Origin: Epithemia pelagica
Lineage: Eukaryota > Protista > Bacillariophyta
Assembly (NCBI GenBank): GCA_946965045.2
Contig: OX337239.1
Span: 3,241,233 to 3,305,232 of the forward strand
Reading direction: 5' to 3'
Length of the DNA: 64,000 bases
The translations under genes and the position numbers were made by a program. The notes under the pieces are model-generated. The model did not search any database. It saw only the letters and a list, made by a program, of their open reading frames with translations, and was not told the DNA's origin. Positions 1 through 64,000 of this stretch are shown piece by piece (positions within the stretch are counted from its first letter, which is position 1; every line of letters starts with the position of its first letter).

Positions 1-584
1 GGTTGGTCGTGTTGGAACGCTAGTAGTCGCCCGAGGCGGTTTTGCTCGTCGCAATCCGAATGGCCCAATTCATCTATCTGTTTTTGCCAATTGTCGCAAT
101 GGACCAGAACGACAACAAGGAATCGAGTCTTGTCGTTGCCACACCACAACCTCCCGAACTACCAACGCAGCCACAAAACAAGAAGGCGGTCATCTTTCCT
201 CTTCCTAGCATACCTCAATTGGACGAAACTGACGGTGCCATTGCCGTGTAACCAACTGTGTTCAATTCCATCTTGGAAGTCGGAGCATTGACGACGACGA
301 CAACGAGTCAGGCAACGTCCACCACCACTACTTCCTGTCGCAGCATTGCTCGTCCGGTTGCTCATGCCTGGAAACAAGCTCCTCCTCATCGCGATGTCGT
401 GCCCCTCGATGACAGTTCCGCCGAAACCTTGTTGCACGATTACAACACTGTCGCACAAGAGTACTCTACCTCCACTTTGTGCCTCGCACTGACCTATTCA
501 TCATACAAAAGGACCTCTTCATCATCACAAATAATGTTGTCGCTCTCTCTCTCGTCGTCGACCAAAAGATACTTTTCTTGGGGC

Positions 585-610
585 TTGTCATGAAATCTAT
601 GTGCGATTGA
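585..610 (+). promoter_or_regulatory. Class A conserved upstream motif TTGTCATG(A/T)AATCTATG(T/A)GCGATTGA (candidate promoter element)
   Basis: Found 110-200 bp before the ATG of copies 1, 3 (variant), 5, 6, 7, 10 and 11, at 585, 9007, 27371, 30907, 43084, 54961 and 57925. Conservation could also reflect simple duplication. Confidence 0.4.
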
Positions 611-760
611 TTACCCTTCACCATCGTACGCAGGACTGGCACACCTTTCTGTCGCCGCGGTCTCCACGCAAAAAAGCAAAGCTTCCACGCGTTGCTGTAT
701 TATTATTACAAAAATACCCTCTGCCATTTTTCTTGTCAACGTATTAGTAAAGCCGTGACC

Positions 761-1945
761 ATGACAACGACACTGAAAGAACAAGCATGGCAGTCGGGCC
801 TTGTCCTGTTAGACGAGACACATGAATGGAATTTCGAGGACTGGCCTCCTCTTGAGGGTGAATGGCGTTCTCGTCATGCTTCGGTCGTACTGAATCATCC
901 CGATAACAACCAAGAACAAACCGTCGTCGTGTTGGGTGGATATCGAACAGGTCAATGCGAGCTCGATTCGGTTCTTACATTGAATCTATCACACCCCAGC
1001 AAGCAGTGGCGAGAAGGACCATCCATGGACAAGACACGTGCTGGACATGCCGCTGTTGTTTGCAATGGCGGCGTGTACGTGATGGGAGGATACAGTCGAG
1101 GACTTTTGGATTGTATTGAACGAATCGATGCCAATGATTTGCTTCGATCATCCTTTACAACCACCACCACACAGGATAGTTATTGGACAACATTGACATG
1201 TCGATTATCAACGGGACGAGTGGGATGTTGTGCTGTTGCCGTGCACAACCGATACATCGTTGTAATGGGTGGACGCAGCAATCGTTATTGGTCGTCGGTG
1301 GATATTGTTGATACCAGCAATCACACTCTCATTGAGGGACCATCTATGACTGTTCCTCGATCATACTTTGACAGCGCAGTCGTTGGACACCGCATCTTTG
1401 TCGTTGGAGGCCGAAACGATGACAATGTACTTGATTCGGTGGAGTATTTGGACTTTGCAGAGGAGAGAAAAGACGACTCTTTGACGACAGTCATTTCCTT
1501 CTCGTCCGCTTGGACCACTCACTCTGAATTGGTGCTTTCCAACCCTCGAGCTTTTTGTGCAATGGTAGCCGTGGGATCTTGTCTGGTGGTGGCGGGAGGA
1601 CGAGGCAATTTAAGTGTGGAAGTCTTGGATACGCACCGCAACCGTGTGTGGAATCTCCCTGGACTGCAAGAAGATCGTTGGGGCTGCAGTATGGTGTCTG
1701 TTCCCAATCAAGTTGCCGTGATTGGTGGATGGCGCACTACTTCCTGTGCGACATTGCCACTAATGGATAGGAATTCGTGGTGCTTTCGTCGACTCTGTGA
1801 GCAGCAATCGAACGGATGGTATGATTCTCTTGAAGGTATGGGTATCCGAGATGATGATATTTCTCCCTTCTCCACCTCGACATCAGCTCATAAACGAACA
1901 AAGCCCGATACACGCCGTGGTGATGAAGGCAAGGATGGAACTTGA
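761..1945 (+). CDS. Stand-alone Kelch-repeat beta-propeller protein, array copy 1
   Basis: ORF 692..1945; conserved family start MTTTLKEQAWQSGLVL at ATG 761. Six Kelch motifs with GG doublets (VVLGGY, YVMGGY, VVMGGR, FVVGGR, VVAGGR, AVIGGW) and downstream Y/W (QWREGPSM, YWTTL, VWNLP). No BTB, F-box or signal peptide seen. Confidence 0.92.
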   Translation: MTTTLKEQAWQSGLVLLDETHEWNFEDWPPLEGEWRSRHASVVLNHPDNNQEQTVVVLGGYRTGQCELDSVLTLNLSHPSKQWREGPSMDKTRAGHAAVVCNGGVYVMGGYSRGLLDCIERIDANDLLRSSFTTTTTQDSYWTTLTCRLSTGRVGCCAVAVHNRYIVVMGGRSNRYWSSVDIVDTSNHTLIEGPSMTVPRSYFDSAVVGHRIFVVGGRNDDNVLDSVEYLDFAEERKDDSLTTVISFSSAWTTHSELVLSNPRAFCAMVAVGSCLVVAGGRGNLSVEVLDTHRNRVWNLPGLQEDRWGCSMVSVPNQVAVIGGWRTTSCATLPLMDRNSWCFRRLCEQQSNGWYDSLEGMGIRDDDISPFSTSTSAHKRTKPDTRRGDEGKDGT

Positions 1946-4916
1946 AATTTGCAACGTATTGCATGTATGTCCCAACAATAGCGGAACTATAGCATTATCA
2001 TTTTTTCTCAAACTGCAGTTTGATTGTTTTCTTCATGGCATTGCGACCTAAAGAGATATCACATACACCTTTGTACTAGTAGAAGACGAAAGTTACACCA
2101 TCCGGCATGACACTGCAAACAGGAGTGGAGCCAGGCCTTGGGTAGATGGCCATGGTACCATGCCTCTCTGCTGTTGATGGGGTCGAGTAATCATGCTGTG
2201 GAAGATTATGGTTACGTGCCTGAAACACTAGGCGTAGCGACTCGTTTAGACGGTCGTCTTCATTCCGACCATGCGTTCAATTGTGAGGTCCGGTCCTTCT
2301 ATGGCGAATGCCTGCGTGAGAGGACAGTACCCCGTCTCTCGACGTTTGTGGTTTCGGGTGACAGGACATTTGTGAATCGTTGGAATTTGTGACACCGACG
2401 TGTTCGATATTTTCTCCAATATTGCAACTATACTTTATCATGAGGTCAGCAATTTGCTTGCGTCGAACCAGCAATCAGTCTCTCCGAAGTGGCTCGTTGA
2501 CAGTCCATGGGTATCGGTCCTCGTAGGAAGACTTGAAAGGGCGATGCGACCCTTTCAAATAATCAATTCTTCACTACTCCAATCGGACGCGTCGGGAGGG
2601 AGTTAAATCGCGTTCCATACTTAAATCCGTAGTACTGCACTCCTCGTCACCGGCGCAACTACTCTCTTGGTCCGACTTTGAGCATTTGTTGCAAACATGA
2701 CGCTGCCATTCATAGCTGTCCTCATATCCACCAGCCAAGGTTGGGCAGTGGAATGCTCCTCCACTCTTTTGTCTTGGTTGTAGATCATCCTGGATGCAAG
2801 TTGTATGACATTTGCTGTAAAGCTAGATACTTTTTTCGAGCCTCCACATCTTTATGTACCTCCAATGGGGCGACTTTGTGATCGATTCAGCAGGTCCTCA
2901 TGGTGTCATGTTGAGAAAGGGTCCAAAATAATTGGCGTCTAGACTGCCATGCAGTGCCACAACACAAAGAGATTTATCTGGTCTTGTTGCTGGCGTCAAT
3001 CCTGATTTACTAGTTGGTCAGTACTGGAGGAGGATTCTCGTTCCAAGAAAGACATGTGGATCAGGAAGCATAACATTGTCCTAGTGCTCTTCTTTTGCTG
3101 TTGTTGTTGTTGTTGTTGTTTGTTACACTAGACCTCCTGTTGCGAATCGAAAGCCAAGGTACGATTTCTAGCTTGTTGCGATGAAAGTTGTCGTTGAGTA
3201 TTAGAGTCTTCTTTTGAGTCTTCCTCCACGGGAGACATGAGAGCGAGTCACAGCAGAAAACGCTGCCAGAAGGCGCGAAAAGGTCAATCTCCGAAACCAA
3301 AGACGGCGACGACGGCGACAGACACATTGTGGTGCTTGCTGATGGTATCTTTTTGTCGTTCGTTTCAATGGATATTCCCCCAAACTGATGTGGAGTCCCC
3401 CTCCCCCAAAGTCTGTGAGTCCCTTCCAAATCTTGGTCGCGGAATGAGGACATGAATGGCTCGCAGGCGCGCCGACCGAGACGAGCAGTGTTACTCTAAA
3501 ATATCGATTGATGTCGTCGCCAAAAAACGACCACTCTAATAGAATCTACTGCTACACTCAATGGGAAACAAGGCATCTAGCATCTACGGTATCATCCCAA
3601 CGGCAACGGCGTTCGATCCACGGCCATGGCGGCCAAAGAATGATCATCCCAATTGGCAGTCTAAACTCATGGCAGGTATTCCTTGGGAAACATCCAACCA
3701 CACTCCCACTGGCGCAACAGATGGACCCATGACATGCATTGCGCAACCTGCCGGTGCTTTTTGTAAAAGACGCCTAGCCAGGTTGCCAAGGTCAACAGTT
3801 TACAAGCACCGTACCATGCCATGTCAGCAGCAAGTGGCCTTGGCCTTTTGATCCGTTGTATTACTGGGGTTCTTCGCGAGAGACACCACGACCCATGGCA
3901 AAAATTGCAGGATGACAAAACTGACCTGAGCCAGTACCATGACAGCGACCGGTACCCGTCATGACCATCGACCAGCAGGATGGAACAACAAGAGCAGTAC
4001 CAACAACAACAGCTCGGTCGACGAAACAACAACAGCTCGGTCGAACCAAGTTCCTTCCCAGACGAGACTCGCATCACTTCCCAGGTCTCCATCCACGACC
4101 AGTACACAGTGCCGTTGCTTTTTCGTCGACTCGGTATTTGTTGATGGGAACCAACAACCAGACACACTGTGGAGTATTCATTGCATGGTTGGATATTCCA
4201 TGGCACTGTGATTTGGGATGATTGAAAAATGCCAACCAGATCACGACTATACTCTACTCCACCGCCCATTTCAAGTGACATCAGCAACAACCACAAAAGA
4301 TCTGAAACGAATCCACACCACATTCATTGCTCTTACGTGTATTCCCGGCTGATGCTTCAAGGTCTGCAGCAACTGGATTGTCCTTTTACGTCATCTTTCG
4401 TATTGTTCGGTACTAGAAGGACTCTTCTTGTCTTCACCAGAAATGATCCACTCGGTTCCCAAAGTCACATGGTGGCCACCTTTTCTTGTTGGCACCCACC
4501 AGCACATTGCTGATTTCTGCTCTCTAGGGATTGGAAACAAGCCTTGGTTGCAGGCAAGGAGCATCCTGCCATTCGCAGAAAAACATGCCCTATCGGTATA
4601 CTGCTAGTGTTCCCAAGGGCGTTTGGCAGAGCTCGGACATTGGCGGAAACTAGAGACGACGGAATGACGAACATGTCAGTAAGCAGTGCAACCGCAATTA
4701 TGGGTATAGCAGCGGCGGCAAGGATGCCGAAACGATGACAATCTGGCTACGGTCACGATTTGTCTCGTGCCGAAAGCTCCTGTCCATCCATTTCGTCAAG
4801 TCAGTCGTGCTTCCAGTCCGCACCCATCACAATCACAACAGCAGAGCAAACCTACCTGCCTCTTACAAGACAGTGTCTCGATCATCATAAATTCTGTAGT
4901 CGAAACGTTTGCAACC

Positions 4917-6116
4917 ATGACCACAACACTGAAAGAACAAGCATGGCTGTCAGGCCTTGTCCTTTCCGACAAGACACCCGAGTGGAATTTCGAGGACTTG
5001 CCTCCGCTTGAGGGTGGATGGCGAGAGTATCATACATCGGTCGTGCTAAATCATCTCGGTGCGGACAACAACAGACAAACCATTGTCGTGTTGGGTGGAT
5101 ACCGAGCAGGTCAAGGCGAGCTCGATTCAGTTCTTGTACTGAATTTAGCAGACCCAAAGAAGCAGTGGCGAGAAGGGCCATCCATGAACAAGGCACGTTA
5201 TAAACATGCTGCTGTTGTGTGCAATAGAGGGGTCTACGTGATGGGAGGATACACTAATAGATATTCAAGTTTGGATTGTATCGAACAAATTAATGCCACC
5301 GATTTGCTCCAACCATCTTCGACATCAAGCAGCTCGAAGAAGAGCCATTGGACGACATTGACATGCCGGTTATCAGTGGAACGATCAGGATGTTGTGCTG
5401 TTGCGGTTCACAACCGATACATCGTTGTAATGGGTGGCAATAACAACGATGGTTATTTGTCGTCAGTGGATATCATTGATACCAACAATCACACTGTCAC
5501 TGTGGGACCAAGCATGACTGTTCCACGACAATCGTGTGCCAGTGCAATCGTTGGTCACCGCATCTTTGTCGTTGGAGGTCATAACGATAATGGCCATCTT
5601 TACTCGGTGGAGTATTTGGACTATGCAACACCCTGTGACAAGGATGCAACAAAAAAGGAGATAGGCTCGACATTCATTTCTTTCTCGTCCACCTGGATCA
5701 CTCATCCTGAGTTGGTGCTTTCCAATGCACGATTATCTTGTGCAATGGTTGCGATGGGATCCTGTCTGGTTGTGACGGGAGGATTCGAATCATCTGTGGA
5801 AGTGTTGGATACGCGCCGCAACCGTGTGTGGAATCTCCCACCATTCACTAACTACCACAATGGTTGTACTATGGTGACTGTTGCCAATCAAGTTGCCGTG
5901 ATTGGTGGATGGCGCAATCCTACCTGTGTGACATTGCCACTAATGGATAGGAATTCGTGGTGTTTTCGTCGACTTTGTGAGCAGCAATCGAACGGATGGT
6001 ATCATTCTCTTGAAGGTATAGGTATCCGAGATGCTGATATCTTGACATTGGCATCAGCACGTCAACGCGCAAGGTCCAATACTCAAAGTGGTGATGAAGG
6101 GGCGGATGAAGCCTAG
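4917..6116 (+). CDS. Kelch-repeat protein, array copy 2 (possible in-frame N-terminal extension from ~4767)
   Basis: ORF 4767..6116, family ATG at 4917. Same six GG-containing repeats; basic tail RQRARSN. Confidence 0.92.
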   Translation: MTTTLKEQAWLSGLVLSDKTPEWNFEDLPPLEGGWREYHTSVVLNHLGADNNRQTIVVLGGYRAGQGELDSVLVLNLADPKKQWREGPSMNKARYKHAAVVCNRGVYVMGGYTNRYSSLDCIEQINATDLLQPSSTSSSSKKSHWTTLTCRLSVERSGCCAVAVHNRYIVVMGGNNNDGYLSSVDIIDTNNHTVTVGPSMTVPRQSCASAIVGHRIFVVGGHNDNGHLYSVEYLDYATPCDKDATKKEIGSTFISFSSTWITHPELVLSNARLSCAMVAMGSCLVVTGGFESSVEVLDTRRNRVWNLPPFTNYHNGCTMVTVANQVAVIGGWRNPTCVTLPLMDRNSWCFRRLCEQQSNGWYHSLEGIGIRDADILTLASARQRARSNTQSGDEGADEA

Positions 6117-7418
6117 CCGTTTATTTCTCGAGTGGTTGACTTGTTTTCTACATTCGATTGCAATACTAGAACCTAGTATTAAGTGTTTACTCAAAAGTAG
6201 AAAGAACATGTTGCAAGAAAGAAGGTGCTTGTTTGTTATGGAAGGATCGATCCCACTTTTATATCTCTACAAGTGGTACTGCGCTTCGGCCATTACCTGT
6301 TTCCTGTCAGTTGTGGGACAGTGCCACCACCGTGGCTGTGTAGTCGTGAGACTAGAATCGGGTACTTTGTGGTGGCGTCATGGCACTCTACATAACACAG
6401 CGTGGTCCATGGAATGGTAGCTGTGGCACAACCAATGAGAGGAGCAGGAACAGAAGCACACCAAGGCGAAACCTTGTTGGACCTGATGTTGTCCGCTTCG
6501 AATGGTTCTTCCTCGAAAGATGACAATGGGTCGACTTTGGATGGAAGTAAGGAGGGAGGACCATCTCATATCCAATTCCGACGTTTTGGTCAAGAGCAGG
6601 TTGTCCCTTTCGGAGGAGTCACCGCTCCAATCGCAATGCCTTCTTCTAGTTGCTGTTGCATGTGAATCGCAATACGTTGCTGCACTTGTCATGTGATGTC
6701 AAGCCGGAATGGCCCAATGAAGATGACGAGTCCAAGAGGAACCCACCAAATCAGATCGAGGGTCGTCCCAATTGTCGCAATGGACCAGAACGAAAACAAG
6801 GAATCGAGTCTCGACGTTGCGACGAGACAGACAGGACACCTCCCCCCACCACTACTTTCTGTCGCAGCATTGCTCGTTCAACTGCTCATGCCTGGAAACA
6901 TGCCGCTCTCCATCGCGATGTCTTGCCCCTCAATGCCAGTTCCACCGAAACCTTGTTGCACGACAACAACGCTGTCGAACAGCAGTGTTGGACCTTGACC
7001 ACTACATCCTTTGTGCATCGTACCGAACTCAGCAGCAGCACCAACAACACAACCACGACAACGAATGCCGCCGATCATGTCTTGGCCATTATGGAAGCCT
7101 TGCCACCCACACCGTATGAATGGTTGTTGGTGTTGGAACACGAGTCGCCCGAGGCGGTTGTGGTCGAATGGTTTTGCTCGTCGCAGTCGGAATGGCGAAA
7201 TTCGTGTATATGCTCGGAGCTATACCTGATCGAACCAAGTATCCATGACGGTGAGCGTTTGCTGTGGCAACGGTTGATTGTTTTCTTGCCTTGAGGAGAA
7301 TGTGGTCGGAACAGGGCTCGATGGTTCGGACGTCAATGGCAAAAAGGGTTGTGGGTAAGTAAAAGTCTGGGAAACCTTGTGGTGTGAGACTGCCTGAACA
7401 ACCAGTATGTGGTAAGTC

Positions 7419-7630
7419 TACTTTAATAGCTGAGGGTGGACGAGGAGGAGCTAGGGTGTGAGGAGTGGCTCAGCTCCGAGAAGGGCAATAGCGACGAGGA
7501 GTGGACTGCCCCTGTGAGATCCGCGTAAGCGGATCGAGGGGGCAGTCCACGACGAGAAGCTATTGCCCGACGAGGAGTTAAGCCACGAGGAGCGCCCTGC
7601 GATGAGGAGTCCCTCAGGGCTATTAAAGTA
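7419..7630 (+). other. 212-nt rod-like nested inverted repeat (putative structured RNA or ssDNA element)
   Basis: Pairings read by eye: 7419-7430/7619-7630 (12 bp), 7431-7436/7611-7616, 7452-7459/7592-7599 (3 G-U), 7465-7477/7574-7586 (one mismatch), 7483-7492/7559-7568, 7501-7512/7539-7550, and 7518-7524/7529-7535 closing a GTAA (GNRA) loop. Internal loops are GA-rich on both arms. Confidence 0.8.
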
Positions 7631-9207
7631 TGTTAGCTTCCTTTGTCACGAGGAGTCGTGCCAGCGCACCCAAGGTAATTTTCGATCATATTAAGTGATC
7701 GGTTCTCTGAATGGATACTTAGTAGTCGTGAGCCTAATTAGTGTTACACATTTAGGCAGGCCTAATTTTTGATAGGGCACTAGGTAATCTTCAATTCTTT
7801 GTAAATAACCGCGTCAAATAAGTGATCACATCCGATTACATCGGATGATTTATAACGGTTTACCCTAAGTATCATTCGTTTTACATATGTAGAAAGCCAA
7901 TCAATTTCCGAGGCGTGATTGTTGTATAAATAAGATAACAGAATACTTGGAGTCAATGTTTGTCCCCCACCCACACCCACCCCCACCCCGACCCGACCAC
8001 AACCACACTGATTAAACGACACAACAACTATTTTTCATGATTACACTAGAATAAAAACTCTAAGTACAGTAATTTTTGGGGCTTAGGTAGTGTGAGTGTG
8101 GCGAGTGACTCACTCCTCAGTGAGTGGGGAAGGGCACGACGACGGTAGAACGACGAGTGGTGAAGGTAGAATTCAACACCCACCAAGAATCGGACATGTG
8201 CACCACGGCCAAATCGGACGTCAGGTCAGCGAGACGTTTTACCTGGAACACGGCAAACTCAAAGGTTAAGTGATGATTGTCCGTCAGAACACCAAACCGC
8301 GCGGTGGAACCTGACCAATTCGACTACGCAATGTGAGATATTGGCCATCTTGCTTCTTCTGGGCGATAAAGAGAGCGGCGTAGCATCCCAATTCCCGACT
8401 GTCGCAAGGTCTTGAGTGGCATTCAATCGTGCCACGATGTGGGACGTTGAGACTTTGTCATTGTCTCTTCAAGGTCCTGCTGCTATTGTCTTGAGGCAGA
8501 GCCGCAGTCGTCATCATCCTGCTAGTCATCATGGTTGCTTGATGAAGCCAGGGAAAAGCTTGACTGGTGGTGGTCGTTGTAGGGAGGGGAGGTGTCTTGT
8601 TGGTGTGTGGTTATTGGTGAAAGCAACCTCACCACTCGTTGTTCTGCCACAGCTGAGTGACCGTTGACCAAACTCGAGGCCTGTTCCACTCCTGTACATT
8701 CCTGACCCATCCGCAGATGCAACCGTCCACAATTGGATTTGTTCATTGCAAAGGCTGGTTTCTCTTAATTGTCGTGACAGTGGGGTCCTCATCTGGTTTG
8801 GCTCTATAAAAGGCTGTCGGTCGTTTTGATGTAACATGTAACATGGCTTTCGGATGGAACAATGTCTTTTGCCCAAATTCCTTATGCTAGTCAACGAAAG
8901 ACATGAGGATACTTCGACGCCTTGTTCTTGTGGATGTTGTCCATCGTTTGGTTTTGGGAACAGACGCGCATCTTTTGGGGAAAGATACGCTGTGCTTGCT
9001 GTGGTCCTGTCATGAAGTCTATGTGCGATATCGTACGTACGACAGACGCTCTCTGGGCTCCAAAGCTTCCACGTGTATTCTACTGTAAGAGTCCTCTCGC
9101 TTCCATCCATCGATCCATATTCCATATATTACCAAAACAACTCACAACAGCCGCAAAAGCACTCTTCTGTGATCCACATAAATTCTGCAGTCAAAACGTT
9201 TGGAAGC

Positions 9208-10359
9208 ATGCCCATGACATTGAAAGAACAAGCATGGCAGTCGGGCCTTGTCTTATCGGACGACACAGCAGAATGGAATGAAAACGATTGGCCTCCTCTC
9301 GAGGGTGGATGGCGTTGGTTTCATACATCGGTCGTACTGAATCATCCCGATAACAACCAAGAACAAACCGTCGTCGTGTTGGGTGGATATCGACCACGTC
9401 AAGGCGAGCTCGATTCCATTCATGTATTAAACTTGGCAGAATCAAACAAGCAGTGGCGAGAAGGGCCGTCCATGGACAAGAAACGTGGGCATCATGCCGC
9501 TGTTGTGTGCAATGGCGGCGTCTACGTGATGGGAGGATACTCTGAAGGTTCATGTTTGAATTGTATCGAACGAATTGATGCCAATTATTTGCTGCATTCA
9601 TCCTTCACAACCAGCAGCACACACGAGATCCAATGGACGACATTGACATGTCGCTTATCAACGCAACGAAGAGGATGTTGTGCGGTTGCGGTGCACAGCC
9701 GGTATATCGTTTTAATGGGTGGCTACAACGGTGGCTACAACGATGGTTATTTGTCGTCGGTGGACATTCTTGATACCAGGAATCACATTATCACTGCTGG
9801 ACCGTCCATGACTGTTCCACGACAATATTGTGCCAGTGCGGTTATTGGTCATCGCATCTTTGTCGTTGGAGGTTGGAACGAGCGTGGCAATCTTGACGCG
9901 GTGGAGTATTTGGACTATACAACACCCTGTGACAGTGATGAGACAAAAAAGGAAACTGGTTCGACTTTCATATCTTCCTCGTCCACTTGGATCACTCATT
10001 CGGCGTTGAGGCTTTCCAATGCACGAGGTTCCTGTGCAATGGTTGCCGTGGGATCTTGTCTCGTCGTGGCAGGAGGACAAAACATTCGAACCGTGGAAAT
10101 CTTGGATACGAACCGCAACCACGTGTGGAATCTCCCACCATTCGGAAATCACCATCATGGCTGCTCTATGGTGACTGTTGCCAATCAACTTGCCGTGATT
10201 GGTGGACGTCGGAATCCTTCATGTGCAACATTACCACTAATGGATCGGAATTCGTGGTGTTTTCGCCGTCTCTGTGAACAGCAACTTAGCGGGTGGCATC
10301 TTTTTCGGGAAGGAATGGACATTTCGTCCTTCTCCACCTCGAGATCAAAATCTGAATGA
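9208..10359 (+). CDS. Kelch-repeat protein, array copy 3
   Basis: ORF 9073..10359, ATG 9208 (MPMTLKEQAWQSG). Six repeats; shortened tail without the basic motif. Confidence 0.9.
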   Translation: MPMTLKEQAWQSGLVLSDDTAEWNENDWPPLEGGWRWFHTSVVLNHPDNNQEQTVVVLGGYRPRQGELDSIHVLNLAESNKQWREGPSMDKKRGHHAAVVCNGGVYVMGGYSEGSCLNCIERIDANYLLHSSFTTSSTHEIQWTTLTCRLSTQRRGCCAVAVHSRYIVLMGGYNGGYNDGYLSSVDILDTRNHIITAGPSMTVPRQYCASAVIGHRIFVVGGWNERGNLDAVEYLDYTTPCDSDETKKETGSTFISSSSTWITHSALRLSNARGSCAMVAVGSCLVVAGGQNIRTVEILDTNRNHVWNLPPFGNHHHGCSMVTVANQLAVIGGRRNPSCATLPLMDRNSWCFRRLCEQQLSGWHLFREGMDISSFSTSRSKSE

Positions 10360-12374
10360 ACAATGACCAGTATGTACTAAAAGGCAAGGATGAAACTTGA
10401 AATGGGCAACATATTGCACTGATGTCCTGCAAAAGGGGATACATTATATAGTGTAATCTTTTTGTTCTGAAACTATTGCTCTAGTGTTTGCATGGCATTG
10501 CAAACTATTGAGATATTCATGTACCATCGGTGTAGTAGAAATGAGATTGTGTGACACAGCGTACGGCAGGGAACGTGATTTCTCGAAACGACGAAAGCCA
10601 TGGATTATCGAGAGCTTTGCTTTGTGTTGAGTGTTTCTGTCGTCGTGGCCCTTGTTTTGCCAGCCCCTAGGGATTATGCACATGAAGCGGTCGCTTCTTT
10701 TGGCTGGACTCCAAACTTCGATAAGAGTCACAAACTTATCACTCTGACTGTAAGAATAAAATTTGTTCTATTCTCTGACGGAGCGACGATTATCCCCGTA
10801 TTTGCCTGGACTGTAAAAGGACGTTGGGATTTGCCATGTGTCCGACTATAAAGTCAAGAGCAATCACAGGACAATCTTCGCACACCCCTTCAATCACGGT
10901 ATGGGGATCGAAACGACCCACCCTCTCCACTTCATGTTCCTGAAATTCTTGTTTCAAATCTTTTGGAATCAATCCCAAGTACCAATAGTGACCTTCGCAA
11001 ACTTGAGCAATCGAACCCGATACTGACTACTTGGCATTTGGTGAAGGTTCTTGGATATTACGTGTCTACCAAGGATTGCACATGCCAGCAATAATGGAAA
11101 AACGGAGACGATGCACGACGACGTTCCACAGAGATGCCTTGCACTGGTACCGACGGGAGGACAAACATTTGTTGTCTAACCATCCAAGTGACATTTCAAG
11201 CAGTCGATGATGACTCATCGTCAATCATTGGATTGAAGACGATTCGACAGAGGACGAGCCATGGGCAAAGATGCGGACAACATTGAGAAAAGAGAGATTT
11301 GTCGTTTCCCAATGAGAGAATGAGTCGAGGCCTCGTCTGCGGCCTGCTTGGCCATCGTCAACATCCGTTGTTGCAGTTGAAGCAAGGTAAGGTTGGTACA
11401 GCATGTCGATCGGCCGGTATACACCAACTCGCCATTCCGACAAGAAAGGTTCCATCGCTTCGCGAAGCAACCGATGCAGCACGGATTATATGGCGTAACC
11501 GATGAGACAACAATTGTATGGCTTGTCTATGACTCGTGAGAAACGTCTTGCACTGGTCCGCCAGGTTACGAGCCCAAATTGAGGTGCCCATCCATATTGC
11601 CAGTGCCACGGCTCAAGAATTCAGAACGGCAATGGCACGGAGCAGCCACCATCCACCATAGGCCATAGGGTATCATTGGCAAGAGTGACTCCCCATCGAG
11701 AGTTTTCGCATCTTTTGGCGGATCTTTGCTCTCAGTAGATTGGAGAGATTCGCATTCGAACTTGCCGGTCCATGCAAACTCTCATGCTCCACCACCATTC
11801 GTCCTTTCATGTTGGGACTGATCCTGGGCCTCGCCATTCAATTGTCACGGATTGAAGGAGGCCACTTCATGGTTGTTGTCCTCAATCATCGCTTCTTGAA
11901 GAGACATGTTGGTAAAATTGATTGATAAGGTCAAGTCGTCGTCGTCCTCATCATCGCCGTCATCATCGTCGATAATAGTCCCCAGCGGCAACGGGGGTGA
12001 GGAGTGGGGTCGCATGTGTGTCGTGCTTTTGATGTTCACACTTCAGACTACTCATTCACTAATCCTCATGACTCACCCCCGCGGTGGGTTTTTGTACATC
12101 CAAAAAGCCTGTACTTACAATCCTTAGGCTATCTCCACCCGAGCGCCGCTATGCTGACGTATTCGAGCTTTCTGATTGGCCTCGCTATCCGGATAGCGGG
12201 TTAGCGGAGCCAAGAGGAAATGAACTCCACGATCTCCGTTATACAATAGTGCCGCTATTGATAAGGCATTTGCAAATTCACATATGCCCTATCTTGTTTC
12301 GGTTAAAGAATGAGAGGGGAGAGGAGTCATCAAACAATAGTCAGCAAGAACAGACCAAAGTTTGCTCAAAAAAG

Positions 12375-13709
12375 ATGGAGGACTCGTTGGATGAACTGTT
12401 GGAGCTGCTCCAACAGGAGGCAGATGTTGACATTGGTGTAGCTTCTACAGTTGCATCTGACCTCCTGGAACAACATACTAGCACCCAACATGGTGGTTCG
12501 CCTAAAGGAAAGGCACCAAACAAGAGTCGTGACTTTGACGAAGCGTACAAGCGATTGGTGCGCAATTACTTTGATGGAGAAAACTCCATCTACGACGAGG
12601 CAGACTTTGAGCGTCGGTTCCGATTACCCCGCGCAGTTTTCAATCAGATATACAACCAACTTTATGGTAGTGGTTGCTTCACGCAACATTACATGCTTGA
12701 TGGACGTCCTGGGATCAACCCACTTGTGCGTCTTGTGGCTTGCTTTCGGAAGATTGCTTATGGAGATGCTGATGACAGGGAAGATGAAAATCTTTGCTTG
12801 TCTGAGTCGGTCTTACATGAATCCTTTGAGCAATTCTTATCCCTTATCAAACAACATTTTGCCAAAGACTATTTAAATCGCCAACCTTCGTCTTCGGAAA
12901 AGGAGCACGCGTTGAAGAAAAATGCTGCTCGTAACTTCCCAGGTTGCTTTGCGTCATGGGATTGCAAGCATTTCAATTGGGAAAACTGTCCTAAAGCTTG
13001 GGAAGGGCAAGTCCGTGGAAAGGAGGGTGTCACCACTCTTGTATTGGAAGCAATTTGTGATCCTGACTTGTACATTTGGTTTTTCTTTTTTGGGCAACCA
13101 GGGACTTTGAACGACATAAACATTCTGGATAAGAGTTCCATAGTTGGCGCAATGGTGAATGGCTCCTTTGATTTTTCATGTCCCGCTCCATACAAGATAG
13201 GACCAAATTGGAGAGACTACATGTACTTCTTGGTGGATGGTATCTATCCAGACTGGTCCATTTTCATTGATTCCTGTCAGGGCTCTGATGAAGAAAAGCT
13301 CAAGTATTTTTCATCATGTCAAGAAGCCGTCCGTAAAGACATTGAACGCTGTTTTGGTGTTCTGGTTAAGAGGTTCCATATTCTCAAGCGACCTCTGCGG
13401 TTCTGGACCCGATCAAAAATTGGAGATGTGTTGGATTGTTGTATTATCCTACACAACATGTGTGTCGAGCATGGACGTGGCACGGATCCGATGGATGTCG
13501 ATAGCGAAAACATGGCGTTCAATGCCGAGACAGATGAAGTCGTGTCGTTGTTTGGTGCACCAGCCGAGGAAGTTGGTGCTGTCGGAGGAAGTGGAATTCA
13601 AGCCATTCTCCAGCATGCTCATTTGCAGGAGAATATCCAGGACTCGCAACAAAAAATATCCCTAAAAGGCGACCTGATTGAACATGCATGGTCTAAACGT
13701 AACGGGTAG
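12375..13709 (+). CDS. Harbinger DDE transposase
   Basis: Motifs FERRFRLPR, SWDCKHFNWENCP, NDINILDKS, YFLVDGIYP and RKDIERCFGVL (D-D-E triad candidates). The first ATG inside the TIR-bounded element is 12375. Confidence 0.9.
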   Translation: MEDSLDELLELLQQEADVDIGVASTVASDLLEQHTSTQHGGSPKGKAPNKSRDFDEAYKRLVRNYFDGENSIYDEADFERRFRLPRAVFNQIYNQLYGSGCFTQHYMLDGRPGINPLVRLVACFRKIAYGDADDREDENLCLSESVLHESFEQFLSLIKQHFAKDYLNRQPSSSEKEHALKKNAARNFPGCFASWDCKHFNWENCPKAWEGQVRGKEGVTTLVLEAICDPDLYIWFFFFGQPGTLNDINILDKSSIVGAMVNGSFDFSCPAPYKIGPNWRDYMYFLVDGIYPDWSIFIDSCQGSDEEKLKYFSSCQEAVRKDIERCFGVLVKRFHILKRPLRFWTRSKIGDVLDCCIILHNMCVEHGRGTDPMDVDSENMAFNAETDEVVSLFGAPAEEVGAVGGSGIQAILQHAHLQENIQDSQQKISLKGDLIEHAWSKRNG

Positions 13710-13717
13710 GTTAATCA

Positions 13718-14677
13718 CTAAATACTAGTTGCAAGCTGGTTGAGTGCAACCGCCACTTCAGATTCATCGCCGTCCATAATTTCTGTAGAGTTAGTGCTTT
13801 CTTCTGGGTCATTTTCATTGTCACCTTCGTTTGTACCAGGTTCATTTTCTTTTTCACCTTCACCAGCGCTAGACAGGTTTTGTCCATATTTACGCAAGGT
13901 TTCTTCAAGAAGCTGTTGCTTGAGTTGGTAAACTTGGTCCTTGTGAGTCTCACCACACAATGAGATAACGCTCTTCAGCTGTGCCAGACGCCCAATGCTC
14001 TCTAACTGTTTATTACGGTGCTCGATAGCAAGGCGGAGTCTCTTTGCTTCTTCAAGCCGTTCTCGTGTCTCATCAGTCTTTTTGTTCTTGAGCATTTTTG
14101 ATTTTGCCATGTCTCGACCACCAGGACGACTCTTGCTGTTGGGCTTAGGAGTAGATGCCACTTGTTCCGCGTCTGCTGAGGAATCAAAAACGGAGTCCGT
14201 CACGTCGTCATCCTCTCCAGAGTTGGACGAAGAGGACTCGGCAACAGCAAATTTAGGGATATCTTTTAATTCGATCCATGCCAGATAGTTGGGCCACTGG
14301 CATGCATCAAAGCTCTTGAAAAGGTAGGAAGGAAGCGAACTTTTTTTGAGGTGAATCGCCACTGCCATGTTTATTTTCTGTTGCTTGTCCACACCACTTA
14401 GATTTGCTCCTTCGACCAACCGCAACACACTGTTGAACTTCTGGATGTCTGCGAAAACTCTATCACGCAAATGTCCAAAAATGGACGCGGTGGAGCGATA
14501 GTGGTAGCATTGTTTGTCGCAACCATGTGGGGCAAGTGCTGCAATGTTTACTTTTACCTTTTCACGGAATATATCAGCTTTCTGGTCAGCACCAGAAATA
14601 GGGTCGGCAGAGGCCCTCTTCCACGCAAGTGCAGCAATGCGCTTTTCTTCAGGTGACCACACAGACCCACGACCCAT
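13718..14677 (-). CDS. Harbinger ORF2, Myb/SANT-like (NAM-associated type) DNA-binding protein
   Basis: N-terminus WSPEEKRIAALAWKRASADPISGADQK matches the W..EE...AW...S.DP..G.DQ pattern of Harbinger ORF2 proteins; acidic C-terminus; lies within the TIRs. Confidence 0.8.
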   Translation of the reverse strand: MGRGSVWSPEEKRIAALAWKRASADPISGADQKADIFREKVKVNIAALAPHGCDKQCYHYRSTASIFGHLRDRVFADIQKFNSVLRLVEGANLSGVDKQQKINMAVAIHLKKSSLPSYLFKSFDACQWPNYLAWIELKDIPKFAVAESSSSNSGEDDDVTDSVFDSSADAEQVASTPKPNSKSRPGGRDMAKSKMLKNKKTDETRERLEEAKRLRLAIEHRNKQLESIGRLAQLKSVISLCGETHKDQVYQLKQQLLEETLRKYGQNLSSAGEGEKENEPGTNEGDNENDPEESTNSTEIMDGDESEVAVALNQLATSI

Positions 14678-15080
14678 GTTTTCTGTTTGATTGTTTTATG
14701 AAGGAGGCATAGAAAACACAACCATGAAACCCAAGAGATGGCATGCGATCGCTACCATGCCATCTCTTCGGCGGGAGAGATTCAAAAACACAACAGAATA
14801 CACAAACCCACGACCGATGTTTTCTGTTTGATTGTTTTATGAAGGAGGCATAAAAAACACCAGCATGAAACCCAAGAGATGCCATGCGATCGCTACCATG
14901 CCACCTCTTCGGCGGGAGAGATTCAAAAACACAACAGAATACACAGACCCACGACCGATGTTTTCTGTTTGATTGTTTTATGAAGGAGGCATAAAAAACA
15001 CCAGCATGAAACCCAAGAGATGCCATGCCATCGCTACCATGCCACCTCTTCGGCGGGAGAGATTCAAAAACACTACAGAA
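14659..15080. repeat. 141-bp tandem repeat (~3 copies) upstream of and overlapping the ORF2 start
   Basis: ATGTTTTCTGTTTGATTG recurs at 14676, 14817 and 14958. Copy 1 contains a perfect 13-bp stem, AAGAGATGGCATG-N10-CATGCCATCTCTT (14733-14768). Confidence 0.92.
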
Positions 15081-16885
15081 CCAAATGAAGGGGACGCTGT
15101 TGGCATCATGCGTTGATTTATTTATGCCTACGGTTACCGCGATCCGCTATTTTTCCTGCTATTGGGGGCCCCAAATAGCGGCAAAAATAGCGGATAGGGG
15201 AGCTGTTTAGCGGTTAGAGGAGGTGGTGGAGTTCAATAGCGGTATTTGGACCATTAGCGGCCCCGGGTGGAGATAGCCTTAGGACAGTAAAAGCTATCAG
15301 AAACGCTAGAGGAATGTTTCGTGGCGTGGAGAACAACAGATCGACTGATATGACGACGAATCACCATGTGAATGTGGACGAGACGAACCTATTGTGTTGA
15401 TTCACTCCGCTCCTCGCATGGTCCTGCAAATCGCAACCCATCACCACCAACGCAACAGACTCCAGCATATAATATAGAATGTCGTTCCAACAGCAATGGC
15501 CGCCTGCAATAGAACCACACCACAAGTGCCACCATCCCACCAATTGCTCTCGTCAGGGACGCTTCTGACTGTCGAATCCAAGCAGGGTGAATCAAGAAAC
15601 TCCCTTTGTTATGAAATGTATCCATTACAGGCCAACCACACACTCCCAGTGGCGCAACAATACTCATGTCTCGATCATCCATGTCCAGTGCACTGTCGTC
15701 GTTATTTGCCACCAACAAGGTGCTGACACTGTCATCGACGGACCCACCGCGAGCTTCTCTGCCCACCACTTCGTACCGGTTGAAACGCAACAAAGCTGTG
15801 GAGCCTTTCTTGCTTGGCATTGTTGTGACGGATGCTGTCAATGTCAAACAGATCATGACGACAATGCACTCCATCACCCATGGCAAAAGGCAAGTGGCAA
15901 CAGGAGCCACAACCACAACGGAACCTTCATTGCTGTTTCAGGCATTTTCCTTTCATGCTTCAAGGCCAGCAACTTGATTGTTCTTTTTGACACCTTTCTT
16001 GTTATTCCAAAAGAGTACTACTCCAAAGGTTCGTGGTGGTCGTCACAAAGACGCCACTGGCTTCACAACGCCAAAATCGCCACTTTTGTGTGTGGGACCC
16101 ACCAATACAGTGTGTTTGTTTGGGAATGGCAACAAGCCATGGTTCCTTCCGGCAATGAGAGTATCGTGCCATTATTCTTCGAGTCGAGAGGATGATGGAG
16201 GAGCCACCTGCACTATCGGTATACTAATTCCCAAGGGCGTTTGGCAAAGCTCGGGCAAAAAGGAATGGCGGCAAGCACAACAATCATTGCAGTCATAGTC
16301 ATGGGAGTTACAGTCGATCATATTTTCTCGGCAACTGGAGAGAAATCTCAAGATCAGTGTCTTCCTTTTGCGACAGAAGAGCCTCGAAAGAGTCCGCTCA
16401 AGGCGCAGACGTGGCCTGTGCGAAATGGTCGAGTCATTGTTTGTTACTCTGAATCGACCAAGCGTAACAATCATGAGGGAGGGGTATCCTCTTTTGGTTT
16501 ACAGGCCGAGGAAAAGTGTTCTGTCATGATTGAAATTCTTGTCTCGTGTAATCCACTTCGCCATCCCTCTAGAAGACGTGTAGTTGTGGTTATCAAAAGG
16601 AAAGGCTCAAAAAGTAGAATTTGCAAAGAGATCCTGCAGTCATCAGCGTTCTTCTCTGGTTTGGCTACCGGCAGCAATAAGGCTGCCACACGCCACAACC
16701 AACCAGAGAGAGAGAGTCTCGTCGCACGAAAAACCTATGGATGCAACACAAGGAGACAGAGAAATAGAGAGGAGCTATGCATACCAGTGGTTCTGTGTCT
16801 TGCCATGAGGTTTATTTCGGTATCCAAAAACTTTTCCACGATACTCCCAAGAGGGATGCGTGGTCTTCTTCATTGTGTGGCTACG

Positions 16886-16905
16886 GTCACGATTTGTCTC
16901 GTGAC
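16886..16905. promoter_or_regulatory. Class B upstream palindrome GTCACGA-N6-TCGTGAC
   Basis: Found 165-176 bp before the ATG of copies 2, 4, 8 and 9 (4752 imperfect, 16886, 47541, 51612). Confidence 0.4.
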
Positions 16906-17058
16906 GAAAGCGACCCATCTTTGGTCTATCCATTTCGTGAAATCAGTCGTGCTTCCAGTCCGCACCCATCCGAATCACAGGAGCAAAGCAAAACCACTAA
17001 CCGCTTACAATACAGTGCCTCGGCCCTTACAAATTCTGCAGTCGAAACGTTTGCAACA

Positions 17059-18258
17059 ATGACCACAACACTGAAAGAACAAGCATGGCAGTCGAGCCTT
17101 GTCTTATCGGACGACAAAGCAGAATGGAATGAGAACGATTGGCCTTCTCTCGAGGGTGGATGGCGTGACGAACATGCTACGGTCGTACTTGATCACCCCG
17201 ATGAAGACGACAATAACAAGAACAACGGACAAACTGTAGTCGTGCTGGGCGGATATCAACAAGACCAAGGTACCATAGATTCCGTTCTGTTATTAAATCT
17301 GGCAGATCCAGTCAAGCAGTGGCGAGAAGGGCCATCCATGAACAAGGCACGTTATGGACATGCTGCTCTTGCGTGCAATGGAGGGGTCTACGTGATGGGA
17401 GGATACAATGGAGCATACTTGGCTTGTATGGAACGAATTGATGCCAATGATTTACTGCAATCATGGTTAACATCAAGCACAACACATGCGAGTAATTGGA
17501 CGAGATTAAGCTGTCGATTATCAACGGGACGAAAGGGATGTTGTGCTTTTGCGGTTCAAAACCGGTACATCGTTGTAATGGGTGGATGCAACGGTCATTA
17601 TTTGTCGTCGGTGGATATTATTGATACAAGGAACCACACTGTTACTGAGGGACCAAGCATGACTATTCCTCGATCATTTTGTGCCTGTGCGGTCATTGGC
17701 CACCGCATCTTTGTCGTTGGAGGCCGAAACGGTGACAACGAACTTGATTCGGTGGAGTATTTGGGCTTTGCAGAGGAAAGAAAAGACGACTCTTTGTCTA
17801 CAATCATTTCCTTCTCGTCCGCTTGGACCACTCACTCTGAATTGGTGCTTTCCAACCCTCGAGCTTATTGTGCAATGGTTGCCGTGGGATCTTGTCTGGT
17901 GGTGGTGGGAGGATGGGTCGATTCAACCGTGGAAGTCTTGGATACGAACCGTAACCGCGTGTGGAATCTCCCACCATTCGTGGTTTACCGCAGTAGTTGC
18001 AGTATGGTGACTGTTGCCAATCAAATTGCCGTGTTTGGTGGATCTCAGAACCCTACCTGTGCCACAGTTTTACTACTGGACAAGCATACTTGGTGTTTTC
18101 GTCGACTTTGTGAGCAGCAATCGAACGGGTGGTATCATTCTCTTGAAGGTATAGGTATCCGAGATGCTGATATCTCACCCTTCTTGACATTGGCATCAGC
18201 ACGTAAACGCGCAAGGTCCAATACTCAAAGTGGTGGTGAAGGGGCGGATGAAGCCTAG
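17059..18258 (+). CDS. Kelch-repeat protein, array copy 4 (possible in-frame N-terminal extension from ~16777)
   Basis: ORF 16777..18258, family ATG 17059. Six repeats; tail RKRARSN. Confidence 0.92.
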   Translation: MTTTLKEQAWQSSLVLSDDKAEWNENDWPSLEGGWRDEHATVVLDHPDEDDNNKNNGQTVVVLGGYQQDQGTIDSVLLLNLADPVKQWREGPSMNKARYGHAALACNGGVYVMGGYNGAYLACMERIDANDLLQSWLTSSTTHASNWTRLSCRLSTGRKGCCAFAVQNRYIVVMGGCNGHYLSSVDIIDTRNHTVTEGPSMTIPRSFCACAVIGHRIFVVGGRNGDNELDSVEYLGFAEERKDDSLSTIISFSSAWTTHSELVLSNPRAYCAMVAVGSCLVVVGGWVDSTVEVLDTNRNRVWNLPPFVVYRSSCSMVTVANQIAVFGGSQNPTCATVLLLDKHTWCFRRLCEQQSNGWYHSLEGIGIRDADISPFLTLASARKRARSNTQSGGEGADEA

Positions 18259-20450
18259 CCGTTTATTTCTCGAGTGGTTGACTTTTTTTCTACATTCGAT
18301 TGCAATACTAGAACCTAGTAGGTAGTTACTCAAAAGTAGAAAGAACATGTTTCAAGATAGAAGGTGCTTGCTTGATGTCAAAGATGTGGAAAGAACGACC
18401 AATTTTTTTGTCTTTACAAGTGGTAGTGCCACCACCGTGCTTGTGCGGTCGTGAGACTAGAATCTGGGGCTTTGTGGTGGCATCATGGCACTTTGTAGGA
18501 CACAGAGTCACCGTCCATGGATCGGTAGGTATATGGCAGGGACACCGAAATCCGACAGTAGTGAATTCCAGAAAGGGAGAGTTTCGCATCGATGTCGTAG
18601 CCAAGGTCAATACGGTTTGTCGCCATTTTGTTTCCACTACGATTGAGCAGTGAAGAGTACTTTTAGTGTTCGTGACCGGGCGAATTCAGGCATGTATTTT
18701 TGACATTGTGGTTGCCGTGTCTGTCAAGGGTGTTCCATCCTGTCTTTCTTGGCTTGGGATGCTCTAGCTACGACACAATTTTGCTGTGGACCACGACCAT
18801 TGGTGGATCATTTGTTACCATCCAAACAATACTTGAAGAACACCGAGGGAGAGTCTCCGCAGTAATTGGTTGTGATATTGGTGGACTTCTTGTCTGGTTT
18901 GAGTAAAGAAGCATGTGAAGTCCTGGCGGTTCTTGCCGCATCGGCTTGTTCCTCTTGTGGTTGGTTCCTCCTCGTTGGAGCGACAAATCACTCGACGCGG
19001 GAAAGGTAGTGGTGGTGCTACTGTGTCAGTCGTTTCAGTCTGGGGTGCTGGTGAACTGTGTGTTCCAAAATAACCAACTTGTCGTGGTTGTCGTTCTTTG
19101 GTCCACACCAATTGCCGATGATCGATCGAAACCAATCATTCAGTACTATAGGATATTGCGAGAAGGAGGACAAAACGGGATGCCTGTTGTGCATCCGACG
19201 ATTGTTATTGTTGTTGTTGTTTCGGTCCTGTTGGTGGATCGGGAATCATGATTTTTCTTTTCTTGTCATGCTCCTTGATGAAAGGACAGGATGGTTGTTC
19301 TTGCTGTTGTTGTTTGGGTGTAATTGGTTGTTCTTGTTGTTTGTTCTCGTCATCATATCGTAGTACAATCAACTGGCTGCATTGTCTTTGCTCTTTTCCT
19401 CCACGAACCACATCTGCTCGTGCTCCATGTTTTGGCTTGGTTCATGGTCGTGGTCGATGAATCCGACAAAAGGACGAAAAGGAGGAGTAACAGCACGACT
19501 GGCGAAACCTTGCGGACCCTGTAGTCCGCTTCTCTGATAGTTCTTTTTGGAAATCGAGCATGGTTGGTTGCTGCTTCTCTACATTCCTCGTCGTCATGTG
19601 AAGAACGAATCATTGTTGATCGAGCAAAGACGGAATGGAACTGTCGTTGAGAAGCAAGGGGAAGGAACCAGTCTCTCGACTGGACCGAGGAAGAGTCTCC
19701 GCAGTAATCGGTTGTGATATTGGTGGACTTCTTGTCTGGTTTGAGTAAAGAAGCATGTGAAGTCCTGGCGGTTCTTGTCGCATCGGCTTGTTCCTCTTGT
19801 GGTTGGTTCCTCATTGTTGGAGCGACAAATCACTCGACGCGGTAAAGGTAGTCTGATTTCAGTCTGGGGTGCTGGTGAACTGTGTGTTCCAAAATAACCA
19901 ACTTGTCGTGGTTGTCGTTCTTTGGTCCACACCAATTGCCGATGATCGATCGAAACCAATCATTCACTACTATTGGATATTGCGAGAAGGAGAACAAAAC
20001 GGGATGCCTGTTGTGCATCCGACGATTGTTATTATTGTTGTTGTTTCGGTCCTGTTGGTGGATCGGGAATCATGATTTTTCTTTTCTTGTAGTGCTCCTT
20101 GATGAAAGAGCAGGATGGTGTAATTGGTTGTTGTTGTTGTTGTATGTTGTCGTCATCATATCGTAGTACAATCAAGTGACTGCATTGCCTTTGCTCATTT
20201 CCTCCACGAACCATGAGTTTCGACATCTGGTAGTGCTCCATGTTTTGGCTTGGTTCATGGTCGTGGTCAACGGAGGAGTAAAAGCACGAATGGCGAAACC
20301 TTGCGGACCCTGTAGTCCGCTTCTCTGCTGGTTCTTTTTTGGAAATCGAGCATGCTTGGTTGCTGCTTCTCTACATTCCTCGTCGTCATGTGAAGTACGA
20401 ATCATTGTTGATCGAGCAAAGACGGAATGGAACTGTCGTTGAGAAGCGAG
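18258..20450. repeat. Spacer module duplicated at ~56290-57600, with an internal ~0.8-kb tandem duplication (~18850-19660 / ~19690-20450)
   Basis: Paralogous junk ORFs with the same translations (18815..19135 vs 19594..19959; 19058..19363 vs 19882..20166 vs 57108..57317). Confidence 0.8.
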
Positions 20451-21245
20451 GGGAAGCAACCAGTCTCTCGACTGGCACTACCAGGTCGACAGTTGTTCAA
20501 TGGAACTTGTCGTCTGTACCCTATTCTCGCCTTTGTGGAGGATCGGGAAGTAACACTGCTTGGACCGTCAATCTTGCTCCTCCGTTCGTCCGAGCTACTA
20601 TCTTCATTTTTGTCAGTGTCCTTCTCTTCGTCCTGTTTGCCGTGTTCTGACTGGCTAGCATGTATGATGGTACTGCATCGTTTGTTTTGGAGGATCTGAT
20701 GTCTAGGTAGTCATTCCAGATCTGAGTTCTGCAATGGGAACCGCCAATTTGCTCATTCCTGAGAATTTGCGATTCTTGTGGCCGTCTTGTCCTATGAGTT
20801 CAGTCACTCTATCTTGTCAATGAACGGTCTTCTCTTCAGGCTCGATACAAACATATACTCTTGTTTGTGCTGTAACTGCCTTGTCTCCTCGAATGCAGGC
20901 GTCTGCTGCTGTTGCAACAAGGAAAGCGAGTCAAAATGGGATACATGACATGTTCCTTCTGGTCCATCTTGTCGTCAGATTCTCGTTTTGGCGTAGTTGT
21001 GCATGTGGCCTTGGCTCCGTCACAAAGCAATGCCCATTCGAATCATTGGATCAAGAAGTCAAGAAGACCACTCTCTGTTGTTGTTGTTGTTGTTGTCATT
21101 GTGAACAGTCCGCAGGACCACGGGAATAATGGCGCTCCATAAAAGGCTTTGGACGAGAGATGACTTGGAAACTAGGGATATCGACCCAGTGGATGTTGGA
21201 TTGGCTATCTGTGGACCTCGCTCTTCATCATACGAGAACCCTCTC

Positions 21246-21488
21246 TGTTGAAACTCAAACAAGCCGTGCCGTAAAAGCAACTCTTTATAGGCTTATCGAA
21301 CTACGTAATCTCCTTAGAATGAACACTTGCTTGTTCATCTTGCCTAATGTTGCTTTTGCCACGTCGACGGACTAAAGTCCATGCTTCGGCATCTTCATCA
21401 TTCAAGTTTGGATCCTTTGCTTCCGAATCACTCTCTTTAGTCGCGGCTTGTTCGCTGCTACTCGTCGCCCGGTCACATATCCTCAACA
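21246..21488 (-). repeat. 3' LTR of the Copia element
   Basis: TG..CA termini; direct repeat of 27079-27306; preceded on the minus strand by purine-rich AAAGGAGTG (candidate PPT). Confidence 0.95.
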
Positions 21489-23050
21489 CACTCCTTTGGG
21501 CCGAGGAGTGATACTTACTACTCGGGACCACATTCATGATGATATCCCGCAGGCGATAAAAAGCTTGACCCTGCAACGGTTTTGTAAAGAAATCAGCGAT
21601 CATCTCATCAGTCGGACAGAAACGCACACTCACGTCCTTTCGGCGAATACAATCTGTGATATAGAAATATCGTAGATTGATGTGTTTGGTTCTCTTTGAG
21701 CTCGATAACCGACCGTTTCTTTCCAGTAGGATACTGCTCTGATTGTCCTGGTGCAGGACAACGTTCTTTACTTCATGTCCTTGGGCTCTCAGAAAGTTCT
21801 GGCTCCATAACATTGACGGTAACACGTCGTGCACGCCTATCAACTCACATTCGGTTGAACTTCGCGCCACAAGTTTTTGTTTTGATGAGGCCGTCATGAC
21901 GGCACCCTTGCCCATAGTCATTACTCCGCCGGTCTGTCCTTTCATGTCTGAGTGAGTAGCGAAGGAGGCATCCACCCACCAACAGAGTGTTCCAGATCCA
22001 TCACCCTCTAGTCGTAGGATCAGATCCTTGGTTGATTGTAGGTACTTGAGAACCCGACCGAGCTTTCTCTGATCATCAACGTCTGGATTCATGACACGAG
22101 TGCTAAAAAAGGCCACAGCAGTGCGTATATCTGGCCGTCCTCTTTGCGCCATGTACGCTAACTGCATTGTTACACTATGGAATCGATCTGCCTCCTCCTC
22201 ATTGAGTTTTTGAGCGTTCGGGTCCGTATGATATAGATGCTTAGCAGCGGGTGACCGTGCTTTACCGATCCATTCTTTTGGTAGCGAGATCAAAATGGTG
22301 TCCAGGTAGGATCTCATGTCCACCTGCACAACCCCATCCTCTCCATAGTCTAAGAACATGCCCAAATAGTCGTGCCTTGTTCCTTCCGACACGGAGATTT
22401 CTCCCAACTGTCCAAACTCTGCTTTGAGTTCGCCCTTCTCATATGTTAGATAAGGGGCATATGCTTCATAATCGACTTCTAGGAGTAGCTCAGCCATTAG
22501 TCCAGTAAGCCGCATATACACGCCAGGATCCATGTCCGAGTGCATAAACGCACCTGGGATGTCTGCCACAGCAACCACACGTCGTTCCAGGGCATCAATG
22601 ACGGCAGTGATGAATACAGAATCGGTGGCCACGGTAGGAGAAGCTGAATCTTCCTTGTCTATGTACGCACGTTGTTTGCGCCCGTCGGCACAGCCTCGTC
22701 CTTTTATCTTGCCACACCGTTTTCGTTTCAAAAACATTAGGTAACCTAGTGCTTGTTGCACCTCATTCCAGCTGAGGTCAGTTTTGTGTACTGCCCTCAA
22801 TACTCCTCTATCATGCAATTGTTGGATTTCCACCTTCACGGCGGCCACTCCCTTGTTTCCAAACAGTTTGATGCCCTTCTTCATAGGCATCTGCGGTGTG
22901 GCTTGATTCACCTCACTCGCTACAAGAAACAACACTCCATCTCGAAGGATTCCATCATAGCGCCCTCCTTTTAGAGTATCGATGCAGGCAAACGAGTGCC
23001 CGTATCGGTGCGCGTAGCTCCTTTCACGGTTTGGCCGTAGATTGTATCTG

Positions 23051-23120
<70 letters not shown>

Positions 23121-23190
23121 GACGTACCGGATCAGCCTCGCTGTTATCGTCGGTACCTTCATTAGCGTCAATGTCTTGTCCCTCTTCCAT
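21301..23190 (-). pseudogene. Copia RT-RNase H with internal deletion of the RT catalytic core
   Basis: Present: KIKGRGCADGRKQR, ADIPGAFMH, DYLGM, RPDIRTAV, WVDASF, SSTECEL, QDNQS, TKHINLRY, MIADFFTKPLQG. The segment KALYG...(H/Y)VDD expected between YEKGE and LKAEFG (~22430) is absent. The ORF ends inside the 3' LTR. Confidence 0.85.
23051..23121 (-). repeat. (CAA)n microsatellite encoding poly-Gln in the IN-RT linker
   Basis: Uninterrupted (TGT)n on the + strand, about 23 units, in frame with the RT ORF. Confidence 0.95.
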
Positions 23191-23204
23191 CTCCTCTCCA
23201 CCGG

Positions 23205-26200
23205 CTAGCTCCCCCCCCCATTCTCCTCTACATCCTCCTCCACATCCATCACTGCCTCCTCCGGGACTGCACCAACATCATCTTCTGCCATAGGATGGAT
23301 TGGCAGTTCTCCATCTGCCTCCACTCCTTCAATTTCCGGACCGTTCAGCTCGTCAAGTTCTCCGGCTAGTGGGTCACCCACTCCTTGAATTTCCATGTGT
23401 TGATCATCGGGACCAATCATTGGGTTGATTGCAGGTTCGCCGTCATCTTCTTCAGGATCAACATAGTCGGGGTTGTTAACGGCATCCACCAGCTCATCTT
23501 CGATCATCTCATCATCATAGCGTAGCTCGATGTCCTCCTCTTCTTCATTGATGTAGGATTCATCGTCTTCTTCGTTGTAAAGGTCGTTGTCTTGATCCAT
23601 CCACAAAATCCGATTATCTCTATTACCGAAAGCTAACCCTGGTTGCATGTTTTGGGCTCTAGCCAATTGGTGCACACGTTGGATCACTTCTTGGGGCATC
23701 GGTAGGGCTGTGGCGTGATTCCGTGTTATGACTCGCCCGCTGACAAGACTCAAAAAATAATAACTACCCTGACGATTCCCAGTAGGCCTCAATGCTAGAG
23801 CACCTATGGTCCTGGGCGCCATCGAGTTGTCATGTTCTTCATGACATTGGACATACTGTCCAAATTCGAAGCGACAGTGCTTGTTGAAGTCCACCTGTTC
23901 TCCCGTGACGAGCAGTCGTGGGCTTTCTGATTGTGAAATCCCCAACCGATGAGGGAAACTATTTAGCCAGAATGTAGCGAATTTGGCCATCTCAATGATC
24001 ATGACCTTCGGGATTTCTTTGAATGGTAGGGTGTTATAAACACATCTCATTCTTTCTTTTACTGTACGTATGTACCTTTCAATGTCTCCCACATGTTCAT
24101 CTCTTGCGGTAGGATTTAACAATACACCGATCAATTGCAACTCTGTCTTCATTTTTTCGGAACAGAAGGCTCCGTCAGCGAGTAACATCCGCGGGCGCAT
24201 ACCACCTCTGCGGTAGATTGCAACCACTTTGCGCAACGAGTTCATGACATCATCGTCAGTGGTATTGGCCATTGCTTCCATGGTCCCAAAATGCAACTTC
24301 CTTGACGTCGTTGCGAGGAAAGGAATGTTGTTGACGTGGAGAATATCAACAGTGAGTGTCACGTCCTTGTGTTCTTCTTTGATTCGTGGTGGCACGGTCT
24401 GTGACGAGTCAACCACAGGCGATTTACGACGAGTTGTCTTGCCTTTGAGACTTCCAAGGTCTGGCCCGTATATTTTCTCGGCCCTCTTGACGTCGTCCAC
24501 AGTGATCGTTGTGTTCGGCAACAGATTGTTTCGTATGATGTGTACGAAATCACGTGTGGATGGACGACCTATCTTGGCCATTAATGATCGTGCCAGTCTA
24601 GCTCTATAGACTTCGTCTTGAGAATAAGCAGATTCATTATCATTAACCGTAGTGATGAAACTACTCTGCATTCTTGACGTATCCATATAGAACAAACCGT
24701 CTTGACTTGGCAGGAATTGATGTTTGAGTCGCCCTGAAGATCGGTCGAAGAGATTGAATGTGTTGCCGTTCTCGCTGTCATACTTGATTGAGAACCTTGT
24801 GCGTGCGTTATTGAGTGATATGATGTTGGCCGGCCCTTCCGGGTCATGCCAGACGATGCCATATCCGGGGAGTAGGCCTTGTTTGGAGATCTGACGTCGC
24901 CCAGCGTGACTTTGGATCATGATTGGGCGCTCGGCTGTGTGAATGTTCTTGAGGAGGGTGGAGTCTCGGATAATGTCTACAGTCGATTGGTTGTCGAGGA
25001 GTAGCCATTCTGGGGATATGCTAGCCTGTGAAGAAGAAGCAGAAAACGAATATTGAAGTGAGTCACGATGAGCATCCTGAAGGCCGGTTGATTCATTGGT
25101 CTCATTCCATTCACCATTATTGTTGGTTTGTGTTTGATTTGATTCATGGCCTCGTGATTGTCCGCTGCCTGTGCTCGCTAGTTCTCTTCCTCGGCTATTG
25201 TTGCCACTCCCATTGCGACTCTGAGTTTGTCGTGAGTTTGTTGTCATGTGGCTATTACCAGTCAATGTGGACGCCGCTTGGCTTTCATTGCTGTTGTCCA
25301 ACTCTTGTGTATGGTATGCCATGCCAGTGGCATTCTCAGTCGGGGTCTGTTGGTTTTGGTTCGATTGCTTCTGTTTACCTGTCATGCGGTTATCAAGAAT
25401 TGCCCTTGCATCCGCCAGGGTGGCCGGATACACATCCTTGTGGCCGTCCAAAAACATGTTTTGCAAATGGGCCTCATATTCTCGATGGCCACATGTTCGG
25501 ATGAATCGGATCGCAACACATCTCTCTTGTGCTTCTTCTCGATCGATGTCTGAAGGAGGGTCCCTTCCGTTTTTCTTGGCTATCATATCCACGAGATCTT
25601 TGTCATACAACACCACACCCACCTCATTGAGCACTTTAACCTTTGCCCTAAACACTTCATAGTAGCTGTGTAGGGTTTGATTGTTTCTGCGCTTCAAACC
25701 ATAAAATTCTTCTTTCAACTTGTCACGACCGACTAGCTTATAGATCCGGCCAGAATCAAACGTGAAGGTGGTTTGCTTGATCAACTTGAGTAACGCTACA
25801 CCGTCCCTTTCATCGTTGATCGCTTCATATTCTGGTTTGGCTTGCAACTTGTCCTTCATGAGGGGCGTGCATTGCCCGAGAATGACACTGAACAAGGAAG
25901 CGCGAAAGTTGCGATACGCCTTCACTTGATCCTTTCTCGCTTTGTACTCCATTTTCCATTCTTCCATCTGAATGGGATCCGTGGGATCATCTGGAACCTT
26001 TGCCTTGTCTGGATCTTTAAGTTCCAATTTCTCCAGTGCCTTTTGATACTCTAGGTTGTAGTAGTCGAATGATGTCCCCACGTATCCCACTAACAACTCA
26101 ACGTTGCGTAGGTAACGTTTCGACTGGGGATCTTCACTATAATCAAACACGCAATCTTTCAGCGATGGTTCTTGGCCCTGAAAGCGAGTGTTTGATTGTT

Positions 26201-26324
26201 GGCCTTGGTTTTTGCCACGACCTCCTCGTCCTCTGCCTCCGTTGGGTCGACCACCCGTTTGATTGCCTCGTCCGCCGTTTGATTCCTGTCCATCCGGCCG
26301 CGGACCGTTCCCACCAGTCAACAT
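23205..26324 (-). CDS. Copia Gag-protease-integrase polyprotein (first part of pol)
   Basis: Protease WLLLDNQSTVDII; integrase DILHVNNIPFL...ADGAF...EHVGDIERYIRTVKER...WLNSFP. Ends at a G9 run (23211-23219), after which the RT frame differs. Confidence 0.9.
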   Translation of the reverse strand: MLTGGNGPRPDGQESNGGRGNQTGGRPNGGRGRGGRGKNQGQQSNTRFQGQEPSLKDCVFDYSEDPQSKRYLRNVELLVGYVGTSFDYYNLEYQKALEKLELKDPDKAKVPDDPTDPIQMEEWKMEYKARKDQVKAYRNFRASLFSVILGQCTPLMKDKLQAKPEYEAINDERDGVALLKLIKQTTFTFDSGRIYKLVGRDKLKEEFYGLKRRNNQTLHSYYEVFRAKVKVLNEVGVVLYDKDLVDMIAKKNGRDPPSDIDREEAQERCVAIRFIRTCGHREYEAHLQNMFLDGHKDVYPATLADARAILDNRMTGKQKQSNQNQQTPTENATGMAYHTQELDNSNESQAASTLTGNSHMTTNSRQTQSRNGSGNNSRGRELASTGSGQSRGHESNQTQTNNNGEWNETNESTGLQDAHRDSLQYSFSASSSQASISPEWLLLDNQSTVDIIRDSTLLKNIHTAERPIMIQSHAGRRQISKQGLLPGYGIVWHDPEGPANIISLNNARTRFSIKYDSENGNTFNLFDRSSGRLKHQFLPSQDGLFYMDTSRMQSSFITTVNDNESAYSQDEVYRARLARSLMAKIGRPSTRDFVHIIRNNLLPNTTITVDDVKRAEKIYGPDLGSLKGKTTRRKSPVVDSSQTVPPRIKEEHKDVTLTVDILHVNNIPFLATTSRKLHFGTMEAMANTTDDDVMNSLRKVVAIYRRGGMRPRMLLADGAFCSEKMKTELQLIGVLLNPTARDEHVGDIERYIRTVKERMRCVYNTLPFKEIPKVMIIEMAKFATFWLNSFPHRLGISQSESPRLLVTGEQVDFNKHCRFEFGQYVQCHEEHDNSMAPRTIGALALRPTGNRQGSYYFLSLVSGRVITRNHATALPMPQEVIQRVHQLARAQNMQPGLAFGNRDNRILWMDQDNDLYNEEDDESYINEEEEDIELRYDDEMIEDELVDAVNNPDYVDPEEDDGEPAINPMIGPDDQHMEIQGVGDPLAGELDELNGPEIEGVEADGELPIHPMAEDDVGAVPEEAVMDVEEDVEENGGGS

Positions 26325-26325
26325 C

Positions 26326-27018
26326 TTATTCGATTACAGCTAGACTGTCTCGGTGTCGACGATGTTCTTCGTGTTTGCCGGTAGATGGATTCCAAATGCG
26401 AAGGAAGTGGTAGAAACTACCGTGTCGCGACATGACTCCTTCAAGATAAGTAGTGGAGGTTTGATTCTTCAACTTGAGGGGATTGAGTACCCACACTCTG
26501 GTTCCAATTGGGATCCACCTTATGGGGCTGTTTCTTTGCGATGCGATTGAAGGAGGCTGTGGGACTTGCACTGGATGACTTGTACCACTGGCTTGAGGTT
26601 GAGGCGTACTGTTTTGAGATCTTGATCGTTGCTTTGCCTGTCCAGTTGTCTGTTTTACCTCTGGTTCGGGCGTCGATTGCCTTGATGGTTGCGGTGGATC
26701 CGGTGTAGCTGACCGGGGTTCTGGGACAGGTGTGTTGTTGTCAAGGGATTGAATTTCTCTTAACAAGTTGTCACGTTTTGCCTGAGCTTTTTCAAACACA
26801 AGTTGCTTCCGAATCTCACACTCGTCGTACGCGTTATCACGATCCGTTTCTCGTTGACGCTCAAGAGCCGCCACCGTTTGACGGTGTTGAGCTTCTCTTC
26901 TTCGGTATTCTTGTTGAAAGCGCTCTTCAATTGCGTGTACTTCTTCTTGTTCCTCGAGAGTCAGCTGAGCCAATTGAGCCAATATATCTTGCCAACGAGC
27001 TTCAAGTCTATCGCTCAT
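26326..27018 (-). CDS. Extra 230-aa ORF upstream of Copia gag, unknown function
   Basis: Intact ORF between the PBS and gag: coiled-coil-like N-terminus, Pro/Gln linker and a compact C-terminal domain. Its TAA is separated from the gag ATG by 1 nt (TAA-G-ATG). Confidence 0.7.
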   Translation of the reverse strand: MSDRLEARWQDILAQLAQLTLEEQEEVHAIEERFQQEYRRREAQHRQTVAALERQRETDRDNAYDECEIRKQLVFEKAQAKRDNLLREIQSLDNNTPVPEPRSATPDPPQPSRQSTPEPEVKQTTGQAKQRSRSQNSTPQPQASGTSHPVQVPQPPSIASQRNSPIRWIPIGTRVWVLNPLKLKNQTSTTYLEGVMSRHGSFYHFLRIWNPSTGKHEEHRRHRDSLAVIE

Positions 27019-27064
27019 ATAGCGTAGTTCCCTTCACAGTCTGTGATGAGATATAATGCTTTAT

Positions 27065-27078
27065 TTCTAAGGAGATTA
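27065..27078 (-). promoter_or_regulatory. Primer-binding site complementary to the element's own LTR (candidate self-priming PBS)
   Basis: Minus-strand TAATCTCCTTAGAA immediately follows the 5' LTR and is the exact complement of minus-strand TTCTAAGGAGATTA at 27152-27139. No TGG-starting tRNA-type PBS is present. Confidence 0.7.
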
Positions 27079-27306
27079 TGTTGAAACTCAAACAAGCCGT
27101 GCCGTAAAAGCAACTCTTTATAGGCTTATCGAACTACGTAATCTCCTTAGAATGAACACTTGCTTGTTCATCTTGCCTAATGTTGCTTTTGCCACGTCGA
27201 CGGACTAAAGTCCATGCTTCGGCATCTTCATCCTTTGCTTCCGAATCACTCTCTTTAGTCGCGGCTTGTTCGCTGCTACTCGTCGCCCGGTCACATATCC
27301 TCAACA
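27079..27306 (-). repeat. 5' LTR of the Copia element
   Basis: TG..CA termini; lacks 15 bp (ATTCAAGTTTGGATC) relative to the 3' LTR. Confidence 0.95.
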
Positions 27307-27497
27307 CTCTCCCTCCTAAAACACAGCACAAGGTATACTTCTTCGGGCAGCAAAAGATACTTCTTGGGACTTGTCATGTAATCTATGTGCGATTGACTTC
27401 CATTCACTATCGTACGCATGACAGGCATGGCTCCACGCTCCAGGCAAAAAAAAGCCCTCGCTCCGAAAAGCTCCTACCAAAAGAGCGCCCCGTGACC

Positions 27498-28716
27498 ATG
27501 ACAACGAGACTGCAAAATCAAGCATGTCAGTCCGGCCTTGTCTTATCGGACGACAAAGCAGAATGGAATGAAAACGGTTGGCCTCCTCTCGAGGGTGGAT
27601 GGCGTTCGTTTCATGCATCGGTCGTACTAAATCATCCCGTTGCAAACAGTCGTGGTGATGGGAGGATATCAACGAGGTCCAGGCGGGCTCGATTCCGTTC
27701 TTGTATTAAATTTAGCAGATCCAAACAAGCACTGGCGCGAAGGACCACCCATGAACAAGAGTCGTCGAGGACATGCCGCTGCTGCGTGCAACGGAAGCGT
27801 CTACGTGATGGGAGGATACTCTGAAGGTTCATGTTTAAATTGTATCGAACGAATTGACGTACAGGATTTGCTGCAATCACCATTAACAACCACCACCACT
27901 CAGGATAGTCATTGGACGACATTGACATGTCGATTATCAACGAAACGAAAAGGATGTTGTGCTGTTGCGGTTCACAACCGAAACATCGTCGTAATGGGTG
28001 GCGATGGCTGTGGTCGAACGTTGTCGTCGGTCGATATTATTGATACCTGGACCCACACTGTCACTGCAGGACCAAGCATGAACATTCCTCGACAATTTTG
28101 TTCCAGTGCGGTCATTGGACACCGCATCTATGTCCTTGGAGGCGAAGAAGAGCATGACCATATTCTTGACTCGGTGGAGTATTTAGACTGTGCAACACCC
28201 CGTGACAATCATGAGACAAAGGAGCAGACTGGCTCGACATTCATTTCTTTCTCGTCCAGTTGGATCACTCATTCTGATTTGGTGCCTTCCAATGCACGAA
28301 TTTCTTGTGCAATGGTTGCCGTGGGATCTTGTCTGGTGGTGGCGGGAGGATGGAGCAATTCAACCGTGGAAGTCTTGGATACGCACCGCAACCGCGTGTG
28401 GAATCTCCCGCCATTCACTAATAACCGCCATGGTTGCACTATGGTGACTGTTGCCAATCATGTTGCCGTGATTGGTGGATGGGACAATCCTACCTGTGCG
28501 ACGTTACCACTTCTGGATAGAAATTCGTGGTGTTTTCGTCGACTCTTTAAGCAGCCTCGGAACGAATGGTATTATTGTCTAGAAAGATCGGGTAACAAAG
28601 ATGTCAATGTAACATCCAGGACCATTTCGACATCCGCTCTTAAACGATTGAGGACCAATTGGATGGCACTTGAAATGTGCAACAAGTTGAACGGCCATGA
28701 GCTTGGCACGATATAA
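27498..28716 (+). pseudogene. Kelch-repeat gene, copy 5, frameshifted in blade 1
   Basis: ATG 27498 (MTTRLQNQACQSG) lies in the frame of ORF 27180..27824. The rest of the propeller is in ORF 27640..28716. A deletion near 27635-27645 removes the NHP..QTVV linker and shifts frame. The Copia insertion lies ~190 bp upstream. Confidence 0.85.
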
Positions 28717-30800
28717 TGGTCATTATACTCTCGTACAAAACAGGAGATCGTGTCCATCCTAAGTTACGTTGTGAATCATAAAAGTTAATGAAAAGCTCTA
28801 AATCACTAAAACCATACACGAGTGGCTTGCTCTGTCGAAAAAGACATCACTCTAGACTGCTTTCAAAGAGCAACTCCTAGTATGGTTTGAAGGCACTCAC
28901 CTTGTATGGAAGATGACCGCACATGAATTTCCTTCTGAAGTCATGGCGTTTGTGGCAGTCGGATCCATGCACCACCATGGTCAGTTATCCGTGTCGTAGA
29001 TAATGAGATGTTACAGCGTCCGCCATGGCACTGCTGTCCTCTGCAAACCTGTGGATATCTGGCAACCACTCTTGGGTGGATGGCCATGGTTCCGTTCCCT
29101 CTCTGTACTGTTGAAAACTTTCTGGTCTTGATCAGAATGAATCTTCTTTCAATGGAAGATCACGGTCTTTCATGGTCTCGTTTCATCTTTTAGGCAAAGA
29201 AGGAGCGGCCTGAAGTGTGTCTCTTCAAGTGATGGCACATAAGGAACGAGAGTGTCGCTGGGACCATGACCTGATAGTTGTGGGACAGTCGGTGGGGCCA
29301 TGGACTGGTAGCAATGGCTGGATCCGACAGCAGCCAACACAGTTTGTCTTCGTTTTGTTTTCGTTGCGATGGCAGCAGTGCAAAGTATACTTCCCCTGTT
29401 GCAGGCAGGACACGTTTATCGTGGGTCGTCGTCGATTCCTCTTCCTTGGTGCCAATGTCTCGTTGTAAAGGAACCACCTGTTGCAGGCAAGACAGGTTTA
29501 TCGTGGGTCGTCGTTGATTCCTCATTCATGGTGTCACTGTCGTTGTGGAGCAACCAATCCGTCGACGCGGTACAAATATTGGTGGTGCTACGATTCCCAA
29601 GACTATGCTTCTGGTGGGCCTTGTTCCGACAAGGCAACTGTGTTTTGGAAGTCGTCATTTGATGGTGATGCATCGATCGACCTGTTGTGCAAGAGACGAT
29701 TGTTCTTGTTGTTGGTGTTTGGCTGCTGTTGGTGGATCAGGGATTGTGATTTTTCACTTCTTGTCGTCATCCTTGATGAAAGAGATAGACGATTCGTATA
29801 GTTGGTGTTGTTTGGATGGATCAAGGCGATTCTTGTTGTCACTGTTGTCCACTTCTGATGGTTCTTCGTGGTGGAAATCGAGCATGGATGGTTTCTGCTT
29901 CTATACTTTGGTTTTGTTATTGGTTACACCACTCCACCACGACAATCTTTGTACCTCGAGCTAATCGGCAGAATCAGCAAGAAGCGACAACAAGCACAAG
30001 AGGGGCTATATGACAAACTCCCCGAACAAAACCTTGCCACGAGTAGGACAGGAATCTTGATTGATTGTCAAGTCTGGCTTCTCTTTTTTGTCGTGAAATC
30101 CTCATCAAGTTTGGCTCTATTTTGGCTGTAGGTCCTTTTGCCGGAACCTCTGACACATAAAACTCTTGTACGTTCTCGACCCCAGGTGGATCCAAACGAC
30201 GACTCCGCTGGTCTACCTTTTGTTCCTTGAACTCTTGTGGTTTTCAATCGAGACGACAAGTTCACCCATTGGCAAATGTAGCACCGGTCCTGACTCCCAC
30301 CGTCGCGAACGGAGGCCATTGAGCCAGTGCGATATGCGGCCGTCTGCACAATCATTGAACCGCATGCGCGAGCATTGCTGACAACCGGCGCAGACGGCAC
30401 GAGACGGATTTGGCTCTCCCAAAAAGACCATGATTGATGGAGCCGGTATCAATACTGACATAGGAGACCAACCTTTGCGGTCCAACCACATCCACGTGAC
30501 ATTCTCGAAAGCGATCCAAAGAAGACGACTGCAGGCGTCTGCTGCTAATGCAACACGAGAAGCAAGTCAGAATGGGATGGATGACATCATTTTCCTTCTG
30601 GTCCATCATGTCGTCGGATTCTCGTCTCTGTGTGATTGTACTTGTGGCCTTGCTGCCTCCACTATACCCGATGAGTGATGCCCATTCGAATCATTGGATC
30701 AAGAAGGCAAGAAGACCACTCTCTTGCAACATCTCTCTGTTGAAGTTGTTGTCGTTGTGAACTGACTGTATAGGACCAAGGGAAGAATTGTGTGGAAATT
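28700..30800. repeat. Segmental duplication, paralog of ~52990-54830
   Basis: Colinear near-identical sequence after copies 5 and 9 (e.g. ORFs 29545..29964 and 29603..29842 vs 53484..54188). The Kelch tails EWYYCLERSG...LKRLRTN are also shared. Confidence 0.85.
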
Positions 30801-31073
30801 AGGGATTGTCAATCTGTGGACCTATTCATCATACAAAAGGACCTCTTCATCACAAATGCTGTCACTCTCTCCCTTTCGTCGTCGAGCAAAAGATACTTTT
30901 TGGGGCTTGTCATGAAATCTATGTGCGATTGATTTCCCTTCACCATCGTACGCAGGACAGGCACACCTTACGGTCTCCACGCAAAAAAAGCAAAGCGCTT
31001 CCACGCGTTGCTCTCAAAAATACTTTCTCTCGTGCTGCCATTTCTTGTCAACGTATTAGTAAAGCGCTGTACC

Positions 31074-32294
31074 ATGACAACGTTACTGAAAGAACAAGCA
31101 TGGCAGTCGGGCCTTGTCTTATCGGACGAGACAGCAGAGTGGAATCAAAATGACTGGCCTCCACTTGTGGGTGGATGGCGTGCAGGTCTTGATCACCCCG
31201 ATACGGACGGCAACGACAACAACAACAACAACAACAACAAGAGACAAACCGTCGTCGTGTTGGGTGGATACCAGACAGTTCAAGGCGCGCTCGATTCCAT
31301 TCTTGTATTAAACTTGGCAGAATCAACCAAGCAGTGGCGAGAAGGGCCACGCATGAACCAGAAACGTTCTGGACATGCCACTGTTGTGTGCAACGGTGGC
31401 GTCTACGTCATGGGAGGCTACAATGGAAGCTCAGTATTTGATTGTATCGAACGAATTGACGAAAATGATTTGCTGCTATCACCTTTAACAACAAACATCA
31501 TCACACATGCGAGTAATTGGACGACATTGACATGTCGGTTATCATCTGGACGACATGGGTGTTGTGCTGTCGCGGTTCACAACCGATACATCGTTGTAAT
31601 GGGTGGATACAGCGATCGTTATTTGTCGTCGGTGGATATTATAGATACAAACAGCCACACTGTCATTGCCGGACCAAGCATGATTGTTCCACGACAATGG
31701 TTTGCCAGTGCGGTCATTGGTCACCGCATCTTTGTCGTTGGAGGTCATAACGATAATGGCCATCTTGACTCGGTGGAGTATTTGGACAATGCAACACCCT
31801 GTGACAATGATGCGACAAAAAAGGAAACTGGCTCGACGTTCATATCTTTCTCGTCCGCTTGGATCACTCAGTCGGAGTTGAGGCTTTCCAATGCACAAAG
31901 TTCTTGTGCAATGGTTGCCGTTGGATCTTGTCTGGTGGTGGCGGGTGGACAAGGCCATTCAACCGTGGAAGTCTTGGATACGCGCCGCAACCGCGTTTGG
32001 AATCTCCCACCATTGGATAATCACCGCGACGACTGCAGTACGGTGACTGTTGCCAATCAAGTTGCCGTGATAAGTGGCTGGGGAAGTCCTACCTGTGCGA
32101 CATTACCACTACTGGACAAGCATACGTGGTGTTTTCAACGACTCTTTGACCAGCAGTTCAACATATGGTGTCTATTTCGGGAAGGAAGGAATATCCAACA
32201 TGCTGATAACTCGCCTTTCCCCACCTGGACATCAGATCGTAAACGAGCAAGGCCCCACACGCACCGTGGTGATGAAGGGAAGGATGGAACTTGA
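31074..32294 (+). CDS. Kelch-repeat protein, array copy 6
   Basis: ORF 31008..32294, ATG 31074. Six repeats; poly-Asn (AAC)n expansion in the blade-1 insert; tail RKRARP. Confidence 0.92.
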   Translation: MTTLLKEQAWQSGLVLSDETAEWNQNDWPPLVGGWRAGLDHPDTDGNDNNNNNNNKRQTVVVLGGYQTVQGALDSILVLNLAESTKQWREGPRMNQKRSGHATVVCNGGVYVMGGYNGSSVFDCIERIDENDLLLSPLTTNIITHASNWTTLTCRLSSGRHGCCAVAVHNRYIVVMGGYSDRYLSSVDIIDTNSHTVIAGPSMIVPRQWFASAVIGHRIFVVGGHNDNGHLDSVEYLDNATPCDNDATKKETGSTFISFSSAWITQSELRLSNAQSSCAMVAVGSCLVVAGGQGHSTVEVLDTRRNRVWNLPPLDNHRDDCSTVTVANQVAVISGWGSPTCATLPLLDKHTWCFQRLFDQQFNIWCLFREGRNIQHADNSPFPTWTSDRKRARPHTHRGDEGKDGT

Positions 32295-33127
32295 AATTTG
32301 CAACGTACTGCATGTATGTCCTAACATTAGCGGAACTATATGGCATTATCATTTTACTCTCAAACAGTAGTTGGATTGTTTTCTTCATGGCATTGCGAAC
32401 TATAGAGATATCATGTACACCGTTGTACTAGTAGAAAATGAAAGTTACACCATCCGGCATGAAACCGCAAACAGGAGTGGAGCCAGGCCTCGGGTAGATG
32501 TTCATGGTACCATGCCTCTCTGTGCTGTTGAATGGGTCGAGTTATCATGCTGTGGAAGATTATATGGCTACGTGCCCGAAACAACATGGCGCAGCGACTT
32601 ATTTGGACGGTCATCTTCGTTCCGACCATGCGTTTAATTGTGTGGAGTCCGGTCCTTCTATGGCTAATGCCTGCGTAAGAGGGCAGTGCCCCGTCTTTCG
32701 ATGCTCGTGGCGGTTTTGGGTGACAGGACAATTGCGAATCCTTTGGAATTTTTCACACCGACGTGTTCGATATTTCCTCCAATACAGCAACTATTCTATA
32801 TCATGAGGTCGGTAATTTGCTCGCAATGGACCGAACGGCAACACGGAATCGAGTCTCGTCGTTCCCACACCACAACCTTCCGAACTACGAACGCAGCCAC
32901 AAATGAAGAAGTACCTAAATTGGACGAAACTGCTGACGGCGCTATTGCCGTGGAACCGGCTGTGTTCAATTCCATCTTGGAAGTCGGAGCATTGACGGCG
33001 GCGACGACAACGACAACGAATCAGGAAACCTCCACCACCGCTATTCCCTGTCGCACTATTGCTCGTTCGAATGCTAATGCCTGGAAACAAGCTGCTCCCC
33101 ATCGCAATGTCTTGCCTTTCAATGATA
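32030..33127. repeat. Near-identical duplication of ~59010-60102, continuing after the LINE (41946-42540 vs ~60085-60680)
   Basis: The end of Kelch copy 6 plus its spacer match copy 11 plus its spacer almost base for base; the LINE interrupts only the first copy. Confidence 0.9.
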
Positions 33128-33694
33128 CAAATACAACTCATAGATTAGTCTTTTTAACTCTAGACTGCCCAAGGCTTTTACGTCGCTTCCTCACAGACAG
33201 ATCCAAAGATAGATACTGTCGCAGAAGTCGACCAGGAACACAGTAGAAAACACGATAGAAAACACGATAAGGAAAGTAAGCCACACATAAAAGAAGGGAA
33301 CTGAGAACCGGAAGGAGACACAGCTTTAGGGAGCGGACGGTTGGAAGAATCGCCTGAACCGGCGGCGCTGAGCCGCCAAAGCGCGATAAGGCCGTTGCCG
33401 GCGGGCGGCGTGGATCCGGACCAGGAAAAGGCGTTGGCGGCCGGGCGCATCCTGCAAACGAAACTCCAACGGCCGCTGAAACAAGTCTTGGACGGGACGG
33501 GGTAAGCCCAGGGTACCGCGATCGTATTCCTCTTGGATGGAATGACGAAGCGCGGCCTGTTCCTGAGCCGCAGCCCGCCGAGCCTGGTGGCCGTTGCGGT
33601 GTTCCCACAGGTCCCAGGCGGTGTTCCACAGAAACTCAATAAATGCAGCTAGCCAACGACGGCCAGTATTGCGTTTCCCAAAAACTGGTAGTAA

Positions 33695-36600
33695 TCATTC
33701 TGACCAGCGGCCTTCGAAGGCGGCATCCCACCCAAGGAGACGCTGGGCCGCGACCGCGGCCGACAAGTTCGGAACGGCGGAGTAAAGAGGCGGAGGAGGC
33801 AGACCCTGGCGCCACAAGCGGAGGGCGGCCAGCACGTATGCAGCAATAGCAGGGTGGGTAAATCGGCGGGCCAACCATGTAGCCAGGGATTGGAGGGTTT
33901 TATCCCACAGACTGGAAACCTCGGAGTGTGGGCACTTGAACACGTGGAGGGCATTCTCCATCGGAAATCCGCAGCGAGGACAAGAGGCGGAACGCCATTG
34001 ACGGCGATGAACCATCTCGACACCAACGGCAGACCAGTTGGTGGTCGACTTCACAATCCAGTGTCGACGATTCAGGGGTTGAGCGACAAAGGCGCTCCGA
34101 TAGGCCTCCCAATGGACCATAGTTTCGGATCCAGTACCAAATTTCTCATGACGGTCGAGAAACTCCGTCAAGGGCGGTCCATTGACGTGACTCCGCAGAG
34201 CGGCGGTAAAGTCAGACAGGATCGTCGCCTGTCCCAAGACCACTGCCGGTACACGTCCCATGGGCAACGGGGGAATGCAATCCGGGGCGAGGAGCTCGTA
34301 CACCTGGGTAGCCCGCTCATCCATGAGCACATTTCTCAATGCCCATCGATCGAGTTCCTCTCGAGACTGAGAGGAGTCCTGATGTCCCCGGACATGATGT
34401 CCCTTCCAGAGCACCGTGGGCATGGATCGAAGGATATCCAGTGTAGCCGACACTAAATCCCAGCTCTTGTCCTGCACCGAAGCCGGTCGGGAGGATCGTA
34501 AGACGCGGCCCAAAACGCTCAGGCTATCGGTGGCCATATGAATTATACCGCCCTTTCCATGACCAAAACGGACGAGACCGCGAACGAAAAGAGCAATATT
34601 GTAAAGGCCGTACAGCTCACTGCGAAACGAGTTGTGACTTGACGTAGGCCCAGGGACACGAACTCCAGCCGAAATCACTTCCAATTCATCAGCCGACGGA
34701 GAAAGACACCACGCGCAAGTGCCGTCCACTCCGGCCTGAGCCAAACCATCTGACACAGCTTCCAGAGTACCGGTGTGAAGAGCGTCCACCAATCGCTGAA
34801 TCGAAGCCTCACTTGGGCCCACGAACCAGTGCTGGCAGGGTAGAGGCAGCCACGCACAAGCCACCGCAACTGCTGAGGGCGGGGGCCCGGGGCGGGGGAA
34901 CTCCAACGGCAACTCCAGGGAACGAAGAGACCGTCCCTCAAGGCGAATCTGTGAGGAAGGACGGAACTTGCCAGTCAGAGGCCGTGAGACATCCGCGACG
35001 TAGAGGGGGGCACTGAGGCACAGAGCTGCAAAAAATCCGACCGTCTCGCCGCGAAACTCAAAGCGATCCTGGCCACGGCACCGTGGGAGTGGATGAAAGA
35101 TTCGCCAGGACGTCGGAAGTGCCGGGGAAGCGGGAAGCGACAAGACAGGACAATAAAGCCGATCATACCGTCCTGACCACAAGGCACAACTCCGAAACGC
35201 CAAGGAGCCGTCCCAGGAACCTAACACTCGGGAGACGCGACGAAAACGTCGGTCCACTCCGAAGGTGGTAACTAAGGCGTCTTGCCATCCTTTCCAATTA
35301 AGGCTAGAGGCGGGCGGGGTACGCGGCCAGTCCCAGGAGTGTCGCCGTCCGCACGGCCCACTGTCACCAGACCATGCCATCGCCATGATGTGTTGGTGGT
35401 CAGCCGTCACGATATCAGCCAGGGACGCCGCACGGAGGGACAATCTGCACCAATTGAGATCAGCCAATTCATGAGGGGAACGAATGCCCGCGGCGTGAAA
35501 CGCGTCCATGAGCCAACAATCACCCGCGCTAAGCAGCGGCATGTCCGTGATCTGGAGGTTTGGGATGGTGATCTGGTGGTGCCAGCAGAAGTCCCACGTA
35601 GACGTGATCCAGGTGGCTGTGGTGCACCGATGCCAAGTCGTGTACGAATGAGCAAAGGGGTGTCCGGGAAGCCCTAATTCGAGTTGCAAGGCTTGAAACG
35701 TGGCCCGTAGGAGGTAGCCTGTAATGGAGGTATCCGCAAAAAACTGAAGAATGGTTTTGACGTGCTCTATACCTTGTTCCGTGTAAAGGTTGGGAACATC
35801 CAGCCCACCTCGATCCGGGGGACCGTAGACCACCGCACGCGGCATACTGCGAACAATATGCGAGCGACTGAGCGCCACTTGTAATAAGGGGTGCATCAAG
35901 CGGCGACATTGGTCTTCCGAGAACGTTGAAGCCGGCAGCGGGTAAGCTAGGGTTTTCAAGATACCCGTTTTGAAGGCTGTCCACACCATGTGATAGGGCA
36001 ACCGTCGGGTGCGAAGGGTGTCCGTCCAGTCCGCTATCCTCTGGCGCAAATACTCGAACTCGGCAGCCATGTTGCCATCGGGGGCCGCGCAAATGCCTAA
36101 TGTGCGACGAGCATGAGAGGGATCCAGTTGTTCAATCTCAACTTGTCGGCCAGAGGGCGACCGGACCCGTAACAGAAAGGAAGCATCTTGAGGGCGGAGC
36201 ATTTCCCATCCACCATTCCGCCATCGAAAATCCAACAGGTACCAGTGGCATTTCTGGGGAACCAAAGCTCCTCCCGAAGCGCGGAGAGAAGCCTCCCAGA
36301 ACACCACACTTTGCTGCATACGGGTTGCAACCGCAGCTAACCGATCCGAATCACACACGCTGACGTCGGAGGGCGGAAGGTTCACGACTAGGTCCGTGTC
36401 ATCGACGAAGGCGTAGCCGACGAAGATGTATTGATCTCCAGACAGAGGAAGCCGAAGAAAGATACCATAACCTCGTTGCCGCATCGAATTGAAGATCGGC
36501 GTGCTCACGACCGCCCAGATGGCGGGGCCGCCTCCATTACCCTGACCAATCCCTTGCACCGGCAGATCGTGGCCTCCGGCTTCAAAGAACACTGCAGAGT

Positions 36601-39085
36601 CCCCGTACGCCGTGCGAATATAATGACGGAGGGATTGAATAGGACGAAGTGAGGCTTCGACCAATGGGATCGGAACGCCACACCGACGCATCGCGAGATC
36701 AGCAGCCGTATGACCGATGCGGTCATAGCATGATTTCGCGTCGTTGGAGCATAGGGCCCCTGGCCGGCGTTGCTGCCGGAACAAATCAAAGGTGAGAACT
36801 TTGTTGAGTCCTTGATAAATGGCACTATGGAATTTCCGGCTCCCGTATTGTTCCGGGGCCAAGAGCTGATGTTGCTCGGCGTAGGCCATCATCGTGCGTC
36901 CCAGAGCTTTATTATTCTGATTGTAGTCTGCCTCGTAAAGCAGGATTGTTCTGAGCTTCGAGACCTTGGCAACGCCAGGTTTCTTTTCGAGCATTACGTT
37001 CAAGCCAGAGGTCCATCGACTAGGGACGTAACCGGTCAAAGTCGGGATGCGGGAAAGGGCCGCGTCGACCGCCCCAAGGTGCGGCGACCGAGCATGGGCA
37101 ATAAAGTGCCCAAAATGAAGCCCAGAGCGGCCCGAGGCCGTGTGTTCGCGCATTTTAGCCCATCCAGAAGCGTACGCCGTGGTCCGAAAGTCCGGGACAG
37201 CAGGGGCAGTATCGAGCAGGCCAACCGGACGTCGATGCTGGGCCAGGTAGGCCTTGGCCGGTTCCGAAACCAAGGAGGACAACTCCACCGGTATCGTCCC
37301 TTTATGTAGGAGCTCCGTCGACGCCGGCGAGCACCCAGTGGGTCCCAATATATCAATCACTCCGGTCTGGAGCAGATCGGTGCCAGAGGCTTGCCGAAAC
37401 CGGCGATCGTTCTCTATAAGACATCCTTGTTCAATCGCTTCTTTAGTCGTGACTTCCATCCAGGCTCCGTTCCATTCGCCATCCTCCCAGGCGCCGTCGC
37501 CGACGGGTACCTCGATTCGATCTAAACCCCGACGAGCTGAGGGCTTGAAAATTGACTTAATCACTCGCGCCTCCCGTCGTTGCCGTTCACGGGTAGCCAT
37601 AACCTTGATGGCCGACGCTTGCGATTCAAGCCCAGCATCCGCCCGAGCTTGGGCCAACCGAGCTAAATGGGTGGTCCGATCGGCGGCGGCAGATATCCTG
37701 GCGCATTTATACGCTTCCCAAGCACTATCCCGCTGGTGTTGAAGCACCGCCACATCCAAAGGGTCGGGAATGTCGATACCCAGTTTGGTAGCTAACCGGT
37801 GAAGATATGACCAACTAACCCGATTGCCCAGAGCTTTGTGGAGAAGCCGATCCCACAGTCGATGCGTTAGAAGAGCGCGGCTCAAGGACGGTGACCAGGG
37901 CAGATGGCCGGTGCGTAAACGCCGGCACTTGGATTCGGCCTGAACTATACCCGTCACTCGCAGGTGATCCAGATGCTCCCATTCCGTAGCAAGAGCTGGC
38001 GTCCAGAGCCCCGTGGAGGCCGCTTGTTCCAGCCGGAATGCCCGGGCTGGAATGTCATTGTCTTGATAAAAGCGGTTTAGGAAACCATTATACCGGGACA
38101 CCACTCTGGGATCAGAACACTGAAGCCGACGGGCCGTACTGGGTTGACTGGCTCCCGACGACGTCCCGAGACGAAACAGGTCTTGGACATCCAAGTCAGT
38201 CCACTCCGGACGGTGATCCCCGAGTGTAGAGCCGAACGGGAGATATCCACACGACGAGCTAGGGAGCACCGAAGACAAGAAAATACCGTCAATAGGGTGT
38301 GAACCGCGTTGGTGGGTGGGTGGAGCTCGAGACCCATCATGGCGAGAGAAAACAGCATCACGCATACGGAAGGGGGCGAAGCAATTGGTGACAGGATTCG
38401 TAGGGGCCCGAAGGTCCTCGTTTGCGTCCATGCATACGACAAAATGATCATCCGATTGTTGCAGTTCCTCCAGGAACACCGCTAAATCCTCCAGGAAGGC
38501 TTGAAGGGGATCCGTCAGTCGAACAGGATTCAATCCATCAAAATGGACTCTGTGTTGAGACCAGACTGAGAAGACGTCACGGGAGTTGAACACCGGCCGG
38601 TAGGCACTCACGATGACCAGGGTCTGACCCCGGACTCCGCGGAGACGAGCCCAGACCCAGCGTCCCAAACCAGAGGGATCCGTGCCACTTGACATCACGC
38701 GATCGCAATGCGCGTCCCGGATGATCAATGCCACTCCACCAGGTTGCCGAGCCGACGGGCTAGGAAACTGCCAAAACCAAGCTGTTTTGCAGAATGTAGT
38801 CCGAAACCAAGGGCGAATAATCTGAGACAAATGAGCAGTGTCCTCGACATGCTGCCACGCAATATTAGTCTCAGATAAACATAACACATCCACATCGTTC
38901 GATAGCATAAAGGCCTGAAGGTCGTGATACTTTGGGTGATGGCCGTAGGTAGGTAATCCAGCCGAATTCAGAGCCACTATCCACAAATACCGGTCTGACG
39001 TTCGAGCGTGAAAAGGATCCCCCCAGCAGTCACCACCACAGTCGGCGGAGTTGACCGAGAACAACGCCATCTCGCCGCTCCTCAT
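33695..39085 (-). CDS. LINE ORF2: AP endonuclease, reverse transcriptase, RNase H, C-terminal zinc knuckle
   Basis: APE: LCLSETN, VSAYRP, CMDANE, IDGIF, GDHRP. RT: QYGSR, NDAKSCYDRI, GIGQGNGGGP, FVDDTDL. RNase H: AVSDG, RSELYG, ATDS, HVRGHQD, NVLMD. Also CPRCG...HVFKC. The frame continues past TGA 33695 into FLWNTAWDLWEHRN, so that stop is probably premature. Confidence 0.92.
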   Translation of the reverse strand: MRSGEMALFSVNSADCGGDCWGDPFHARTSDRYLWIVALNSAGLPTYGHHPKYHDLQAFMLSNDVDVLCLSETNIAWQHVEDTAHLSQIIRPWFRTTFCKTAWFWQFPSPSARQPGGVALIIRDAHCDRVMSSGTDPSGLGRWVWARLRGVRGQTLVIVSAYRPVFNSRDVFSVWSQHRVHFDGLNPVRLTDPLQAFLEDLAVFLEELQQSDDHFVVCMDANEDLRAPTNPVTNCFAPFRMRDAVFSRHDGSRAPPTHQRGSHPIDGIFLSSVLPSSSCGYLPFGSTLGDHRPEWTDLDVQDLFRLGTSSGASQPSTARRLQCSDPRVVSRYNGFLNRFYQDNDIPARAFRLEQAASTGLWTPALATEWEHLDHLRVTGIVQAESKCRRLRTGHLPWSPSLSRALLTHRLWDRLLHKALGNRVSWSYLHRLATKLGIDIPDPLDVAVLQHQRDSAWEAYKCARISAAADRTTHLARLAQARADAGLESQASAIKVMATRERQRREARVIKSIFKPSARRGLDRIEVPVGDGAWEDGEWNGAWMEVTTKEAIEQGCLIENDRRFRQASGTDLLQTGVIDILGPTGCSPASTELLHKGTIPVELSSLVSEPAKAYLAQHRRPVGLLDTAPAVPDFRTTAYASGWAKMREHTASGRSGLHFGHFIAHARSPHLGAVDAALSRIPTLTGYVPSRWTSGLNVMLEKKPGVAKVSKLRTILLYEADYNQNNKALGRTMMAYAEQHQLLAPEQYGSRKFHSAIYQGLNKVLTFDLFRQQRRPGALCSNDAKSCYDRIGHTAADLAMRRCGVPIPLVEASLRPIQSLRHYIRTAYGDSAVFFEAGGHDLPVQGIGQGNGGGPAIWAVVSTPIFNSMRQRGYGIFLRLPLSGDQYIFVGYAFVDDTDLVVNLPPSDVSVCDSDRLAAVATRMQQSVVFWEASLRASGGALVPQKCHWYLLDFRWRNGGWEMLRPQDASFLLRVRSPSGRQVEIEQLDPSHARRTLGICAAPDGNMAAEFEYLRQRIADWTDTLRTRRLPYHMVWTAFKTGILKTLAYPLPASTFSEDQCRRLMHPLLQVALSRSHIVRSMPRAVVYGPPDRGGLDVPNLYTEQGIEHVKTILQFFADTSITGYLLRATFQALQLELGLPGHPFAHSYTTWHRCTTATWITSTWDFCWHHQITIPNLQITDMPLLSAGDCWLMDAFHAAGIRSPHELADLNWCRLSLRAASLADIVTADHQHIMAMAWSGDSGPCGRRHSWDWPRTPPASSLNWKGWQDALVTTFGVDRRFRRVSRVLGSWDGSLAFRSCALWSGRYDRLYCPVLSLPASPALPTSWRIFHPLPRCRGQDRFEFRGETVGFFAALCLSAPLYVADVSRPLTGKFRPSSQIRLEGRSLRSLELPLEFPRPGPPPSAVAVACAWLPLPCQHWFVGPSEASIQRLVDALHTGTLEAVSDGLAQAGVDGTCAWCLSPSADELEVISAGVRVPGPTSSHNSFRSELYGLYNIALFVRGLVRFGHGKGGIIHMATDSLSVLGRVLRSSRPASVQDKSWDLVSATLDILRSMPTVLWKGHHVRGHQDSSQSREELDRWALRNVLMDERATQVYELLAPDCIPPLPMGRVPAVVLGQATILSDFTAALRSHVNGPPLTEFLDRHEKFGTGSETMVHWEAYRSAFVAQPLNRRHWIVKSTTNWSAVGVEMVHRRQWRSASCPRCGFPMENALHVFKCPHSEVSSLWDKTLQSLATWLARRFTHPAIAAYVLAALRLWRQGLPPPPLYSAVPNLSAAVAAQRLLGWDAAFEGRWSE

Positions 39086-39154
39086 TGCACTTAGCCCCTC
39101 GGTGGAACCAGCCCGAGATGAGGACTCGGCCCGGCCCGGCCCGGGGCATCAGAA

Positions 39155-41719
39155 CTAATGGCCCTGCCCCAACGGGGACTGCTGGCCCGCCGGGGAAGAT
39201 GCAAGAGAAGAAAGCTGAGCGCGTACTGTCGCGACTGAAGGATGATTGGGATGAGCTGATAGCACTTGTGAAACGTTTTGTAAAACTGCAGAGAGTTGAG
39301 CCAATACTTGGTCAGGGGTGGTGGAGGAAGCTAGGGAGTAGGTGGTATCGGAGAGAGCGGTGGAGGCCAAATTGGGAGCAGCCGGCGGCCGAGGGACATG
39401 GGAACTCGCGCGAGAACTTGACTGGGACGGGGCCGAGCCCCCTGAGACAGTGGAGGCAATCGATGTCCCCTGCGGAAGCGTAGAAATGCTATCGTGGTCC
39501 GCAGCCGCGTCATGGGGACGGACTAAACTCTGGGGAGCCACGAGTTGTATCGTCGCAGAGGAAACGGCGCCCACCTTCGAGCAATCTAATTCAGCGTCAC
39601 CGGTGTCATGGACCCAAAGGCTATAGGAGTCGGCCGGTGAGTCAACCGTCAAAGTGGTAGGATTCCAGGTTGCGCCCACGGCGCGTTCAAGAGCCTCTTG
39701 GTTAAAGTGACGGTACACCACCCGTGACAACAAAATTTCCCGATCCCTATCCTCCAAGTCCGGCTCCGCCGTGGCGACCTTCCAACGAAGGTACGGCACC
39801 AACGCCAGAATCATGGTTCTCGCTTCATCTTCTCGATCAGGGTGGAAACAGAACTGTGTCGCTCCCTCTAAATGGCTGGGATCCACTGAGTGAAATAGGC
39901 GGTAGCCAGATTGGCTTTTGATCTCTATCAGCCGATCCCGAAGCGAAAGTCCCGAGGTATCGTCGACCACGTCTAAGTCATGCAACTCCCAAGTACGCAT
40001 GTTGATCATCGATTGACAAAACTGGAGCTGCCTCAACCTTAACGCCGCAACCTTATTGCGAGTGTTGATGTTCATAAGGTCATGTAGCGGCCACACGATG
40101 CGAAGTTTAATACCCAAGGGGAATTCCGTTGCCGACCGATCGTAGATGGTTGCAAGGCGGCGCTTGGCATCGGACTTGTGCTGGCGATCCACTTCAAAGT
40201 GGAGAGCCTTAGCGAGTTGCTCTTTAGGTATCGCTCCCGATTGTCCTGTACTGATGGTTCGCCACCGGATCCCGACTTCGTATCCTAGTTCCGCAGACAG
40301 ATGCATGCGGAGAGTAGGCACATGCATCGTCTGAGTGGAATAAAGAGCCCATCCGACTATAGAAGTCGTCTCACATTGAAGCTGCCGTGTCCAAAGCCCG
40401 TGTCTTTCGGCTTGGAACCAACTGGATAGTCCTGCCATTAACTCCGAGAACGGCTTAGTGTGTCCAAACTACACTGAGGGATAGATGAACCCTCCTGCCG
40501 CTTTAGGAACCGCGCGCGGGAAGTACTTTTTAAGCACTCCGATATCGGCTGGTATGCCAGCAGGGGACGAAATGGCTCGGAGGACACGAACACCGTTGGG
40601 CCGATCCCTGTTGTCGAGCTCGGCCCACGGGTGGACCACCAACGACGCATCCACTTCCTGAATCTTGGTCATGAGGTTGGCTAACGCGCGACGCAGTTCT
40701 TCCTCCGGATTCGTAGAGGGTGGAACATTAATGCGTAATTCGTACCGTGCTGTGACGTGGCGAGCCGGGTTCAATCGTAAAGGCCGAAGATACGGATTCA
40801 CCACCTGCGTGCGGGAAATACGTGCCCGTGGTTGCGAAACGGCAGCAGCGTAGGTATGTGGTGCCGCCGCGGGGGCTGGAGAAACCGTGGTCGGCGTAGC
40901 GACCGGCTGGTTGACGAAGATATGCACCAGCGGGCCGGTGGCATTATCTCGGGCAACGGTAACAGCCTCAGCCGCATCATCAGGCGCAGGTTGGGGCGGC
41001 TCGGAGCTGGATGTTGGAGTGTTATCCGTTCGTGGAGGGGCCGGGTGCTCTGCTGGAAGGGCCTGATTCTGCCGGGCCAAGTCCTCAATTTCCGCATTCA
41101 GAGTCGTCGTAAATCCTCGTTGGGGGGACTCCACCGATGTCTGAGCAACCTGAACTGCCCCAGGGGGAGCATCCGCTGGAGTGGGTTGTGGAACCGCATC
41201 AGGGGGACCATGGTGGTGAGGTGGATTGGCCTCGGGGGAGGCGTCGGCTACGGGAGGTACCGCCCTCGGCACCGAAACATCCGCCATAGGGACGTCCTCA
41301 TCCACTGGTTCGGCCACCGGAGAACGTGGGGCCCGGCGATTGGACCGACGATTACGTCGGCGACGAGGAGACGACGCGGGAAGATCCGACTCGTTCACAT
41401 TGTTAGCACGACCGCCACAACCGCGTTGAGTGTCCAGGGGAGGTCGGCCGTTGTTACGGCCTCGTCCTCGACCAGCTGGAGCCCGTCCACGTCCTCGGCC
41501 CCGTCCGCCCGAACTCCCTCGGGAGGACGGAACGCTAGTCCAATCCGACGCCGTGTCAGAGCTAGTATTGGGCAATGTCACCTGATCCGGAGAACGGTGC
41601 GCCGTCATGGTGGTTGGGCCTCGGCCTGACGACCGAGCGGAGCGGGAAGTAAGGGACCCCGCCGAGGTGCTAGCCGCCGTCGTAGTCTCCGCTTGGGAGT
41701 CCGTCGTTGGATGATTCAC
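39155..41719 (-). pseudogene. LINE ORF1 split by one in-frame TAG (40469-40471)
   Basis: ORFs 40469..41719 and 39155..40438 are in the same frame: IYPSV-TAG-FGHTKPFSEL-M. The N-terminal part is low-complexity and rich in RG, Pro and Ala. Confidence 0.8.
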
Positions 41720-43196
41720 TCGAGGCGTTCCAGAAACCGCTACACCATGACCGCCGACTGAAAGAACTGGGTCACTCGGGCTTGATTGCCATGGGAAGGC
41801 GTCGACGTAGCGGAAGCTGCCGCAGGAGGCCTAGAACCACGAGAATTGACCATGGTGAACGTCCCGTAGGGCCACCGTAGAAACAAGTACTAGAAATACT
41901 ATAAGCAAAAGAGTAGGCTTCGAAATGTCGCAGTCATCGAGAAGTTCTTGCCCCTCAATGACAGTTCCGCCAAACCTTGTTGCACGATTATAACACTGTC
42001 GAGCAGCAGTGTTGGACTTCGATCACTACCGCATTTAAGCCTCGTACCGAACTCAGCAGTACCAACAACAAAACCACGACCACGAATGGCGCCGATCATG
42101 TCTTGGCTGTCGTCTAATAGAACTTGTTCTTGTTCTTCTTCGTTGGATTCTGGTTCTTGGTGGTGCGAATCTTCGTCTGGTCGATGTGGAAGGGCGATGG
42201 GACCCTTTCCCATGATCGATTCTTCACCTGTTGATTCTCCCGTGTCGGGTGCATGACGTAACCGTGTCGATTCAAATGACGATTGCACCAATGACCCTTG
42301 TACATGAAATCCTCGACAAGGCCCACATAGCTCCAAACATCGGATCGAGCCGAGTAAAAGGCCACATAGACCACCAAGGCAATCTCAGTGGCACGGAGCA
42401 GCCACCATTGGGTGTCATTTGTAACCATCGAGAGTTGTCGCATCTTTATGTGGAGATTTGCTCTCAGTAGATTGGAGCGATTCGAATTTGAGGGTCCATG
42501 CAAACTTTCTTGCGCGATCTGCAATGGAAACCGCCAATTTGCTCATTCCTGAGAATTTGCGATTCTTGTCGCCGTATTGTCCTATGAGTTCAGTCACTCT
42601 ATCTTGTCAATGAACGGTCTTCTCTTCAGGATCGATACTAACATATACTCTTGTTTGTGCTCTTACTGCCTTGTCTCCTCAAATGCAGGCGTCTGCTGCG
42701 AGCTAATGCAACACCTGATGCGAGTCATTATGGGATACATGACAAGTTCCTTCTGGTCCATCTTGTCGTCAGATTCTCGTTTTGGCGTAGTTGTGATTGT
42801 GGCCTCGGTTCCGTCACAAATCACAAAGCGATGCCCATTCGAATCATTTTGGATCAAGAAGTCAAGAAGACCACTCTCTGTTGTTGTTGTTGTTGTCATT
42901 GTGAACAGTCCGCAGGACCACGGGAATAATGGCGCTCCATAAAAGGCTTTGGACGAGAGATGACTTGGAAACAAGCGATATCGACCCAGTGGATGTTGGA
43001 TTGGCATCTGTGGACCTCTTCATCATGCGAGGACGACGGTCCTAAAAACACAGCAAAAGATACTTCTTGGTACTTCTTGGGGCTTGTCATGTAATCTATG
43101 AGCGATTGACTTCCCTTCATCATCGTACGCATGACAGGCACAGCTCGCGTTGCTCAAAGCTGTCATTGCTCGTCCACGTTGCAAAGCGCCGTGACC

Positions 43197-44402
43197 ATGA
43201 CAACGACACTGAACGAACAAGCATGGCAGTCGGGCCTTGCCCTGTTAGACGAGACACCTGAATGGAATTTCGAGGACTGGCCTCCTCTTGTGGGTGGATG
43301 GCGTGCAGGTCATAGTTCGGTCGTACTGAATCATCTCGATACGGAAAACGAGACCAACAACAGGGGGCAGACGGTCGTCGTGTTGGGAGGATATCAACAA
43401 GGCCAAGGCGATGTCAATTCCGTTCTGCTATTGAATCTGGCAGACCCAAACAAGCAGTGGCGAGAAGGGCCACCCATGAACCAGAAGCGTGATGGACATG
43501 CCACTGTTGTGTTCAACGGTGGCGTCTACGTGATGGGAGGTCGCAATACAACATCTTTGGATTGTCTGGAACGAATTGACTTGAATGATTTGTTTCAATC
43601 ATCTTTGACAACAAGTAGCACACGTGCGAGCCATTGGACGACATTGACATGTCGGTTATCATCTGGACGACATGGGTGTTGTGCTGTCGCGGTTCACAAC
43701 CGATACATCGTTGTAATGGGTGGATACAGCGATCGTTATTTGTCGTCGGTGGATATTATAGATACAAACAGCCACACTGTCATTGCCGGACCAAGCATGA
43801 TTGTTCCACGACAATGGTTTGCCAGTGCGGTCATTGGTCACCGCATCTTTCTCGTTGGAGGTCATAACGATGAGCATGGCTGTCTTTACACGGTGGAGTA
43901 TTTGGACTTCGCAACACCCTGTGGCAATGATGAGACAAAAAAGGAGACTGGTTCTACATTCATTTCTTTCTCACCCACCTGGACCACTCATTCGGAGTTG
44001 AGGCTTTCCAATGCACGAAGTCCTTGTGCAATGGTTCCCGTGGGATCTTGTCTGGTGGTGGCGGGAGGATGGAGAAATTCAACCGTGGAAGTTTTGGATA
44101 CGCACCGCAACCGTGTGTGGAATCTCCCTGGACTGCAAGAAGATCGTTGGGGCTGCAGTATGGTGTCTGTTGCCAATCAAGTTGCCGTGATTGGTGGATG
44201 GCGCACTACTTCGTGTGCGACATTGCCACTTCTGGATAGAAATTCATGGTGTTTTCATCGTCTCTGTGAGCAGCAACCGAACGGATGGTATCATTCTCTT
44301 GAAGGTAAGGGTATCCGAGATGCTGATGTCTCACCCTCCTGCACATTGACATCAGCTCGTAAACGGGCAAGGCCCAATACACGCCGTTGTGATAAAGACT
44401 AG
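43197..44402 (+). CDS. Kelch-repeat protein, array copy 7
   Basis: ORF 43131..44402, ATG 43197. Six repeats; tail RKRARP. Confidence 0.92.
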   Translation: MTTTLNEQAWQSGLALLDETPEWNFEDWPPLVGGWRAGHSSVVLNHLDTENETNNRGQTVVVLGGYQQGQGDVNSVLLLNLADPNKQWREGPPMNQKRDGHATVVFNGGVYVMGGRNTTSLDCLERIDLNDLFQSSLTTSSTRASHWTTLTCRLSSGRHGCCAVAVHNRYIVVMGGYSDRYLSSVDIIDTNSHTVIAGPSMIVPRQWFASAVIGHRIFLVGGHNDEHGCLYTVEYLDFATPCGNDETKKETGSTFISFSPTWTTHSELRLSNARSPCAMVPVGSCLVVAGGWRNSTVEVLDTHRNRVWNLPGLQEDRWGCSMVSVANQVAVIGGWRTTSCATLPLLDRNSWCFHRLCEQQPNGWYHSLEGKGIRDADVSPSCTLTSARKRARPNTRRCDKD

Positions 44403-45597
44403 GAAAACTTGAAGTGGGCATCACGTTGCGTTCATGTCCTACAATGGCAAAACTTGCGAATAATCATTTTGATCTCGAACAGTTTTCTTATTGTCTATTA
44501 GCTGTGGAGTTCTCATGTGAATCCTTATAGCATAAACGAAATCATGTTTCCGGTAGACCGCGACTGTTCCGAAACGAGAAAACAATACCATGCATTATGC
44601 AGAATTTTGCCTTGTATTAAGTTTTATTGTCGTTGTGTTGAGTGCTTTGGCAGTCCCTGCGGTATTTTTCCGTGGAGGAAAATAATCGAATGCAAGAAAT
44701 GGTTTGGCAAAAGCCGCTTCTTTTGGTGGACTCCAATCTTCTCACAAACTAGTCAATGCGATGACTGCAGAGGATGGAAATCTCGTTCTATTATATGAGA
44801 GAGCAACGGAGATCACCAAGCTCAATCTTGTTCCAAATCTCACCGTCTTCAAACTCTACGTTATACAACCATGTACCAGGACTGTAAAAGGGGCGTCGCG
44901 ATTTGCCATGTGTCCGACTACACTCGACCGCAATCACACGGGAATCTTCATTCGCCCACGTGGCTGTTTCGGTCTCTTGCTGTCGTCCGTATTATTGTCA
45001 TCGAAGACTCGTACCTGATTCGTTTCTCCAATCACGGTAGGGGGATCAAAGTCTGTGACATTGCGAGCAGTCGATGATGATACCTTGTCAATCGTCTCCA
45101 ACGCCCAACCCCCTCCAGTGTTGATTGAAGACGATTTGACTGAGGACGAGCCAAGGACAAAGATGAGGACGACATTGAGAAAAGAGAGAATTGTGCTCTT
45201 GCAATGAGAGATTGAATTGAGGCTTGGTCCACGTCTTCATTGGCCGTCATCAACATCCGCTGTTGCAGTTGAAGCTGGTACGGAATGTCGATAGGCCGGT
45301 ACACACCAAACCGCAATTCCGACTACAACAACGGTTCCATGGTTTCGCGAAGTAACCGATGCAGAACGGAGTATATGGCTCTTCCTTGTCTATGACTGAT
45401 GAGACACCATTGTCGGCCATTTCCTTGTTGTTGCAAAAATCGAGCGGGCTCTCCTGTTTGTTGTGAATGCCGTAATGCCTGGTAAATCGAGTGAGCCACC
45501 GCACCATGTGCCGTTCACAGGAGCGTTATGGGTGTTTACAAAGGCTTTTGACCGTGTCGATTCAAATGACATGACAAAATTGCCAGAATGACCCTTG

Positions 45598-46022
45598 AGT
45601 TGAGGAATCTTGTGAATCTAACCGGTCACAATGTGCATGTGTAACACATAATGTGGAACACATTATGTGGGTTGAACGTTCAGTCACAAGCACATTATGT
45701 GGTAGGAGTAGCAAATTTGGCAGTCGGTTAGACTATGTGCTACTCATGTGCTTGTCATGTGATTCTCATGTGCTACATGTACTAGCCATGTGATTCTCAT
45801 GTGCTACATGTACTAACCATGTGAGGGAATTTCCAAATTGGAAATTCACAAGATCATGTCGACAGATCAATTTAGTTTAATGCTCACAATCTTAGAAATT
45901 GTCCTATTGAGTTACAACTGATCTAGATCCGTCCTACTGGCTTGCCCTCAAGAGCTTGATCACCTCGAGAGTCCAAGCTAGTCCTACTGTAAGTGATACC
46001 GCTGTCTAAGTATTCCGTCGCT
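45598..46022. mobile_element. 425-bp insertion with 5-bp flanking duplication (solo-LTR-like or MITE-like)
   Basis: CCTTG at 45593-45597 and 46023-46027. Joined flanks match uninterrupted spacer at ~42291-42320. Contains many CATGTG/ACATGT motifs, a 31-bp tandem duplication (45756/45787) and the palindrome GAATTTCCA-AAT-TGGAAATTC (45827-45847). Confidence 0.6.
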
Positions 46023-47716
46023 CCTTGTGCATCAAATCCTTGACAAGGCCCGAATAGTGCGATTCACTCAACCGGTTCGCAATGTTGAGTTGCCCACATA
46101 CACTGATGCGCCGCGAGTAAAATCCCACATCGACCAACGAAGCAATCGCAGTGGCACGGCTCAAGAATTCAGAACGGCAACGGAACGGAGCAACCACCAT
46201 CCACCACAGTGTCCCATCGGAATGACTTCCCATCAAGAGTTGTCGCATCTTTTTGCGCATCTTTGCTGTCAGTAGATTGGAGCGATTCGAACTTGAGGGT
46301 CCATACAAAACCTCTCGCGAATGACTTGCGCTCCTTGATCTGTGACTTGAGTGTTGATCAATCTTGGCAACCGCAATTCAACTGTCACGGATTGGACGAG
46401 GCCACTGAATGGTTGTTGTTATCTATCATAGTTTCCGGAAGAGACATGTGGGTCAAATTGCCCGATGAGAGGTCAAGTCGTCCTCGTCATCGCCGTCATC
46501 GTCGATGTAATGGTCCCCAACATGGGTGGGGATCGGGGTCGCATGTGGGTCGTGCTTTTGGTTTTGAAACTACTCTTTCACTAATCCTCATGACCCAACC
46601 CCCTGGGTCGACGTCCTGCACCCACAATTTTGATGACAGTAGGAAATATTTAAAACGCTAGGATTGTTCCGTGGCGTCGACGACAATAGACGATGTCGAC
46701 TGTGGGCAACCCACCAAAATCAGAACATGTGCACTGCGCAACTTCACAGCAATCGTACCGCCACATCATGGATGCCATGACTTTGGACGCTTGTCCGTCT
46801 CAACCTGCCGATGCCGTGTAGTACTGTCCTATGATTCAAACAAGTTCCTTCCCAGAGGATTCGCAAGGCCACCCATGTCTCCATTCACGGCCTGTGGGAA
46901 ATGTCGTTGCTTTTCGTTGACTCGGTATGCGTAAGGAACCAACAACCAGACAGACTGGAGCCTTCATTGGATGGTTGACATCACCTTCATCACTGTAACG
47001 GGCATTCTCCGCCTACGCTTCAAAGCCTGCAGCTACTGGATTGTCCTGTTGTGTCTTCTTTCTTCTTGTTCTTGGAAAAGAATACTACACCAAGGACCCT
47101 ACTTGTCTCGGTCCCCCAAACCAACATGGTGGCCAGACCTTTTCTTATGTGCACCCGAAAACAAATTGTTGTTCTTCTTCTGGAGGGGATTGGAAACAAA
47201 CCTTGGTGCAGGCACTGCCCAACCAGCCATTGGTGTTCTGCAAATCGAGAGGATGACGGAGGAGCACGCACATGCCCTATTGAGTGATATGCTAGTTCCC
47301 CATGGCGTTTGGCAGGGCTCGGAAAATGGTGGAAAAGAGAAACGTAATGCTGGGGTTCTTTGCACAGCACGAAACACTGTGTACTAATAGGACGACGCAT
47401 CCCGAAAATTGCATGGCGACGAAGCTGACCGTTGCCAGTACCAGGCTCCCGTGTCATGCGGGACTCCGACCATCGAACAGCACATCAGGATGGAACAACA
47501 AGAGCACAGTGTTAACAAGAACAGGTCGGAAGAAGCAACTGTCACGATTTGTCTCGTGACGAAAGCTCCTACCACTCTTTGGTCCATCCATTTCGTCCAG
47601 TCAGTCGTGCTTCCAGTCCGCACCCATCAAAATCACAACGGCAGAGCAAACCTACGTGCCTCTTACAAGACAGTGTCTCGATCCTCATAAATTCTGCAGT
47701 GGAAACCTTTGCAACC

Positions 47717-48883
47717 ATGACAACAACACTGAAAGAACAAGCATGGCAGTCGGGCCTTGTCTTGTTGAACAAGACACCAGAATGGAATGAAGACGACTGG
47801 CCTCCTCTTGAGGGTGGATGGCGTTCGCTTCATGCTACGGTCGTACTCCATCATCCCAATAAGAACGACGACAACAACAACAGGCGACAAACGGTCGTCG
47901 TGATGGGAGGACGTCAACAAGGCAAAGGTACCACGGATTCCGTTCTTGTATTGAATCTATCAGACCCAGACAAGCAATGGCAACAAGGACCGCCTATGAA
48001 CAAGAAACGTGACGAACATGCCGCTGTTGTTTGCAATGGCGGCGTCTACGCGATGGGAGGATACGATGAAGGTTCGTTTGATTCTATCGAACGAATCGAT
48101 GCCGATGACATGCTGCATTCATCTTTGACATCAAGCACCACACGTGCGAGTAATTGGAAGAGATTAACCTGTCGATTATCAACGGGACGAGTGGGATGTT
48201 GTACTGTTGCGGTGCAAAACCGATATATCGTTGTAATGGGTGGCTATTACAGCAATCGTTATTTGTCGTCGGTGGATATAATTGATGCCAACAATCACAT
48301 TGTCACTGCTGGACCATCTATGACTGTTTCTCGATCATATTTTGGCAGCGCAGTCGTTGGCCACCGCATCTTTGTCATTGGAGGCCGTAACAATAATGGC
48401 AATCTTGACTCGCTGGAATATTTGGACTATGCAACACCCTTTGACAGTGATGAGACAAAAAACGAGATCGGCTCTACTTTCATATCTTCCTCCACTTGGA
48501 TCACTCATTCTGATTTGGTGCTTTCCAGTGCACGAAGCCCTTGTGCAATGGTTGCCGTGGGATCCTGTCTGGTTGTGGCGGGAGGAGGATGGCACAATTC
48601 AACCATGGAAGTCTTGGATACGCACCACAACTGCGTTTGGAATCTCCCACAATTCGGAAAGTACCGTGTTGGCTGCAATATGGTGCCTGTTGCCAATGAA
48701 GTTGCCGTGATTGGTGGATGGCGCAATCCTTCCTGTGTGACATTGCCACTGATGGACAAGAATACATGGTGCTTTCGTCGACTCTGTGAGCAGCCTCGGA
48801 ACGAATGGCACGAGTTTCGGGAAGGAATGGGTATCCGAAATAACCAAGGACCACGTGAAGCCCAACACATGTCATTACGATAA
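47717..48883 (+). CDS. Kelch-repeat protein, array copy 8
   Basis: ORF 47549..48883, ATG 47717. Six repeats; divergent tail. Confidence 0.9.
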   Translation: MTTTLKEQAWQSGLVLLNKTPEWNEDDWPPLEGGWRSLHATVVLHHPNKNDDNNNRRQTVVVMGGRQQGKGTTDSVLVLNLSDPDKQWQQGPPMNKKRDEHAAVVCNGGVYAMGGYDEGSFDSIERIDADDMLHSSLTSSTTRASNWKRLTCRLSTGRVGCCTVAVQNRYIVVMGGYYSNRYLSSVDIIDANNHIVTAGPSMTVSRSYFGSAVVGHRIFVIGGRNNNGNLDSLEYLDYATPFDSDETKNEIGSTFISSSTWITHSDLVLSSARSPCAMVAVGSCLVVAGGGWHNSTMEVLDTHHNCVWNLPQFGKYRVGCNMVPVANEVAVIGGWRNPSCVTLPLMDKNTWCFRRLCEQPRNEWHEFREGMGIRNNQGPREAQHMSLR

Positions 48884-51787
48884 ACGAAAAAATGAGACAC
48901 AGATATTTTGTCCTTGAACGGTTGTCTTGTTTTCTACATTCAATTGAAGTCCTAGTAACTATAATGGTAACTCATAAGTAGACACAACATGTTACCAGAT
49001 AGAAGGTAGTCTGATGCGATTGCAGCATTGTAGATTGTACTTGCTGGTGTCTTTGCTTGTTTGTTCTTGTCCACAACGTAGGTTTCCATTGTGCCTTGAT
49101 TCTTTGGTTTGTGTTTCTGCTATGATACATTTGCTGCGAATCGCGACCTTTGGTAGACCTGCTGGTTAATCGTATCGCCTACCCATGCCGTGTTCTGGCT
49201 GCGCCGCCGTGTCACTTGTCTTGGGCGGTGGGAGGACAAATCAATTGTTCTGTTGACACTGTCGATTCCAGCTTTACACGAGGCATGCGCACTGGCTGGC
49301 AGTGGTGTGATATGACTAAATCCACTTCATTCTCTGCCCCAAATTTGCTGAATCTTTCCTCCAATGCCAGTCCCATCAGGTTGACAGTTCAACCATGTAC
49401 CAGGACTGTAAAAGGGGCGTCGCGATTTGCCATGTGTCCGACTACACTCGACCGCAATCACAAGACAATCTTCATCCGCCCACGTGGCTGTTTCGGTCTC
49501 TTGCTGTCGTCCGTATTATTGTCATCGATGACTCGTACCTGATTCGTTTCTCCAATCACGGTAGGGGGATCAAAGTCTGTGACATTGCAAGCAGTCGAGG
49601 ATGATACCTTGTCAATCGTCTCCAAAGCCGAACTCCCATCCAGAGTTGACTGAAGACGATTTGACTGAGGACGAGCAAGGACAAAGATGCGGACGACATT
49701 TGAGAAAAGAGAGATTTGTGCTTTCGCAATGAGGGATTGAATCGAGGCTTGGTCTGCGGCCTCCTTGGCAGTCGACAACATCCGTTGTTGCAGTTGAAGC
49801 AAGGTTTGTACGGCATGGCGATAGGCCGGTTCACACCAACCCGCCATTCTGACAACAACAACAGTTCATCGGTTGCTTTATATGGTGTAACCGATCAGAC
49901 AACAATTGCAAGGCTTGTCTATGACTCATGAGAAACCATTGTCCACTACGCCACTCGCGCTGATTCTCCCGTGTCGGGTGCATGACGTAACTGTGTCGAT
50001 TCAAATGACAAATTGCCCCAATGCCCCTTGTAAATCCAATCCTTGACAATGCCCAAATAGTGCGATCGACCTAACCGGATACTCCATCCAAACATCGGAA
50101 TGAGTCAACAAAGTTGTCTGGCCATGGTTCGACATGCTAAACCATAATGAGTTGCCCCACATACGCTGATGCGCCGAGTAATAAAAGCCCACATCGACCA
50201 ACAGGCAATCGCAGCGGCACGGCTCCAGAATTCAGAACGACAACGGCACGTAGCAGCGACCATTGGGTGTCATTTGGCAAGAATGACTCCCCATCGAGAC
50301 TTGTCGCATCTTTTTGCGGATCTTTGCTCACAGTAGAGTGGAGCGATTCGTACTTGAGGGTCAATGCAAACTCTCGTGCGCTCCTCGATCTATCATGTGG
50401 GTGTTGTTGATCAGCGTTTCATGCTGGTGCTGATCCTGGTGCCTCGCAATTGGATGGAAGGAGGCCACTTGATGGTTGTTGTCCTCAATCATCGTTTCCC
50501 AAGAGACATGTTGCTGAAATTGCTTGATGAGGTCAAGTCTCATCGTCGCTGTCCTCGTCGTCGATGTTATGGTGTAGTCCCCAGCGGGGGATGAGTAGTC
50601 GGGTCGCATGTGATGTGTGGTGTTTTTGGTTTCGAAACTACTCATTCACTAATCCTCATGACTCCCTCCCGCCGGGGAATAGAGTTTTCTGCGCTCACCC
50701 AAAAGCCTGTACCTACAATCTTTAGGACAGTAAAAGGTATTAGAAACGCTAGGAAGCAAACCGAGGCGACAAGGGACGATGTGGGATGCGGACGATATCT
50801 CAAGTTCCAAGTTCCAACCCACCATTCCGTATCATCAGAACATGCACTGCGCAACTTTACAGCAATCGTTCCGATTCCAGATGACTTTTGATGCTTGTCC
50901 GTCTCAACCTGCAATGATCAACCGTGGAACAAAAGAGCAGTGTCCTCGGTGCTTCTCGTCGACTCGGAATGCGTAAGGAACCAACAACTACCCAGACAGA
51001 CTGGAGCCTTCATTGCATGGTTGTGTATTCCAACAACAACAACAAACATCACCTTCGTCACTGTTACGGGCATTCTCCGCTTACGCTTCAAGGCATGCAG
51101 CAACTGGATTGTCCATTTTTGTCATCCTTCTTCTTGTTCGGTGCTATTAGAAGGACTCTTCTAGTCTCCCACTTTTGGTCCGCAAAGCCACATGGTGGCC
51201 AACTCCTCTTGATGGCACCCAGCAACAAATTGCTGTTCTATTACTAGAGGGATTGGAAACAAACCTTGGTTGCAGGCACTGCGCGTCCAGCCATTGGTGT
51301 TGTGCAAAGCGAGAGGATGACGGAGGAGCACGCACATGCCCTATTGTGATATGCTAGTTCCCAAGGGCGTTTGGCGGAGCTCGAACAATGGCGGAAAAGA
51401 GCGACGTCTTGCTGGGGTTCTTTGCGAGAGGCACCACGACACACTGTGTACTACTAGGACGACGCATCCCGAAAATTACATGGCGACGAAACTGACCTTT
51501 GTCAGTACCAGGCTCCCGTGTCATGCTGTGGACTCCGACCATTGACTAGCAGTACTAGCAGGATGGAACAAAACGAGCAGTGTCAACAACAACAGCTCGA
51601 TCGAAGCAACTGTCACGATTTGTCTCGTGACGAAAGCTCCTACCCCTCTTTGGTCCATCCATTTCGTCAAGTCAGTCGTGGTTCCAGTCCGCACCCATCA
51701 AAATCACATGAGCAAAGCAAAACCACTAACCACTTACACGACAGGGTCTCGATCCCCATAAATTCTTCAGTCGAAACGGTTGGAACC

Positions 51788-52980
51788 ATGAGCATGACAC
51801 TGAAAGAACAAGCATGGCAGTCGGATCTTGTCCTTTTGGAAGAGACACCTGAATGGAATTTCGAGGACTGGCCTCCTCTTTTAAGATGGCGAGAGCGTCA
51901 TGCTACCGTTGTACTTGATCATCCCGATAAGGACATCAACGACAACAACCCGATGAGACAAACGGTCGTCGTGATGGAAGTTGGCAACCAGGTCAAACTA
52001 CCACAGATTCCGTTCTGTTATTAAATATGGCAGAATCCAACAAGCAGTGGCGAGAAGGGCCACCCATGAACACGAAACGTTGTGGACATGCCGCTGTTGT
52101 GTGCAATGGGAGAGTCTACGTGATGGGAGGATGCAATAGAGTACGACGATATTTGGATTGTATCGAACAAATAGATGCCAATGATGTGCTGCAATCATCT
52201 TTGACATCAAGCAGCACACGTGCGAGTAATTGGACGACATTGACATGTCGCTTATCAACGAGACGATCAGGATGTGGTGCTGTTGCGGTTCACAACCGAT
52301 ACATCGTTGTACTGGGTGGCTATTACAACCATCGCTATTTGTCGTCGGTGGATATTATTGATACCAAAAATCACATTGTCACTGCTGGACCATCCATGAC
52401 TGTGAGCCGACGATTTTGTGCCAGTGCGGTCGTTGGTCACCGCATCTATGTCGTTGGAGGTTTTAACACGGGCGGCAATCTTGACTCGGTGGAGTATTTG
52501 GACTTCGAAAGGCCATGGCATACTGAAAAGACAAAGAAGGACACGGCTACCACATTGATTCCCTTCTCATCCACTTGGATCACTCATCCTGATTTGGTGC
52601 TTTCCAATGCACGAAGGTCTTGTGCGATGGTTGCCGTGGGATCTTGTCTGGTTGTGGCGGGAGGATGGCACAATTCAACCGTGGAAGTCTTGGATACGCA
52701 CCGCAACCGCGTGTGGAATCTTCCACCATTAGATAATCACCGCGAAGGCTGCAGTCTAGTGACTGTTGCCAATCAAGTTGCCGTGATTGGTGGATATCCC
52801 AATCCTTCATGTGCAACATTACCACTACTGGATAGAAAATCATGGTGTTTTCGACAACTCTGTGAGCAGCCTCGGAAGGAATGGTATTATTGTCTAGAAA
52901 GATCGGGTCACGGAGATGTCAATGAAATATCTTGGGCCATGTCGACATCCACTCTTAAACGATTAAGGACCAATACATGA
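51788..52980 (+). pseudogene. Kelch-repeat gene, copy 9, frameshifted in blade 1
   Basis: N-part in ORF 51518..52024 (ATG 51788), remainder in ORF 52027..52980. An apparent 1-bp deletion near 51975 (GTGATGGAAGT versus the GTGATGGGAGG pattern of paralogs) shifts frame. An assembly error is possible. Confidence 0.8.
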
Positions 52981-55094
52981 TGGAAGATGGCACTTGAGAT
53001 GTGCAACAGGTTGCACGGCCATGAGCTTGGTAACTATATAATGGTCGTTATACTCTCGTCCATAAAAGGAGATCGTATCCATCCTAATGTCCATCATTAG
53101 TTACATTGTCTAAATCACTTTAGCTATACGGAGTGGCTTGCTCTGTCTAAAAAGAAACTACAGTTGACTGCTTTCAAAGGGCAACTCCTTGTCTGGTTTG
53201 AAGGCTCCACCATCTACAGAAGATGACCGCACACGAATTTCCCTCTGAAGCCATGGTGTTTGTTGCAGTCGGATCCATGCACCATGGTCAGCTATCCGTG
53301 TACTATATAACTATATAATGAGATGTTACATCGTCCGCCATGGCACTGCTGTCCTCTACAAACCTGCGGATATCTGGCAACCAGTCTTGGATGAATGGCC
53401 ATGGAACTGTTCCCTCTCTGTGCAATCGAAAACTCACTGGTCTTGAATAGAATGTATCATCTTCAATGGAAGATGACCGTATTTTACGGTCTCGTTGCAT
53501 ATTTTGGACAAAGAAGGAGCGGCCTGAATTGTGTCTCTTTAAGTGATGGCACAGAAGGCAGACCTGATAGCTGTGGGACAGTCGGTGCGGCCATGGATTG
53601 GTAGCAACGGATGAATCTAACAGCCAACACAGTTTGTCTTCGTTTTGTTTCCGTTGCGATGGTAGCAGTGCAAAGTACTTCCCCTGTAGCAGGCAAGACA
53701 GGCTTATCGTGGGTCGTCGTCGATTCCTCCTTCTTGGTGTCACTGTCGTTGTGAAGGAACCAATCCGTCGACACGGTACAAATATTGGTGGTGCTCCGAT
53801 TCCCAAGACTGTGCTTCTGGTGGACCTTGTTCCAACAAAAGGCAACTGCTTTCGAAGTCGTCATGTGATCCACCAATTGAGATGGTGATGAATCGATCGA
53901 CCTGTTGTGCAAGAGACGATTGTTCTTGTTGTTGGTGTTTGGCTGCTGTTGGTGGATCAGGGATTGTGATTTTTCACTTCTTGTCGTCATCCTTGATGAA
54001 AGAGATAGACGATTCGTATAGTTGATGTTGTTTGGATGGATCAAGGCGATTCTTGTTGTCACTGTTGTCCACTTCTGATGGTTCTTCGTGGTGGAAATCG
54101 AGCATGGATGGTTTCTGCTTCTATACTTTGGTTTTGTTATTGGGAGTGGAAGTGAGCAAAACCGATCTTTACACCACCACTCCACCATGACAATCTTTGG
54201 ACCTCGAACTTAGCAACAGAATCAGCAAGCGACAACAAGCACAAGAGAGACTATACGACAAACTTGCCCAACAAAGCCTTGTCACGAGCAGGACAGGAAT
54301 GGTGATTGATTGTTCATTGTCAAGTCTGGCTTCTCTTATTTTTCGTGAAATCCTCATCTGGTGTGGCTCTTTTTTGGCTGTTGGTCGTTTTGCTGGAACC
54401 AGACACACGAAACTCTTGTACGTTCTCGACGACAGGTGGATCCAAGCCACGACTCCCCCGGTCCACTTTTTGTTCCTTGCACTCGTGTGGTTTTCAATCA
54501 AGACGACAACACCACCCATTGGCAAATGTAGCACCAGTCCTGACACCCACCGTGGCGAACGGAGCCCATTGAACCAGTGCGATATGCGTCTGCCACAAGG
54601 ATTGTCATCTGCGCGAGCATATTGCAAACAACCGGCCAAGACGGCACGAGACGGATTTGGCTCTCCAAAAAAGATGATGATTGATGGAGTCGGTATCAAT
54701 AATGACATAGGACCAAGCTTTGCGGTCCAACCACGTCCAAGAAGACAAATGCAGGCGTCTGGTGCGAGCTAATGCAACACGGGAAGCGAGTCACAATGGG
54801 ATGAATGACATCAAGAGAAGACCACTCTCTCTGTTGTTTCATATTTGTGGGGATATCTATTACCCAGTGGATGTTGAATTGTCAATCTGTGGACCTCTTC
54901 ATGACAGCTTGTGGGATCTCGCTCTCCCATGTCGTAACAAAAAGATACTTTTCTTGAGGCTTGTCATGAAATCTATGTGCGATTGATTGCCCTTCTCTCT
55001 CCACGCCACACGCGTCGCAAAAAAAACTCGCTGCAAAAGCTTCCACATTACAAATACAATACTCTTCTTGTCGACATCGTCAAGCGCCGTGACC

Positions 55095-56234
55095 ATGACA
55101 ACGACACTGAAAGAACAAGCATGGCAGTCGGGCCTTGTCCTGTTACAAGACGAGACACCGGAATGGAATTCCGAGGACTGGCCTCCTCTTGCGGGTGGAT
55201 GGCGTTATCGTCATGCTTCGGTCGTACTGAATCATACCGATAACAACCAAGAACAAACGGTCGTCGTGTTGGGCGGATATCAACCGGGGCTAGGCGAGCT
55301 CGATTCCATTCATGTATTAAACTTGGCAGAATCAAACAAGCAGTGGCGAGAAGGGCCACGCATGAACCAGAAACGTGATGGACATGCCGCTGTGGTGTGC
55401 AATGGCGGCATTTACGTGATGGGAGGAGACACTGGAGCACCTTTGGATTGCATGGAACGAATCGACGCCAATGATTTGCTGCAATCATCTTTGACAACCA
55501 GCATCACACACGAGATGAACTGGACGACATTGACATGCCGGTTATCAACGCCACGATGGGGATGTGGTGCTGTCGCGGTTCACAACCGATACATCGTTGT
55601 AATGGGTGGCTACAACGATCGTTATTTGTCGTCGGTGGATATTATTGATACCAGGAACCACACTGTCTCTCTGGGACCATCCATGAATGTTCCCCGATTT
55701 TTTTGTGCCAGTGCGGTCATTGGACACCGCATCTTTGTCGTTGGAGGTTGGAACGAGCATTGTCGTGTTGACAAGGTGGAGTATTTGTACTATACAACAA
55801 CCTGTGACAGTGATGTGACAAAAAAGGAGATAGGCTTGACATTCATTTCTTTCTCACCCACCTGGACCACTCATTTGGAGTTGAGGCTTTCCAATGCACG
55901 AAGATCTTGTGCAGTGGTTGCCGTGGGATCTTGTCTGGTGGTGGCGGGACGACCCAGTCGAACCGTGGAAGTGTTGGATACGCACCGCAACCGCGTGTGG
56001 AACCTCCCACCATTCGGAAATGACCGCATTGGCTGCAGTATGGTGTCTGTTGCCAATCAAGTTACCGTGATTGGTGGATATCGCAATCCTTCCTGTGCAA
56101 CATTACCACTACTGGATAGGAATTCGTGGTGTTATCGACGACTCTGTGAGCAGCAACCGAACGGATGGCATCATTCTCTTGAAGGTGTGGGTATCCGAGA
56201 CGATGATATCTCACCCTTCTTCACCTCGGCATGA
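55095..56234 (+). CDS. Kelch-repeat protein, array copy 10 (tail truncated by TCA>TGA)
   Basis: ORF 54987..56234, ATG 55095. Full propeller. The stop TGA at 56232 corresponds to TCA in paralogs and precedes the ARKRARP-coding sequence. Confidence 0.88.
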   Translation: MTTTLKEQAWQSGLVLLQDETPEWNSEDWPPLAGGWRYRHASVVLNHTDNNQEQTVVVLGGYQPGLGELDSIHVLNLAESNKQWREGPRMNQKRDGHAAVVCNGGIYVMGGDTGAPLDCMERIDANDLLQSSLTTSITHEMNWTTLTCRLSTPRWGCGAVAVHNRYIVVMGGYNDRYLSSVDIIDTRNHTVSLGPSMNVPRFFCASAVIGHRIFVVGGWNEHCRVDKVEYLYYTTTCDSDVTKKEIGLTFISFSPTWTTHLELRLSNARRSCAVVAVGSCLVVAGRPSRTVEVLDTHRNRVWNLPPFGNDRIGCSMVSVANQVTVIGGYRNPSCATLPLLDRNSWCYRRLCEQQPNGWHHSLEGVGIRDDDISPFFTSA

Positions 56235-58051
56235 GCTCGTAAACGAGCAAGGCCCAATACATGCCAAAATGATAGAGGGAATGATGAAGCCTAGCCGTTT
56301 ATTTCTCGAGTGGTTGACTTCTTTTCTACATTCGATTGCAATCTTAGAACCTAGTAGGTAGTTACTCAAAAGTAGAAAGAACATGTTGCAAGAAAGAGGG
56401 TGCTTGTTTGTTGTCAAAGATGTTGAAAGAACGACCAATTTTTTGTCTCTTAAAGTGGTAGTGCCAGGGCTTTGTGGTGGCATCTTGACACTTTGTAGGA
56501 CACAGAGACATGGTCCATGGATCGGTTGCCGTCAAGGGACGCCGGAAGCCGACAGTGGTGCACTCCAGAGAGGACGAGTTTCGCATCGATTTCGTAGCCA
56601 AGGGCAATACGGTTGGTCGCCATTTTGTGTCCACTACTATTGAGTAGTGAAGAGTACTCTTAGTGTTCGTGACCGGGCAAATTCAGGCATGTTTTTTTGA
56701 CATTGTGGTTGCCGTGACTGTCAAGGATGCGCCATCTTGTCGTTTCTTGGCTTGGGATGCTGTTGCTACGACACAATTTTGCTGTGGACCACCACCATTG
56801 GCGGATCATCTGTTACCATCCAAACAATACCTGAAGAACACCGATGGAGACTCTCCGCAGCAATCGGTTGTGATATTGGAGGACTTCTTGTCTGGTTTGA
56901 GTAAAGAAGCATGTGTAGTCCTGGCGGTTCTTGCCGCATCGGCTTGTTCCTCTTGTGGTTGGTTCCTCCTAGTTGGAGCGACAAATCACTCGACGCCGTA
57001 AAGGTAGTGGTTGTGCTACTGTGTCAGTCGTTTCAGTCTGGGGTGCTGGTGGACCCTGTTCCAAAATAACCAGCTTGTCGTGGTAGTCGTTCTTTGGTCC
57101 ACACCAATTGCCGATGATCGATCGAAACCAATCATTCACTACTATTGGATATTGCGAGAAGGAGGACAAAACGGTATGCCTGTTGTGCATCCGACGATTG
57201 TTGTTGCTGTTTCGGTCCTGTTGGTGGATCGGGAATCATGATTTTTCTTTTCTTGTCATGCTCCTTGGTGAAAGAGCAGGATGGTTGTCGTCATCATATC
57301 GTAGTACAATCAAGTGACTGCATTGTCTTTGCTCCTTTCCTCCACGAACCATGAGTTTCGACATATGGTCGTGCTCCATGTTTTGGCTTGGTTCATGGTC
57401 GTGGTCGATGAATCCGACAAAAGGACGAAAAGGAAGAGTAAAAGCACGAATGGAGAAACCTTGTGGACCCTGTAGCCCGCTTCTCTGATGGTTCTTGTTT
57501 AGAAATCGAGCATGGCTGGTTGCTGCTGCTCTACATTCCTCGTCGTCATGTGAAGAACGAATCATTGTTGATTGAGCAAAGACGGAATGGAACTGTCGTG
57601 TTCCCTCTGGTCCATCTTGTCGTCAGATTCTCGTTTTGGCGTAGTTGTGCATGTGGCCTTGGTTCCGTCACAAAGCAATGCCCATTCGAATCATTGGATC
57701 AAGAGAAGACCACTCTCTGTTGTTGTTGTTGTTGTCACTGTGAACAGTCCGCAGGACCACGGGAATAATGGCGCTCCATAAAAGGCTTTGGACGAGAGAT
57801 GACTTGGAAACAAGCGATATCGACCCAGTGGATGTTGGATTGGCCATCTGTGGACCTCTTCATCATACGAGGACGACGGTCCTAAAAAACACAGCAAAAG
57901 ATACTTCTTGGTACTTCTTGGGGCTTGTCATGTAATCTATGAGCGATTGACTTCCCTTCACCATCGTACGCATGACAGGCACAGCTCCGAAAAGCCCGCG
58001 TTGCTCAAAGCTGTCATTTCTCGTCGACGTTGTTGTAAAGCGCCGTTGACC

Positions 58052-59272
58052 ATGACAACGCCACTGAACGAACAAGCATGGCAGTCGGGCCTTGTCCTGT
58101 TAGACGAGACACCTGAATGGAATACTGACGATTGTCCTCCTCTTGAGGGTGGATGGCGCATACATCATGCTTCGGTCGTACTCGATCATCTCGATACGGA
58201 AAACGATAGCAACAACAGGGGGCAGACGGTCGTCATGTTGGGAGGATATCAACAAGGCCAAGGTATCACGGATTCAGTTCTTGTATTGAATCTAGTAGAC
58301 TCTTACAAGCAGTGGCGAGAAGGGCCATCCATGAACAAGAAACGTTCTGGACATGCCGCAGTTGTGTGCAATGGCGGCGTCTACGTCATGGGTGGGAGCA
58401 ATGCAGGTTCAAGTTTTGATCATATCGAACAAATTGATTCCAATGATTTGCTGCATTCATCTACAACCAAAAGCAACACACATGAGAGTCATTGGACGAC
58501 ATTGACATGTCGTTTATCAGTGGAACGATTTGGATGTTGTGCTGTTGCGGTTCACAACCGATACATCGTTGTAATGGGTGGCTGTTCCAACGATCGCTAC
58601 TTGTCGTCGGTGGATATTATAGATACAAACAATTACACTGTCACTGCGGGGCCAAGCATGACTGTTCCACGACGAGGGTGTTCCAGTGCGGTCATTGGAC
58701 ACCGCATCTTTGTCGTTGGAGGCCGTAATGAACATGGCTATGTTGACTCGCTGGAGTATTTGGACTTCGAAAGGCCATGTGAAAGTGATGAGACAGAAAA
58801 GGAAACTGGCTCGACGTTCATTTCTTTCTCACCCACCTGGACCACCCATTCGGAATTGATGCTTTCAAATGGACGAAGTTCTTGTGCAGTGGTTACCGTG
58901 GGATCTTGTCTGGTGGTGGTGGGAGGACGAGGCAATTTACGTGTGGAAGTCTTCGATACACACCACAACCGCGTGTGGAATCTCCCACCATTCGGAAATC
59001 ACCGTGAGGACTGCAGTACGGTGACTGTTGCCAATAAGGTTGCCGTGATAAGTGGCTGGGGAAGTCCTACCTGTGCGACATTACCACTACTGGACAAGCA
59101 TACGTGGTGTTTTCAACGACTCTTTGACCAGCAGTTCAACATATGGTGTCTATTTCGGGAAGGAAGGAATATCCAACATGCTGATAACTCGCCTTTCCCC
59201 ACCTGGACATCAGATCGTAAACGAGCAAGGCCCCACACGCACCGTGGTGATGAAGGGAAGGATGGAACTTGA
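58052..59272 (+). CDS. Kelch-repeat protein, array copy 11
   Basis: ORF 57908..59272, ATG 58052. Six repeats; last ~85 aa nearly identical to copy 6. Confidence 0.92.
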   Translation: MTTPLNEQAWQSGLVLLDETPEWNTDDCPPLEGGWRIHHASVVLDHLDTENDSNNRGQTVVMLGGYQQGQGITDSVLVLNLVDSYKQWREGPSMNKKRSGHAAVVCNGGVYVMGGSNAGSSFDHIEQIDSNDLLHSSTTKSNTHESHWTTLTCRLSVERFGCCAVAVHNRYIVVMGGCSNDRYLSSVDIIDTNNYTVTAGPSMTVPRRGCSSAVIGHRIFVVGGRNEHGYVDSLEYLDFERPCESDETEKETGSTFISFSPTWTTHSELMLSNGRSSCAVVTVGSCLVVVGGRGNLRVEVFDTHHNRVWNLPPFGNHREDCSTVTVANKVAVISGWGSPTCATLPLLDKHTWCFQRLFDQQFNIWCLFREGRNIQHADNSPFPTWTSDRKRARPHTHRGDEGKDGT

Positions 59273-61061
59273 AATTTGCGACGTACTGCATGTATGTCCT
59301 AACATTAGCGGCACTATATAGCATTATCATTTTACTCTCAAACAGTAGTTGATTGTTTTCTTCATGGCATTGCGAACTATAGAGATATCATGTACACCGT
59401 TGTACTAGTAGAAAATGAAAGTTACACCATCCGGCATGAAACCGCAAACAGGAGTGGAGCCAGGCCTCGGGTAGATGTTCATGGTACCATGCCTCTCTGC
59501 TGTTGAATGGGTCGAGTTATCATGCTGTGGAAGATTATATGGCTACGTGCCCGAAACAACATGGCGCAGCGACTTATTTGGACGGTCATCTTCGTTCCGA
59601 CCATGCGTTTAATTGTGTGGGGTCCGGTCCTTCTATGGCTAATGCCTGCGTAAGAGGACAGTACCCCGTCTTTCGATGCTCGTGGCGGTTTTGGGTGACA
59701 GGACAATTGCGAATCCTTTGGAATATTTAGCACCGACGTGATCGATATTTCCTCCAATACAGCAACTATTCTTTATCATGAGGTCGGTAATTTGCTCGCA
59801 ATGGACCAGAACGACAACACGGATCGAGTCTCGTCGTTGCCACACCATAACCTTCCGAACTACGAACGCAGCCACAAATGAAGAAGTACCTCAATTGGAC
59901 GAAACTGCTGACGGCGCCATTGCCGTGGAACCGACTGTGTTCAATTCCATCTTGGAAGTCGGAGCATTGACGGCGGCGACGACAACGACAACGAATCAGG
60001 AAACCTCCACCACCGCTATTCCCTGTCGCACTATTGCTTGTTCGAATGCTAATGCCTGGAAACAAGCTGCTCCCCATCGCGATGTCTTGCCCCTCAATGA
60101 CAGTTCGCCAAACCTTGTTGCACGATTATAACACTGTCGAGCAGCAGTGTTGGACTTCGATCACTACCGCATTTTAGCCTCGTACCGAATTCAGCAGTAC
60201 CAACAACAAAACCACGACCACGAATGCCGCCGATCATGTCTTGGCTGTCGTCTAATAGAACTTTTGTTGTTCTTCTTCGTTGGATTCTGGTTGGTGTTGC
60301 GAATCTTCGTCTGGTCGATGTGGAAGGGCGATGGGACCCTTTCCCATAATCGATTCTTCACCTGTTGATTCTCCCGTGTCGGATGCATGACGTAACCGTG
60401 TCGATTCAAATGACGATTGCACCAATGACCCTTGTACATGAAATCCTCGACAATGCCCACATAGCTCCAAACATCGGATCGGGCCGAGTAAAAGGCCACA
60501 TAGACCACCAAGGCAATCTCAGTGGCACGGATTAGCCACCATTGGGTGTCATTTGGCAAGAATGACGAACCAATGAGAGTTGTCGCATCTTTTTGTGGAG
60601 ATTTGCCGTCCGTAGATTGGAGCGATTCGAACTTGAGGGTCCATGCAAACTCTCTTGCGCTCCTCGATCTATTATGTTGGCAACCGCCATTGTTTCCCAA
60701 TGTTGGGACTGATCCTGGGCCTCGTAATTCAATTGTCACGGATTGAAGGAGGCCACTTCATGGTTGTGGTCTTCAATCATCGCTTCTTGAAGAGACATGT
60801 TGGTGAAATGGATTGATAAGGTCAAGTCGTCGTCGTCCTCATCATCGCCGTCATCGTGGTCGATGTGACGGAGTAGTCCCCAGCGGGGGTGAGAAGTCGG
60901 GTCGCATATGTGTCGTGCTTTTGGTGTTCAAACTAGTCATTCACGAATTCTCATGACTACCTCCCGCTGGGAGATAAAGATATCGACCTCCTGTACCTAC
61001 AATCTTTTGTGCAGTAAAAGGTATTCGAACCGCTAGGATTGTTTTGCGGACCGGTCGACCG

Positions 61062-62663
61062 ATGCTCTCCTTGCGACAACAACGACAGCCACAACAATCA
61101 CCGCTCTCTTGTTTGTGTTGGTCATCGCGCCGTTCGGTCGACCGTGCTACCACCACCAGCTCAACCACAACGACGCCGGCCATTGGAGGAGCCGAATTTT
61201 TTGGCGATTAAAAGGAAAAGGAAGAATTTTACGATCCCCAAGCCGAAGCCACGGCGGTTGCCACAGCGCCAGAACCGTCCGATGATGGCGCATCATGGGA
61301 TCGATTTGCCGACCGGTCCGCCTTTGCCGACGACACGGTGGCCCGTGTGGCCCGACAATTGCAGCGTCACATCAACCAGGTCTTGTATGAGGATGCCGAA
61401 CTAGAACCTGTGACAGACAACAATGAGGTCGAGTTGCAGGGCTATGCCACCACGTTGGTGTGGAAGACACCCTTTGAGACCTTGTACCTGAACCAGAAAA
61501 ACACCAAAACAACCGGCACCCTGATGAATCCATTGGAGGCTTTGCAATGTGCCTTGAATGACTTTGAACGCGTCAATGTCGCCCTGACAGCGGGTCGACC
61601 CCTGCCAAACGACGACACGAACAACTAACGACGACTATCGATGGAACTGCACTGGGAAGTGTCCTTGGCCTGGTCCGAATTCGCCTGGGAACCTCGCGTC
61701 CTCTTGGTCGGATCGTCCCACTTGCAATTGGAACGACAAGCCGATTCGTCGTCATCATGGAGTATTGTGCAACAAGACGATTTCTTGTTTGGTGGACATG
61801 ACACCAACAAGAACAATAAGAACGATCAAGTGTCCCTATTGCGCAATCAGTACCTCGCCAGGCAACTGTTGCCGCGCTTTTGGGATTTGTATCACATTGG
61901 CATGACACAGTCGGCCGAAGTGCAATCCCACGTCGTGGTGCAAAAACGACGAGGCTATGAAATTTGGGACTGGCCGGGACGATGGTACGTGACACCCACC
62001 GTGGTCGATACCAGCATGGATCAGACCGTCCAGTTGGCTCAAGTCTTGCCGAGTCATGCCTTTGGGGTGTCGGCCTTGTCGACCGTGGGACCGACCCAAG
62101 AACGCTTTGTTCCCACCTCGCCGCTCGAACTCCAAATTCGCAGTAGCAGCAACAAGGCGACGAATGGGGGTGTTTTGTTGCAATGGCAGATTCCTCTTTC
62201 GGTCGAACTTCAATCGCAACTCGTGTGGCCTCCCGCCACCAGCAAGGACGTTGAGGACGAGGACTCACCGGACGAACCAGACACTACAGCCGAGGAGGAT
62301 GAGCCGTCGTCCTCGAGAACCACCACCACCATGGAACCCGAGTGTCGGTATACATGGGTGGGACCCCGACGAGTGGCGGTCGTTCCCTTTGGTGGCACGG
62401 GGCCCCAAGATGAAGGCATTCCGGCGGCGCGACAAGCCTTGTATCAAGCCGTGATCCAAGAGGGACAGTACCAACCCAAACTCACCACCGCCACATCGAC
62501 TGGAACGGGTCGTCCCCAATTCACCTTTTGGAACCAGGCCTTCAAGGGCTGCTTTACGGCAAATGGATTGGGCATGGCGGTCTATGAATGGCGACCCAAT
62601 GGGCTGCCCTGGTTGGCCCAAAACTACTTCGTCGGGTTGGAGCTCCAAGTGCCCGAACCATAG
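61062..62663 (+). pseudogene. SOUL heme-binding / DUF2358(SnoaL)-like gene with two in-frame TAA stops
   Basis: One frame runs from ATG 61062 to 62663, interrupted by TAA at 61209 and 61626. ELHWEVSLAWSEFAWEPRVLLVGSS resembles DUF2358; KRRGYEIWDW and RVAVVPFGG resemble SOUL; Ser/Thr-rich N-terminus. The family call is from memory of motifs only. Confidence 0.4.
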
Positions 62664-63142
62664 TAAAACCGTTTTTCCATACCATCCCGAAAGGGGATGG
62701 TTCGTAGGCGTTCTAGCTATAATAGGTTCACATCTTGTCCTGCCGTACTGACACATGTAGTAGTATTCGCATAAAAGAATCTACAGGCCTAGTACCATAT
62801 CGGTATAGACGGGACAATGGTGTGTGGTACTAATAGCTAGATACCATAGTTCTACGGTATAGTACTCTCGTAATAGCGAGGTGATTCGTCGTCGTCGTCC
62901 CATTGCCTCAGGACTCAGGACCCCAATCGCACAGAAATCGAACTGTCGTGTAGTTTGGTAGCTTGGGCAACATGGGACGACTGCGGGGGTTTTGTCCATG
63001 CCGCTTCCTTGTATTCGTTGTTTTGTCTTGGTTTTCTTTGGGCGCGGGCCAGTCGCTGTCGGTAAAAATTGGACAGACTGACAGACCCTGCGCGCACACA
63101 CACACACAACACACACACACGTTCGCTCTCGCTGCGTACAGA

Positions 63143-63547
63143 ATGGCTTTCCACACAACACAGAGGATGAACGGTCCAACGAAAAAGCCTCGCTTGGAAG
63201 CCAATTCGACGATGATGAGTGCAAGCGACATGGAGATGGACGAAGGAACCGAACAGTCGTTGCTAAGATTCGCGAACGAGAATGATTTGGACGTCAGTAT
63301 TGTCCCGAAGTTGAAAGAAGCCAAGTCAGCCATACATTCCCGGAAAATCGATGAAAAAAATCGTGCCGGTATTCTCGTAGGATGTTTACTTTCGACTCAT
63401 GGAAATTTTACGGAGGATCATGCAAAAGAGGCCTTGAAAATCTTATTCCCGGAACCTGAAGAGCCCAAATCCAATCATCGAGGTCCCAGCATTGTGGATG
63501 GTTTGCACACAACGCTTGCGCACACCTTCGACTTGGGTTCGGGTTAG
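63143..63547 (+). CDS. Unknown protein, probably truncated by telomere addition
   Basis: ORF MAFHTTQRMNGPTKKPRLE...HTFDLGSG; its stop TAG (63545-63547) lies in the first telomeric repeat. An (AC)n tract lies just upstream (63092-63120). Confidence 0.6.
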   Translation: MAFHTTQRMNGPTKKPRLEANSTMMSASDMEMDEGTEQSLLRFANENDLDVSIVPKLKEAKSAIHSRKIDEKNRAGILVGCLLSTHGNFTEDHAKEALKILFPEPEEPKSNHRGPSIVDGLHTTLAHTFDLGSG

Positions 63548-64000
63548 GGTTAGGGTTAGGGTTAGGGTTAGGGTTAGGGTTAGGGTTAGGGTTAGGGTTA
63601 GGGTTAGGGTTAGGGTTAGGGTTAGGGTTAGGGTTAGGGTTAGGGTTAGGGTTAGGGTTAGGGTTAGGGTTAGGGTTAGGGTTAGGGTTAGGGTTAGGGT
63701 TAGGGTTAGGGTTAGGGTTAGGGTTAGGGTTAGGGTTAGGGTTAGGGTTAGGGTTAGGGTTAGGGTTAGGGTTAGGGTTAGGGTTAGGGTTAGGGTTAGG
63801 GTTAGGGTTAGGGTTAGGGTTAGGGTTAGGGTTAGGGTTAGGGTTAGGGTTAGGGTTAGGGTTAGGGTTAGGGTTAGGGTTAGGGTTAGGGTTAGGGTTA
63901 GGGTTAGGGTTAGGGTTAGGGTTAGGGTTAGGGTTAGGGTTAGGGTTAGGGTTAGGGTTAGGGTTAGGGTTAGGGTTAGGGTTAGGGTTAGGGTTAGGGT
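63541..64000 (+). repeat. Telomeric (TTAGGG)n array
   Basis: Pure GGGTTA repeats for 460 bp (~76 units) to the window end, G-rich strand running 5'->3' toward the end. Confidence 0.99.

What the first reader, a model, noticed from the sequence alone, without database searches (positions are those of the whole stretch)
761..59272. Subtelomeric repertoire of 11 stand-alone Kelch propellers, hypervariable on the predicted ligand-binding face
Seen: the scaffold is conserved (MTTTLKEQAWQSGLVL, QWREGPxM, WTTLTCRLS, NRYIVVMGG, VGSCLVVAGG, VWNLP), while two positions per blade vary in almost every copy. The R-X-X site before strand a reads WRSRH/WREYH/WRWFH/WRDEH/WRYRH/WRIHH, RAGH/RYKH/RGHH/RRGH/RDEH/RCGH, RVGC/RSGC/RRGC/RKGC/RHGC/RWGC/RFGC and RSYF/RQSC/RQYC/RQWF/RFFC/RRGC. 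The loop after GG also varies in length and sequence (GGYSRGLL, GGYTNRYSSL, GGRNTTSL, GGCNRVRRYL, GGDTGAPL). Nine of 11 copies keep an open frame while spacer ORFs have all decayed. Established: the d-a and b-c loops form the substrate-binding face of Kelch propellers, and subtelomeres host fast-evolving contingency families. Inference: this is a diversified intracellular recognition repertoire (defence against viruses or parasites, or allorecognition), with no BTB or F-box adaptor. I know of no description of such a system in diatoms.
Basis: partly seen in the sequence, partly recalled or inferred. Interest (0 to 1): 0.82.

Follow-up and report, generated by a model that had tools for sequence, protein, structure and literature searches.

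The report
Hypervariable stand-alone Kelch gene family, diatom
A chromosome end of a pennate diatom carries 11 copies of a family of at least about 200 small Kelch propeller proteins whose predicted ligand-binding loops are under strong diversifying selection and are shuffled between copies, which makes the family a candidate intracellular recognition (possibly immune) repertoire not yet described in diatoms.

Summary
The window holds 11 head-to-tail copies of a ~400-aa six-bladed Kelch gene. Nine are open and two have a single frameshift each. The array ends 4.3 kb from a TTAGGG telomere array.

Variation is concentrated in two loops per blade, D-A and B-C. These loops form the substrate-binding face in solved Kelch complexes. 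My codon site models give 6-13% of sites with omega 2.7-4.7 (M1a/M2a LRT 121, M7/M8 LRT 123). The result holds with segment-specific trees, with only the intact copies, and with 8 copies from other contigs. All 16 sites with posterior >0.9 lie in those loops. Strands have dN/dS 0.31, so the genes are maintained.

Copies also exchange segments: exact 218- and 241-nt tracts occur in copies otherwise ~20-25% diverged.

At least ~220 distinct proteins occur, wherever checked in one ENA assembly of a raphid pennate diatom. They include internal arrays, some interleaved with LRR-TIR genes, so "subtelomeric" describes only this locus.

No BTB, F-box or BC box was found. Function is untested; I favour a diversified intracellular binder repertoire, probably for non-self.

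The parts
761..1945 (+). K1, intact Kelch gene (394 aa)
   Evidence: AlphaFold2 model pLDDT 88.8: six blades, C-terminal helix 337-359 and a disordered tail.
4917..6116 (+). K2, intact (399 aa); identical to database protein P0040
9208..10359 (+). K3, intact propeller with a short C-tail (383 aa)
17059..18258 (+). K4, intact (399 aa)
27498..28716 (+). K5, pseudogene or very recent frameshift. A 29-nt deletion near 27642; otherwise open.
31074..32294 (+). K6, open (406 aa) but lacks 5 residues of blade-1 strand A. It carries conversion tracts 31516-31733 (identical to K7) and 32061-32301 (identical to K11).
43197..44402 (+). K7, intact (401 aa); identical to P0073. Tract 43633-43850 is identical to K6.
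47717..48883 (+). K8, intact propeller with a short divergent tail (388 aa)
51788..52980 (+). K9, pseudogene or very recent frameshift. A 1-nt deletion near 51979, at the blade-1 GG; otherwise open.
55095..56234 (+). K10, intact propeller with an early stop in the C-tail (379 aa). Homology continues to 56285.
58052..59272 (+). K11, intact (406 aa), the copy nearest the telomere. Tract 59039-59279 is identical to K6.
563..760 (+). Example of the conserved non-coding upstream block (promoter or 5'UTR, class A). Class A precedes K1, K3, K5, K6, K7, K10 and K11; class B precedes K2, K4, K8 and K9. Indels are not multiples of three and there are in-frame stops, so this is not an upstream exon.
12084..13709 (+). 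PIF/Harbinger-type transposase ORF (541 aa) in a spacer
   Evidence: Plant_tran 2e-61, DDE_Tnp_4
21301..26324 (-). Copia-like retroelement ORFs (629 + 1039 aa)
   Evidence: RVT_2, a weak hit below Pfam's cut-off
33695..39085 (-). Non-LTR (LINE) element ORF of 1796 aa, with endonuclease and reverse transcriptase domains, inside a 57% GC block at about 33-42 kb
63535..64000 (+). Telomere array, (TTAGGG) x 77

Best explanation
The window samples one telomere-adjacent array of a lineage-specific family with at least ~220 members. Each member is a ~400-aa protein with no signal peptide. It consists of an N-terminal strand that closes the ring, six Kelch blades, a conserved C-terminal helix, and a disordered basic tail.

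Shown:
- The scaffold is under purifying selection.
- About 20 residues in the D-A and B-C loops, all on one face of the propeller, are under diversifying selection.
- Copies multiply in head-to-tail arrays, and about a fifth decay.
- Copies exchange blade-sized segments by gene conversion, which recombines loop sets.

Inferred:
- Each paralogue binds a different ligand on that face, so the family works as a germline-encoded repertoire of intracellular binders.
- The ligands evolve fast, and are most likely proteins of viruses, parasites or mobile elements.
- The invariant C-terminal helix and tail link every member to one common downstream partner, such as an unidentified ligase or signalling component.
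For: Copies and Kelch identity.

Fold: the AlphaFold2 model has six blades and pLDDT 88.8. The best Foldseek matches are the Kelch domains of KLHL12, KEAP1, KLHL20, KLHL3 and NS1-BP, many solved with peptides bound on the same face.

Selection:
- M0 omega is 0.64, and my lnL equals IQ-TREE's.
- M1a/M2a LRT 121, with 7% of sites at omega 4.1.
- M7/M8 LRT 123.
- Four segments, each with its own tree, give LRT 16.6-25.2.
- The 9 intact copies alone give LRT 101.5.
- Eight copies from four other contigs give LRT 61.5 with largely the same sites.
- All 16 sites with posterior >0.9 lie in D-A or B-C loops (16/136 versus 0/187, Fisher 6e-7).
- A tree-free NG86 estimate gives dN/dS 1.5 for the a-priori R+1/R+2 sites, against 0.31 for strands.
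- The same sites peak in entropy across 119 paralogues (>3 bits against a mean of 0.94) and in a set of 83 further paralogues gathered with a 46%-identical member as query.

ORF retention is incompatible with neutrality.

Gene conversion: 7 pairs have tracts with global p <= 0.022, and there are exact 218- and 241-nt tracts.

Family size and spread.

LRR-TIR genes lie inside two other arrays.
Against: - There is no functional, expression or localisation evidence of any kind.
- No effector or adaptor domain was identified, so the output step is pure inference.
- The site models are my own implementation, with branch lengths fixed up to a scale factor. Recombination and multi-nucleotide changes can inflate such tests, although the partitioned and replicate analyses agree.
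- The loop-to-face assignment uses DSSP topology, not 3D coordinates.
- LRR-TIR neighbours were seen in only 2 of the 7 fetched loci outside the window (one of the 7 spans only 5 kb) and not in the window.
- The arrays lie in TE-rich DNA, which also fits selfish or drift-driven expansion.
Confidence: 0.55

Rival explanations
1. The proteins are ordinary ubiquitin-ligase substrate receptors. They dock to a cullin-type ligase through a non-canonical motif in the conserved C-terminal helix, as KLHDC2/3/10 do with a C-terminal BC box. They target endogenous or foreign proteins for degradation. This overlaps with the best explanation, because it could be its output arm.
For: The architecture is Kelch-only with a conserved C-terminal helix. 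The Pfam hit to the KLHDC2/KLHL20/DRC7 Kelch domain is above its cut-off. Large adaptor families with positively selected substrate-binding parts are known in plants and nematodes (my own knowledge).
Against: No BTB, BACK or F-box was found in the proteins, in longer relatives, or in spacer ORFs of at least 150 aa. A BC-box-like pattern occurs in only 3 of 119 C-termini. KLHDC2 is not among the listed sequence or fold matches.
Confidence: 0.2
2. The family is a conspecific recognition system, for example sexual compatibility or allorecognition between clones of a heterothallic pennate diatom, rather than pathogen recognition.
For: The signature is the same as in the fungal het-d/het-e WD-repeat genes: positive selection on the propeller interaction face plus exchange of repeats (PMC1805685). 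Diversifying selection is shown here.
Against: The proteins have no signal peptide or membrane segment, so they cannot meet a partner cell's surface. Hundreds of paralogues per genome fit a repertoire better than a few polymorphic loci. No strain data are available.
Confidence: 0.08
3. The expansion has no organism-level recognition role. It reflects selfish or TE-linked amplification, or genomic drift of a duplicating array in TE-rich, recombination-prone DNA.
For: The arrays are embedded in Copia, LINE, Harbinger and Crypton-like elements. About 5 of 22 copies examined are disrupted. The copies form a star-like tree at about 69% median identity.
Against: Purifying selection acts on strands (dN/dS 0.31) and ORFs are retained against the neutral expectation. 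Omega exceeds 1 only at one structural face in all six blades. The duplicated unit is a gene plus about 150-270 nt upstream and up to ~500 nt downstream. Upstream homology starts at different points and falls into two classes rather than ending at shared termini; terminal repeats were not searched for directly. Singletons also sit among housekeeping genes.
Confidence: 0.12
4. The array is a dead pseudogene cluster, and the apparent hypervariability is decay.
For: Two of 11 copies are frameshifted, one has lost part of a strand, and one has a truncated tail.
Against: Nine of 11 copies are open, against an expectation of at most 1% under neutrality. Strand dN/dS is 0.31. Variation is periodic and face-specific.
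Confidence: 0.02

Closest known systems
Fungal HET-D/HET-E (NWD/HNWD) genes: STAND/NLR-type proteins with hypervariable WD40 propellers (Podospora anserina; PMC1805685, PMC2873952)
   Same: A beta-propeller is the specificity module. A few positions per repeat on the protein-interaction face are under positive diversifying selection. Repeat or segment exchange occurs between paralogues. Pseudogenes are present in the family.
   Different: The fungal genes use WD40, not Kelch. The fungal proteins carry a NACHT domain and an N-terminal effector domain; these diatom proteins have nothing but the propeller and a short tail. In fungi the exchange is of highly similar repeats within and between about 10 genes. 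Here the copies are ~69% identical, there are hundreds of them, and tracts of 50-240 nt are exchanged.
BTB-BACK-Kelch (KLHL: KEAP1, KLHL12, KLHL20, KLHL3) Cullin-3 substrate adaptors
   Same: A six-bladed Kelch propeller (TM-score normalised to the target 0.74-0.83). The hypervariable loops correspond to the D-A and B-C loops that hold substrate peptides in solved complexes.
   Different: There is no BTB or BACK domain. Sequence identity is about 20%. KLHL genes are conserved single-copy genes, not a hypervariable array.
Plant F-box-Kelch and nematode F-box/MATH-BTB adaptor superfamilies (my own knowledge; F-box evolution papers)
   Same: They are large, lineage-specific, tandemly duplicated families that evolve by birth and death, with positive selection in the substrate-binding domain. 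They have been proposed to target pathogen proteins.
   Different: Those families are defined by an F-box or BTB link to a ligase. None is detectable here.
KLHDC2/KLHDC3/KLHDC10: Kelch-only receptors of Cullin-2 ligases (my own knowledge)
   Same: A Kelch propeller with no N-terminal adaptor domain, followed by a C-terminal helical segment. Pfam PF24681 scores above its cut-off.
   Different: There is no conserved BC-box pattern (3/119). KLHDC2 is not among the listed best sequence or fold matches. KLHDC genes are not expanded or hypervariable.
Subtelomeric contingency families of parasites and yeasts (var, VSG, and similar)
   Same: This array abuts a telomere. Ectopic gene conversion occurs between copies, and pseudogene copies are present.
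   Different: Those families encode surface antigens, whereas these proteins are intracellular. This family is not confined to subtelomeres. Expression control is unknown.

Membership tests
Kelch-repeat beta-propeller superfamily | Repeated Kelch motifs (GG doublet, conserved Y/W/R) recognised by Kelch profile HMMs | tested here: met
   Kelch_1 E 2.6e-27 to 1e-35, 3-4 stretches, plus Kelch_6, Kelch_2 and PF24681 above their cut-offs. The six GG and six R-x-x sites are aligned.
Kelch-repeat beta-propeller superfamily | A closed six-bladed propeller fold of four-stranded blades | tested here: met
   AlphaFold2 pLDDT 88.8, pTM 0.85, 24 strands arranged in 6 blades, with N-terminal strand 14-16 completing blade 6. 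Foldseek to solved Kelch domains gives E 1e-15 to 1e-17.
BTB-BACK-Kelch (KLHL) adaptors | N-terminal BTB and BACK domains | tested here: not met
   No BTB or BACK hit in 3 window copies, 10 longer relatives or 20 spacer ORFs. The sequence upstream of the conserved ATG is non-coding. A small upstream exon further than 400 nt away cannot be formally excluded.
F-box-Kelch proteins | N-terminal F-box | tested here: not met
   Same searches as for BTB. The protein starts 13 residues before the first strand.
KLHDC2/3/10-type Cullin-2 receptors | C-terminal BC box ([APST]-L-x3-[CSA]-x3-[AILV]) and Cul2 box | tested here: not met
   The pattern occurs in only 3 of 119 C-terminal regions. This is a pattern test only; binding was not tested.
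NLR / STAND receptors with propeller sensor (HET-E type) | Central NACHT or NB-ARC NTPase domain | tested here: not met
   No such domain in any Pfam scan.
NLR / STAND receptors with propeller sensor (HET-E type) | Positive selection at interaction-face positions of the propeller, and exchange of repeat segments | tested here: met
Subtelomeric contingency gene family | Family members confined to, or strongly enriched at, chromosome ends | tested here: inconclusive
   This array ends 4.3 kb from the telomere. Four other loci with members of this subfamily lie 140-860 kb inside contigs, and two loci with more divergent relatives are also internal. Whole contigs could not be fetched, so enrichment was not measured.
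Subtelomeric contingency gene family | Switching or mutually exclusive expression | not testable with these tools
   No transcript data for this organism are in the collections. All family hits come from the ENA assembly only.

The most novel reading that the evidence does not exclude
Diatoms possess a so far unrecognised kind of germline-encoded intracellular immune repertoire. It would consist of hundreds of stand-alone Kelch propellers whose hypervariable top faces bind proteins of viruses, parasites or mobile elements. They would signal or act through their invariant C-terminal helix and tail, perhaps together with the LRR-TIR genes that share their arrays. Diversity would be renewed by tandem duplication and blade-scale gene conversion.
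Probability: 0.3. Interest if true: 0.9.

Novelty: new variant of a known kind. Interest (0 to 1): 0.74.

Why it matters
As far as I know, almost nothing is established about how diatoms, which are major marine primary producers, recognise viruses and parasites; this is my own assessment, not a tool result. A large family with the evolutionary signature of recognition receptors gives concrete candidate genes to test. That signature is purifying selection on the scaffold, omega well above 1 on the binding face, segmental shuffling, birth and death, and TIR-LRR neighbours.

It would also extend the principle of a hypervariable beta-propeller as specificity module from fungal NLRs to a Kelch-only protein in stramenopiles. 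Finally, it offers a natural library of Kelch binders on a single scaffold.

Tried and rejected
1. Upstream BTB/F-box exon. The 400 nt before each ATG are alignable only as non-coding blocks of two classes, with non-triplet indels and stops. Twenty spacer ORFs of at least 150 aa have no relevant Pfam domain.

2. Domain fusions in longer relatives. Only Kelch was found, apart from one distant Kelch-kinase.

3. C-terminal BC box. The pattern is absent.

4. Relatives in other organisms. All 20 cluster representatives checked, and all 240 listed hits of two searches, come from ENA only and carry no names. All 9 look-ups, 8 of them of Kelch family proteins, gave the same assembly, ERZ21939226. So I could not show the family in a second species.

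5. Literature. Four searches combining diatom, Kelch, subtelomeric and diversifying selection found no description.

6. Recombination as the cause of the LRT. I addressed this with segment-specific trees and a tree-free estimate.

7. Pseudogenes as the cause. I addressed this by dropping K5 and K9.

Not done:
- Mapping on 3D coordinates, because model files are not readable in scripts. DSSP topology was used instead.
- The metagenome scan, judged redundant with the protein collection.
- Species identification beyond 'closest named ZEP: Entomoneis paludosa, 89%'.

Full report
**1. What is in the window**

The window ends in 77 TTAGGG units at 63535-64000. tblastn with the first copy finds 11 copies of one gene, all on the + strand and so transcribed towards the telomere. 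They start at 761, 4917, 9208, 17059, 27498, 31074, 43197, 47717, 51788, 55095 and 58052. The last copy ends 4.3 kb from the telomere.

Amino-acid identity to copy 1 is 63-72%, which is lower than the nucleotide identity between copies of 75-83%. Pfam calls Kelch_1 and related models well above their cut-offs.

Nine copies are open from a conserved ATG (MTTTLKEQAW...). K5 has a 29-nt deletion near 27642 and K9 a 1-nt deletion near 51979. Once the frame is followed with N at the break, neither has any stop, so both lesions are recent or are assembly errors. K6 has lost five residues of a blade-1 strand in frame, and K10 stops early in the tail.

The statement that the spacer ORFs have all decayed is wrong. 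The spacers carry a PIF/Harbinger transposase (12084-13709), a Copia-like element (21301-26324) and a LINE with a 1796-aa ORF (33695-39085, in a 57% GC block).

**2. Organism and family size**

A zeaxanthin-epoxidase gene on another contig of the same assembly is 89% identical to a transcript of Entomoneis (Amphiprora) paludosa and 82-83% identical to Mayamaea and Seminavis proteins. The source is therefore a raphid pennate diatom; the species was not determined.

K2 maps the window to the end of contig ctg1237l (239,999 bp) of ENA assembly ERZ21939226.

A search with K4 returned 892 hits. The best 120 are all 59-78% identical and all come from ENA only, on about 20 large contigs. A search with a 46%-identical member returned about 100 further ENA-only proteins. 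That makes at least ~220 distinct proteins at the 90% clustering level, possibly including two haplotypes.

HMMER against 1.84 billion representatives found 137 clusters below 1e-30. All 20 clusters whose sources I looked up are ENA-only and unnamed.

**3. Genomic distribution**

The family is not restricted to chromosome ends. Head-to-tail arrays lie in three other places:
- at 177-199 kb of a 350-kb contig (L001)
- at 141-162 kb of a 451-kb contig (L004)
- at 810-832 kb of a 1.05-Mb contig (L005)

A single copy sits among housekeeping genes (VDE, ZEP, UDG) at 862-883 kb of a 1.68-Mb contig (L002). More divergent members, 42-47% identical, lie in gene-rich internal regions.

Most window copies have their nearest relative on another contig: K1 at 91%, K6 at 97% and K10 at 87%, against at most 78% within the window.

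About 5 of 22 complete copies examined are disrupted.

In two of the other arrays, LRR-TIR genes are interleaved with the Kelch genes (TIR_2 29.5 bits against a cut-off of 28, plus LRR_6).

**4. Architecture**

An AlphaFold2 model of K1, built on a 58-sequence family alignment, has pLDDT 88.8 and pTM 0.85. It shows a short N-terminal helix, a strand (14-16) that completes blade 6, six four-stranded blades, a helix at 337-359 and a disordered tail.

Foldseek matches solved Kelch domains of KLHL12, NS1-BP, KEAP1, KLHL20, KLHL3 and LZTR1, with TM-scores of 0.74-0.83 normalised to the target. The sequence search of the PDB agrees.

No BTB, BACK or F-box is found in any of these places:
- the window proteins
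- ten longer relatives, of which one distant relative is a Kelch-kinase
- twenty spacer ORFs

The 400 nt upstream of the ATGs align only as two classes of non-coding block, with non-triplet indels and stops. A BC-box-like pattern occurs in 3 of 119 C-termini, which I would expect by chance (no control was run). A KRAR-type basic motif occurs in 80 of 119 tails.

**5. Where the variation lies**

In the 11-copy alignment, and in 119 paralogues, variability is periodic. Two sites per blade stand out: the one or two residues after the conserved Arg that precedes strand A, and the residues after the GG doublet. Entropy exceeds 3 bits at K1 positions 37, 38, 67, 94, 154, 223, 307 and 325, against a mean of 0.94 bits.

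By the DSSP strand assignment, these are the D-A and B-C loops. In a four-stranded antiparallel blade, these two loops necessarily lie on the same face. That is the face that binds substrate peptides in KEAP1 and KLHL complexes (established knowledge; such complexes are among the hits).

The same sites are the most variable in a second set of 83 paralogues gathered with the 46%-identical query (mean 3.29 against 1.43 bits; Spearman 0.79 between the two entropy profiles).

**6. Selection**

I wrote codon site models with F3x4 frequencies, a fixed topology, and branch lengths from the IQ-TREE GY model that were free only up to a scale factor. My M0 likelihood equals IQ-TREE's (-8368.91).

| Test | Data | LRT | p | Positively selected class |
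|---|---|---|---|---|
| M1a vs M2a | 11 window copies | 121.4 | 4e-27 | 7% of sites, omega 4.1 |
| M7 vs M8 | 11 window copies | 123.4 | 2e-27 | 13% of sites, omega 2.7 |
| M1a vs M2a | four segments, own trees | 16.6-25.2 each | <= 2.5e-4 each | same sites |
| M1a vs M2a | 9 intact copies only | 101.5 | 9e-23 | 6% of sites, omega 4.7 |
| M1a vs M2a | 8 copies from four other contigs | 61.5 | 4.5e-14 | 7% of sites, omega 3.9, largely the same sites |

The segment-specific trees were used because recombination can mislead these tests.

All 16 sites with posterior >0.9 lie in D-A or B-C loops: 16 of 136 loop residues against 0 of 187 others (Fisher 6e-7).

A tree-free Nei-Gojobori estimate on site classes defined in advance from the Kelch motif gives these dN/dS values:

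| Site class | dN/dS |
|---|---|
| R+1, R+2 | 1.5 |
| GG+1 to GG+4 | 1.0 |
| Strands | 0.31 |
| Opposite-face loops | 0.41 |

Under neutrality at 0.1-0.2 substitutions per site, at most 1% of simulated copies stay open. The genes are therefore maintained, and one face is being diversified.

**7. Segmental exchange**

A permutation test on runs of identical polymorphic sites finds 7 pairs with global p <= 0.022. K6 and K7 share an exact 218-nt tract (31516-31733 = 43633-43850, blades 3-4). K6 and K11 share an exact 241-nt tract (32061-32301 = 59039-59279). Elsewhere these copies differ at about 20-25% of sites. Blade-sized cassettes, with their loops, are thus moved between copies.

**8. Interpretation**

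The shown parts are:
- a Kelch-only architecture
- a large, lineage-restricted family evolving by birth and death
- purifying selection on the scaffold
- positive selection on the canonical binding face
- gene conversion between copies

Together they point to a repertoire of intracellular binding proteins with many specificities.

The nature of the ligands is inference. It rests on analogy with fungal HET-D/E WD-repeat genes (PMC1805685) and with expanded ligase-adaptor families, and on the LRR-TIR neighbours. The output mechanism is unknown. The conserved C-terminal helix and tail is the obvious candidate for a common partner.

Rivals are a ligase-receptor role (which is compatible with the main reading), conspecific recognition, and selfish or drift expansion. 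A dead array is excluded.

**9. Novelty**

Four literature searches found no description of such a family in diatoms. The principle is known, but a Kelch-only, several-hundred-member version in a stramenopile is not. I rate it a new variant of a known kind.

**10. Limits**

- No expression data exist for this organism in the collections.
- The whole contigs could not be fetched, so telomere enrichment and total copy number are not measured.
- The site models are my own code, not PAML or HyPhy.
- The face assignment rests on topology rather than coordinates.

Noticed in passing
L005:13721-16685 (-) and L001:1-1106 (-): Genes encoding LRR plus TIR domains lie inside or beside Kelch arrays on two other contigs (TIR_2 29.5 bits, LRR_6). 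This may be an immune-type gene neighbourhood.
   Followed up: partly
window 33000-42000: A 57% GC block in a 48% GC background. It holds a LINE with an open 1796-aa endonuclease-RT ORF (33695-39085, -) and two further ORFs of 427 and 416 aa (39155-41719, -) with no Pfam match.
   Followed up: partly
window 12084-13709 (+); related spacer blocks at 11231-12128, 45123-46602, 49648-50726 and 60539-60967: An intact PIF/Harbinger-type transposase. Its upstream flank recurs in three other spacers without the transposase, possibly as non-autonomous derivatives.
   Followed up: no
window, about 130-190 nt upstream of each Kelch ATG (for example 563-760): There are two classes of conserved non-coding upstream block: class A for K1, K3, K5, K6, K7, K10 and K11, and class B for K2, K4, K8 and K9. 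Several class A blocks contain a short upstream ORF (MKSMCD*).
   Followed up: partly
window 31190-31240 (K6) and the same loop in other copies: AAC codon repeats give an Asn/Asp run of variable length in the blade-1 A-B loop, on the face opposite the hypervariable one. This is length variation by slippage rather than selection.
   Followed up: no
C-terminal 45 residues of the family (for example window 1880-1900 in K1): A KRAR-type basic motif is present in the disordered tail of 80 of 119 paralogues. It could be a nuclear localisation signal. K3, K8 and K10 lack it.
   Followed up: partly
window 14659-15080 and 23051-23121: A 141-nt unit is repeated three times at 96% identity. A (TGT)24 run lies inside the Copia-like ORF.
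   Followed up: no
window 61000-63535: The last 2.5 kb before the telomere is unique within the window and has a strong GC skew (+0.22). It holds ORFs of 194-340 aa with no Pfam match.
   Followed up: no
L004:18427-20525 (+): ORFs with an NDC10_II domain, as in Crypton-type tyrosine-recombinase elements, lie next to a Kelch array.
   Followed up: no
P0264 (647 aa; source not looked up): A distant relative fuses a Kelch propeller to a C-terminal protein kinase domain. It is the only fusion seen among the longer relatives.
   Followed up: no
L003 versus the window: Mapping K2 to the ENA record places the window end about 440 nt beyond the record's first base. The window therefore comes from a version of the contig with a longer telomere tract than the stored record.
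   Followed up: no
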